Notes: generated by a model from the sequence alone, not told the origin. A stretch of DNA of 64,000 bases from Amoebophrya sp. A120 (GCA_905178155.1 CAJINV010000009.1:3218768-3282767), one strand, 5' to 3'. Numbered from the stretch's first letter, positions 1 to 64,000 are shown. Made by a program: numbers and translations.

Positions 1-246
1 GTCTGGGTCTGGAAGGTTGGAACTTGTGATGCTAGCTTTGCACTCTAAAAACATCTGTACTGCATGACCAGCAAGAGGAGTCTAGTTTGTGCTACGCGGG
101 GAGGGCGTTTGTCATGCGGAGTAGGCATCAGGAAGCCCTCTAAAAATCTGTAATGCTAGGGCGTGCATTACAGACGTCCTGGGTCATGCAAAACATGCAT
201 GACAAGTCTCAGAATTTTCCAGACCCAGACATTTTTGCAATCCATA
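1..246. mobile_element. Introner-like element, family A (left end truncated by the window)
   Basis: GTCTGGGTCTGGAA at 1 and its inverse TTCCAGACCCAGACATTTTTGCAATCCATA ending at 246. Confidence 0.85.
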
Positions 247-1429
247 AGGCGGACGAGCTGGCGAATCCGGATCCGAAGAAGCGTAGGATTTGCAAATATC
301 GATCTGGGTCGACGTCTGGAGAAGTGAAACTTGTATTGCTTGGCTGGCGTTCCTGCAAAATCTGTATTGCCTGGTCGCGAAGCGCGAAAGCTGAAGCTCC
401 GTTTAAAACACATTTTTCAGTGTGCGCACTGCGCATGGGAGTGCGTCGGACCCAAGAACTACTTAGTAGCAAGCTTAGAACTGTAGCTCGCGTCATGATG
501 CACAGTTCATCCGCATCACATATTCAGTCCCAGACCCAGATCGAAGATGTTTGCAATGCATAAAGCGGGACGGAAAGCTGTCGGTGGACGAGCTGCACTC
601 GGTCTGCGACACGATCTGCAAGCCGGGCTCGGAAGCGGCCGCGTCTCTCGACGAGGCCACAGTGACCGCGGTCTGCAACTGCTGCCCCGCCAAAAGCGTG
701 ACCAAGACCAAGTCGAAAAAGAAGGAGAAGCAGAAGGAAAAGAAGGTCACCGTCACCAGCAACGCGGCGGGAGGAGACGAAGGTATAGATACTTCTGTGA
801 GTTTTACCCTGAGCAAAAACTGCGTTTCCACCCCCGAGTTGTCAAGTTGGGAACTTAGCAGCACAAGAACCAGAAGTTCTTTTGGGAGTTACACATTGGA
901 AATTCTTTCCTGTATAATTGTGGTACAGTTTAGCACGCATAAGCAAAGCCGCAATGCAAAGCTGTTGTCTTATCCTTATTTCAGCATTGCAAACTTTTCC
1001 AAAAGTAGAAACACTAGAAAATACTTCTCATGTTCTTGTTGGGGATGCGCATTACATACTGTTCTTTTATTGATTGCAAATCTGCATGACATCAACGAAC
1101 TCGACCAAATCCAGCTGCCGGCGAGGGATCCAGCTTTTTCCAGGATGCCGATGGCGCGATGGAGCGGTCCTCCAGCGGCAGCGCACCGGTCCAGCAAACC
1201 TTATCCCGCACAGAAAATGCTCCTCCTACTGCTTCGCACGCAGTGTAGAAGTACTTACTTTCTTGTCATGCGTAGTAATTTATTCCAAACAATAGGTCCG
1301 CGCGTCGATTGTCATGTTTGAAATTGCATGAGAAAAAAGTGGCAGACTTTGTAGTTTTCCACTGCGGGTTTTTTTTCTGGCGGATAAGATTCCCTGCGCG
1401 GTGCCGGGGCAATGAAGCAGGAGGTGTGA
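247..1429 (+). CDS. 3' part of an EF-hand-like protein (5' end lies outside the window); exons ~247-283, 568-782, 1115-1201, 1392-1429
   Basis: Removing element 284-562 plus one AAGCG gives ...NPDPKKRDGKLSVDELHSVCD (EF-hand-like loop). A GT-AG intron at 783-1114 gives AAGEGSSFFQDADGAM. Removing 1202-1386 leads to SLRGAGAMKQEV*. Confidence 0.5.
284..562. mobile_element. Introner-like element, family A
   Basis: TIRs present; TSD AAGCG at 279-283 and 563-567. Confidence 0.8.
1202..1386. mobile_element. Degenerate introner-like element (family C-like)
   Basis: TATCCCGCACAGAAAA ... TTTTCTGGCGGATA; TSD decayed. Confidence 0.5.
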
Positions 1430-2469
1430 GGAGCGTGGTGGAAGCCGAAGAGGAATGAAAAGGAAGATGATTTGATTTCCAAGAAAAGTAGGAATTGGGA
1501 AGGGAAACAAACGTACCAGACACAATAAATCAGACACATTGAATTAGGAGAAGCGATGAACTACAACCCAAGTAAAAATATGCTACGTCTACTTTAGCAG
1601 GAGTAGGGGAAAATAAAAATATTTATGATGTTGCAGGATACTTGTACAAATCTTGTATTAAAAATTCTGTAGGTGGTTTTAAGAGCAATACCCCGACTCC
1701 AAAGCCCCCCCACCCCGAGAATAAGTGCCTAAACCACGACGGGGCCAGAAGTTGTGAAAAGTTTGTACCAATTGTTGTATGATAATGGAAACGATTCAGA
1801 TTTGAAATACGAAAACGAGTCCAAATGATGATAAAGAATACTGTTGTACTGTATCGGAAATTAAAATTCATTAATCACGCTAGCAGCAGCTAGAAACTGA
1901 CCGGAGCTCTGGTAATAGCTGCCTGCGAGCACGGTTACTGTTTCTGCCTCGGGTCGACGTGATACAGCTTGGCGGGTTCAATTTGATGTCCGCAATGGAG
2001 CAGTTGGGCGGTGAGGACATAACGCCGGGACGACACCAGCACGGATGAAACATGTTGTCGTAGTCGGTATTTTTAAAGGCCGTCGTTGTGCTGGTACAAC
2101 TGAGGCGATAGTTGTGTTGGTGAATGAAGAAATGGCGTTGTTCATCAAAACTACACGACCGGCACCAGCTACCTCATGTAAATTTCCTCAAGCAAATTTC
2201 CGCATCGGTCCAGGATCAGATTCAATGACAATGTGTCTTCATCAAAGTTGTCAATTGATGTCCAGACAACCACGAAGGAATGCATTTTTGCATGCAGGGT
2301 TCTACTTGGCAGGAGGCAAGCAACGAGATGAAAAAAAGCAAGAAGAAGTAACTGCACAAGGTCGGTGGCGCGCGTTGCGGTCTACTTGTAAATCGTAGTT
2401 TGCACAAGGTCGGTTGTGCTGTAGTTTGTCGTGATTTTGGTAGAATTAACCGAATCTGTTCGATTCAAA

Positions 2470-5400
2470 ATGTCGAAATCGTCGTCCCCCTCTAAGCGGC
2501 CACCTGTATCGCGCAGGAAAGCACGACTCGCGTAGTATGCGGTGGGTTTGTCATGCGAGCTCGCTAATATTACCACGTTCAATTTTTATCGCAATCATGC
2601 AAGACAAGTGTGGGAATTCCGCTAGATTAGAATTTGATATTTGCATTAAATTCAATCCCCCAGACCAGTGCCACGCGAAGTTTCCTCGCTGATACCAGGC
2701 CCCCCCTGCGCCGCCGGAAGCGCCGCCTGTGAACCGCTTTACCCCGATCCCCTTTGCACCGCAGAAAAACAGTGGACAGTTCCGGGGGCCTACGCACTCA
2801 ATAACCACCGGCGCGGTTGATCAGGAGCACACCACCGGCGTGTTTAGCGAATTGGCACGGGAAAAGATTCACGATGAGGTGCAAGCAGAACGCCCACCGC
2901 AGGTCTTATGCGAGTCAACAACTAAGAGGGGGTTGATCTTCTTCTTGTGCTGGTGTCATTGAAAATTAAGTGTCGGATGTACTTACTTTTTGCCATGCTC
3001 ATGCAGAATCGCAAGCAGACCGAAGCAGTTAGCAGTGGTGCTGGTGCTGTCGTTCTCCGCTCGAAGTAGCAGCGATTCTGGTAGAATCAAACAACGCTGT
3101 TCGTATCTTCCTGTAGTGCAGCAGCCTCAGATGACGTTGAGTTAGAATTGTGCTCACGGGGGCTGGGGCATGTCTCGAAATCGCGTAGACAGGCACAAGG
3201 AGAGGAATCAAATTCCTTTTCTCATCGATCCCCGTCCGCCGAGGTTTTCGGTACCAATACGGTATTCGAGAAAGTGCGGCAAAAGCAGGACCCCCGTCTG
3301 GGGAAACTACACCTGCCATGGGAAAATCCGAAGCACTACAGCAAGGCAGATTTGTATCGCACGAAAAGACTGGTGATTTTTCACTGTGAACTTGTAATGC
3401 AGAAAGTGTACTAGCATCGCAAAGGCAAAAGTCTTTGTCTTTCTATACATGCAAAGCATTTCTAGCTGTGTTTTCCCCTATGATAGGCAACGTAAACTGC
3501 ATTTGTGATCGTGTAGAACAGAAACTTGTGATGCAAAACTCGCAAAGTTATTGTTATCACAGTGAAAAATTTTTCTGTGGAATAATTTGGACGGGAAATT
3601 CCCGAAGGTGCTGCGAGACCGGGGGTACGAAAACATGCGGACCGACGTGCCCAAGGAGCTTATCGAAACGGGCGACGCGCATAACAACATATCAAATGCG
3701 AAAATGTTTGGGTATGGAACAAAGCAACTTGTCATGCTAAATCTGAATCATGTAAAAATCAGTGTTGCATAATTACCAAAAGCTGTCCACTCTTGAGCTA
3801 ATCGAGAGGCAGTTTCTCATGCAGGATAGGCATGATAGGGATCTGGCAGAATCTGTCATGCTAGGTCCTGCATTCCAGACGACATGGATCATGGAAAATA
3901 TGCATGACAAATCGAGACAAAGGCAAAGTGTGTCGCACTTCTGTTTAGCATGACAAATCGAGAAATCTTCCAGACCCTGACATTTTTGCATTTGATACAA
4001 CAAAAAGATCGGCAAGTTGCTCGAAAAGCAGTTTTACGACAAAATTGCCAAGCATATCAAAAGGAAAAATCCCCCCTTCCCATATCGAGAAGGAAATATG
4101 TGATGCTGTTGTATTTGCAAACACAAATCAGATTTGTCTTGCAGTAGAGGACTGCACGCAGATCGCAAGCCTAGATAGGGGCCTGTTGGTGTAGGCGCCT
4201 AGCATGGTAGACGGCTACCCTGTAGTCCTTGCGGCATTACAAATCGCCCGCATAGTGTGGCATAGGATGCGGTGGTCACAAATCTGCATCGCAAAGTTTC
4301 CGCAGATACGTTTTCAATAAGAGGAGGGGCGATTTTTCCTTGCAATAAAGCAAAAGAAGCTGGCCGAGCTTGGAGCGCCCGAGTTTGGGAAGTTTGTCGT
4401 GCCGGGGGTGGTGGATTTGAAGGTGCTTTTTTGTCTTTATTTTTCCACAAAGAAAAAATCTTTTGTTTGTGATGCTGGCCGCGGTATCCTGATCCGGTTT
4501 GTGATGCGGCGATGGGTAGTTGAATTTTTGTACATGAGTTGAATAAAACCAGATGTCCTTCGACTGCATCGATCTGGACAAGGGAGGGCAGATATCCCGC
4601 AGAAAAAAGCAGGCAGGTCCTCACAATTGTAATGCAAAAACAAATACACAGAAACATCTGTCATGGGTGGCCCCATAGCATCCTGTTTGGGATATGCAGC
4701 GCAGATCTTTTTGTGTATTATTCTTTTGCAACACAAATTATATGACCTTCCTGCTTTTTCCTGGGTGATACCAGATTACGAAGGACCACCTGCGGCAAGT
4801 ACTTGCGCAGTGTGGCCACGCGCCGCTCGACGTAGAGCTAGAGTATGAGAATGAAAATAAAATTATGCCTCCTCGTCCCCATGTTCAACACGAAGATCAT
4901 CTTTCTGATGCTGGATTTGTGCAGCTGTTGTACACAAACTTAACAGTTCCGTCTTGCATTTAGGGACTGCGGCCAGAAGATCGATCCTGAGCCTCCTGGG
5001 TAGGCCGGGTGTTTGGATTTGGTCGCTTAAGCCATTGAAAACGGCTTCTAGCCTGAAGGTCCAACAACTGCACGGCAAATCGCTGCTATTATCTCGCGAA
5101 AAGAACCTCTGGCCGCGCACTTGCTTCCTCGTAGGCCGTCCACTGGCCGCACACACGGTTGATTCGTGGCCACAAATTCATTGGCCAGTTTCCTCTTGAG
5201 TGTGGGGAGAGAGGATTCATCATTTTTCTTCACGATATAGAGAACATGATCACGATGGCCTCCCTGGGCAAGACCTCCGACGGGGAACCGATGGTGGCGT
5301 GGGAAGGCTTTGAACAGCTGTTCCGGTCGCCCAAGGACATTTTCGCTCGAGTGGACATGAGCCGCATCACGGAAGTATGAAGTGCAAATATGTCTATGTG

Positions 5401-6583
5401 TGTCCTCTGCAAGGTTTACCATGTTTGCCCGACGGGAGCGCGAGGAAAACCTCTCATGCATATGACGAAGCAGCGCCATTTGTTTGTCATGCAATGCGGG
5501 TTGCGGATGACATAGCAGCTCGAAAAATTCTTGTCATGCGTGGGTCCAAATGGGAGGATGCTATACCATCGACACACTAGCATCACAAGTTTGATGTTCC
5601 CGACCCAGACATAAAATTTGCAGTGCATAGGAAGTGGACGCTTGGGAAGTGGGCGGGGGCGTGGACCTGTACCGCGAAGCCGGAGAAAGTGCCGACGTGA
5701 AAGACGTATAGATAGACGACAACGTGCTGTGTTTATTTTTCATCAGAACGACCTTGCAAATGCAATACGTATACGCGGCAAGGAAGCGGTTCGAGTTGCT
5801 GCTTCACTAGCACGAAGTACTGCACCCTTGTAAATTTTTGCAAAAAGTTGAATTTGGCAGGCAAGTACTATCCAATACGCCGATGTTGACATCAAATTCA
5901 AATAAGAAAATCATCAGGTCGACGTGGGCGTCGAAATTGGGGTGACGCAAAAGAACCGCGAGCTCGTTTTGAAGTACTTTTGCGTGGGCGCGCAGACGAT
6001 TCTGAAGCCGTCCGATCTGAAGCGGTTCTACCGGGATTTCCAGCGGGTCGCAGGGGCCTCGGACGAGTTGCCCTATGATCTGTTTTGCAAGTTCATAGAA
6101 CGCCCCCCGTCCGACGAGGTGAAGCAACTGTTCGACTTTTTCGATGCCGATTCTGGTGGTACGGTCTCGCTCAAGGAATTCATCATCGCGCTTACCAACT
6201 TCACCAACGCGAAGCCCGAGGAGAAGTTCAAGTTTTCCTTTATGCTCTACGACGAGGACGGTACGGAAAACATCGACGTGGAGGAACTGCGCGCCCTGAT
6301 CCGCGCGAACTACATGGTGGCGGGCTACATTTCCGAGGCAGAACTCGAGGAGAAAATCGAAAACGTGTACATCAGCATCAACTCCGACTACGGCATGAAT
6401 TTGAACCTCGCACTGTTTCTCCGGTGCGCCGCAAAAAATCCGCTCTTGTTTGCGCCGCACCCCATCGCGGACGACGAGATGGAGGCCCGTATGAAGGCGG
6501 AAGAGCGCATGCGCGGCGACAGGGACATACCCCGCGAGTCGAAGGAGGACAAGGACAAGAAGAAACAACCGAAAAACAAGTGA
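2470..6583 (+). CDS. Multi-EF-hand Ca2+-binding protein (calmodulin/calcineurin-B-like repeats), about 11 exons
   Basis: Spliced frame reads MSKSSSPSKRPP|APPAPP...ADL|DGKFPK...HNN|KKIGKLLEK...AKQ|KKLAEL...DLK|MSFDCIDLDKGGQI|TKDHLRQVLAQCGHAPLDVELE|NMITMAS...ITEV|DAWE...KD|VDVGVEIG...LFDFFDADSGGTVSLKEF...FMLYDEDGTENIDVEEL. The junction near 2903-3243 is uncertain. Confidence 0.75.
2507..2694. mobile_element. Degenerate introner-like element, now usable as GT-AG intron 2506-2698
   Basis: TATCGCGCAGGAAA ... TTTCCTCGCTGATA; flanks ACCTG and CCAGG. Confidence 0.55.
3355..3584. mobile_element. Introner-like element
   Basis: TAT...ATA ends, internal inverted TTTTTCACTGTGA / TCACAGTGAAAAA; TSD ATTTG. 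Confidence 0.8.
3690..3997. mobile_element. Introner-like element, family A
   Basis: TATCAAATGC...GCATTTGATA; TSD CAACA. Confidence 0.85.
4055..4347. mobile_element. Introner-like element, family B
   Basis: TATCAAAAGGAAAAATCCCCC ... GGGGCGATTTTTCCTTGCAATA; TSD AAGCA. Confidence 0.85.
4593..4770. mobile_element. Introner-like element, family C
   Basis: TATCCCGCAGAAAAAAGCAGG ... CCTGCTTTTTCCTGGGTGATA; TSD GCAGA/CCAGA. It splits an EF-hand loop. Confidence 0.8.
4844..5237. mobile_element. Degenerate introner-like element, family B-like
   Basis: TSD TAGAG; removal joins DVELE to NMITMAS in frame. Confidence 0.7.
5376..5629. mobile_element. Introner-like element, family A
   Basis: TATGAAGTGCAAATATGTCT ... 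TTTGCAGTGCATA; TSD GGAAG. Confidence 0.8.
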
Positions 6584-8077
6584 ATATGGTTTTTACGGTT
6601 ATTCACTACCTTCAGGAGAAACAGAACGCGGACGAGCTGGAAAAAAATCTGTCGGTGACTGGATGTCTCGTCGCCAGTTTTCTTGCAGTTTCGGTTTGCG
6701 ACTCGAATAATTGTTGGAAAGGGGTCTTCGTCTTTTACTTCCATCAACGAAACATTTACCGATCATTCTGGAGGACGGCCAGCTCTAAGGCGCAGCTGCT
6801 CTGCATGTCCTTGTTTTTCTCGTTTGGTCAACAGAACGCACGAAGCTACTTTTTGATTTTGTGGTTTTTGATGGAACAAGTAGATGGAGGACTCGACTGC
6901 TTCTCTGAGTGGTACTTGCTGGTGGTGGAAAAAGAAGCAGAAGCGCCGCCCGCGGCCTCTTCTTGACAAAGCCATTCGACGTCCGCTTTGGCGGGTTATT
7001 TTTCGTGTTCATAGTACAGCACCACCACCATCGGGTTCGGGAATAAGACAAAGACTATTGGACACGAGTTGTGCCGCTCCTCTGTGTTCCGCTAATGCGC
7101 CGCGCAAGGCGACTCAAGAACTTCTTTCTGAATAACAGAACCGTGGCGTTGACACTGATACTGTACTAATCTTTACACTGCGGTGGGGATCATGGATCGC
7201 TTCTTTATTTCGTCAAGTTTTTGTTTTCAAAAAAAAATGAAGATGATTGTCATTGTGAGTACTAACTTACCCCAGCCCACGCCGCCAAGGACGGGTCAGA
7301 TCATCCGACCGCAGCTTCTCTACTGCAGAATTATCATTTTCTTTAGCATGAAGCATTATGTGTCACGATGAAGTTTTTAGTTTTACCACATGCTCGGTAT
7401 AGAATTTCAATCTGAATCTATTGAATCGGGTAAAAATACTAGTTCCTCATTTTCATTGGACATCAAGAAAGAATGTTCATGCCAAAAATCTCGTCGCGGG
7501 AAATAATTCTGACCGATATATCCCCAACGACGTCCTCGTGGCCACGTCCAGCGAATCACTCGAGGGAGGTCTTCACCACTTTAGCCTGTGCTGTACCCAG
7601 GGTGGTGCGGCGGGGACAACTCTCGGACTTCTAAGTAGCTCCTCTCGACGTTTTTTTTTGCAACGTTGATGCAATATTGAATTATCGGGCAGGTGAACGA
7701 GTCTTCTACTGGTCTACATGGACTTCAGTGCGGCGTGCAGTACTTAGAACAGCTGCGTACGTTTACTTTCGATCGGCGCAGCGGGGTCTATATTTCCTTC
7801 GAAAAAATTTTTCGGAACGAGTGGTGATGTGCCACAGTTTACCACGACAGCACCCGCAGCGGTAGCTAGAACCGAGGAGCGCGCAGCGGGCCGGCTTACT
7901 CCTGTTCCTGGGGGACTTTACTTGCTTGTTTACGTCGTTACTTTACAACCTACGCCGTCCGACGCGACTCGATCGGAGGCAGAAACAGAATCTACTTCTA
8001 CGAAAACAAAACGAAAGAAACTTTCTCAGCCGAGGAACTGCAAACGAGAAACACTTTCTTCCACGACAGCACTAAAA

Positions 8078-11000
8078 ATGGCGTTTTGGATTTTACCGTA
8101 TCCTGAGCAAAAACTTCCCCACCCCATAGTCAAGTTGGTCTATCTGCAACACAAATCTCCAAGTTTTGGGCGTTGTGCATGACAAGTTCCCATCTGCAGT
8201 GTAGTGCTGGTTAGCAAGGGCAGCCACATGAGAAAGCCAGCTTGTCATCCTGTTTACAGCATTACAAAGTCCAAAACACGATTGGAAATTCCCCTCATGG
8301 AGATGCGCATTACAAATGTTCCCGTCATTACACATTTGCATGACAACTCTGGGGTAGGGACGTTTTTACTCAGAATACCCCGGTGGTGATCTTCATCCTG
8401 GTGGCCGGCTTTGTTGGGCTCTGGATGTGGACGGTGTTTCTGGAAACCGCGAGGCCAGCGTATCAAAATGAAAAATCCCCCCTCCCCATATCGAATGGAA
8501 GTTTCTGATGCTGGATTTGCGTACACAAATCAGATTTGTGTTGCTGGAGAGGACTGCAGGCCCATATCGTGGCAATGTAGAGAGGTTGTGGCCTAGGCAA
8601 TTAGCATGATGAACGCCTATGCTGTAGGCGCAGCAGCATTACAAACCGACTGCATAATGGGGCAAAGCCTATGCCGTTGCTTTCTTGCAAGACAGACACG
8701 ATTTGTGGTCACAAATCAGCATCGCAAATTCTCTGAGGCGTTTCTTTTCGATATGGGGAGGGGGGATTTTTACTTACGATACAGCGTCGGTGCGGTTCAT
8801 ATTGCACGGGCTACTCTTTGCCATCAGCTGTGGGGAAGTCTTCATTTGGTATTTTCATGCTGAGTTGCTTTTCGACGGAAAAATCCTTGAAGTACAACGA
8901 CTTTATGCAACATTTAGAGTGCAGGGTTTTTTTGTTTTCCTAAATTCGAGAACGAGATCAACATGGCGCTAAAATTTGTTCTCTGTTTCAAAACAAACAA
9001 GGTACCGAGGGTTTTTTAAGTGGTTCGTCATACTTCCTGCCCTCTTCGCGTCTTTTTGGGGACCTTATGCTGTGGGGAGACAGGAACCTCCTCCAAAATG
9101 GACCTGGTACTGAGCATGGATGCATGGCAACAAAGAGAAATACATGAGGAGAAATTGGATTGCTGTGATTCAAACTAACTTCTCCGATTTAGACACATGC
9201 AATATTTGTACAATTAGGTAGAAGTAGTGCTAGAAGTTGTTGCGATGTAGTACAGGAAAGACCACGAGTACACAATCTGAATATAGCCTTTTCGTGCCCT
9301 TGAGCATCAAGAGACAGCACCAGGATGAACAATTGCGGAGTCGTTTTCGTGCTTTTCCCCCCCATAGCCGGTTCGACGCGATACTGCGCTTATCACACAG
9401 AAAAAAGCGGGCAGGGCATATTTGTAATTCAAAAATAAATACGCAGAAAAATCTGTCACGCTTGGCCCCATAGCGTGCTGTTTCAGATATGCAATGCAGA
9501 TTGTTTTGTGTATTTATTTTTGCATTACAGATACCAGCCATGCCCCGGCTGATGCCGGGGCGCAAGGCTGTTGGGGCGGGGCAGGACTATTTGCGGATCG
9601 GGCCACAATGCCACAGGCCTAATATGCATAATGAAGCATACTGGAGTCCTACCGCCTGTTTGCGCGGCGCCAACCCGCGCGACCGCTTTCGCGCTTCCCG
9701 CGCCTGTGGGCGCTCTGCGCAGGAAGCAGCTGCGAAGGACACCGGGGGCGAACAGAAGCCGCCCGGCGCGGAAGGGTTGCGCGAGAGGGTGACGCGAGAG
9801 GGTGCGCGAGAGGGTGGCGCGAGAAGGTTCGGGCCAGCCTATGCATGAAAAGGCCACAAAAGAATCAGCCTCGTGCCAGGGGGATTCGGGTTTTTCTGAC
9901 CCTCTCGCAGACCCTCTTTTTGACCTCTCCTGAGAGGTGGTGCTAATAATCCGGCTATACTCACCGATAGAGGTCTGCAGAGGTGGCCGAGAGGTGGCCC
10001 AGAGGGTGCGCGAGAGCTTCGCCCTTATTCGCGCAACCTCTCGGCACCTCTGTCCCCCTCTCGCTTACCCTCTCGGGACCCTCTCGGCCACCTCCGTCCC
10101 CCATAGGCGCGGCTTTAGGGAGAACAATTCGGCAGGCTATACCCGCGCCACCTCTCGGCCACCCCCTCGAATGACTTCCCGCGCCACCTCTCCACCTCTG
10201 TCGACCTCTTTTTGACCTCTGTCGACCTCTTTTTGACCTCTCGGCCACCTCCCTTCGACCCTCTGTAGACCTCTTTTTTCGCATGAATATAATAGATAGC
10301 AATGCCCTTCCAGCTTTTTTCTGTGGGATAGCGCTACCCGGTTGTGCACGACATGGATTCCTTTTTTACCCTGAAAATCATCCTGCTCGTAGCCGGGAAA
10401 ACCATGCTCTTGTATCCCGTGTAAAAACAACATCCCCACCCCATTACAGTCAAGTTGGTAATAAATCTGCAACACAAATCTCCAAGCTAAGGGAGTTGCG
10501 CATGACAAGTTTCCGTCTGCAGCGTAGTGCTGGGTAGCAAAGGCAGCCGCATGAGAAAGCCACTTTCTCATCGTATTTAGAGCATTACAAATGCCAAAAC
10601 ACTCTCTTGCAGAGGCGCATTACAAATGTTCCTGTCATCGCACATTTGCATGACAACTGTGGGGGGGGACGTTTTTGCTCAGGATATCTTGGTCTGCGGC
10701 TTCCACAACTTGGGCAAGAATGCCGGGCTGTTTCTCCTGTGTCTCTTCCTCTGCGTGTGGTGCATACCGCTGCTGTATGAACTTCAAATATGTCTGGGTC
10801 TGGAAGGGTCGGGGCTTGTCATGCACATTTTGCATGACCCATCAAGTCTGTGACGCTGGTGCTAGCATCACAGTTTTTTTGAGAGCTTCTTGATGCTTAT
10901 TACGCATGACAAATGCCCTCTCCGCGTGCCAAGAACTGACTCCTCTTACTGCTCATGCAACACAGATATTTTTAGAATCTGCAGACAGCACTCTTCCAGA

Positions 11001-12311
11001 CCCAGACACTATTGCATTTGATATGCTGTACGTCATGGCGCTTCCAATAGGGGACACAAGGATGATGCTATCCAACTTGGTAACAATAAAGTATCGCACC
11101 AATGGCAATGACCGTGTCAAAGCGAAAAGAGATGAAAAATAATGCCTCCAAAAGTGAGTACTTCCTTACTTGCATGATGAGAATTCACTTTGCATCACGT
11201 TGAAGTTCCCTGTCGTAGACTTACCGATTCTGTATCAGAAGTCGAATCATGTTCTGCATTTTTCAAAATTTGGTCCACCATGTGTACGATACGTTTGCAG
11301 TGCATAGATGTACGCGAAAAACGACTGTATATGGCTGTTTTTGAAGTGATTCATTTCATTATCATTGGTAAAATGCAAGAAAATGGCGCCCCAGATCAGA
11401 TGGCAACAAACGTGATATAATTTTTTGGAAATTCAAAAAATGGGCCGTAAAAAAGAATGATATAACAAGTAGCAGTATCATGCATTCGCTGCCGCGGAAA
11501 CTCTAGTACATCCCCTCTCCTTTATATTTCGATTTCACACACCATGTTGTTGGAAGCCCCAAAATCAATTCCAGGTCGCGACATGGACATTTTGCGAAAG
11601 ATTTACCACGTTTTTTGCGTGCCCGGGGACAACAACGAGATTCGGTTGGAAGTATACGGTATCCACTGCATCTGCGACTAGGGGTGCTGCGACTGGCTCA
11701 GGAACAAATAAACCAAAAAGAATGCATGTTTTGTTGTGTGTGGGTGGCACACGCACAAGAATGGGAAAGAAGATTTTTCTTCCGAAAAGACAGTTGTAAA
11801 CTACCGTCGGTTTGTTGTATGTCGAATGTGTCTTCAGAAACGCGTTTTACACATATATAAAGGCGAGTCCAGATGATGATGATCAGTAGTAAAGCAGCAG
11901 CTCTTGACGTCCATAATTTAGAACCTGCGGAACCTCCGCGACGCCGTTGTCCAGATAGCCGCACGGGTAGTTCCCGGCATAGGTCCCTTCCTCGTAAAGC
12001 ACAACCTCATATTGCAAGGAAAATCCCGTGACTCCATAGTGCTCAAAGCGGAAATTAGTGATGCTGATTTCTCGTCACAAATTAGCTTTGACTTGCATGC
12101 TGCATAGGTGTGTGCATTATACCTAAAACACAGGTGGAAAAAATTGTGCTTTCAAGCCATCGGCGCAAGAGCAATACGAAGCTGTGATGCATAAACAAAT
12201 CCAGCCAGAGAGATTTCCTTCAGAATAGCTATGGGTGCAAGGGTGGATTTTTCATCTTGATACCCGATATCCGCAAGGTCACTGCGCAAACCGGCCGGGC
12301 GAGAAATATAG
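8078..12311 (+). CDS. Multi-pass membrane protein, probably TEX261/Svp26(Erv26)-like ER-Golgi adaptor
   Basis: Spliced frame reads MAFWILP|VVIFILVAGFVGLWMWTVFLETARPA|SVRFILHGLLFAISCGEVFIW|YRGFFKWFVILPALF...FDAILR|YPVVHDMDSFFTLKIILLVAGKTMLL|VCGFHNLGKNAGLFLLCLFLCVWCIPLL|YVMALPIGD. LCVWCIPLLYVMALPIGD recalls the Svp26/TEX261 CVWxxPF..VSLSAGD motif. The 3' exons are less certain. Confidence 0.55.
8099..8377. mobile_element. Introner-like element, family D
   Basis: TATCCTGAGCAAAAAC ... GTTTTTACTCAGAATA; TSD TACCG/CCCCG. Homologous to 10413-10686. Confidence 0.8.
8461..8781. mobile_element. Introner-like element, family B
   Basis: AAAAATCCCCCCTCCCCATATCGAA and its inverse; TSD CAGCG. Confidence 0.85.
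9391..10330. mobile_element. Family C introner carrying a nested ~760-bp insertion (9534-10293)
   Basis: TATCACACAGAAAAAAGC ... GCTTTTTTCTGTGGGATA; TSD GCGCT. Removal gives FDAILR|YPVVHD. Confidence 0.8.
10413..10686. mobile_element. Introner-like element, family D
   Basis: TIRs present; TSD TCTTG. Confidence 0.85.
10776..11023. mobile_element. Introner-like element, family A
   Basis: TIRs present; TSD TGCTG. Confidence 0.85.
12010..12262. mobile_element. Introner-like element, family B-like
   Basis: TATTGCAAGGAAAATCC ... GGATTTTTCATCTTGATA; TSD CCTCA/CCCGA. Confidence 0.65.
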
Positions 12312-13477
12312 CACACAGCAGGTTCTCGTTCTTCTTCTTGTTCAACTGCGCGGCTCTTATCGCTGTTGCGGCAGGAACTCCACCCAGGCTAATCTCATTT
12401 CCTGACACGAACGCGGAGCGGACATGACCTGTGGTGTGGAGAAAGGAGTTGACGAGAACACATATCAAAAATGACCGATCTTCTCATTTAAATGATGCTT
12501 CTTCGTCAACGACTCCGAAAGTTATGTGTAGCAAGCACTTCGTCTCATGATCACTCGACACTGTGTGTGGCTGGCGCAACCGCCGCACGAGCTGGAGACA
12601 AAAAGAATGTGAACGAGAATGATCTTTTTTTGGTGGAAAGTAGGCGTAGAGGGGAGAAAAGGAAGGAGAAATCTTCAAGGCGGCCCATGATCATTTTGTC
12701 TTTACGAATTTATTGCAACTTCTCGTTGTGGTTCAATCCACTCCACTCCACTTGTGTTTAGCTCAAGTGCAGCTCCTGCATCGTTCGGGTTTTTTTCTTT
12801 GTTGTTGGTAAGCAGTGATCGATGAACTTGTCCGTACATACATGTACTAGGACTCAGCACGAGTAGTTGTACTACACGGTGGCGAGCACTTACTGCTAGT
12901 TAGTGCAGAACGGATCGTCTCCGGACTTGTTGTGATCCTCTATCCTCTCGGTCGTCGTGGTCGTGAATTGGGTCCTGTGTTGACGTCCGGCTGCTCTACG
13001 TCGTATAGTTGTTTTCCGATTGTACTGTGTTGCGCAGCTACAGTTGCTGTCGCGGTTCTTTTGCGGGCCTGCTCACGGTCGCCACGAAATGTGGATTAAA
13101 AATAAAAAAATAGATGAAATACGGGTGGTCTACTCGAAAATGAATGAATAAGGTACATCAACAGCGCTATGCGATAAACGGCGACAAGTACTACTTGGTA
13201 CGATTTGCGTGAGGCGCACGAAATAAGACAAAGTGTAGTTTATTCTGCAGGTAGTACTCACTGTCTGACTTACTTTTCTGAACGGACGAATGACAGGCCC
13301 CCTCAGACGTTACGATTTGGAGTGTAGGGTTCCAGCTAGATAGCATATTTTTATTCGCTTGTTAAAGTTTTATTCATTTACGCATCGCCACCTCGGTTGG
13401 CGCACAGAAGAGTAGTTCGAGTCCTTCCTCCTGAATGAGAATCCTCAGTAGAAAGATGTGCCAAAGCTTGTTATGTC

Positions 13478-16400
13478 ATGTTGAATAATATGAAACCCTG
13501 TTCCGCTCCCGCAGTGAGCGGAAGCAAAAATATGCCTTCATCCACGATGAACGCCCGCCCCGAGGACCACCGCTACACCGGACCACCGGAAGATGCCACC
13601 GCGGCGACACCACACCCTCTTCCCGGGGACTGCTTCGTGGAAGCAGGTGACTTGGATAGGTTCACCGTTTCTGCACTAAAACGGATGATTCCGGTCAGCG
13701 CGAAGGTTGCGGGTAGTTGTTCTACCAGGAGCGGAGTATCTTCTAATATGGAGGACGGAGTTTTTGCACCCACTTCCAGCCGGGCCAACGTCTCTACCAG
13801 TCGGGTCCCGACGAAGAAGGGGGATTTGGTGCAATTTGTCGCGTCTCTCAGGCTTTATCGGAGAAAGGACTTGCCGCGGCTGGTCCAACAGTACAGTACT
13901 GTGGCGTTATTTCATACTTCTTCTTCTTGTGCAGCTCGAGGTGCATCAACAACAATATCCGGTGGCGCTTCCAGCACAAGAGGGGGAAGTAGCAAAAGAC
14001 CCCGTGGAGGCCCGCAAGTAGAGGACCAGAATTCACCACTTCTCGACGAGGATGAAGTTGAGGAACAGGAGGAGGAGAGCCAGAAACAGAATCGCGTCGA
14101 AAGTAACCGTGTGTCGGCCGCTCCTCCGGCGAGGAAATCAGTATTAAAGCGACGGAAAATCATTGCAGCAGAAGACCACGACGAGAAAGGGGACCACAAG
14201 GGAAGAGCCCTTGGGAGAAGCGAGGAAGCCCACGCCACCCTTTGCCGCGCGACTGCGACAGAACAGCAAGGAAGAGCTTCACCAACCCGCCGGGAGGACA
14301 TCAGCGGCGAAGAAGGGGGGACTTCGCCCCGGCGGGGCACAGGGGGCACCGGAGAAGGGTTTTTCTGCACGCCGAACAGCGGAGCATTTCGAAAGGACAC
14401 TGGTGGAAAGAAGGTCGTGGGAAAAAACTGCACAGCGCAGCAGAGGAGCACGCCGTCGGCAGTAAAAATTCTACAGAGCTCCACAGCGCCGAGCCAGATT
14501 TCCGCCGTCGCATCTAGTCAGAACGACAACGCACTCGCTGTCAACTCCGAGGAGGTCTACTCCCAGTCAGTGCAAAAATTGCAAAGAAACCAGGGAGGTG
14601 TTGGTCCTCCTGGGAACATCAAAACGAAAACCACCAAAAAGAGGGCACAGATGAACAAGACGCCCGGTTCGGTGGCAAAGAAGAAGAAGCTGACGGATTG
14701 GCTTTTTAACAGCGAACTCAAGGCTCCTGGGGACAGACCCGAGACGAGCAGATTAGTTGTTCCCATCAACAAGGCTGGGATGATTCAAGGCGGTCCTCGT
14801 ACTGTTACTCCAACTGCTGTTGGACAAGCTCACCTTGTTTCATCTTCGCAGTCTGCTCACGTTCTTGAGGACCAAGTCAGTTTCACTGGTACTTCTAGAG
14901 CCACTGGTTCAGAAGACCACGCAGTACGACTACAAGAACCTCACCAAAACATCGGCCCAGCGGATAATTTGCTTCTTCTCCAGACGCTGCACAAGTGCAG
15001 CTACTGCGGGAAACAGATGAAGAAATACGTGTCCATATTACAATGAAAAATGCCTCCACCCCCGAACTTGGGAGCATTTGTATTGCAAACCTTTCCAAAT
15101 GAACCACTTGCCCTCTTGCATTTATCAGCATCACAGATTTCCGATAGTGAATAGCAAAAATTTGTATTGCAAAAGATCCCAGCAAGAGTGGCGTTCGTCA
15201 TACAAGCGATGCGAAAAACGCCTAGACTCTGCATCACAAAGATTCATACTCCTTTCATGCATGACAAAAAGTTTTCATTTGGAAACTTCGCATCACAAAT
15301 TTTTGCAATTTTGGGGGTGGGGGCAATTTTCCTCGCGAGAGTCCAGCCGGTGCTACGGCAACCTGGTGCACCGTTACGCGTGCGAGTCAAAGTTGGTGTT
15401 TCCAAAAATGACTACCACCGTGGAGGAATCTCGGCCGCACGACAACCACAGCGCGGAGGACATGTATTGTGAGAAAAAATCCTTCCCATACCCAAAAGGA
15501 AAATTTCTGATGCTGTGATTTCGGGCCACAAATTATCGGCTCTGTCTGGCACGAAGGCAACCACGGATGTGTGCGCCGCATGGCATTATGGAGGCGGTTT
15601 GTCATGCTGTTGGGCCTGCAGGTGGGCAGGTGTTTGGTCCCAACATGCTAAACAACCAGACCCCTTCCACGCTCCTAAACAGGCTGAGAACTTCTACTGC
15701 CTAGCTGCAGCTACTTACACCAGCAAGACATGCTGCTACGCAAGTCCAGCATCAGAAACTCTGTGTTTACTATGGGGAGTGGGGATCATTTTTCCTTTTG
15801 ATGATATGCTCTGGTTTTTCGAGCCGTTGTATTCAACGAAAAAACTGTTTCACGACTGTGGTGATTTTGCAAGATCTGCAACACAAGTTTGTTACACATG
15901 AAAAGAAAACTTGGCATGTGTGCTTCCCAAAGGAAAACACAGCTACAAATCCAATGTGTTGCATGTGTAGCAAGACAAACACATTTGCGTTCCGTTCTAT
16001 GCATTACAAAACAGTTTTTTCTTGCGATACGTTGATCCGGCCGGTGTTGCGCTTGGAAATGTGGGAAAACGACGTTTTTATTGTGGGGAAAAATCTCCCC
16101 TCCCCATATCGAAAAGGAAATTTGTGATGCTGATTTGTAACCATAAATCAGCTTTGTCTTGCGTACAAGGCAAACGGCCCTCATGTCTGTGGCGCATTGT
16201 GCAGCCAGTCTGTCATGCGTTTTCTCCTATGCCAGTCTTGTTTCTCATGCGCAGCTGCTAGCCGGATGCGTACCAAAATGGGCTTCGAATATTCCAACAA
16301 GCTCTTGCTGCAATACAAAGTTCATTTGTTTACACAAAACCAGCAACACAAATTGTCTTTTGAGTATGGGGTGGGGGCTTTTTTCACTTTGATAGTTTTC

Positions 16401-19400
16401 CGCGTTTATTTGGTTGTACCACCGACGTGTTTATCAGGAAAGACCGCCCGTGCTGCTGGCACGACGACCACGACGAATGATTATGCCGGTTCTAGTGCAG
16501 ATGATGTATACGACGTCGATGGTGGAAATGAGGTAGAGGCACAAGGTCAAAACTCTTCCAGTGCGCGAAATTATACTCCCGACGACGGCAACATTGTACA
16601 GACCTACCACAGGACTATGGCGCGCAATATTTTGAGCGAACTGCTTCGCTGCGGGATCGTCCAGGAGTTGGTGATTTATTTGCAGACGGCTGCGCGCAGC
16701 AGCAGTTGCGACGATGCTGCCTCGGCGGCGGGGGAAGCGGAGGACACAGGAAATACTGCTGTCCCGACGTGGTCGCATGAAGGAAGTAGAATTGAAGGTG
16801 CCGCCGTCGAGGAGCTGTATTTTCCCCTTGCCGATTACGAAAGAGTGTTGGAATATGGGGGTGTCAGAATCGAAATTGACAAAATCAAAAATTTTGTGAT
16901 GCACAAAATCGACGCCGGTTGGAGCCTCAGTTTCCAAGTGGCGCATGACAAATTTCGGGAGCGCCCAAATCCAGTCTGTCACGCAGTTTGGGCAAAGAAG
17001 ACTGCTCCTGTCGTGCTACTATGGCAGCACATTGCATATTACCCCTGAGCAGGCTTGCAATCGGTCTCATATGCCTGCTCCCCAATACAGGCCTTCAGTG
17101 CTCTACATTTTATGCATCACAAATGTTTCGATTTTGTCGATCCTGACACATCCATATGGAAACGATCGAAACGGAGCTACTGGACCGGGCGCAAATCCTA
17201 TCGTGAGAAAAAAGTGTTAGAGTTACACATTTTTTTGCAAGACAAGCAAGACAGAAAACCTCTGTCATGCAGAAAACGCGTGCCAGCCTCATTCCATTTG
17301 TGTTTTCCCTTATAGTCTGCGCATTACAACTTTTCTTCGCCATGCAGAGCAAATTTGTAATGCTGAAATTCCAACAAATGTGTAACTGTAAGAACACTTT
17401 TTTCCTTGGATAGATCCACCTACCCGATCCCACTGGGCAGTTTTCCTCCCTGAAAATTGACAAGATTCCGGATCAGGTCTTGAGCTACTTTCGGAACCAG
17501 CAAAAGTTTTTGGGGCATGCCACTTCTACTTCCCGAGCCGCGGGGTCCTCGTTGGCCGCCAGCGCGAAAAGCTTACCCGCACGGGCTGTTGACGGGCAGA
17601 AGTGGTCACATCACACAAGACGAATGGAAGAGATAGTAGATCACTGTTGTCTCGTCCCGCGATTAGAAAAGTTGAAAATCTGGCGACACCTACGGCCGTA
17701 TCAGAAACTGGGGGTCGAGTTTGGCTTGCAGAAAATGGAAATGGATGAGGATAGAGATTTCTTTGCGTCAGCACTAGAGAAGAAGATGGGCTCAAGTAAA
17801 ATTCCGAGCACTCCAGTACCATCTTCGGGGAAATTTATGTCATCAAGCAGGATGAAGAACAAAGGGATTCTCCTCGCGGACGAAATGGGGTTAGGGAAGA
17901 CAAGGCAGGCCTTGGCCATCGTGTTTGCCAAGCAGCTTTTTCCCTGTCTGTTTATCGTGAAGGCGGTCACACGCCTGGCCTGGAAACGGGAAATCGAAAT
18001 GATGTATTGCGATAAGGCCTTCAAAAATGCGTGTCAACAAGGGGGCGACGACGTCACTACGACCCGCACCCCTACGGTTGGCAAGGACATCCACCTAATA
18101 GCCTCCGCGGACGACGTATGCATTGCAAATATGTCTGGCTCTGGAAACTTGTAATGCTAAAAGTGAATGAGAGCTCTACTGCAATACGGAGCCAAGCATG
18201 ACAAACTTTTAGGCTCCTCGGTGTTGCGTGTTACGCATGGCAAACTGCGTTTTTGCATGACAGTTAAGAAGACCGCTTCGTGCCCATGCATCACAGATTC
18301 TTGAGTCATGTCAGACATGCATGACAATGTAGCAATCTTCCAGACCCAGAGATGTTTGCATTCCATACGACGCGCTGCCCAACGGGAAGCACGCAAAACT
18401 GCCGTATCAAGTGCAAATATGTCTGGGTCTGGAAGGTGGTAACTTGTGATGCTGTCTTTGGAAGGTTAAAAAAATCTGTATTGCATGATCAGCAAGAGGA
18501 GTTCAGTCTGTGCTGCGCGGAGTGGGCGTTTCTCATGCGCAATACGCATCAGAAGTCCACTCAAAAATCTGTGATGCTAGGTCATGCATAATACAGGCAT
18601 CATGTGCTATGCAAAATATGCATGAATCGGGAATCGGGAATAGTAAAGTGCAAAGAGTGGGAATCGGGAATCGGGAAAAACAAAATTACTTCGTCTTCTT
18701 GTCGCCAATGCAAGTAACCTGAGGTGCCGCACACCTCTAGCTCTAGCCTCTTGTTGATTACTTCTTACTCGTTCGGTCGCGCATGTGTGGTGCAGCCCGC
18801 GCAGAGTTTTTTGTTTTTCATGCGACTCTGCAGCACCCACGTAAGTTTGCATGTCCAAGTCTCGCGACTTTTATGGGCTCACGCACATCCGAGATCGGGG
18901 GGGTGGGAGGGGGTCTCCAAGCCAGAAAAAAAAAAATGCAAAGAGTGGGAATCGGGAATAGTAAAGTGCAAAATATGCATGACAAACCTGGCAATCTTCC
19001 AGACCCAGACATTCTTGCACTTGATATGCCGAAGTGCGTAATTATTTCCTACCACATGGCCGTGAATTTACTGCCGCAACTGCTGCTCTTCACGCGAAAT
19101 TTTGTTTGTGCGGGCACGAAGTTGAGAACCGAACGACACGACAGCTTTTCCGCCCCTACCGTAGTAGACAGCTCCTACTTTTGTTGCGTGGTGGTCGATG
19201 AAGCGCACTGTCTGAGGAGAGCCAGCGGTAGTTCCGCTGCGGCTGCAGCTGGTGGAGTCGACCTGGGTTATCGAGTGCAAAAATGTGTGGGTCTGGTGGA
19301 AGAAGGCAAGTTTGTCATGCTTGTCTGACATGACTAGAGAATCTGTGTTGCATACTTAGGCACGAAAAGGCCCTCTTACCTGTCATGCAAAAACGCAGCT

Positions 19401-22400
19401 TGCCATGCGCAATACGTAAGACATGGCAGCCAAAAAATTTGTCATGCATAGCTGCGTATTGCAGTGCGTCTCTCTTCTTTCACTTTTAGCATTACAAGTT
19501 TCCAGACCCAGACATTTTTACAATCCATATAGAAGGTGGTGGTGCAACTTCCTCTTTCATGACGACGCAGATTTCCCGGTTGCTGAAGAAGATTCCCAAA
19601 CTCATTTTCCTCACCGGGACGCCTTGCATGCACAAGATCGACGATTTGCGGACACAGATCGCGCTGCTGACATCTTCACCGGAGCAAGAAGACGCTGAAC
19701 AGCAGCAGATACGAAAACAACAATTGCAAGACGGGCAGGAGCAGTTAGCAGTGAGGAACATCAGAAAGGGCTGCAATAAAAGCAGCATCAATAAAACGAC
19801 GAGTAAAAAAGCTAGTTGTACAACTAGTCCCCTGTCTTTTCTCTCCCTCTACGACCTGTACCACACCGATGCGCGGAACCGGTCGAAAGTGTTGAGATTT
19901 CACGAGTTTCAGCTCCTGTTGAAGTCGGAGCTGATGATCCGACGGCTGAAGAAGGACGTCATGGCCGATCTTCCGCCCGTGCTCGACCTGCCGTTTTTCT
20001 TGCAGGTGACGGAGCACAGCTACAAATTTGTGTCGAAGAAGTTCTCGACCACTTCGAAGTCACAAGGTAAAGAGAACAACGACGACCAAAGAACCGCGGA
20101 AGTGGTACTAAAGCAGGATAGTGCTGCAACAACTTTGCAGGAGACCACGATGGGTCCCAACGGCGCGCCGCCCGAAAACCAGCTGGGGACTCTGCAACTC
20201 GCGGCCCTCGCGAAAGTGTTCGACGCGCGTTTTTGGCTGCGGGAGAAAGTTGTTGCTGCCTGCGTGGAGAAAAGAAGCAAAATCGTGTTTTTCGCGCACC
20301 ACAAGAGAGTTTTGGACATGCTGGTGGAATGGGTGATAAAGCCAATTACGAGTGGTCGCGGTGGTTTGCCCGGTGTTGTATCAAAGGTTGCAGGAGGAGC
20401 AGGAGCTGCTACGGATAGAAATGACAAGGCCAGCAGTAGCAACAAGAAGAGCAGCTCGGGAGAGGACAAGAGGAAAAGTAAAATTGATGAAGGCAAAGAC
20501 CACAGAACGTCGACCAGCGGCCTTGCTGGTAAAAAGACCTACGGTGCTCCAACTAGCGATGCCGACGACCAGTCTGTGTTGCACTCTAACAGCAGCAGCA
20601 CTATCCGCTACATTCGCGTGGACGGGGATCTAGACGCGAGGCAGAAGCAGCACCAGCTGGACCTGTTTCAAGGACTTTCGAAAGGAGCTCCCGCAACAGA
20701 AGAGCAAGAAGGACCTCCGTCCTCAGCGCTATTAAAACAACCACAACTCCCCGCGTCCCCCCGATACGACATCGCTTTGGTGTCCATGACTGCGGCGGGA
20801 ATTGGGATCAACGGGCTGGAGCAGGCTTCTACCGCCGTTTTTCTCGAGCTGCCCGATAGTTGCCACTGGTGGCAGCAGTGTCGGGCCCGGCTCGACCGGT
20901 TTGGGCAGAAGAACGAGATTATCATACAGAAAAAAACTGGCAGGTCATATTTGTAATGCAAAAACAAATAGACAAAGACAAAAAGATTTGTATTGCATAT
21001 CCTAAATAGCACGCTATGAGGCCGCCCATGACAGATTTTTCTGTGTATTTATTTTTGCATTACAAATACTCCCTGCCAGCTTTTTTCTGTGTGATAGAGA
21101 TTGTCGAGTTGTGGTATCTGATCGGGAGTCGGGAGAGGGAATATAGAACAGCCAGTTATGATGTTGAAGAAGCGGCCACCGATCATGATGAGAGAGGAGA
21201 ACAAACCACGCAGAAAGGTAGGAGCGGGACGAGGGAACGTCAAGAAGGCGCTGAAGCGAAAAAGGATAGGAATACTAGTACAGCAGAGGCGGTTCATCAG
21301 GGTGATGATTTTCCTCCAAGAACTTCCGCACAGCAACTGTCGGAAGATTTAAAAATCTTCGAAACAGACTCAGTACAACCCGCAGCCGCAGCGACGGCGG
21401 TTTGGAACAAATTTTCCGACTCTCGGCGGTGGGCGGAGTTGAACCGGGCCGCGGGGGAACTAAGGAAACTGTTCGATGTGGGTGGGAGCGGAGGAGGTGC
21501 TTCTAGTACGGCTAGCGATGTGCTAGTACCTGTAGCTCCTCAACAGCGTCACAATTATGCTGGTAAAAGTACACGAGTCGATGCCGAGGGCACGGCACAT
21601 GAGGAAATGCCGCAGAGTAGTGAAGCATTATCTACTGTGGCGAATCCACCACGCCAGGAGCCAAATTCACGATCAAGGCAAGAGCCCAGCTGTGACCTAC
21701 AACATACCACTTCCTTCTCGCCATTTTTTTCCGAGCGAGATCTCGCCTTCGAGGTTTCCCGGGACACAGAGTTGGTGCACGTATACTACAGCCTGCATTT
21801 TTCACCCTCGGCCAGAGACAATTCGAATTCGAATTCCACAAGAAGAACAAGGTCTGTCTCTGTAGATGCACCAGTAAAAGTTCAGCAACAGAATAAAAAA
21901 GCTCGCACAGCAAGTATCCCGACCGCAATTGCAGCCGGTGAAGATGAACAAGCAGATCGATCTATTTCTCTTGCAGGGCGGCACACGGGACTGGATCCCT
22001 TTTCCATCTCCGAGTTGCAGGAAGAGGATCGACATCGACCAGATTCTCGTGCCGCGCAAGGTATTGATAAAGCAGCAGCGGACAAGGCGTGGTCCCCTAG
22101 AAACTCCTCGTTGGAGGTCGGTCACGAGGACCAGCATCAACACGACGTAGATCTTCTCTTTTCCGTCAAAGAAATCGCGACAAGATTTTACCGGTTTTAC
22201 GACCAGCAGCCGACTTGGGTCAAAGCCCGCCTACACGGCGTGCCGGTGTGTTTGCCAGATTTTTCCGACCTGGTGAAGGCCTTGAGGCAGGAACACAATG
22301 CCGTAGCTGATGCTAGCGAAGGAGGTATATTGGGTGGAATTGCAGGTGGTGGTTGTGGTACCGGCACGCTTGATGTTGATGTTGTTGAGCACAGGGGTTC

Positions 22401-24559
22401 ATCTTGCCTAGACGAAGCAATCCACAGGACCACCACCACCTCGTCGTCGACCACGAGAAGGTACGCGGAGGTCGGAAAGCCCAGCACGGTGGAGAAACTG
22501 ATGTTTGAGAAGTTGAAAGCGGAGTTTGGGAGAAACAAGAAGAACGTCGCGGCCATATCTACTACTACAACTTCTGAGACGAGTTCTTGTAGAAGATCAC
22601 AGAAAGTAGCCACCAAATGCAGCTCTACATCTACTCGCACGACAGACCTACGCTGGGTCATAGCGGAATTTCCGGATCCGAAATTCAAAACGCTTACGGC
22701 GTACGTGGCCCCATTCGATTTCGAACAGAACGTGTTGCACTGCGCGAACTGCATTGGGGAGAGGATCGAGAATAAAGTTCTTGATGATGGATCAGCAGTT
22801 CGTGTCGGGGCTGATAAAGAAGAACGTTGTGGTAAGGCAAAGGCTGGCCTCACGGGCGTGCCAGCAGGACACCAGGAAGGGCTCAGTACAATAGACGAAG
22901 ATGAAGGAGATGCAGAAGTAGAACTGCAAAGAGAAGCAGAATCATTATCCGACGCAGGCCACCGCCCCGCCAGCACGAAAGATGCTTCACTGCGTTACGA
23001 AGTCGTGCTTCTGGAAGACGAAGAAGATGAGCCGGAGATTGATATTAAAAGTGGCGCAATTACGCGCAGCACGAAAATTGCGAAACAAAAGTCGTCTGCC
23101 GCGCAACCGGCTGCTTCTGCTCAAAAGAAAAACAGCCAGAAAGACATGAGAAGTATTGCCAGATCTTCTCGAACTGCAGCAAAACGGCCACTGAAAAGCC
23201 AGCTCACGCAAGAGGAGGAGCGAGAGAATTTGGAAATGTTTGTGGAGCGGCAGTACAAAAGCAACGCGCGTGCTGACGTTGAGGAAGTAGAACGTGAAGG
23301 AGGAAAGGAGCATCCGGAAATAAAGCTGCACACGGAAACAACAAGGGAAACAGCAAGACAGAACCAGAAGCAAGTTTTGCCGGACCAAGTTGTCGAACCG
23401 GTCGTCCAAGATAAATTTCCAGACACGGCTATCGACTTCTCGGTCCGCGTCAAACTCGCGTGCAAAAACGACCTCTTTTGCTGCGGAAAATGCTCGCGGG
23501 AGTACAAAATGAAGCGAAGTGGGTCGAAACTTATCAAATGCAAAAATGTCTGGGTCTGGAAAAGTGGAACTTGTCATGCTAAATCTGAATCATGAAAAAA
23601 TATGTCTTGCGTGAGCAGCAAAAGAGAAGCTTTCTTTGTCATGCAAAAACGCAATTTGTGATGCGTGATAGGCATCAGCAGGCATCTCAAAAACTTGTCA
23701 TGCTTGGCTGCCATTGCAAGCGCTTCAATCATGCTCAATTCAGCATTACAGGTTTCCAGACCCAGGCATATTTGCACTTGATAAAACTGAGACAGTGTTT
23801 ATTCCAGTACGAAAAGGGGCAGTGTCAGCAGTGTGCCGTGGACTGCGACGCGGTGTTTTTGCAACTACTGCAATTAGAGCCGGATCATTTTCTTGAAGAA
23901 GATCTTCCTGTTCTTGCAGGAGCTACAACGGAAGATCGTGACCACGTACAATTAGTTGATGGGAGCAGAAGCAAGAAACCCGCTGCAGCAGGAGTGCCGT
24001 CAGCCGCTGGAAAAAATTCTGCGTCATCGTCAAATGGTAATGCCCGCGAATTGTTGCTGAGGAAAGCTTTTTTGCTGCCGGAGGTGACCAAGACCGCAGC
24101 GAAGGGAACTCCAGGTAGCAGCAGCTCCTCCATGCGCACCAAAAGAAAAGCAGCTGATGCTGAGAAAGAACAGAAAGCGCATAGTACAGAAAGAGATCCT
24201 TCTACGAACGAGTACATTGTGAAGTCAAAGTACTGGGAAAATCTGTTGACAAAACCCTGCAAGGACTTGAAGCAAGGCGACCTCTTATGAACTGCAAAAG
24301 CATCGTACTTGTACTAGGATAAAGTGCATTACAAATTTCCTTAGCATCAGAAATGGAATTTGTCATGCGGATTTGCCTTAAGAAAAAGATTTGTAATGCA
24401 TGACTGCAATTACTACGAGTGCGACACTTTTGCACAGGATACCTCTGGCACTGTGACCATGTGAAAGAGGTGCAAGACGGTGGGGGCGAGGCGTTTCAGT
24501 GGCATGAAATACAAACCCTGTGCGTCTTCTGTCATTTGAGAAAAACGCACGGGAAATGA
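13478..24559 (+). CDS. ZRANB3: ZRANB3-like SNF2 annealing helicase with C-terminal HNH endonuclease, 13 exons
   Basis: SNF2 motifs LRPYQ, ILLADEMGLGKT, VVVDEAH, FLTGTP, MIRRLKKDV, VFFAHH, YIRVDG, AAGIGI and RLDRFGQ. After element removal the C-terminus reads FCCGKCSREY...SKL|RQCLFQYEKGQCQQC and DL|WHCDHVKEVQDGGGE...IQTLCVFCHLRKT (HNH), matching the ZRANB3 C-terminus. The start codon is uncertain. Confidence 0.85.
15036..15340. mobile_element. Introner-like element, family B-like
   Basis: TSD GTCCA; the right terminus reads GA instead of TA. Confidence 0.8.
15465..15803. mobile_element. Introner-like element, family B-like
   Basis: TSD ACATG/ATATG; frame is restored on removal. Confidence 0.7.
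15830..16029. mobile_element. Introner-like element
   Basis: GAAAAAACTGTTT / AAACAGTTTTTTC inverted ends; TSD CGTTG. Confidence 0.8.
16079..16394. mobile_element. Introner-like element, family B
   Basis: TIRs present; TSD GTTTT. Confidence 0.85.
16854..17156. mobile_element. Introner-like element, family E
   Basis: TATGGGGGTGTCAGAATCGA ... TCGATCCTGACACATCCATA; TSD TGGAA. Confidence 0.85.
17199..17412. mobile_element. Introner-like element
   Basis: GAAAAAAGTGTT..AGTTACACATTT and its inverse; TSD AATCC/GATCC. Confidence 0.8.
18117..18367. mobile_element. Introner-like element, family A
   Basis: TIRs present; TSD CGACG. Confidence 0.85.
18405..19026. mobile_element. Family A introner with a nested ~340-bp insertion
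   Basis: TATCAAGTGCAA...TTGCACTTGATA; TSD TGCCG. Confidence 0.85.
19269..19529. mobile_element. Family A introner with decayed TSD; in-frame GT-AG intron 19267-19532 is possible
   Basis: TIRs intact; flanks TGGGT and TAGAA. Confidence 0.75.
20920..21096. mobile_element. Introner-like element, family C
   Basis: Long TIRs; TSD GAGAT. Removal gives GQKNEI|VELWYLIG. Confidence 0.85.
23532..23783. mobile_element. Introner-like element, family A
   Basis: TIRs present; TSD AAACT. Confidence 0.85.
24286..24441. mobile_element. Short introner-like element immediately before the HNH motif
   Basis: TGCAAAAG / CTTTTGCA inverted ends; TSD CCTCT. Confidence 0.8.
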
Positions 24560-26021
24560 AAGTAGTAAATCTTTTCGACAATAAAGCTCAACTAAGGTCC
24601 TGCGTTTCTGCAGCTGTGATGTGAAAAAGAAATTTGACAAAAGAGTCATACTGTCGTAATCTTCGCTTTTCTCCTCAAATGGTACAACGTGAGGAGCGCC
24701 ACACATCGTCGAAGGAAAAAGTTATGTTCCAGTTTCACTATGTCGTTCGAAGATCTTTTTTCCGCAGCAGCATCCTGTTGTTTTCAATAGATGCGGCGCC
24801 GCACTGCGCAATATGGCACATTTGCAATGATCTTGTGTCGTAGCGACGTACCTGGCACTCCTTCGCTTCTACCCTGCGTGGCGTCATGAATCACATAAGC
24901 GCAGCATGCACATACTGACTAGGTATCGTAAGTGAAGAAATCAAACAGTGAGTAGAAACGACCCAGACGATCTTTAAATCAGAATCTGAATACCGCCACA
25001 CAGTACACGTACAAGCTCGTATGAACTCGATCCATGTCCATCAGCAACACACTACTACCTTGTCTATCACTATCGCGTACTTTTTTCCCAACCCCTGATA
25101 AAGGCGAAAAGATCCCCCGTTCTCGCAGCGTACTCACATCTGAATCTTCCTGGCTTACGATGCGATAGAATAAAACAAGAATTCAAAGACCTGTACCCGC
25201 AAAAAACGCGCGGACGTTGGAAAGGAAGCAAGAGTTCAGACTTCTGGGCCAACGAACGTAGAGCCACCAGCCCTGGCGCATTACGAAAGAATTTTACGCA
25301 CGATACAGCCTTTTGGATTGGTTGGAACGAATACCGTACTACGATTTTTACGTTCATCCGCAAGTCGTGCACGATTGGAGAGGGCAGGACCAAGTCATAC
25401 GCTGTGCCTGACAGCGAGACTGCCGTATCACCTCCTGCTGAATGGTTACGTGAAGAACGTATGATAGCAACACAGGAGCACGAAGATCGATCTTAAAGTG
25501 GAACGTGCTTTATTACCTCGTCCGCCGAAGGTCCTGCGGATGCGGATCTTTTACCTTTATCTTTTTGGACCATCTAAGCGGATCCTTTTCGTGAACTGGT
25601 AAAAATCACCCAAACCTAGTACGTGGTGCGCAGGACGAATAAAGCCCAAGTAACCGACGGCTCTGCGGTCCTTTTTGATCAGCGCATTTTCGCCGTTGGT
25701 CCGCGCAATCAAATGAAATTCTAAAAAACCTTCAGTCCGTGCGTGGGAAGACCGCTACCTAGTACTACTTTCGGAAGAAGAAACGTGGAACAATTCCTGG
25801 ATTTTTGGATTGGTCAAATAAACGTGGAAAACTTGTTAGTACGTTGTCGAGTACGTCTACAGCCGCCTTGCTGCCACGACCGTTGAGCAACATCAATTGA
25901 TAGGGCTTCTTGACAACTCAAGCAGAAACACGAAAAATACCTGCGTTTGGAACGTACCTAAATCGAATCCAGGACCTTGAACTACACGTTCCGTTTTTCC
26001 CCTCCGGGCAGAAGAATCCAA

Positions 26022-29000
26022 AATGTCTCCGCGCTCTCGTTCCCGCTCTCGCTCCCGCTCCGTGGAGCGCCGCCGCTCCCCGGAACCCCGCCGTGAGAAT
26101 CGCGACCGCGACCGTTCTATGGATTGTAAAAATGTCTGGGTCTGGAAGGATGCGAACTTGTGATGCGCATTTCACAACACAGATAAATCTCTCATGCACA
26201 GGCAGCAAAAGGTAAAGGTGCCCACTTCCGGTCACCAAAATGGGGAATTTGTCATGCGGATTAAGCAATGCGGAAGCTTCTCGAAATCTGTGATGCTAGG
26301 GCTTCCATGACAGACATTTTGCGTCATGCAAAAACTGCATGACATCTTCCAGACCCAGACATTTTTGCAGTTGATACGCTCTATCTCCCGCGAGCGCCCC
26401 CGTGGTGGCAATGGTGGCGGCGACGGTGGCACCACTTTGTGGGTCGTATCAAATGTAAAAGTGTCTGGGTATGGAAGAATGCAACTTGTGATGCTGATTT
26501 TGGATTCTAAAAAAATCTGTATTGCATGAGCAGCAAAGAGAGTCCAAATTTTGCAGCACGGAAAGAGCATTTGTCATGCGGAATAGGCATCGGGAAGCCC
26601 TCTAAAAATCTGTGATGCTAGGGCATGCGTCACAGACTTGAGGAGTCATGCAAAATGTGCATGACAAACCCGGTAATCTTCCAGACCCAGACATTTTTAC
26701 ACTTGATAGGTCGGCGGGTTGCCCGAATCCGTGCGGGAGGACGACGTGCGCGACGTTTTCAGCAAGTTCGGAAAGGTATGGTAATGTATTTTGGACTACA
26801 ACACCAGGCTCTTTTAGCAATAGAAAAGGAGCCCGCTATCCCGCTACCGCATGACAAAGTTGAAGTGCGGATAAGTACTAGTCTGGGACTTTCACAACTC
26901 ATCTAATATGCGAAAGACAAATCATGGTGGGTGCAAGAACAGGAAAAAATCTGTGATTGCAGTCCGTGCATGATAAACTGTAAGTATTTCTTTTCAGATG
27001 CATGGTTCCTATGTCTAGAAAAAAAAAATATTATAGAACTTCTAAAAACGCTATAGAGATTCTCACGCATAGACATTCTGACTCTCATAGATGTTCTCGC
27101 TGCTCTTTGTTGAAAACAATAATTGGCACACGGTGCGCGCTTCGGATTTTTGTTTTGGAGGGGCGCGGGCGTCCTCTCGTATTCTGCCTGCGCTTGGCGC
27201 CGGGAAAATGGCATTGCGCCTACCGCGCGCGCTTCCCTAGGCGCCGTCGCTGACAGTGGTGATGGTATGCGCGTGCCCATTCTGTATTGCTCTGTGGCCG
27301 GGAGAAAAATTTGGAGCGCCGCGCGCACGCAGACACCCTGGCCCGAGCAGGGGGCGGATGCTTCCTTATTTCCTTTTGCTATCAGGGGCCGGCCGAAAAA
27401 AAATTTTCGCGCGCGCCGCGCCCACTCAGGCGCGCGCCATGACCGGGCAGGCGTAGAGGCCCTTCCCTATGCGTGCCCGGTAGCCGCGCGCTTGCCGAGA
27501 ATTTTTTTTCGTGCACAGCGCATGCGCAAGCGCTTTGGCCTGAGGGCGTGGAAGGTATTCTTTCGTGTCCGGAAACCCGGGGCGGGCCGGAAAAATATTC
27601 TGCGAGCGCGCGCTGCGTGTGCGCAGACGCCTTGGCGGGGGGGCGCGGAGCGAATGTTTTTTGCGCGTCCAGCAGCGAGGGCGGCGCGCCGGAAAAAAAA
27701 AAGTTGCGCGCGCGCGCATGCGCATGCGCCCCGACCTGAAGGCGCGGAAGCCTTTGGTCGTTCCCAGCTATCGAGGGCCGCCCGATCGAAAAAAGTCTTT
27801 CGCCCGTTGCGCGCCCGCAGACGCCTTTGCCTGTCTGAGGGCGGTTGGGTTTTTTTCGCGTCCTCCAGGCGGGGCCTCGGCGGCAAATATTTGTCGTGCG
27901 CTCGCTGCGCGCGCGCAGGCGCCTCGGCCTCGGGGCGCGGAAGGTTTTCGGTGCGTTCGGCAGTCGGGGGCCGTCCGGGAAAAAGTTTGCGCGTGTTGCG
28001 CGCACGCAGACCGCCCTGGCCTTGGGTGAGCGTGGGAGGTGCCTCTCCATGGCCGGCTAAAAGGCGTTGACCGGAAAAAACCTCGCGTGGGTGCGCCGCG
28101 CGCATCCTCACCATGTACGGCGTCAGGGTGTGGGCTGTTTTATTTTTTTCGCGCCCCGCGATCGGGGGCCGGCCGGTAAAAAATTTTCCGCGCGCACAGC
28201 GCGCGCACGCCTTGGCCCGAGGGTGTAGAAGATCTTTTGCTCGCCCGGTGGTCGGGGGCTTGTCGAGAAAAATTTTTCGCGAGCCGCGCGCGCACAGTAG
28301 TTTTCTTTTGGCCCACAGGCGAGGAAAGTCTTTTCCGCAACCGGGCGCCAGTTGAAAACAAATTTTCGCGCGCGCGCGCCTGCGCGCGCGTCTTCCTTGG
28401 CCTGAGGGCGTGCGTAGACGCTCTTTTTCACGCCCGGCGGGGGTCGGGGGCCTGTCGAGAAAAAATTATCGCGCGTTGCGCGCGCGCGGGCACATTAGTT
28501 TTCTTTTGGCCCGTAGGCGATGAAATTTTTTCTCGCAACCGGGGGCCAGCTGAAAAAAAATTTTCGCGCGCGCGCGCGGAGCGCGCGCGTCTTCCTTGGC
28601 CTGAGGGCGTGCCTGGGCGCTCTTCTTCACGCCCGGCGGCCGGGGGCCTGTCGAGAAAATATTTTCGCGCGTTGCGCGCGCGCGGGCACATTAGTTTTCT
28701 TTTGGCCCGTAGACGAGGAATTTTTTTTCCGCAACCGGGGGCAAGCTGAAAAAAGACTTTAGCGCGCGCGCGCGCCTTCCTTGGCCCGCGGGCGTGCGTG
28801 GAAGGTTTTCTTCTCACCCGGAGGTCGGGGGCTTGTCGAGAAAAAATTTTCGCGCGCTGCGCGCGCGCGGACGCATTAGTTTTCTTTTGGCCCGTAGGCG
28901 AAGAAATTTTTTTCCGCAACCGGGGGCCAGCTGAAAAAAAACTTTAGCGCGCGCGCGCTGCGCGCGCGCGCCTTCCTTGGCCCGAGGGCGTGCCTGCGTG

Positions 29001-32000
29001 GAAGGTTTTCTTCTCACCCGGAGGTCGGGGGCTTGTCGAGAAAAAATTCCCGCGCGCTGCGCGCGCGCGGACGCGTTAGTTTTCTTTTGGCCCGTAGGCG
29101 AGGAAATTTTTTTCCGCAAGAAATTTTGTTTCCGCAACCGGGGACCAGCTGAGAAAAAATTTTCGCGCGCGCGCACAGCGCTCGCGCGCCTTCCTTGGCC
29201 TGAGGGCGTGCTTGGAAGGTTTTCCTCTCACCCGGAGGTCGGGGGCTTGTCGAGAAAATATTTTCGCGCGCTGCGCGCGCGCGGGCGCATTAGTTTTCTT
29301 CCGGCCCGTAGGCGAGGAAATTTTTTTCCGTAAGAAATTTTTTTCCGCAACCGGGGGCCGGCTGAAAAAAAACTTTAGCGCGCTGCGTGCGCGCGCGCGC
29401 CTTTCTTTGCGTGGGTGAGTCAGTGGCTTGAGACTTTTTTTCACGCCCGGCGGCCGGGGGCTTGCTGGAAAAAAAATATCGCGCGCTGTGCGCGCACACA
29501 TGTTGGCCAGGGGGCGCGGCGAGGTGTTGCTTGCACCCGGCAACCGGGGCTGCCGGAAGAAATAGAGCAAATTTTCGCCACCGCCCCCTGCCCGCCCGCA
29601 GGCGCCGGCCTTGGTCTGCGGGCGGGCGCGGAGGTTTTTTTCGCGCCGCCCCCTCGGGGTCTTGCCGGGAAAATATTCGCGGCGCGCAGGCGCCTTGTTC
29701 TGGCGCGCTTTTGCTTGCGTCCGGCGTCCGGGCAGTCCCGGAAACGACTTTCGCGCGCCGCGCGCGCGCAGCCGCCTTAGCTTGAGATGGGCGCAGAAAG
29801 TTTTTCTTCAATATGAGGAAAGCTGTTCGCCTGCTAGCAAGGTGATGACGATGGTGATGAATCGCGCGCGGCTACCGGGTGTTGGCCGGAAAAAAACTTA
29901 CCGCGCGCTGCGTGCGCATAGTGGCCGTGGCGTTAGAGGGTGGGCGGGGCCGCTTCTTTCGTGTCCACGATTGGGGGTTTGCCGGAAAAAAAATTCCGCG
30001 CGCTCCGCGCGCGCAAGCCTTTGTGCGGAGCCTTTCTCTCCGCCCGGCATTCGGGGGCGGGCTGGCGAAAATTTTTCGCGCGCGCGCGCGCACATGTTGG
30101 CCCGGGGGCGCGGTTGGGGACTTTTTGCGGACCCGCCCCCCTTCCGGGGCCGGCCCGGCTGAAAGAAAGAATAAAGTAAATTGTTCGCGCGCTGCGCGCA
30201 CGCAACCTCCTTGGCCTCCGGGCCCGGGGCGTTTTTTTCGCGCCTAGCAGCCTGCGGCCGGCCTGGAAAAACTTTTTGTGCGTAACTTCCTTGGCCTGCG
30301 GGCCCGGCCGGAGTGTTTTTTCCGCGTCCAGCCTTTCCTTGGAGGCCCGCAGGGGAAAAAAAATTTTGCGCGCTGCGCGCACGCAGGCACATTGCCCCGG
30401 GGGCGCGGGGCGTTTTTTTCGCGTCCGGCCGTTGCTGGCTTGCCGGTCGGAAAAAAAGATCGCGCACTGCGCGCACGCAGGCAGACTGGCCCGGGGGCGC
30501 GCACGCAGGCAGACTGACCCTTATGCCTTACCTGCAAAGAGCAAGGGCCTCGCCGTCCTTTTTTCGCATCTTTTCACTGTAGGTGAGCGCCCAGCTCCTC
30601 GGGGGGCCTAAGCGTCCGGCTTCTCGTAGCCGGAGAAGCTGGACTTCCAGCTTCTCGTAGCCGGAGAAGCTGGCCTTCCAGCTTCTCGTAGAGCCGCCCG
30701 GGGAAGCTGGACTGTCAGCTTCTCGTAGAGCCGGGGAAGATGGACTTTCAGCTTCTCGTAGAGCCGGGGAAGCTGGACTTTCAGCTTGTCGTAGAGCCGG
30801 GGAAGCTGGGCTTTCAGCTTCTTGTAGAGCCGGGGAAGCTGGACTTCCAGCGTCTCGTAGAGCCGGGGCAGCTGGACGCCCAGCTTCTCGTAGAGCCGGG
30901 GCAGCTGGACTTCCAGCTTCTCGTAGAGCCGGGGAAGCTGAGCTGCCGGCTTCTCGTAGAGCCGGGGAGCTGGACTGTTAGCTGCTCGGAGCAGGAGTGC
31001 TGGCGTTCTGGCTGCCAGAATCTAGAAGCTAGATTTCTAGATTTCTAGAACCTAGAAATCTAGATTTCCAGACTTCTAGATTTCTAGAAATCTAGTTTCT
31101 AGATTCTTGGCCGCCAAAGTCTAGAAACAAATCTAGAGGCTACGGAACCCAGAACCGCTATCCCAATAGACGTTCTGGGGTCAGAAGCTCTATTGCAATA
31201 GACGTTCTGACTCCAGAACCTCTACTGTGATAGAGGTTCTGGGTCCAGAAGGTACGAGATAGAGCTTCTCAAGCTAGAAAATGTCAAGAAACAGTGAAAA
31301 GATTAGAAAAAAAACAAAAAAATCAAAGAGCAACGAAATCACTAAGAAAAATAAAGAAAAGAAGAAAAAAGAAAGACTGTAGAAAATCTAGAAAAAGCTT
31401 AGAAATCTAGAAAACCTAGAACATCTATGGAGAAGTTAGAAAATGGTCGAGAACCTCTATCAATAGAGGTTCTTTTAGAAGTTCTTGAATATTTTAACTT
31501 AAATGTTCCTTCCCATATCAAAAACTCCATATCACAGATCGTCGACGTGCGCATGAAGAACAGCGACGTCCGCAAGGGCCCCCCGTTTTGCTTCGTCGAG
31601 TTTACCGACCGTGGAGATTACGCAACAGAAATGGAGTCACAGTCATGCTGAACTAGAACTCGCACGGCAACAAGTTGAATGATTTTTGCAACTACTAAAG
31701 TAGTGCGGTTGAACATCAGCCTTTGATAGAAAAGACTTCTGTTGCAGGGGAGCTTGTATGGAATCAATAAAGTCGTGTATTCAGTTGAAAAATAATGTCT
31801 TCCTTTCTTCAAAAAGACTGACTTGTTTTTTTTTGTAGTGCGGGTTCAGTGCAACGACTTTGGTCTTTCTCAACCGTTCCATACCCGTGCGCAGGACGCT
31901 ATCAAAGATCTGGATCAAGCTCGTCCCTTCCGCAAGGATGACAAGATTACCGTGCAGTTTACTGCAGAGAAGGGCTCCAAGGGGAAGGGCAAGCGCCGGC

Positions 32001-33628
32001 ACGACTCCCGGGACCGCGGCAGGGGCATATGCATTGCAAATATGTCTGGATGTCTGGAATTCTTGTGATGCTGGATGGCGTATCATGAGGAAGCCACAAG
32101 TTTGCTGGCTCAGCATGACAAGCTTCTGAGCTTCTAGGTGTTCTTGCCTCTTCTGCATGACGAACTGTGTTTCATCTGCATGACAGAAAAATGGGGCAGC
32201 TCTTGGGTACCGTGCATCACAGATTTCAACAGTCATTCCACGGGAGCATGACAAACATGCATTCTTCCAGACCCAGACATATTTGCATTTGATAGGGCAA
32301 GGGCCGCTACGACTCCCGGGACCGCGGCCGCCGGTACAGCGGGGGGAAGGACCGCGACCGCAAGGGCATCTCGAGGGCCAAAGGTACTTTTTTTAGTACT
32401 TGATGACATGCATGACAAATCTTTTTCTTAAGGTCGGTCCGCATTACAAATTTTATTTCTCATGCTGAGAAAATTTGTAATGCATTTGTAGTTTTACTAG
32501 GACGAGGACTACGATACTTTTGCATTGCATCTCGAGGGCCAAAGGTACTTTTAGTACTTGATGACTGTGCTTTTTGTTCTTGAGGTTATTCTGCATGACG
32601 AAGTAGGAATCGCGAGTTTGGTTTTGTGCAACACAGACTGGTGGATTTATTTTTCCGAAGAAAGTACAAAGCCGAGGACGCTTGTTCCGAGGAGAAAAAA
32701 TTTCAACCACTACATTTTCCTCCGCATAATTACAAATTGAAATTCCAGGTGAGTTGTCGGAGGGCGCTTACAAGATCACGTTGGAGGGAATTCCGAACGA
32801 CATGACCTGGACCGATATGCAAGAACTCTTCCGGCTCTTGATCGCAGAATGAGAGTTTGTGATGCAGAACCACATTGACGCTACTGGTACTGGCTGCTAT
32901 CTCTACTATCTATGTATCTATGTGGTTTTATGCAACACAAATTCACAAATTCTGCGCACGAGAAACGAAAAGTTTTCAATTCCATACTCTAGTTGAAGGA
33001 AATGGGAAGGCAGCATGTGGGCGGTGACAGATACATGGATGTGACGTTTGCCCGCACCTTTCGCAACCGTCAGGGCACGGCCTGCGGGATTTTGGAGTTC
33101 AAGAGCAGGTATAGAGATGAATTCGACTTGATGTAATTTCGGAGTTTGAAGACGAGTTTGTGCTGCGGACTTTTTATGCACTCGTGCATTGATTTCTCAT
33201 GCAAATATCGCAATAATTCACTTCGTACTTCCTTCTTTTCAGGTCTATGGCGCAGGATTTGGTGGACAAGTTGGATGACCGAAAGATTAAGGGCTGGGAT
33301 GCTATCCGAAATTTTGCGGGGACCACTTCGAGTCAAGGTGTCATGGGGGTAGTTTGTATTGCAAAATTTTGCAAGATTATGAAGATGAACGGTTTCTATT
33401 AACTTTGCATCACAAGGGATTGTAAGAAGTATGCAGATTAGCTGCAGATTAGCAGGATCAGCAGGAAGATTGTTCTGCAAACCACTATTTGGGCGAGGTT
33501 CTTGCTGCACTATAATAATTGCGATTCTGCAATACAAAAAAACCATTTTCTTTGACGACTCGAAGCGGCTTTACACCTCGATAGCACAGCGTCTGCGGGT
33601 CAAGATGGGAGACCACTCTTGGGACTGA
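26022..33628 (+). CDS. SR-family splicing factor (SRSF1/ASF-like, two RRMs) with an N-terminal RS tract
   Basis: Spliced frame reads MSPRSRSRSRSRS...TLWV|GGLPESVREDDVRDVFSKFGK|IVDVRMKNSDVRKGPPFCFVEF (RNP2 and RNP1)...AYKITLEGIPNDMTWT|LKEMGR (SWQDLKD-type pseudo-RRM)...GILEFKS|RSMAQDLVDKLDDRKIKG..RLRVKMGDHSWD*. Confidence 0.8.
26118..26376. mobile_element. Introner-like element, family A
   Basis: TIRs present; TSD CGTTC/CGCTC. Confidence 0.85.
26447..26708. mobile_element. Introner-like element, family A
   Basis: TIRs present; TSD GGTCG. It splits the RNP2 motif (LWV|GGLP). Confidence 0.85.
27290..30500. repeat. GC-rich satellite with ~190-210-bp units of (CG)n tracts and A/T tracts; best conserved at ~28180-29420
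   Basis: TAGTTTTCTTTTGGCCC recurs near 28298, 28497, 28692, 28878, 29077 and 29291. Confidence 0.85.
30617..30985. repeat. Minisatellite of ~11 copies of a 31-33-bp self-complementary unit
   Basis: GCTTCTCGTAGAGCCGGGGAAGCTGGACTTYCA at 30718, 30751, 30784, 30817, 30850, 30883, 30916 and 30949, plus variants upstream. Confidence 0.9.
31018..31270. repeat. TCTAGA-rich palindrome cluster and ~4 copies of a 32-bp palindromic unit
   Basis: Repeated TCTAGA; CAGAA-N-CTAT-N-ATAGA-N-TTCTG units start at ~31150, 31182, 31214 and 31246. Confidence 0.7.
32028..32294. mobile_element. Introner-like element, family A
   Basis: TIRs present; TSD GGGCA. Confidence 0.85.
33303..33583. mobile_element. Degenerate introner-like element in the last SR-gene intron
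   Basis: TATC...GATA ends with inverted CTTCGAGTC / GACTCGAAG; TSD decayed. Confidence 0.55.
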
Positions 33629-35891
33629 AGGGTGTTAGCGAAAGGCGGAAGCAAAACACCTAGAAATTGAATAAAGCGAACAACCAAACGGAAGTTACTA
33701 GTCAAGCGGTAGACACACGACAAGAAGTGGATGCTAGCGCCGTGCTTGTATCTGGTTCGAGCAAAAAATATGCGACGTATTTTTTACCTGTTTCACACCA
33801 CCGGAAATGCATTTTTCGACGGATTTGCAATTTGAGTTTATCACGACGTCAAAGCGGAGAGTTTTTAGTATTTTGAACCTAATAAAAGTTGGAGTTAGGA
33901 GGTCATCAGCTGTCCAACCAAAGCATTGTCTGTTGCACTTGCATTGAAAGCGAAACGGAGATCTGTACTTTTTCACACCACGGTGGGCCGGTAACAGAAA
34001 CCGAAACAGCCGCTATCTTCACGAAGAAGAAGTAGAACAACGGCTGTCTTGGTTTTCATCGTCTCACCTTTTAACGACGACCTTTCTATTTGCGACACTG
34101 CCGGAAAAATTATTCCCAGAAAGTTTTTTCTATTCGACTTAAATAATGTACTCTTGTTACTCTTTGTAATCTATCGATTTCTTCATGTTGGTGCACCAGA
34201 TATTTAAGTATAAATATATGGATGCTGCTTGCCTTGTTTTGGCTGGTCTGCAACGCTGCAAGGCATGTGACGGCACCGGATGTTAGCTATGGTAGGATCT
34301 CTGTCCTCTTGGAAAGAAGATGCTCGACTAAGGACCACTACTTTTGGTTTCACCACCGCTCCTTCACGATAACACATTGCACCAGTATAATTTCTTAGTG
34401 CAGCGGGAAGAGATAGAGATTTCGGAAAAGCAACTGTGGTATTTGTTTCATGGTGCGAGGAGAGCCAGAACAACGAGGAGCACGACCAAGGCACTATCAG
34501 TGTCGCAGCTGTACTTTGACGACTTAATAAAGTTGCAACTCCAAGAGCGACTACCTAGCTTTTCTTTGTCAAAAATGAGAAGATTGCGTTGCACTTCTAG
34601 TAGTAGCCGAGGCTCGTGCACCAGTTAGTTTGGAGAAAAATACGCAACAGGCGGAGACGATGGGAAATACGATTCGGAGGCTTCTGGTGTATGCCAAAAC
34701 TCCCTAGAGGTCTTGTTTGCTACCCTCCCAGGTGGTCTCAGATAGAGAAATGATCATCATCCATTGTGCTCATAAATGATTTTTTTGTTCTCCGACGATC
34801 ATATCGTTCCTGCACTCGCTGACCAAGCCTTGAAATCGATTATACAGCCTGCAGGGCAATGGACCTTATTTTTGTGGCTTGCATTTGCTATACTGAGAAG
34901 TGTAGGTGAATTGCAACTGGCTGCGAACCTGGCAGTGCGATTCCATCAGAGCCAAGGTCTTGAGTATTTTTAAGATGGTGCAGCAGTACCGGCTGGCAGC
35001 TCATCCTGTCGTAGAAATGCCGCTTGAGACAATGGAGAAATGGCACTGCTACGAGGCTTTCAACGCAGTAGATGCAAATCGAAAGAAATTTATTACGTTT
35101 CACCGACTACATGAACAAACCATTTCGACTCACTAGTGCTGTAATGCTCTGCTCCTTGTCGCAAACGAAAGACTCAAATTGAAATCGCTCTCATATAAAA
35201 ATCTAATCGTGATAAAGTCGTTTTGTCAGATCGCCGCTCGTCGTGGCATGTCTCACTGCTCTTGGTGATGCGTTTTACTTATTTCCTCGTTTGATAAAAA
35301 TTCGTTTTTCATCGCTTCAGGCACGGGCAGTTGTAGTCGTTTCAATATGGCGACTATTTTTTCACTACATAGATATACGCCTAGACGATTCTATGGAACT
35401 GCCTTTGAACGGCAATGTTTCTGGTTTAGTGTATGATGACTGGCACTTGGAAGTTTTTCTGTCAACATATGTATGGTTTCTGAGAATTATCAATCACAAA
35501 GGCAGCACGGTACTATCATATCCCAGTTTCGTGAGTTGCAGAAGAATATTTTTGTAGATAAATAATAGCACTTTCGACCGGTTTCAGTTTCACACAACTA
35601 GAGCTTGATATTATACACAATTCTGCGACTAGGACTAGTTTTAATCTTTAGACAGGAGTTTTGCATAGTGGAACGCACACGGATGGGCATTTTTCTGCCA
35701 AACCTGAGAGAAGATTTTCGCACGGACAAGTTTCTCTGAAAGCCTTACAATCTCGAATAAAACAAGTTGTAAAATATCGGCGCGACAACTAATACATCGA
35801 CAGGCAGAGCTGCAACATCTCCCCTTTATTATTACCTACACGCCAGTGATTGCTCCTGCTGTGGTGCGACGACCTGAAGATAATTTACCCT

Positions 35892-38800
35892 ATGGGCGAC
35901 GACCAGCACAGCCACCATTTCGAGCACAAAGACAATCCCCCACGACCCGTGATTCCATCTGGCCGACGTAATTTTCACCCTCACGACCATCCAGATCAGG
36001 GTAGAACTACTAATGCCGCCGGCCGCGACTTAGCAGAGCCGGGCAATAATATTAGACGCTTCGAAAAGAACAATGCGCGCTTCGTCCAAGAAGAGCACGA
36101 TGTCCCAAGCTACCCTTTACCCGTCGCCCCAGTTCCCACACAAGCAACGTCGGCGTTGCATACTGCGACCACGTTCGACTTCGAGGCGAAAGTTTTTCAT
36201 GCACAGGGCGCAAATGGAAATGCACATGCAGGAGCGGGCGTGGGACAACAAGGAGAAGGTGTTCGAGATCATGAACAGGCTGCCTACGGGTGCCAAGGTG
36301 CACGGGAGGAGCAGGACGATCTGCCACAAGAACGGGGAAATGTTCTTGTGCCACACGACCCTCGCGGTCGTGAACAAAACGCGAGCTTCTCCTACGACGG
36401 CGTAGAGGTGAACACCACCTTGTCCGCTGGCAATCATGGAAGCTCCTACTATCAGGAGCAAAACGACGCCAGAAGGCCGGCGGCGACGAGTACGATTGAA
36501 GACGATGTGATAAGCAGGACAGGAGCGGCTGCCGCTGCGCGGCCCGGCCGCGGCCATGTTGATATCCGGCCGTCGACACGAGACGATTTTTCGTCGATGG
36601 CCTACAATCCGAACAGAGAGACCGAGAGTTGTTATTCCTCAGCCCCGAGGGTGAGAAATGTTGACCATGCAGGCCTCACTGACACTGATGCGTATAGTGA
36701 CAAGAAGCGCAACTACCCCCGCACAGGCAGAGGGCGGCTGGAAAACAGAGAAACCAGTTTCGAGAGCAATGCCGACTGCGAAAATGGCACAGCGGCAGCG
36801 CCGGCACCGCAAAAACGACATCAGCGAAATGCCGCCGAAAACGACGAGCATCAAGGACTCCAAGATTTTATCTACCAGGCAGACTTGCCAAAGGTGGCTG
36901 TTGTGGATACATCAAACGGTGACCGCGAGCAGGGAGTGGGTTTCACGATTGAGGACCCTGAATACAACCGAGAACAGCGAGGTGCGAAGCCAATGCTCCA
37001 CCAGAATCAGCAAGAAGCCCAAGGAGAGCCCGTTGCCCAAGACGGACACCAGAAAGAAGCGTATGGTCAGCATGGTCTTCAAACAAAGAGAAAAAATCCC
37101 CGCGACACTACTAGCTCTGGATTGAGGTGCAGCGACAAGGCCGAAACCCTCCGCGCCCCCGTCGTTCCGGACTCCACACCGATTGCACCCCGGCGCGCAG
37201 AAAAGATTGACACTTCTCCCTCGCCTAATGGCAAGCTCCACATGGGCAACGACCCCCGGGATCATGATTGTGGACCCAACGACAATCTCCCTGATGTGTG
37301 TCCTGGAGTAAATAAAGTGGCGAATCTTTCATCTCCGGGGCCTCTCCTTTCCAGCTCCGTGGCCAGCATCCCCGTCTACGGGCGCCACAACGCCCCTTTT
37401 CTCAACTCCCCAAGCGACCTGCCCGAGTATTTCAACGATGAGGACTGCCGGACTTCGTACCAGGAAAATGATTCGTTACTCTCCACGTTTGCCTTCATTC
37501 AGCGCAAAAACATCAACGTGACCGCCACCGCCCGCGTTGGCCCAGGCATGGTCATCTGCATGGGCGAAGAGGTGGTTGACAACCATCGCGTGGACTTCAA
37601 CAAGCCGACTTTATTGCTCGAAGTTGTGAAGCGGATCGGCAAGGGCGGATCCGCGGAAGTGTTTGAGTGCGTGGATTTGCGAACTTGTGTTGTAGACGGA
37701 GGCTCAAGTACGACGGCGTCGGGAAGTCGTGGCAACTACAGCTGCAATCGTGACGCGTCGCGAAGTGGTGGCATTGGAAGCAGCGGCAACGGTCGCGACA
37801 GGGAGATGAAAGCTTCTCAGCTATCCGCCACCCGGTACGCATTGAAGGTCGTCTACGCACGGGACGCACGGCAAATGCGTTCGTTTGCCATGGAGGTAAA
37901 CTGGCTGCGGGCTTTGCGGGACAAAAATCGTGCGACCGCAGGGGGGAATGGCAATGCTGGCCACAACGCAAACGAGCTGCGAGTAGTGAAGATGATCGGG
38001 GAAGCGAAATTTTTTCCGAAAGACCTGGTGATCCACATTTTGCTGGAATTCGCGGACTGTGGTATGGGAGGGAAGTGTTTGTGTTGGTTGGAAACTTGCA
38101 TAAGTTGTATGTATTTTTGTGATGCGGAATAAACGTGGATGAGATGCAGCAGTGCGGGAAGCTTATTTATGTCTTCCCATGTTGCGAGTGAAGCCGCAGC
38201 CGGATGGAATTTGCCATTTTCTTACCGCGCGACAAAATATCTGCAGTAGCAGTACATTAACTGGAACTTTCTGGTTCAGCAACTGAAGAACCTTTTTTCC
38301 CCTCCCATACCCAATCTTCATTCCTTCCTCCGGAAAAACTACGAAATTTTCTCCATTTACGACATTCGCAACCTCTGGCGCGACATGGTCGCCGGTGTCG
38401 CGGCGATTCACAGCCTCGGGTTGATCCACTTTGATCTCAAACCCGCGAATTTCCTCATCGTGGACAACATCGTGAAGGTCTCTGATTTCGGTCTCGCGAG
38501 AGGGATCAATAAAGACGAAGGAATCACCCACGTCTCCCGTGATCGGCAGTGCGGCACGCCGCGCTACATGCCGCCCGAGGCGTTCTACCAGCCGGATGAA
38601 GGGGCGGCGAGTTTGAAGATGCGACCGGCGGCCGATGTTTGGGCGTTGGGGATTATCCTCTACCAATTATTGTACGGTCGGGCACCGTACGAGCATTTAG
38701 AGGGGTGCGGGATGCGGGCGCAGTTCGCCGTGGCGGATTCCCGGGTCCGGATTCTGTACTCGAAATCTCGGCGGTGGGAGCAGCAAGACGCGGCGTTATT

Positions 38801-41800
38801 CGGCCATCTGGTGTCTCTGCTGCAGGTGACGCTGCGGTGGCGTTGGGAGCGGCGGTGGGACGCGCAGACGGTGCTGAAGTATTTGGAAATGGGAGATGAG
38901 CAGTACGATGCGAATGTTCAGCCATGCCAAGCGACCACCAAGAGAAAGAATCAAAAGCTGCTGAAAATGCCGAAAAACCTTGTCAATGAAGAAGACATAA
39001 AGGGAAAAACGACGAAATGGGAGGGCCATCGGCTGTCGGACATTTACGAAGAGGAATTTATCGAGCAGACGTCGCTACCGTTGTTGGCGAAACAAGAGAT
39101 GAACTACTCCTGCAACTCGACTTCTTTCGGTGCTACGGGTGCGGAGAAAGCCGAGCTATTGGCACGACGACAGGACGGACTTGGAAACCTGGATGATGGC
39201 GGCGGCGCTACGGGCCAAATCGAGAAGGAGGTGCTGGGGTCGGGTGGTGAAGAAAAGAAAATGAGAAGCGACAAAAATATGCGAGATTTCGCAAATGAAG
39301 TAGCAGAAGAACACGAGCCAGAGCTGGCATCGTCCTCGGAGGAAGAGCATGAGTTGGGTGAAAATGCTGAGAAAGGTGCGGCATTGATGTCGCCGCAGCA
39401 GCAGCAGGTCCAAGGCGCCGCTTCCGAAGATTTTGCTTTGGAAAACAACAAAACAGCATCGCTAACTTCTGCAACACAAACCTTCGACACCGGGCAGCGA
39501 AACACGACACCAAGTGTTGCACGTGACGAAAATGACGACCCGTCGCAAGAAGACAAATTTCATTCCATGACAGAGGATCCCTCTTCAGCATCGACATCTT
39601 CCGCATCATCTCCTTGCGCCGCTTTCCTGGCCTCATCGCTTTCAACCATCATCATCACCATCATCGCTGTTTGTCTCCTCGCGGGCGCTACTGGCTTGGC
39701 AGTCCATATGGGCAACGTGAGCGAGGGGAGCAAACAGAAAGCAGAGCTGGGATCTTCAGGGGACGGTGATGAGTATCCGTTTGGCGGCTTCGGCGGCGGG
39801 CATAAGCCGAACATTTTAGTCCCAACGAGAATCTTCAACGGGGATGGAGGTGGTGGTGAGGGTGGCGGCGGTGGGGGGTCACCCAGCGGGAACTCCAGCG
39901 GCCCACCAACAGGTCTAGGAAATGATGGTCAGAGCGGGAGTGCCGGACCCGGAACCACCGCTCCTTTGCAGCAACCGACCCCTCCTGCGAGTCCTTCATC
40001 GGGCTTGTTGAGCCGCTTCCCCCCGAGACCCGTTTCCGGAGCGGAGTTTCTGGCGCCGGCGACACCAAAACCTGCAGCGCCGACGGGTGGTGCGGCAGCG
40101 CCAAAACCAGCACCGGTCGCTTCCGTTTCTGCTGCACAGGTTGCAGCTTCTGCTTCCCCCAGCCCCGCAACAGTGCTTCCCGCTGCGACGTTGCCGGCTC
40201 AGCCGGCAGTTGCTGTTCAACCGAATGCGGCAATTCCATTAACTGCAACTTCTGACGCGGAGGCGCAAGAAGGTCAAGCAGAAGGAGCTGATGCTGATGC
40301 AGTACTGAGCGCCCCGTCTGCGTCATCATCTCCTCCGGAAAGTGACCGTGCAGAAGTCGCAAGTGCTCCAGCAACGCAAGAAACAACGATCAGCGACGAA
40401 AACCAGTCGGCGCAAGAACAGGCACCCCGAGGAAGCGAAGAAGCAATGGGGACTGAAACTAATGATCGTCAGGCGCAAGAAGAAGCACAAGCAGCCCAAC
40501 AGGAGGAACAGCAAGGCGAAGTACCGCGAACTGGAACGCAATCAGACGTTGGTAGTAGTATCGACCACTCTTCCTCCACTGGAGATATCGGTTTGGGAAC
40601 AAGTGCTGCAGCTTCAGCGGGGAATACCGGCAACAGCGATCCTGGTCATGCAACGTCGAATCCGAGTCACGACGGCGGTGTGGGACGTCAGCCACAAGCT
40701 GCATCAGGCACAAGAGACGTCGAGCGAGAACGGACGCCGGAACCAAATGGCGACGGTATTGAAACTCGTGGGTCTTCTACTTCCGGTGGTGCCTCAGATC
40801 TGAATTCACCAGGAAGAAGTTCTGGGACAGAACCGACTGGCGAAAACCAGCAACCGCAGCATTTTACAACAAGTACGGGAACCGGAACGGCAGACACCGA
40901 TCGGACAAATAAGACGACATTTGCGCAGGGCCACGGCACTCCAACTTCCGGAAGTACTGCTTCCGGTGGAGGCAGCGCCTCTTCAACTTTCTTTTCCACC
41001 GAAGCAGGAAGAAACGACGGCACAAATCATGATTTACGGTGTGCGGACGCACTGCCCGCAGGCGAAACTCTGCCTATGGGTGCTGCCGCTGGAAGCGGAT
41101 CAATAGATACTGGCGAATCTCATGCTCCCCCGGTGGCTGTGGGAGATGCAGCCAGCGGCTGTCCCCCGGGAGGGCGAGAAGATGCAGAGGCTTTGCGGAC
41201 GTCTGCTGATCCTAGTTGCCCGCTCCGCCCGAGGTCGCGCTCGCCGCCCGGAAGTGTCCGTAGTGGGGGTAGTTCGGACGCTGGATCGAGCGGTCGGTCC
41301 GCTCGCGGAGGGGGACGGAGGGGGCGATCTAGCTCGGCTGGTTCTACTAGTTCGAAATCATCTGAAGACAGCGATTCAGACTCAGAATCCGATTCCGACA
41401 GCACGGAAAGGCGACCAACAGGCCCAGGAGGTGGTTCGCCGCCGCCGACTCCGAGGCCCGGCGGGAGTTCGTCCAGCACTGCAGTATGGCGGCCGAGAGG
41501 CAAAGCAGCTGCAGCAGAGCCACTTGTCCCGGAGGTGGCCCCAGAACCAGTTTCAGAGGCAGACCTCGCAGCACTGAAAACCAGGCAGGAGGAGGGGCAA
41601 AGCTGCGAAAGCCTGTTTTTGAAGGTTTTGGCTGAGTTTTTGGCTGAAGAACTACAGATGGGCGGCAAAAAGCCAAAGGATTTCTGGAACCCAGAAATAG
41701 ATGACGGTCGGGACTACCTGCAAGAAGCAAGAGATCAATTCGCAGCAGCCGGCGGACACCTAGGGCAGACAACTGCACTTGATCCGGACATTTGGACGGT

Positions 41801-44800
41801 ACTTATTCTTGGTCTCTTATCCTTTTATTTTTTTTTGTAATTTTTGTTCATTTTGTTTTGTCACCGGTTTACAAAAAAAAGGACAATGCAGTGAAAGTCG
41901 ACAAAGCAAGCAAGACGGCTCGTATTGATCCCCAGCTATGTTTCTTTGTAGTCGATGCTCCATCAACTTCGGAGCGGGCATTTTTTGGTGTCATAGTACT
42001 TGGAGATCATGTTTATTTCGCTTGGCTTCCTAGACACACTTCCTTTCCTTTGCACTTCCAGGTTGCAACGATTATGACCATGATGCCACACTGTTATGGA
42101 AATTTTCGTGCCTTCGATTTGCGAGCCATGAATAGTTGGCCATGGTTGGAGATTGATGTTTACGAAACAAACCGGTTGCAGACGACCCAGTGCCTGCCTG
42201 CAGAAGACGAGCCCTTTTTCAAACACGTGTTAAACTTTTTTCACGAACGAATTCCAAGCACCACGAACTCTGCGTCCACATCTCTCGTAGTCTGGGAACA
42301 CCCTTTGATTTTGGTTCCGGAGCGTCTTGAACCGGACGGGCGAGGCGGGTGGACTCCCATTTCTGCCAACGTCTCCGAGTCTGGTCGTGTGATTCATGAG
42401 GAGCGCTGCCGCATCGGAATGGCTACGGAATATCTTTTCCAAGCTCAAAATTGCGTTCACGAATTTGGACCCACGAATTTTGACGACCTACCATATGGTA
42501 CTTGTGATCATCTCGCATTTCACTCAAACATGGTTCTGTTTCACATTCATTGATGATATGGTGTATATCCAGCGAGGAAAAGTTACGTGGCATTTAACAT
42601 CCTCAGGTTATTGCCTTGATACGGGTCCTCGAGAGAAACTGAATCTAGATGAGAAGCCTGAACACTGGCCAGAGAAGGCGATTGCCGAAGAGCAGACGCG
42701 GCACAGCAAAGGCAGCACTGAACCTTTGGTGCACCCGAAGTGGCACGAGACGTTTCGCGCAGAGTTTTATCGGCGGGCATCCTTTTGGAGACGTGGATCG
42801 ACAGGATCGGGGGCAAAGTGGAGCTACATACATTTTCGGTGGAATTGGATCAAGGCTCGATTAAAGTCTCACCGGGATCAAAATAACAACAGACTAGATT
42901 GGAAATTTGCTACCGATGTCGGTGAGTCGTTTGTCTACAAGGCGGACTCCTTCTGTCCAACAGATGAATCAGTGCGGGCGGAGTTTGCATCCCTTCAACA
43001 AAAAATTCCCTTTGCCCGGTTAGAAAATGCAAGTAATCCAGCAGCGCACGAAACGACCACCAGGGACGAAAACCAATCGGCACAGCCAGCGCCTGAAGGC
43101 AGCGAACAAGAGGAAACCACGCAGACTGGCGCGACTCGTCAGGCGCAAGAGCACCAAGGTTCCCTCGATCTCACCAAGGTCCCCTTGAGTCCACCTGCGA
43201 CCTCACCGAGGCCGGCCCACTCGGCCACCCCCGAAAGACGAGGAGGTACCGGACCAGGTGGGCCGACAGATGTTGGAGCTGGTACTGCGGAACCGAGTGG
43301 CGGAAACCAAGTGCAGCCTGGCGCAGCACAAAATGCGGGCAGTGGCGCAAAAGCGGTATTTGAGGGGAACAGCATTCCAGCTTCCGGGAGTGCCGCAGCT
43401 TCCGGAGGAGGCAGTTTCAGCTCTTCCTCGTCCATTTTCGCTCTTCCTGGAACAGCAATTGACAGTAGAAGTCCAGCATTACGCCCTCCGCCAACGAGGC
43501 TAGCCGAGTTGAAGGTGGCGTCGCTGGATGAGCGGCAAACGGAGACGGTGAGTTGCGAGAACCTGTTTGTGGAATTTCTGGAGGAGCAGCTGGCGAAGAT
43601 TCCAGGCATGGAGGGGTTGATATGAATGGGAAAATAAGTGTAACTCCCTCTCTGGTCGTGTACCTCTTGTCCTTGAAAGATATTGCAAAATTATGTGTTG
43701 ATCAACGATTTCGATGCTGCTTATACGAAAGGCATGAGAGATCTTGTAGAGTGTGCTCAAGCTAGCCCAAAACAGCAGGATCTCGTACTAGCAATTTGAT
43801 CATCACGCCGTGCGGTTGTGCGCTGCAACCACGATTCGAATGCGCCCCCCCCGCAGGGCGAGAGGTAGACGCAAGTCAGGGTGGATGTCTTGAACTTGAT
43901 ATCGGAAACCAAAGGATTTCTGGAACGCGGATGTTGACCACGGCCGGGACTATTTGCAAGAGACAAACGCATTCTTCCAAGAATATGAAGGACCTAGTGA
44001 TGTGGTAGAGTCCGATTCTGAGGACGAAGAGGACGAGCCAGAAACCACTCAGGGCGGGAGTTTGGTACTTGGTGGAGTAGACCTCCGTGAATATCTTGTC
44101 CCGAAGCACGACTCGTTTCCACGGGATAGATGGACGGTAATTTGTCTTCGTAACTTTTTGGTTGTTGTTCATTCGCTCTGGGATTGGGAGTTTTGATTAT
44201 GCTGCATTTGATTTTGGAAAAGAGTGGCAACCTACCTCCGTTCATCACGACAGGTTCGAACGATCTTGGCTATGATGCCGTTCTGTCACGTGGACATCGG
44301 GGCGAAACCACTGAAAGATCTCGTGCAGCGGTACGACTACAGTTACTGGCCCAGCGCCGAGTACATAATTTACAGCCCCGCGCGACTGGAAACCGGGTGC
44401 GCGTTGCAGGACAAAGACTTCTTCGCTGAAGTTTGGGATTTTCTGCACGAACGCGTCACGCACCCTCCCTCCGCAACACCAGGAGCTCCTCCGGAGAGCG
44501 ACTCGGATCTGAACCGAAGTGTAATTGTCTGGGACGACCCCTCGACTTTTGCTTCTTCTTCCAAAGATGGCACGGTTCGTACCGCCGCCAGCTCGTCGGC
44601 CTCAAGCGCGGGGTATGAGGCTGCAGATGCGCACGGGACGATGCCTCTCGCATTGCGAGAGCAGCGCTGCCGAATCGCAATGACGACGGAGTTTCTTTTT
44701 CAAGCTACGGGCGAGGTGCGATTTGCGCGCGCATGGAGATTCTCAACCTTCTATGGTACTCACATACTTCGTTCAACGTACAAGTATGCGACCTTTTGTC

Positions 44801-45404
44801 GAGTCTGAAGCGGTTTTTTGAAAATTTCATTTCGACCGGAGCGACCGACTCCGCTTCCCTTCGCGCACCCGATGCTAGTTCAGGCTTTTCAATTTTGACA
44901 TACCCAAAATTGGTGTCATAGCATGATTCTGACCGATATAACCAACTCACGCCAGGTTACTGCTTGAACACCACAAAAAAGAAAGACTTGCAGCAGAAAT
45001 GGCATCCTGCAAAGCGACACCAGTGGCCTGAGGAGATAGAGTCTCGCCAGCCAGATCTGTCCCCGGATTCCTCGCCCGTCCCGATGACCTGGCACACCGA
45101 CTTCCAGCGCGAATTTCGCAAGCGCGCCAGATTTTGGCGTGAAAATTCGACCGGACGCGGGCCCGTTTGGAGTTATCGCCATTTTCGTTGGATCTGGCTA
45201 AAAGCACGGCGGATGAAAATACGCTTCCGCACGAATGCTACCGAACTGAAGTTTAACCATATTCTCGCTGAAACGCCTGACGTAGTTGACATCTACACGC
45301 ACTTTGATCCGAAGAGTGTCTTTGACCAGTTTCGTCCAATATACTGGCTGGACAAGGAAAAAGGTCAACAGTCGCGCCCGAGCATACAACCTGACATTCC
45401 GTAA
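35892..45404 (+). CDS. Mps1/TTK-like protein kinase with TM helix, S/T/P/A-rich stalk and two copies of an unrecognised Cys/Trp-rich domain (copy A)
   Basis: Kinase motifs IGKGGSAEVF, YALKVV, IHFDLKPANFLIVD, SDFGLA, CGTPRYMPPEA and ADVWALGIILYQLLYG. TM segment IIITIIAVCLLAGATGLAV at ~39648-39704. Introns at ~38063-38314, 41799-42061, 42498-42606, ~43621-43906, 44137-44253 and 44756-44955. Confidence 0.8.
38063..38309. mobile_element. Old introner-like intron in the kinase hinge of copy A (equivalent at 55247-55469 in copy B)
   Basis: TATGGGAGGGAA ... TTCCCCTCCCATA. The 5-nt register joins LLEFADC to (N)LHSFLRK. Confidence 0.65.
43621..43901. mobile_element. Degenerate introner-like intron
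   Basis: TAT...ATA ends; flanks GTTGA and TCGGA. Removal gives GL|KPKDFWN as in the paralogs. Confidence 0.55.
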
Positions 45405-47482
45405 ACACCGAAACTGGCGATGCAGTCGCCATCGAGAGGGCCGTCAGCTGCAAGATGACTGGCATATACGCCGGAGTCGCACACGTTTCCTTCACGGTTT
45501 GACCTACCAGCGTCACATGATGAATGCCTTGGTCGAAAAAATGATTCCAGCAAAACGACATGGGCTTTTCTCTCGCGTGACTCTGCTTAACCTTAAAGTA
45601 TTGAGACATGGAAAATGTAGCAGCGAAGGCCAGTGCTGTTCTACTCTTTGTCGCGACGCTGCTCCTAACTGTGACTGTCCAGAGTGTGCGTGTTGCGTTT
45701 CTTAGTGACGCACGAGAGTACTGTATTTATTGCGGCGAAGAAGTTGTAGATCTAGATCTGAATCAATCTGATTCTGAAGGAATTTCTGCTAAGAGGCATT
45801 ATTTGCCGGCTTGAGAACAAGTTGAAATGGAGCGCGGAAGTAGGCACTGCTTTGCTCCTAACTTTGTATATCTTGGAACCGTTGGTACGCTCAGAAGATC
45901 AGCTGTTAAAAGATCACAAGCGACAGCTGTAGCTGGATCATACACGGTCAGATAAGATGCGCTATGTATTGCGAACCATTTTCAAACAGTAAAGACCCTC
46001 ATACGATAAAGATTTCGAAAGACGCTGTACTGCCGCTCCTGAATATGCTATAGATAAAAAAAGAACGAAGTAATGTCGTTCGACACCGAAAGACAAAGAT
46101 CCACGAAGGAGGACCGATCATGGAAAGCGGCTGTACAAAACATGAACGTGAGGCGAGCAGGATACGAGCATCCAAAATGAAGCAAAAAGGGGTTCGAGCC
46201 TCAATCGTATGTAGAAGTAGTAGGTCACGAGCGTTCTAGTCTGGCGGATTTTACGACACCCCCCGCGCAAAACGAGCTGCAGCCCGCGAAAGTGTTTTTC
46301 AAAATAAAAAGAAGCCCCTTGGACTCCAAGAAATATGGACGCCAAAAAAATGGCAATGGGAAAGGGGTACCGAGCCCGCATGGTGTGGGCGTCATTTTTT
46401 TCCAACTTTTGAAAGCGAAAAAGTGGCCACCAAGATAAGCCATTTGGAGATCGGAGAGCCGGCCAGAAGTCGCGCTCCTTTGCCGAAAAAAACAAAAGAA
46501 ACAAAGACCGCTCAAAAGCGAAAGTCAGCCCGCGCGCTATTGGCCCGATCTTGGACGCCGAATGGGCGGGTCCCGGCGCGGACCCGGGTGGGAACATGAC
46601 ATGGGAGGGAGGCTTCCTGTTTTGAATGCCAAAAGCTGCGCCTCCCGCCAAAGACTGAACGCATTGCGCCTCCCGGTTGGGGGCCTCCAATAGGCAACCC
46701 CGGGTAAGGGCCCAGGCGGGGCCACAGCATGTGAGGAAGGTTTTGCCTTTTGAGCGGCAGGAGGGTGCCGCCTTTCGCCAAACATTGAGAGCCAGCCCGC
46801 ATGCTATTGGCCCAGTTTGGGGCGTCTACGGGGCAAGCCCTGGCGCGAGCCATGGGCGGCCCATGGCTTGCAGGGCAGGTTCGCGCTTTTGAAAGCAGTG
46901 GGGCCACGACTTTCGCCCAGCCAAAAATAAAAACCAGTGTGTCCTCATTACCTCCGTCGCAGCGGCTATATTTTAGGTGGATATGAGCAAGACCAGGGAG
47001 GGCTAGATCAAGATAGATGACGGTTGGATCCGTTTCGACATTTGCAAGAAAGAACCTGAAAGCCGTAGGATTCCTTATTGTATTCTCTATTTGATTTTTT
47101 TCGCAGGCAGCACGTGGCACGCATGACGGTCTAGATATTGTGTGATATATTTTTTACGAAACATTATTTACGGTGAATGGTAGGTTCTGCTTATAAGATT
47201 TCCCATAAGATTTTTCGTAAAAAAATAGCTTCTGATACGCGTGTGGCAGATGCAGTTGCTCTACAGCCTTCTTCTTTGCTTTCGACAGATTTCTCCGTGA
47301 CTCCTTTTAGCAATTTTTTGCGCCACGAAAGCACCAATATTTTTGTATGATTTGATATTAGCGCCAGCGCGTTCGGGATATGTTTTTGTATAATGTTGTT
47401 GAACTTCAATACATAGAAGTGCCCCTACTTACAGCGGATAATACTGCAAAATAATACTACTGTACTGGTTCACTTGCTTACG

Positions 47483-49630
47483 ATGCGATTCTCGCAAAGA
47501 AGTCCCGTAGCTCTGTCTACCTTAAGACGGAACGTTCTAAAGAGATGCTTGTTTCCTCGCTTAAGAAGCATGATCATGCTCTGCTTGAGCTGCTTTGCTG
47601 CAGGAGCGCTTGGTCAACGCGGGGAAACAAGGAACAATGTGCAGCAGGATCCGCGCGTTCCGCCGGCGCAGCCCCACTTTCTAGGTGATTTGAGTGCGGC
47701 AGAGCCGGGTCTTATTTTGGCAGGAAGTCGGACACAGTCTCTCAACGAAAGTGACGGCATCTTGAGCTTTTTGAATGCAGCCGATGCCGCTTTGTTTCTT
47801 CAGAGCAGTAGGTCGCATTCCCAGAAAGATCCTTCTGGCGCCGGTGCGAAACTGGCAACTGCGGTGCGCGAGCAGCACGACAAGGATACTTCGCTCGCAA
47901 GACGCACCGAAAACTGTGAGGAGCTATTTCTCGAAGTTCTGCGCGAAAAGGTTGGTGAGAAAAGGCCGGCAGACTACTGGAATGCGGAACTAGATGGCGG
48001 ATACGATTACGTAAAATATTTCCAGACCCAAGTGCAAAGAAAGCCAACACAGACTGGGAACCAGCAGCAGCTGCCGCCATCCGAAATGAAATGGACCGTA
48101 CTTCATAGCTTTTGATTTTACGTTGCAGTAGATAAATATGAATCTATGGCTTCACATGCGCGAGTGCCCGTTCTGCTCCCAGACATCTTGATAAAGTGCC
48201 GTAGAAACAATGACTTTCCGAATGCCTCTGTTTGTGTAACTGTAATTTTTGCGCTCTGTTCATCAAAGTTTCTCTCCGTCGTTGTTGTCTACAGGTACTC
48301 TTTCTCATGGCAATGGCAGCAAAAACATGTGACCCTCCGTCAGCACTTGCGGAGACGATATTGCCGAATCATCATCCTTGGGGTTACGCTGATACATACA
48401 GCGCAGAAAAATTGCGTCGCGGGTGCCAGAAGAGCGATCAGGCATTCTTTCGAGAGGTTCTGAACTTCTTTCACGAGGATGCACCTGCTAAGGGTGCATG
48501 CAAATATCGGAAAAGTAGCTCATCGTGCAAACAAGTCACGGGCGGACGACTGGTTGTGTGGAACCCACCCGGCACTGTTTTGACAAAGGGACGCGTATTG
48601 GGATGGGGTCGAACGCTACCAATAAGAATCGCGAGGAGCAGACATTATGAAAAATTTGACAGCAGATGCCGTCTAGCGATGGCAGCGGAGTTGTTGTTTC
48701 AGAAGCATAGCAAAATTTATGGGAGTCGTGGGCCATATCACGCTAAGCATGGTAACTAAAACTATATGCTTGTTGACTTAATGTTGATCAATTTTTGTTG
48801 AGTATGAGTATGTAAAAGGTTGCCGTCCTCGACTAAGTGGCTCTTTGATGATTTTGAAATAAAGCGCTCATTTGGGTTCGTACTTCACCTTGCATTTCAT
48901 CAGGTTACTGCCTCAACCACGAGTACATTCTCGATGCGGCGCATCCGAACGATATCGAGTCGTACTATCACTTTGAAGACCCGATTGACAGAAATTGGCA
49001 TCCGCTATTTCGTCGAATCTATCCAAATGTAAAGGCAATACCTCCTCGGCTAATAAGTGTAAGAAGCATCTCTTGCATGGTGTTTGTGTGTCTGCGTGAT
49101 CTTTCGCGACACAAATATAGAAAAGTAATTGTGGTACAGACCTCTGGCCGCACTGGGAAAGGGTACTCCGTCCGGTCCTTCTAATTGATTTGCCATGCGA
49201 AATGACAAGAAGATAGAAGAGTAGAGCGTCGTCCATGTAGTTTGGCAAGCATGCGTCAAGCAATCAATAGTATTACGTTCTGGCTAGAGCGATGGCCTGC
49301 AGCGCGAGAAAACACAGCTGGAAATGCATCACGAAGCTAGTCTTGTTACTGCGTGAAGTATTGTGTTTTCATTTGGATACACCGTTTCGGAAATTTGCCG
49401 ACAAATGGCGCCGACAATCTGACGGAACTTCGCCGCTCTGGTCGTACAACCAATTTCAATATGAGTGGAGGCGCGCACATGGAGAGCGCCCCGGCAGTCC
49501 CGGATTTCCTGAAATGCCGTCTCCGGCTTGGTTAGCGAAAAAATTTCTGATCGCGTACGCAGCACCTGCGACCCAGAGGCGCAAGAGCTTCACCTCGTGG
49601 AGTTCAGCGAAAGTTGGGTCATGGAATTAA
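47483..49630 (+). CDS. Kinase-less protein with an N-terminal hydrophobic (signal-like) segment, an F-box-like motif and one copy of the unrecognised domain
   Basis: MIMLCLSCFAAGALG, then CEELFLEVL..RPADYWNAELDGGYDY..WT|VLFLMAM..DQAFFREVLNFFHE..RCRLAMAAELLFQ..|GYCLN..FRRI|FRKFADKWRRQSDGTSPLWSY. Introns at 48098-48294, 48752-48903 and ~49020-49384. Confidence 0.7.
49020..49379. mobile_element. Introner-like intron with decayed TSD
   Basis: TATCCAAATG ... CATTTGGATA. The 5-nt register gives FRRI|FRKFADKWR, colinear with FRKMFRKIAQKWR of the intron-less paralog. Confidence 0.7.
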
Positions 49631-49708
49631 CATGATTATTGGCGCGCGTGGCTTGTGCAGCGCGCCTATGTGGACCCCTTTTGCAAGAAGCGCTTACTTT
49701 TAGTACTT

Positions 49709-52700
49709 GACTTTTAGTACTTGATGACTGTGCTTTTTGTTCTTGAGGTTATTCTGCATGACGAAGTAGGAATCGCGAGTTTGGTTTTGTGCAACACAGA
49801 CTGGTGGATTTATTTTTCCGAAGAAAGTACAAAGCCGAGGACGCTTGTTCCGAGGAGAAAAAATTTCAACCACTACATTTTCCTCCGCATAATTACAAAT
49901 TGAAATTCCAGGTGAGTTGTCGGAGGGCGCTTACAAGATCACGTTGGAAGGAATTCCGAACGACATGACCTGGACCGATATGCAAGAACTCTTCCGGCTC
50001 TTGATCGCAGAATGAGAGTTTGTGATGCAGAACCACATTGACGCTACTGGTACTGGCTGCTATCTCTACTATCTATGTATCTATGTGGTTTTATGCAACA
50101 CAAATTCACAAATTCTGCGCACGAGAAACGAAAAGTTTTCAATTCCATACTCTAGTTGAAGGAAATGGGAAGGCAGCATGTGGGCGGTGACAGATACATG
50201 GATGTGACGTTTGCCCGCACCTTTCGCAACCGTCAGGGCACGGCCTGCGGGATTTTGGAGTTCAAGAGCAGGTATAGAGATGAATTCGACTTGATGTAAT
50301 TTCGGAGTTTGAAGACGAGTTTGTGCTGCGGACTTTTTATGCACTCGTGCATTGATTTCTCATGCAAATATCGCAATAATTCACTTCGTACTTCCTTCTT
50401 TTCAGGTCTATGGCGCAGGATTTGGTGGACAAGTTGGATGACCGAAAGATTAAGGGCTGGGATGCTATCCGAAATTTTGCGGGGACCACTTCGAGTCAAG
50501 GTGTCATGGGGGTAGTTTGTATTGATTGCAAAATTTTGCAAGATAATCGCGATGAAAGGTTTCTATTAACTTTGCATCGCAAGGGGATGTAAGAAGTATG
50601 CAGATTAGCAGGATCAGGATCAGCCGGAAGATTGTTCTGCAGACCGCTATTTGGGCGAGGTTCTTGCTGCATTATAATAATTGCGATTCTGCAATACAAA
50701 AAAACCATTTTCTTTGACCACTCGAAGTTCCTTTACACCTCGATAGCACAGCGTCTGCGGGTCAAGATGGGAGACCACTCTTGGGACTGAAGGGTGTTAG
50801 CGAAAGGCGGAAGCAAAACACCTAGAAATTGAATAAAGCGAACAACCAAACGGAAGTTACTACTCACGCGGTAGACACACGACAAGAAGTGGATGCTAGC
50901 ACCGTGCTTGTATCTGGTTCGAGCAAAAAATATGCGACGTATTTTTTACCTGTTTCACACCACCGGAAATGCATTTTTCGACGGATTTGCAATTTGAGTT
51001 TATCACCACGTCAAAGCGGAGTTTTTTTAGTATTTTGAACCTAATAAAAGTTGTAGTTAGGACGAGGTCATCAGTTGTCCAACTAAAGCATTGTCTGTTG
51101 CACTTGCATCGAAAGCGAAACGGAAATCTGTACTTTTTCACACGACCAGCAGAAGGATCGGATAGTAGTTTATCCAAAAACAGAAACCGAAACAGTTACT
51201 ATCTTCACGAAGAAGAAGTAGTCTTCGTTTTCATCGTCTCACCTTTTAACGACGACCTTTCTAGTTGCGACACTGCCGGAAAAATTATTCCCAGAAAGTT
51301 TTTTCTATTCGACACAATGTACGACTCTTACTCACTGTATCTTCGTAATTTATCGATTTCTTGATGTTGGTGCGCCAGATATTTATAAATATATGCTGCT
51401 CGACTTGTTTTGGCTGTTCTGCAACGCTGCAAGGCATCTGGCGGCACCGGATGTTAGCTATGGTAGGATCTTCCTCTTGGGAGGTGCCGCGGGAAGAGAT
51501 AGAGATTTCGGAAAAGCAACTGTGATGCCAGGAGAGCCAGAACAACGAGGAGCACGACCAAGACACTATGAGCATCGCAGCTGTTTGACGAGTTAAAGTT
51601 GCATCTCCAAGAGCGACTACCTAGCTTTTGACAAAAGTGAGAAAGTTGCGTTGCACGACTTCTAGCTGAGGCTCGTGCAGTTAGTTTGGAGAAAAATACG
51701 CAACAGGCGGAGACGATGGGAAACACGATTCGGAGGCTTCTGGTGTATGCCAAAACTCCCTAGAGGTCTTGTTTACTACCCTCCCAGGTGGTCTCAGATA
51801 GAGAAATGATCATCATTCATTGTGCTCATAAATGATTTTTCTGTTCTCCAACGATCATATCGTTCCTGCACTCGCTGACCAAGCCTTGAAATCGATTCTG
51901 TAGCATGCAGGGCAATGGACCTTATTTCTGTGGCTTGCATTTGCTATACTGACAAGTGTATACTGAATTAGAATTGCAACTGGCTGCGAACCTGGCAGTG
52001 CGATTCCATCAGAGCCAAGGTCTTGAGTACTTATTTTTAAGATGGTGCACCAGTACTGGCTGGCAGCTCATCCTGTCGAAGAAAGACCACTTGAGACAAT
52101 AGAGAAATGGCACTACCGCGAGGTTTTTAACACAGGAGATGCAAATCGAAATAAATTCATCGTGTTTCAACATCGACTACATTAGGAACGAACGACTTCG
52201 GCTCCGTGCCGCAAACGAAAATTGAAATCGCTTTCATATAAAAATCTAATCGTGATAAAGTCGTTTTGTCAGATCGCCGCTCGTCGTGGCATCGTCTCAC
52301 TGCTGTTGGTGATGCGCTTTATTTCCTCGTTTGATAAAAATTCGTTTTTCATCGCTTCAGGCACGGGCAGTTGTAGTCGCGGTAATATGGCGACCATTTT
52401 TTCAGTACATAGATATACCCCTAGATGATTCTATGGAACTGCCTTTGAACGGCAACGTTTCTGGTATAGTGTATGATGACTGGTGGCACTTGGAAGTTTT
52501 TCTGTCAACATATGTAGTGCTCCTGAGAATTGTCAATCACAAAGGCAGCACGTTACTATCATATCCCAGTTTCATGAGTCGCAAAAGAATATTTTTGTAG
52601 ATAACTAAGTAACAGCACTTTCGACCGGTTTCAGTTTCACACGACTAGAACTTTATACACAATTCTGCGACTAGTTTTAATCTTTAGACAGGAGTTTTGC

Positions 52701-55700
52701 ACAGTGGAACGCACACGGATGGACATTTTTCTGCCAAACCCGAGAGAAGATTTTCGCACGGGCAAGTTTATCGACGTTTCTGAAAGCCTCAGAAGCTCGT
52801 AATCCCTGGTGGAGGTCCGAAGGACACAAATAAAAGTGGGAGAGTGCATCAGGGACGAGCAGCTTTCTGAATGAGGTCCAGATTGTGCCGCATGCATTAT
52901 TGGCCCTTGTTCCCCGGAATAAAGAGTTTCTTGGTACTACATTGTTTCGAGTAAAACAAGTTGTAAATAAATATCGGCGCGACAACTACTATATCGACAG
53001 GCGGAGCAGTATCACCTGTTTATTACCTCGAACCAGTGACTGTGACTGCTCCTCCTGTGGTGCGACGACCTCTAGATAATTTACCCTATGGGCGGCGACC
53101 GGCACAGCAACCATTTTGAGCACAAAGACAATCCCCCACGACCCGTGATTCCATCTGGCCGACGTAATTTTCACCCTCACGACCATCCAGATCAGGGTAG
53201 GGCTACTAATGCCGCCGGCCGCGACTTAGCAGAGCCAGGCAATAATATTAGACGCTTCGAAAAGAACAATGCGCGCTTCGTCCAAGAAGAGCACGATGTC
53301 CCAAGCTACCCCGTACCCGTCGCCCCAGTTCCCACCCAAGCAACGTCGGCGTTGCATACTGCGACCACGTTCGACTTCGAGGCTAAAGTTTTTCATGCAC
53401 AGACCGGAAATAGAAATGCACATGCAGGAGCCGGCGTGGGACAACAAGGACAAGGAGAAGGTGTTCGAGATGAACAGGCTGCCTACGTCGAGTGGCAAGG
53501 TGCACGGGAGGAGCAGGACGATCTGCCACAAGAACGGGGAAATGTTCTTGTGCCACGCGACCCTCGCGGTCGTGAACGAAACGCGACCTTCTCCTACGAC
53601 GGCGTAGAAGTGAACACCACCTTGTCCGCCGGCAATCATGGAAGCTCCTACTATCAGGAGCAAAACGACGCCAGGAGGCCGGCGGCGACGAGTACGATTG
53701 AGGACGATGTGATAAGCAGGAACGCGGCTGCCGCTGCGCGGCCCGGCCGCGGCCATGTTGATATCCGGCCGTCGACACGAGACGACTTTTCGTCGACGGG
53801 CTACAATCCGAACAGAGAAACCGAGAGCTGTTATTCCTCGGCTCCGAGGGTGAGAAATGACCTTGCAGGCCTTACTGACGCCTATCGCGAAAAAAAACGC
53901 AACTCCAGCACAGTCAGTGTCAGAGGGCGGCTGGAAAACAGAGAAACCAGTTTCGATAGCAATGCCGACTGCGAAAATGGCACAGCGGGAGCGCCGGCAC
54001 CGCAAGAACGATATCAGCGAAATGCTGTCGAGAACGACCAGCGTCAAGGACTCCAAGATTTTGTCTACCAGGCGGACCTGCCAAAGGTGGCTGTTGTGGA
54101 TACATCAAACGGTGACCGCAAGCAGGGAGTGGGTTTCACGATTGAGGACCCTGAATACAACCGAGAACAGCGAGGTGCGAAGCCAATGCTCCACCAGAAT
54201 CAGCAAGAAGCCCAAGGAGAGCCCGTTGCCCAAGACGGACACCAGAAAGAAGCGTATGGTCAGCATGGTCTTCAAACAAAGAGAAAAAATCCCCGCGACA
54301 CTACTAGCTCTGGATTGAGGTGCAGCGACAAGGCCGAAACCCTCCACGCCCCCGTCGTTCCGGACTCCACACCGATTGCACCCCGGCGCGCAGAAAAGAT
54401 TGACACTTCTCCCTCGCCTAATGGCAAGCTCCACATGGGCAACGACCCCCGGGATCATGATTGTGGACCCAACGACAATCTCCCTGATGTGTGTCCTGGA
54501 ATAAATAAAGTGGCGAATCTTTCATCTCCGGAGCCTCTCCTTTCCACCTCCGTGGCCAGCATCCCCGTCTACGGGCGCCACAACGCCCCTTTTCTCAACT
54601 CCCCAAGCGACCTGCCCGAGTATTTCAACGACGAGGACTGCCGGACTTCGTACCAAGAAAACGATTCGCTACTCTCCACGTTTGCCTTCATTCAGCGCAA
54701 AAACATCAACGTGACCGCCACCGCCCGCGTTGGCCCAGGCATGGTCATCTGCATGGGCGAAGAGGTGGTTGACAACCATCACGTGGACTTCAACAAGCCG
54801 ACTTTATTGCTCGAAGTTGTGCAGCGGATCGGCAAGGGCGGATCCGCGGAAGTGTTTGAGTGCGTGGATTTGCGAACTTGTGTGGTAGACGGAGGCTCAA
54901 GTACTACGGCGTCGGGAAGTGGTCGTGGCAACAATTATAGCTGCAATCGTGACGCGTCGCGAAGTGGTGGCATTGGAAGCAGCGGCAACGGTCGCGACAG
55001 GGAGATGAACGCTTCTCAGTTATACGCCACCCGATACGCGTTGAAAGTCGTGTACGCACGGGACGCGCGGCAAATGCGTTCGTTTGCCATGGAGGTAAAC
55101 TGGCTGCGGGCTTTACGGGATAAAAATCGCAATGGCAATGCTGGCCACAACGCAGACGAGCTGCGGGTAGTGAAGATGATCGGGGAAGCGAAATTTTTTC
55201 CGAAAGACCTGGTGATCCACATTTTGCTGGAATTCGCGGACTGTGGTATGAGAGGGAATTGTAATTGTTTGTGTTGGTAGTTTGTTTGAATCATATGTAT
55301 TTTTGTGATGCGGAATGAAACGCAGTGGGGGAAGCTTACTCCTAATTTTTCATGCGAGTGAACCCGCAGGCGGAACTGGATGTAATTTTCAATTATCAAT
55401 TTTTGTACCGCGTCTGCACTACAACTAGAACTGGTTCAGCAACTGAAGCACTTTCTTTCCCCTCCCATACCCAATCTTCATTCCTTCCTCCGGAAAAACT
55501 ACGAAATTTTCTCCATTTACGACATCCGCAACCTCTGGCGCGACATGGTCGCGGGCGTCGCGGCGATTCACAGCCTCGGGTTGATCCACTTTGATCTCAA
55601 ACCCGCGAATTTCCTCATCGTGGACAACATCGTGAAGGTCTCTGATTTCGGCCTCGCGAGAGGCATCAATAAAGATGAAGGAATCACCCACGTCTCCCGG

Positions 55701-58700
55701 GATCGCCAGTGCGGCACGCCGCGCTACATGCCGCCCGAGGCGTTCTACCAGCCGGATGAGGGATCGGCGAGTTTGAAGATGCGACCGGCTGCCGATGTTT
55801 GGGCGTTGGGGATCATCCTCTACCAGTTATTGTACGGTCGAGCGCCGTACGAGCATTTAGAGGGGTGCGGGATGCGGGCGCAGTTCGCCGTGGCGGATTC
55901 CCGGGTCCGGATTCTGTACTCGAAATCCCGGCGGTGGGAGCAGCAAGACGCGCAGTTGTTCGGCCATCTGGTGTCTTTACTGCAGGTCACACTGCGGTGG
56001 CGTTGGGAAAGACGGTGGGACGCGCAGACGGTGTTGAAGTATTTGGAAATGGGAAATGAGCAGAATGATGCGAGTTTGCAGCCCTGCCAAGGGACCACCA
56101 AGACCCGGAAGAATCAAAAGCTGCTGAAAATGCCGAAAAATCTGGTCAATGAAGAGGACATGAAGGGAAAAACGACGAAATGGGAAGGCCATCGGCTGTC
56201 GGACATTCACGAAGAAGAATTTATCGAGCAGACGTCGTTACCGCTGCTAGCGAAACAAGAAATGAACTATTCCTACAACTCGACATTCGGTGCTACGGAC
56301 GCGGAGAAAGCAGAGCTATTGGCACGACGACAGGACGGACTTGAACACATCCAGGATGGTCGCGGCGGCGCTACGGCGGGACAAATCGAGAAGGGAATGC
56401 TTGAGACGGGTAGTGAAGAAAAGAAAATGAGAAACGTCAACGTCCGAGAGGTTGGACTTGGAAATGAAGCAGCAGAAGAACACGAGCCAGAGTTGGCATC
56501 ATCCTCAGAGGAAGAGCAAGAGAAGATGGATGAAAAGGCTGAGAAAGCTGCGGCATTGATGTCGCAACAGCAGCAGGTCGCGCAAGGAGCCGCTGCCGAA
56601 GGTTTTGCTTCGGAAAACAACAAAACAGCATCGCTAACTTCTGCAACACAAACTTTCGACAACGAGGACGAGCAGCGAAACACGACACCAAGTGTTGCAC
56701 GTGACGAAAATGAGGACCCGTTTCAAGAAGACAAATTTCATTCCATGACAGCAGATCCCTCCTCATCATCGACATCTTCCGCATCATCTCCTTGCGCCGC
56801 TTTCCTGGCCTCATCGCTCTCAACCATCATCATCACCATCATCGCTGTTTGTCTCCTCGCGGGCGCTACTGGCTTGGCAGTTCATATGGGCAACGTGAGC
56901 GAGGGGAGCAAACAGAAAGCAGAGCTGGGATCTTCAGGAGACGGTGATGCTTATCCGTTTGGCGGCTTCGGCGGCGGGCACAAGCCGAACATTTTAGTCC
57001 CGACGAGAATCTTCAACGGGGATGGAGGCGGTGGTGGTGGTGGCGGCGGTTCACCTAAAGGGACCTCCAGCGGTCGTCCACCAACAGGTCGAGGAAATGA
57101 TGGTCAGGGCGGGAACGCTGGAACAACAGCTCCTTTGCAGCAACCAGATCCTCCTGCGAGTTCTTCATCGGGCTTGTTGAGCCTCTTCCCCCCGGGACCT
57201 GTTTCCCGACCAGAGTTTCTAGCACCGGCGAAACCAAAACCAAAACCTGCAGCACCGACGGGTGGTGCGGCAGCGCCAAAACCGGCACCGGTCGCTTCCG
57301 CTTCTGCTACACCGGTTGCAGCTTCTGCTGCACAGGTTGCAGCTGCTGCTTCCGCCAGCCCACCAACAGTGCTTCCCGCTGCGACGGTGCCGGCTCAACC
57401 GGCAGTTGCTGTTCAACCGAATGCGGCAATTCCATCAACTGCAACTTTTGACCCGGAGGCGCAAGAAGGTCAAGCAGAAGCTCATGCAGATTCAGTATCG
57501 GCCGCCCCGTCTCCGTCATCATCTCCTCTGGATGAAAGTGATCGTGCAGATGAAGTCGCAAGTGCTCCAGCAGCACAAGAAACGACGATCAGTGAAGATG
57601 AAAACCAGTCGGCGCAGGAACAGGCACACCAAGAAAGCCAAGAAGGAATACAGACTGGAACTAATGATCGTCAGGCGCAAGAAGTAGAAGAAGCACAAGC
57701 AGCCCAACAGGAGGAACAGCAAGGCGAAGGACCGCGAAGTGGAACGCAAGCAGACGGTGGTAATAGTACTGACCACTCGTCTTCCTCCACTGGAGATATC
57801 GGTTTGGGAACAAGTGCTGCAGCTTCAGCGGGGAATACCGGCAACAGCGATCCTGATCATGCAACGTCGAATCCGAGTCACGACAGCGGTGTGGGACGTC
57901 AGCAACCAGCTGCTTCAGGCACAGGAGACGTCGAGCGAGAACGGACGCCGGAACCAAACGGCGACGGTATTGAAACTCGTGGATCTTCCACTTCCGGTGT
58001 CGCCTCAGATCTAAATTCACCAGGAAGAAGTTCTGGGACAGAACCGACTGGCGAAAACCAGCAACCGCAGCATTTTACAACAAGTACGGGAACGGCAGAC
58101 ACCGATCGGACAAATAAGACGACATTTGCGCAGGGCCACAGCACTCCAACTTCCGGAAGTACTGCTTCCGGTGGAGGCAGCGCCTCTTCAACTTTCTTTT
58201 CCACCGAAGCCGACGGCACAAATCATGATTTACGGCGTGCGGACGCACTGTCCGCAGGCGAAACTCTGCCTATGGGTGCTGCCGCTGGAAGCGGATCATT
58301 AGATACTGGCGAATCTCATGCTCCCCCGGTGGCTGTGGGAGATGCAGCCAGCGGCTGTCCCCCGGGAGGGCGAGAAGATGCAGAGGCTTTGCGGACGTCT
58401 GCTGATCCAAGTTGCCCGCTCCGCCCGAGCTCGCGCTCGCCGCCCGGAAGTGTCCGTCGTGGGGGTAGTTCGGACGCTGGATCGAGCGGTCGGTCCGCTC
58501 GCGGAAGGGGACGGAGGGGGCGATCTAGCTCGGTTGGTTCTACTAGTTCGAAATCATCTGACAGCGATTCAGACTCAGAATCCGATTCCGACAGCACGGA
58601 AAGGCGACCAACAGGCCCAGGAGGTGGCTCGCCGCCGCCGACTCCGAGGCCCGGCGGGAGTTCGTCCAGCACTGCAGTATGGCGGCCGAGAGGCAAAGCA

Positions 58701-60199
58701 GCTGCAGCAGAGCCACTTGTCCCGGAGGTGGCCCCAGAACCAGTTTCGGAGGCAGACCTCGCAGCGCTGAAAACCAGGCAGGAGGAGGGGCAAAGCTGCG
58801 AAAGCCTGTTTTTGAAGGTTTTGGCTGAATTTTTGGCTGAACTACAGATGGGCGACAAGAAGCCAAAGGATTTCTGGAACCCAGAAATAGATGACGGCAG
58901 GGACTACCTGCAAGAAGCAAGAGATCAATTCGCAGCAGCCGGCGGACACCTAGGGCAGACAACTGCACTTGATCCGGACATTTGGACGGTACTTATTCTT
59001 GGTCTCTTATTCTTTTATTCGCAAATTTGTAATTTTTGTTCATTTTGTTTTGTCACCGGTTTACAAAAAAAAGGACAATGCAGTGAAAGTCGACAAAGCA
59101 AGCAAGACGGCTCGTATTGATCCCCAGCTATGTTTCTTTGTAGTCGATGCTCCATCAACTTCGGAGCGGGCATTTTTTGGTGTCATAGTACTTGGAGATC
59201 ATGTTTATTTCGCTTTGCTTCCTAGACACACTTCCTTTCCTTTGCACTTCCAGGTTGCAACGATTATGACCATGATGCCACACTGTTATGGAAATTTTCG
59301 TGCCTTCGATTTGCGAGCCATGAATAGTTGGCCATGGTTGGAGATTGATGTTTACGAAACAAACCGGTTGCAGACGACCCAGTGCCTGCCTGCAGAAGAC
59401 GAGCCCTTTTTCAAACACGTGTTAAACTTTTTTCACGAACGAATTCCAAGCACCACGAACTCTGCGTCCACATCTCTCGTAGTCTGGGAACACCCTTTGA
59501 TTTTGGTTCCGGAGCGTCTTGAACCGGACGGGCGAAGCGGGTGGACTCCCATTTCTGCCAACGTCTCCGAGTCTGGTCGTGTGATTCATGAGGAGCGATG
59601 CCGCATCGGAATGGCTACGGAATATCTTTTCCAAGCTCAAAATTGCGTTCACGAATTTGGACCCACGAATTTTGACGACCTACCATATGGTACTTGTGAT
59701 CATCTCGCATTTCACTCAAACATGGTTCTGTTTCACATTCATTGATGATATGGCGTATATCTAGCGAGGAAAAGTTACGTGGCATTTAACATCCTCAGGT
59801 TATTGCCTTGATACGGGTCCTCGAGAGAAACTGAATCTAGATGAGAAGCCTGAACACTGGCCAGAGAAGGCGATTGCCGAAGAGCAGACGCGGCACAGCA
59901 AAGGCAGCACTGAACCATTGGTGCACCCGAAGTGGCACGAAACGTTTCGCGCAGAGTTTTATCGGCGGGCATCCTTTTGGAGACGTGGATCGACAGGATC
60001 AGGGGCAAAGTGGAGCTACATACATTTTCGGTGGAATTGGATCAAGGCTCGATTAAAGTCTCACCGGGATCAAAATAACAACAGAATAGATTGGAAATTT
60101 GCTACCGATTCGTTTGTCTACAAGACGGACTCCTTCTGTCCAACAGATGAATCAGTGCGGGCGGAGTTTGCATCCCTTCAACAAAAGATTCCCTTCGCC
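49709..60199 (+). repeat. Segmental duplication, copy 2
   Basis: Begins ACTTTTAGTACTTGATGACTGTGC as at 32547. Similarity ends at QQKIPFA. Confidence 0.9.
49912..50790 (+). pseudogene. Duplicated 3' fragment (RRM2 exons only) of the SR splicing factor gene
   Basis: Near-identical to 32749-33628 but lacks the promoter, RS tract and RRM1 exons. Confidence 0.7.
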
Positions 60200-60202
60200 T
60201 AG
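53088..60202 (+). CDS. Mps1/TTK-like protein kinase with TM helix, stalk and one copy of the unrecognised domain (copy B)
   Basis: Paralog of 35892-43016 with intact kinase motifs and TM at ~56826-56882. Introns at ~55247-55474, 58989-59253 and 59690-59798. Stop TAG at 60200-60202. Confidence 0.8.
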
Positions 60203-61118
60203 GGGTTTATACACTGTGCGCAGACCATCGCAATCGATGAGCAGACCACTGATTCGAGATAAGAACTTGAAGATAGGTCTCGTGGCGCAGCCCACAACTT
60301 AGTCGCCCGTTTTGCCATCGAGTTCCTTTTTTGATTGCATGGCGATTCGGAGCTAAAAATGATGCAGCGATGTGCATTTTCGATACGCGGATCTACATCT
60401 AGTTCTAGAAAGAACCAGCAAGAAGAAAGATTTAGTTTCATTTTCGACTTGAGATGGATCCATTAATTTGTACCAGAGCATCGAGTCAGCTGTCCGGTTA
60501 AGTACCGTAACCAAGGAAAGAGCGCTGGTTTTTTGCGGTTGATCATTTTCTGCTGTGTTAGCGAGAATATTGATTTGAAGATGATGAAATTGGGTTTCTG
60601 GCTGGATTGGCTTCTCTGCTCCCCCACCGGCTACTATTCTGGGTTCGACTATCTATTCATTAAAGCCAGTATCTTCTAGTCATTATCATTTTGATGTATT
60701 TGTTGTTTTGCTCCTTTGCTTATGTTTATGACGGCCAGCTACAACGCAAACACTTTACTTCAATTTTTACAGGCAGGCATGGGCTAACCGTTGGTGTAAT
60801 TTTTTTGTTCACTTGGTTACTGTTGTAAGCTTTTTGATATGTAGTTTTGGAATTTGAAATGTGTCAACTATTTCATTGCCCCGTAGCAAATCCCCTCATT
60901 TGTAGAATTTGTAGGATACGGATATTTTGATTTTCATTCTCTTCCTGTCATATGACTGCGGATTGACGGCATTGTGAAATCCAAATCATGTTGTGCATCA
61001 CGAAAGCAAAATTGTATTTCGGTATTAAATTTTTTATTGGAAGGACGACGTTTCTTCTTGTGTCATTCATGATCTTTCGTGAGTGTAGAGCCTATTAGTG
61101 GCAGAGAATCAAAGCAGG

Positions 61119-63360
61119 ATGGTGCTAAGGCGACTGCGAAGGTCGGGCATTGTGCTTCGCTTTCTTTTCGCGAACAGCTTCTTCGATGTCGGCTGGACGG
61201 TGAACAGCATTGTTGGTCATGGAAAAGTGCAGGATCACCGTGATCTCGTCGGAAAAGTACAGGCACAAGAGCAGCAGGCAGGCACCGGAGAACAAGATAG
61301 TATTAGTGGCAAGAAACATAAACATTCCAAGGAAAAGGACGACTGGCATTGCGGCAGCAATAATTCTCAACAGACTTGCGATGGAGCCATCCCAGCTGCA
61401 GCGGTAGGTGAATGCGAAGCTGTGATGTCAAGCCAAAGATGCCAGAGCGCTGTGAAAAGCAAAACTGTACCTGAAAGTCGCCTATGTACAGGAGGTATAT
61501 CTACTTTAAGTACGGTACGATTTTTGGGTTCTAGATCCCGAGCTCGAGCGCGACTCTACACGTGACAATCATAGACAATCGAATCACGCGAGTGCATCAT
61601 GAAAGTGCCGCACGTGAGAAAAGTTGTAGGACTTCCTCTCAATGAAAATAATTCAGGTTCGTGTTTTCCGTTCTTCGCGGCAGCGCTACGGGATTGGCGT
61701 ACTGGAACGGAGCGGCAGGTTAGGTTGGATAAAACCCAATCCTCTGTTGATGGGGCCATGCGTGACTTCACGACTGCCGAAAAGAATCCGACAGGGCGCA
61801 AGGCCGCTGGTAGCCAGACAAGTCCGGACGCGAGATCAGGGCGGAGTACCCGAGCTCCACCAGCGGGAAGACAAAATTTGCCGCGAGAACAATTAGCGCC
61901 AGCTCCTCAAGAAGCCATTGCTCCAGCTCTGCCGGTCGGTGACCAAGCAGACGAAGACTTGCTCAGCAAAATCATGGGCGCGGAAGCGGGCCTCATGTTC
62001 TCCGGTGAGAAAAAACTGCTCAACGAAAACCAAGGGGTTTTGAGTTTCCTTTCCGCCCAAGACGTCGGAAAGCTGTTGCAGTCCACTAAGGCCGGCTTCG
62101 GTGGAAAAGTTGCTGTTGCAGCCCATGCGCAGCACCGCAGTGACACTGCCATGGAGAGCCGTACAGAAAGCTGTGAGGATCTCTTTCTTGAGGTCTTGCG
62201 CGAACGGATTGGAGCGAAGCGACCCGAGGATTATTGGAATAGGCAGATAGACATGGGGGTCGATTACCTTGAACATTTCCTCTCCCAGATGCATCGCGAC
62301 CGAAATGCATGGAAACTTCATCCACCGCAGAGAATCACATCGCCAGGGGAAAAACCGAAGCATGATTGGACCGTACTTTATAATATATACTTCATAAATT
62401 CATCATAAAAGCCTTTTTTTGTCAGCATTTAATCGCATTTGATTTGCCGTGTGGCTGTGTTTTCGTTCTTGGCAACGCCAGCGGTATCTTACTGGAAAAG
62501 TCTTGCCCGATGACTAGCTACTGGTTAGAAGATTTGACAAACTCTGATGTTGAAAAAGATCAGTCATTTTTTCGCACTAATAGGTTTACCTGTTGATGAC
62601 GATGGCGTCAGAAACATGTGGGCCCGCAGCACCACATCGGCGCGCGGATAGCACCAACAAGTGGCTCCTGTACAACTCAAAAGCTCTGGCCACGGGTTGT
62701 CACAGAAACGATCGAGCTTTCTTCCGCGAAGTCCTAGATTTTTTTCACGAGGATGTGCCGGAGCAGAGAAGGTCTTTTATGACGAGGCTTCTCAAACGAG
62801 ACACGCAGTCAAAGGTAGTGATCTGGAATCCGCCTAAAACCAATTCTTTTTCTCGGCAGCGTGCCGGCGGCGGTCCACCTGTACGGCTAGTGGACATGTC
62901 TCTGAACCCGAATCAAAAGGCCTTGGATGAGAGGTGTCGGCTCGGGATGGCGACCGAATTTCTTTTCCAAAAACCCAGCCAAGTATACGGACGCTATTTC
63001 CCGGTTCGATTGGGTTATTGCTTGAACACATCCGCGGATCTGTCAGATGACAATGGTGCGAGGCCATGGATAAACTTTTTTCATCGTGATCCTTTACCGC
63101 TTGACGCGCAATATTACACTGCGTTTCGGAAGATGTTCCGGAAGATAGCGCAGAAGTGGCGGACCGATTCTGATGGCTCGGACCTTCGCTGGTCGTACGA
63201 TCAGCTGCAGTGGGACTGGCGGAGCTTACATGGGAAACGGTTGAAACACACGCGTGAGTATCGGGGAAAGCATCCAAGCCTGCCCGTGCCGGTGATGTTA
63301 GCCGACAGGCCTTCAGAGTTTCTCGTCCAGGTTCCAACAAAAATCCAGGATGCCGTGTAG
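61119..63360 (+). CDS. Kinase-less paralog of 47483-49630 (F-box-like motif plus the unrecognised domain); 5' exon uncertain, ORF from 61599 is solid
   Basis: CEDLFLEVL..RPEDYWNRQIDMGVDY..WT|VYLLMTMASETC..DRAFFREVLDFFHE..RCRLGMATEFLFQ..GYCLNT..FRKIAQKWRTDSDGSDLRWSY. GT-AG intron at 62373-62583. Confidence 0.7.
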
Positions 63361-64000
63361 CGGATTATGTATGTATAGTCTTGTCCTGAAGACCTTTTGC
63401 GGAAAAAGTAGCGGACTGATTTAATCATCAGACCACATGAAGCACACTTTATATTATAAGGTTGTACGGAATTGAGATGATTCTCATACCATTATCACGT
63501 TGTCGAGCACGTAATTCGTTAGGCTTATCGTTCTGATGTGCCCGAGCCAAGTGTCGAACAACTGGAATCAAGTATTTTCCGCAATCCTTTTTCTGTACGT
63601 GCACGTCGTCGTGGATGTGCCTCTAAGCAAAGAAAGTGCTTCTAATAAACATGTCTTCGTCATCCACTTAGCTGCAACTTTGAGTACGAATGTGCTGTAT
63701 GTATGATGGCTACTTGCCCTTTAAGCAGAAATACACTTTGTATGACGTGTTGTTTTGTTGTTGATATATTTTTATGATTTTCAGACGTATGCTATATTTC
63801 TATTTGTAAAATGAAAATGCAGAGACAAAATATTCATTCTATAATTTGATTGTATGATCGTAATATCTGGATCTGGCGGTAGCAAGCTCATGCTTGTGGT
63901 TGTGGGCAACAGCCGCAGCAGGTCCGGCGAAGACGTCGAAGGCAGACCTATCTGATCTTTTTATGTTATTGTAGTGTGTTGCTACAAAAAAGGAGGATGA

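Follow-up and report, generated by a model that had tools for sequence, protein, structure and literature searches.

What kind of protein is encoded by two large genes of Amoebophrya sp. A120, a Syndiniales marine parasite of algae, in which a complete kinase, a membrane helix and an orphan domain follow one another? The genes, K1 (35892-45404) and K2 (53088-60202), are located in a stretch of 64,000 nucleotides, here called the window, and each is followed by a kinase-less gene with the same domain, D1 (47483-49630) and D2 (3′ end at 63360). An earlier note had proposed that they encode inverted receptor kinases paired with soluble versions of the ectodomain. Our analysis leans towards this answer: K1 and K2 are somewhat likely to be Amoebophrya-specific type-II receptor-like Ser/Thr kinases paired with secreted partners. 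The features are as follows, with "ectodomain" used for the copies of the orphan domain in the K genes.

32547..49709, + strand: tandem repeat unit 1 (upstream region, K1, D1), from repeat search and blastn
35593..35622, + strand: last part of the non-coding 5′ leader exon that precedes K1, exact and genome-unique match of an RNA contig end
35892..38111 (end approximate), + strand: K1 coding exon 1, disordered N-terminus and kinase N-lobe, from the translation
about 38112-38290, + strand: K1 intron after exon 1, start of exon 2 not pinned
38295..38930, + strand: K1 kinase C-lobe (HFDLKPANFLIVD, DFG, GTPRYMPPEA), Pfam Pkinase 5e-26, best PDB match TTK, dN/dS 0.05
39618..39704, + strand: K1 predicted TM helix AAFLASSLSTIIITIIAVCLLAGATGLAV, KD19 = 2.62
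39714..41603, + strand: K1 stalk, 630 aa, S/G/A/P/T-rich low complexity, from composition; RNA contigs with 100% identity on 40347-41372
41604..41798, + strand: K1 ectodomain 1 part A (CESLFLKVLAEFL...DFWNPEIDDGRDYL...DIWT), closing the big exon, donor GTACTT; RNA joint 41797>42061 (+1) and frame check
42062..42497, + strand: K1 ectodomain 1 exon B (VATIMTMMPHC...FFKHVLNFFHE...RCRIGMATEYLFQ), GT..AG RNA joints on both sides and family homology
42607..43618, + strand: K1 exon C (GYCLDTG...WSYIHFRWNWIKARLK), RNA contigs 42606-43330 and 43301-43618; mid-stalk and domain motifs in the translation
43905 to ~44127, + strand: K1 ectodomain 2, PKDFWNADVDHGRDYL and acidic insert, from a 1772-nt RNA contig and tblastn
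~44254-44757, + strand: K1 ectodomain 2 exon B′, from tblastn
~44955-45404, + strand: K1 ectodomain 2 exon C′ with stop at its end, from tblastn
47483..49630, + strand: D1, kinase-less, four coding pieces, 82-89% identical to annotated P0009 over the full length
53088..55250 (end approximate), + strand: K2 coding exon 1, disordered N-terminus and kinase N-lobe, from the translation
55455..58988, + strand: K2 exon 2 with C-lobe, linker, predicted TM helix (56796-56882), stalk and domain part A; CESLF at 58797, donor GTACTT after 58988
59254-59689, + strand: K2 ectodomain exon B, splice sites as in K1
59799-60202, + strand: K2 ectodomain exon C with stop at its end, splice sites as in K1
61863..63360, + strand: D2, kinase-less, from homology; N-extension and part A 61863-62381, B and C in one ORF 62584-63360

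The window contains a 17.2-kb tandem duplication, in which 32547-43016 recurs at 49710-60199 (repeat spacing 17.16-17.21 kb, 94-100% identity); the blastn blocks showed about 87-94% identity with stretches up to 100%. Both kinase genes have the part order described before: disordered N-terminus, complete kinase, one TM helix, a stalk of about 630 aa instead of the roughly 600 aa first estimated, and the orphan domain of about 330 aa, which is present twice in K1 and once in K2. Exon 1 of K1 encodes a disordered stretch of about 560 aa, followed by the G-loop GKGGSAEV, beta-3 ALK, the alpha-C Glu and a low-complexity insert, and this N-lobe is conserved in 12 paralogs. An acidic linker separates the C-lobe from the hydrophobic helix in the big ORFs of K1 and K2, and the stalk contains 15% S, 15% G, 13.5% A, 11% P and 8% T. 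Exon C of K1 stays in frame and goes on to encode a second stalk, which is partial, and then helix 1 of ectodomain 2 (CENLFVEFLEEQL); the joint 43618>43905, found in the 1772-nt contig, is non-canonical (GA..CG) but in frame. The second domain of K1 is the product of a fusion with the next unit and groups with the C6a ectodomain in the domain tree, while K2 terminates directly after ...QQKIPFA. D1 is intact, with exons at about 47483-48100 (signal-like N-terminus, N-extension, part A), 48295-48753 (B) and 48903-49022 plus 49385-49630 (C); its N-terminus reads MRFSQRS...MIMLCLSCFAAGALG, and its annotated relative P0009 has 464 aa. K1, K2, D1 and the 3′ end of D2 were found where they had been placed, but the 5′ end of D2, put at ~61119 in the earlier note, was not: neither this end nor a signal peptide was found, and homology begins at 61863. 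Copies of D2 occur on C13 (98% identical) and at C9:2.505 Mb (80% identical).

The kinase C-lobe, TM helix, stalk and first domain helix are located in a single ORF of 1151 codons in K1 and 1191 codons in K2, the K1 stalk sharing its open frame with the C-lobe and part A of the domain. In 12 or more of the 14 paralogs, the ORF from the C-lobe to part A is open over 1096-1396 codons, which puts this anatomy far beyond chance; chance ORFs and merged gene models were dismissed on this ground. On the RNA side, contigs gave three in-frame splices: A>B, B>C, and from exon C, with stalk 2 and A′, to the next exon. The K1 leader, a sequence unique in the genome, with stops in all frames and located ahead of the start codon, is joined by splicing to ectodomain exons, which supports one transcription unit. 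The idea that kinase, TM helix and domain share one mRNA was thus borne out for the domain exons but not for the kinase: the RNA contigs leave the kinase region 38050-39250 uncovered, and one contig splices the leader directly to 41702, bypassing kinase, TM helix and stalk. Both facts count against a receptor, as do a contig depth of 2-4 on the stalk versus 16-37 on the ectodomain exons and the public annotation, in which the ectodomain of the C4 copy is modelled as a separate 515-aa protein. They might mean that kinase-TM and ectodomain are mostly distinct products of alternative cis-splicing or spliced-leader trans-splicing, and that the fused frame is minor or non-functional. We consider this decidedly unlikely, since the first helix and Cys conserved in the domain are missing from the skipping form, as is a signal peptide, and since a kinase mRNA must read through TM helix, stalk and part A, no stop occurring in the K1 frame downstream of the C-lobe before 41838. 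Furthermore, in at least 12 paralogs the stalk has diverged and is rich in indels, yet the frame is not interrupted. Contig depth says little about expression, and in an mRNA of 9.5 kb higher coverage towards the 3′ end is to be expected. Six gene ids were searched in the expression tables of PMC6176090 and were absent there.

By similarity the kinase is TTK/Mps1-like, in agreement with the first reading. Protein-level searches of the K and D genes were done exon by exon, not on joined spliced proteins. In the PDB search the best solved match of the K1 C-lobe was TTK (2e-24), followed by PLK3 as the next family (5e-14), so that the catalytic domain is nearest TTK among all solved kinases; for the relative L002, nothing but TTK chains passed 1e-20. 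The TTK signatures HxDLKPANFLIVD and GT..YMPPEA and the activation-segment region could be read directly in the K genes. Calling the kinase "derived from Mps1", a wording that rests on similarity, would at best be loosely right. The K1 N-lobe alone gave no PDB match, probably due to its low-complexity insert, and Pfam detected no domain in the N-terminal 746 aa, nor could a targeting domain be recognised at the N-terminus. Most of the proteins returned by a homologous-protein search with the C-lobe were bacterial kinases; one was a EukProt relative, and none was a named Mps1. The linker-TM region gave no match. All catalytic motifs are invariant in the paralogs and kinase dN/dS is 0.04-0.06, which suggests an active enzyme; a pseudokinase was dismissed in view of the full set of catalytic motifs. 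Candidate loci for a canonical Mps1 in A120 are located on C14 and C67.

Canonical TTK/Mps1, a dual-specificity kinase of the spindle checkpoint, is a soluble protein, as a rule encoded by one gene and directed to kinetochores via N-terminal motifs, whereas A120 has about 14 genes of the K type with TM helix, stalk and a putatively extracytosolic domain. Literature searches turned up neither a membrane-anchored Mps1 nor an account of the K/D family, and the Amoebophrya genome paper makes no mention of kinases of any kind. A TM helix follows the kinase in all nine TTK-like loci inspected in A120 (L001-L009), and the outside relative P0017 looks tail-anchored. Dinoflagellate kinetochores attach to the nuclear envelope. 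Along with the TTK-like catalytic domain, these points would suit Mps1 paralogs that reside in internal membranes (ER or nuclear envelope), have the kinase on the cytoplasmic or nucleoplasmic side and the domain on the luminal side, and work in the kinetochore and spindle system that is embedded in membrane during the closed mitosis of dinoflagellates, or else in some other process of an organelle. We regard this as improbable, because fourteen copies with hypervariable luminal domains and secreted partner genes are unlike a core mitotic function and because a 630-aa mucin-like stalk suggests surface display.

As the earlier note had claimed, a single hydrophobic helix separates kinase and domain; no other K1 segment exceeds 1.3 in KD19, the N-terminus being hydrophilic and the maximum of 1.29 falling within the kinase fold. 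The helix and its flanks are nearly invariant in 12 paralogs. Its flanking charges do not decide the orientation, and the hydropathy scan revealed no N-terminal signal sequence in the K proteins. The signal-like hydrophobic start noticed in D1 was confirmed and recurs in eight of nine full-length annotated D-type models. This would place the orphan domain outside the cytosol and is consistent with an N-in/C-out (type II) layout of the K proteins. Their order of kinase, TM helix and C-terminal domain is that of PknB-like type II proteins; for the extracytosolic placement, the signal-like starts of the paralogs are the one line of evidence. We infer that the K proteins would be type II proteins of the plasma membrane; compared with type I receptor kinases, in which a signal peptide and an N-terminal ectodomain precede a C-terminal kinase, their order is inverted. 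In the relative L003, the C-terminal TM flank carries more positive charge, and parasite lineages related to Amoebophrya export kinases, both of which would fit an N-out orientation with an exported kinase, as among the secreted and exported kinases of Apicomplexa, and a cytosolic C-terminal domain. Such an arrangement is very improbable given the missing signal peptide and the approximately 1200 residues, including a folded kinase, that precede the helix, since signal-anchor insertion rules do not lead one to expect translocation of such a long folded N-terminal part. In addition, the signal-like starts of the domain paralogs mark the domain as the exported part.

Pfam searches of all domain exons and 10 family proteins detected nothing except Pkinase, and no PASTA or other known bacterial sensor repeats. 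AlphaFold models of P0003 and P0012 had core blocks with pLDDT 80-97. Foldseek gave no PDB match at E ≤ 0.001 for either model, and as both exceed 400 residues a weak single-domain match could be missed; likewise, with models of this size, VIA-align wide reached Z = 5.6 at best in one, over a hairpin of 45 residues, and 3.6 in the other. The ESM Atlas contained no usable match, a homologous-protein search with the A25 protein P0015 returned only itself, and no homolog was found outside Amoebophrya. The domain is confidently defined and mostly helical. Its tree splits into two old clades, K-type and D-type (100/100 support), whose subtypes travel together in four congruent pairs, and within one locus the K and D domains are about 30-33% identical. 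The comparison of ectodomain and kinase called for in the earlier note gave omega values of 0.2-0.5 and about 0.05, respectively; gene-wide positive selection was not seen in the ectodomain at these values, which counts against a receptor.

Also counted against a receptor is a relative, about 50% identical in the kinase, that has a RING finger, normally cytosolic, after its single TM helix. A C-terminal RING on the same kinase-TM-linker plan needs surroundings like those of the cytosol, and the host side would offer them. The TM helix might span the limiting membrane of the parasite and display the C-terminal module into host cytoplasm or nucleoplasm, where it would work not as a sensor but as an effector; the kinase would regulate it or report on it from the parasite side, and the D proteins would be free effectors of this kind. 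The signal-like starts of the D proteins and a lineage-specific, fast-evolving family, as often seen among effectors, would agree with this. We nevertheless judge it unlikely: the domain has no recognisable enzymatic fold, the stalk and the N-glycosylation sequons resemble an ordinary extracellular stalk, and a RING relative just about 50% identical in the kinase may differ in topology.

The pairing of kinase and kinase-less genes, which had been expected to recur across the genome, was found at 11 of the 12 loci examined (12 of the 14 kinase loci; C24:188 kb and C26:392 kb are outside this set), with a D gene within about 10 kb downstream of the kinase gene, and all 12 have the order kinase, TM helix, stalk and domain. 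Between K1 and the C4 copy, dS was 0.05 in the linker-TM region and saturated in the ectodomain, and the pattern was reversed between K1 and K2. The family has evolved by cassettes, the conserved module of N-terminus, kinase and TM helix having a divergence history unlike that of the ectodomain and its D partner. Exchange probably took place in the low-complexity stalk. The K/D linkage and the congruent subtypes could be due to en-bloc duplication and nothing more.

For the type-II receptor-like kinases that we favour, the following mechanism can be proposed. The long N-terminal part with the TTK/Mps1-like kinase would stay in the parasite cytosol, the invariant TM helix would serve as signal anchor, and the mucin-like stalk and mostly helical domain would be displayed outside, while the downstream gene would supply a secreted D-type paralog of the domain. 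The displayed domain might bind a ligand, either the co-inherited D partner or a host surface molecule; binding would cluster the receptor, and the conserved kinase would relay the signal inside the parasite.

PknB/PrkC-type Hanks kinases are described as having an N-terminal cytosolic kinase, one TM helix and a C-terminal extracellular PASTA sensor (PMC4601284). The K proteins share this part order and, presumably, the topology with kinase inside and sensor outside; however, homology is limited to the kinase fold, and a eukaryotic origin, the lack of PASTA, a mucin-like stalk and a paired secreted paralog set them apart. With RTKs, plant RLKs and Entamoeba TMKs they have in common a single-pass membrane kinase, a variable ectodomain and lineage-specific expansion, but those are type I proteins, and the K kinase comes from another family. 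No eukaryotic precedent for an inverted receptor kinase was found in the literature. The suggested parallel to Brassica SRK/SLG is loose. It holds for the tight linkage of a receptor kinase gene to a secreted same-domain gene and for the joint inheritance of subtypes. It fails in that SLG closely copies the ectodomain of the SRK in its own haplotype, whereas the D genes form an old separate clade, not recent copies, and the K/D loci are many paralogs in one genome rather than alleles.

More speculatively, and with considerable doubt, the family might serve cassette-type recognition, in which the conserved Mps1-derived kinase/TM module is recombined via the stalk onto diverged ectodomains, each co-inherited with its secreted partner as a cognate ligand-receptor set for host or self/kin/mating recognition. 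More broadly, Mps1 of Syndiniales might then be a general membrane signalling chassis with swappable outward modules (orphan domain, RING, others).

Amoebophrya and other Syndiniales kill bloom-forming dinoflagellates, and to our knowledge nothing is known of how Syndiniales sense or choose their hosts. Expanded membrane kinases with variable outward domains and linked secreted partners are obvious candidates for recognition machinery, which can be tested with recombinant proteins without genetics. For protein families, the gain is the helical domain found in this genus. The K family appears to be a new type of surface receptor restricted to this lineage; if this is true, it would be a eukaryotic receptor-like kinase in the bacterial orientation, with an N-terminal kinase, built from a spindle-checkpoint kinase.

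Translation of the window confirmed the order of parts that the earlier note had proposed for two kinase genes, K1 and K2 (disordered N-terminus, kinase, TM helix, stalk, and one or two copies of a C-terminal domain), and also the presence of the same domain in two kinase-less genes, D1 and D2. The four genes are:

35892-45404: K1, TTK/Mps1-like kinase gene with two domain copies
47483-49630: D1, kinase-less gene with the same domain
53088-60202: K2, TTK/Mps1-like kinase gene with one domain copy
ending at 63360: D2, kinase-less gene with the same domain

K1 and K2, which both lie within a 17.2-kb tandem duplication, share a common layout. Exon 1 encodes about 560 disordered residues followed by the kinase N-lobe (GKGGSAEV, ALK lysine, alpha-C Glu), which is interrupted by a low-complexity insert. 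A short intron (roughly 180 nt, with approximate ends) separates it from a second exon that exceeds 1100 codons. The parts encoded there are, in order, alpha-D/E, the C-lobe (HFDLKPANFLIVD, DFG, GTPRYMPPEA), an acidic linker, one hydrophobic helix (KD19 = 2.62), an S/G/A/P/T-rich stalk of 630 aa and, at the 3' end, the opening helix of the C-terminal domain (CESLFLKVLAEFL...DFWNPEIDDGRDYL). The remainder of the domain is encoded by two more exons, and its motifs include MMPHC, FFKHVLNFFHE, VVWEHP, RCRIGMATEYLFQ, GYCL, and WSYIHFRWNW. In K2 a stop codon follows directly after the single domain; in K1 the frame continues through part of another stalk and then another copy of the domain, which has diverged. 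In D1 and D2 the domain is preceded by a different N-terminal extension, and kinase, TM helix and stalk are absent from both. Every search was performed exon by exon. The DNA gives good support for the architecture of K1 and K2, and the RNA supports it in part.

The upstream neighbours in the window are ordinary by translation, with an ORF for an EF-hand protein (calcineurin-B/recoverin-like) at 5924-6583 and a multi-exon gene for an SNF2-type helicase with long disordered inserts at 17480-24290. The region 27000-30500 is G+C-rich (up to 61%) and contains overlapping Arg/Ala/Gly-rich ORFs on both strands, none of them a gene-like frame.

Informative RNA consisted of the assembled contigs of a single transcriptome-like run. 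Contigs identical to the K1 stalk were found at low depth (40347-41372), and three joints were identified further downstream. Two of these, 41797>42061 and 42496>42606, have GT..AG ends, and the third, 43618>43905, has the non-canonical ends GA..CG. All three are in frame according to codon arithmetic and homology, the peptides across them being ...DIWT/VATIMTMMPHC, ...DDLPY-G-YCLDTG, and ...AKIPGMEG/.PKDFWNADVDHGRDYL. The GA..CG intron (43619-43904, 286 nt), which is supported by a 1772-nt RNA contig, is an instance of the non-canonical introns reported for the genus. No contig of this run covered the kinase of K1, an absence that proves nothing either way.

In one RNA contig, the 30 letters ahead of 41702 did not fit the local sequence and matched exactly 35593-35622. 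This segment occurs once in the genome and precedes the K1 start codon by 270 nt; its surroundings contain stop codons in every frame. The corresponding junction is non-canonical (CT..GA), omits 6079 nt encoding the N-terminus, kinase, TM helix and stalk, and lands in the middle of ectodomain exon A. An RNA therefore exists that joins the K1 5' leader to the ectodomain exons and skips the kinase, which places leader and ectodomain exons in one transcription unit. This RNA may represent an alternative isoform or result from aberrant splicing; as the domain's first conserved helix and Cys are missing from it, and it has no signal peptide, it does not look like a form that makes a working domain. 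Since the first stop codon is located at 41838, any kinase-encoding K1 mRNA must read through the TM helix, the stalk and part A of the domain. A full-length K1 mRNA extending from kinase through domain is inferred.

The best solved relatives of the K1 C-lobe were 22 TTK entries (about 2e-24), with PLK3 as the next family (5e-14), which agrees with the Mps1/TTK-like assignment made from motifs. For L002, a relative whose kinase lies within one ORF, only TTK matches spanning both lobes were obtained at E <= 1e-20. All catalytic motifs were invariant across 12 paralogs and the C-lobe dN/dS was 0.04-0.06 at dS 0.2-0.8; the family members look like working, strongly constrained kinases.

For the C-terminal domain, 15 relatives were found among 1.84 billion representative proteins, all of them from Amoebophrya sp. 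A120 or A25; a potato match (E = 3.5e-4) was spurious. Pfam contained no family for the domain. Two AlphaFold models of domain proteins had confident, mostly helical cores, for which Foldseek, the ESM Atlas and exhaustive structural alignment against 48,161 PDB representatives gave no convincing match. Weak or absent matches are no proof of a new fold, and a match to one domain can be missed in models longer than 400 residues.

A search of the A120 genome (115.5 Mb, 401 contigs), in which one locus matches an annotated A120 protein at 100% identity, revealed about 14 kinase copies with C-lobe identities of 92-100%, each adjoining a cluster of domain exons. Twelve loci, K1, K2 and ten others, were compared. 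All carried the N-terminus, N-lobe, C-lobe, linker-TM, stalk and domain on one strand, and the pairing with a downstream kinase-less gene seen in the window recurred within about 10 kb at 11 of the 12. One locus on contig C24 (C24a) has two domain copies, as in K1. Beyond the window end, at a distance of 10-15 kb (C9:3293021-3298122), further D-type exons represent at least two kinase-less genes, so the cluster extends past D2.

In a tree of exon B, the domains of kinase genes (K-type) and of kinase-less genes (D-type) formed two clades (100/100), and in four subtype pairs a K ectodomain shared its relatives with the D gene next to it; en-bloc duplication alone would explain this congruence. 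The second domain of K1 and D1 both paired with a unit on contig C6 (C6a), which identifies K1 as a fusion of two adjacent units that arose when one D gene and the following kinase-TM part were lost. Similar multi-domain fusions occur in the annotated proteins P0008 and P0001. Divergence was mosaic: between K1 and the C4 copy, linker-TM dS was 0.05 and the ectodomain was saturated, and between K1 and K2, ectodomain dS was 0.01-0.04 and kinase dS 0.14-0.22. The dN/dS comparison suggested in the earlier note gave, where measurable, ectodomain values of 0.2-0.5 (K-type) and 0.17-0.31 (D-type), which are five- to tenfold higher than in the kinase, yet below 1; for near-identical pairs (dS about 0.006) omega is meaningless. 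The K2-D2 unit (52542-64000) was 99.3% identical over 10 kb, including intergenic DNA, to a copy on another contig (C13:248465-268464, L018/L019), which is either a very recent segmental duplicate or assembly redundancy (redundant haplotype).

In three paralogs on contigs C6 and C24 (L024:6979-7232, L026:6899-7488, L028:6886-7539), additional gaps of ~230-320 nt, which K1 and K2 lack, break the C-lobe into two or three segments. The gaps resemble recently gained introns or introners in a nearly invariant coding region. The published A120 genome paper emphasizes non-canonical introns and introner elements and does not mention kinases.

With respect to topology, the single TM helix between kinase and domain and both its flanks (PCAAFLASSLSTIIITIIAVCLLAGATGLAVHMGNVSEGNKQKAELG) hardly varied among 12 copies. 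The charges beside the helix give no information on orientation, and the N-terminus of the K proteins has no hydrophobic segment. The signal-like N-terminus noticed in D1, basic and then hydrophobic, was also present in eight of nine annotated full-length D-type proteins, with KD10 values of 2.7-3.1 for the four strongest. If the free domain enters the secretory pathway, the fused domain would most simply be extracytosolic too, and the ~1200 residues with a folded kinase preceding the TM helix should stay cytosolic. The K proteins are thus predicted to be type II membrane kinases.

Nine more distant TTK-like loci (L001-L009; contigs C2, C7, C22, C10, C3, C18) had C-lobe identities of 38-57%. 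In all nine, a strong hydrophobic helix follows the kinase in the same or the next ORF, with 400-1500 mostly low-complexity residues past it, and no candidate for a TM-less Mps1 was found among them. P0017 (EukProt g18421.t1), a 1004-aa TTK-like kinase outside the annotated A120 set (C-lobe identity 55%), has a TM helix that resembles a tail anchor and is separated from the C-terminus by 20 residues. A membrane-anchored Mps1-like kinase thus seems to be a lineage feature, with the K1/K2 family as one elaboration of that plan. One of the nine loci, L004 (3251-6781; C22:551 kb), consists of a single 1177-codon ORF in which a TTK-like kinase is followed by one TM helix, a G/P/S/A linker of 600 aa and, at the C-terminus, a C3HC4 RING finger, which places a cytosolic-type domain on the far side of the single TM helix. 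This calls for caution with a simple 'outside = extracellular' reading and motivates the alternative of C-terminal modules that are directed toward the host cell.

Amoebophrya sp. A120 is a syndinian parasite of dinoflagellates. The K family is like known receptor-like kinases in kind, but differs from them in the inverted order of parts, the Mps1-type catalytic domain, the orphan ectodomain, the linked, putatively secreted paralogs and the cassette-like evolution. Among several readings of these sequences, the best is that the K/D pairs may act as a receptor with a secreted partner.
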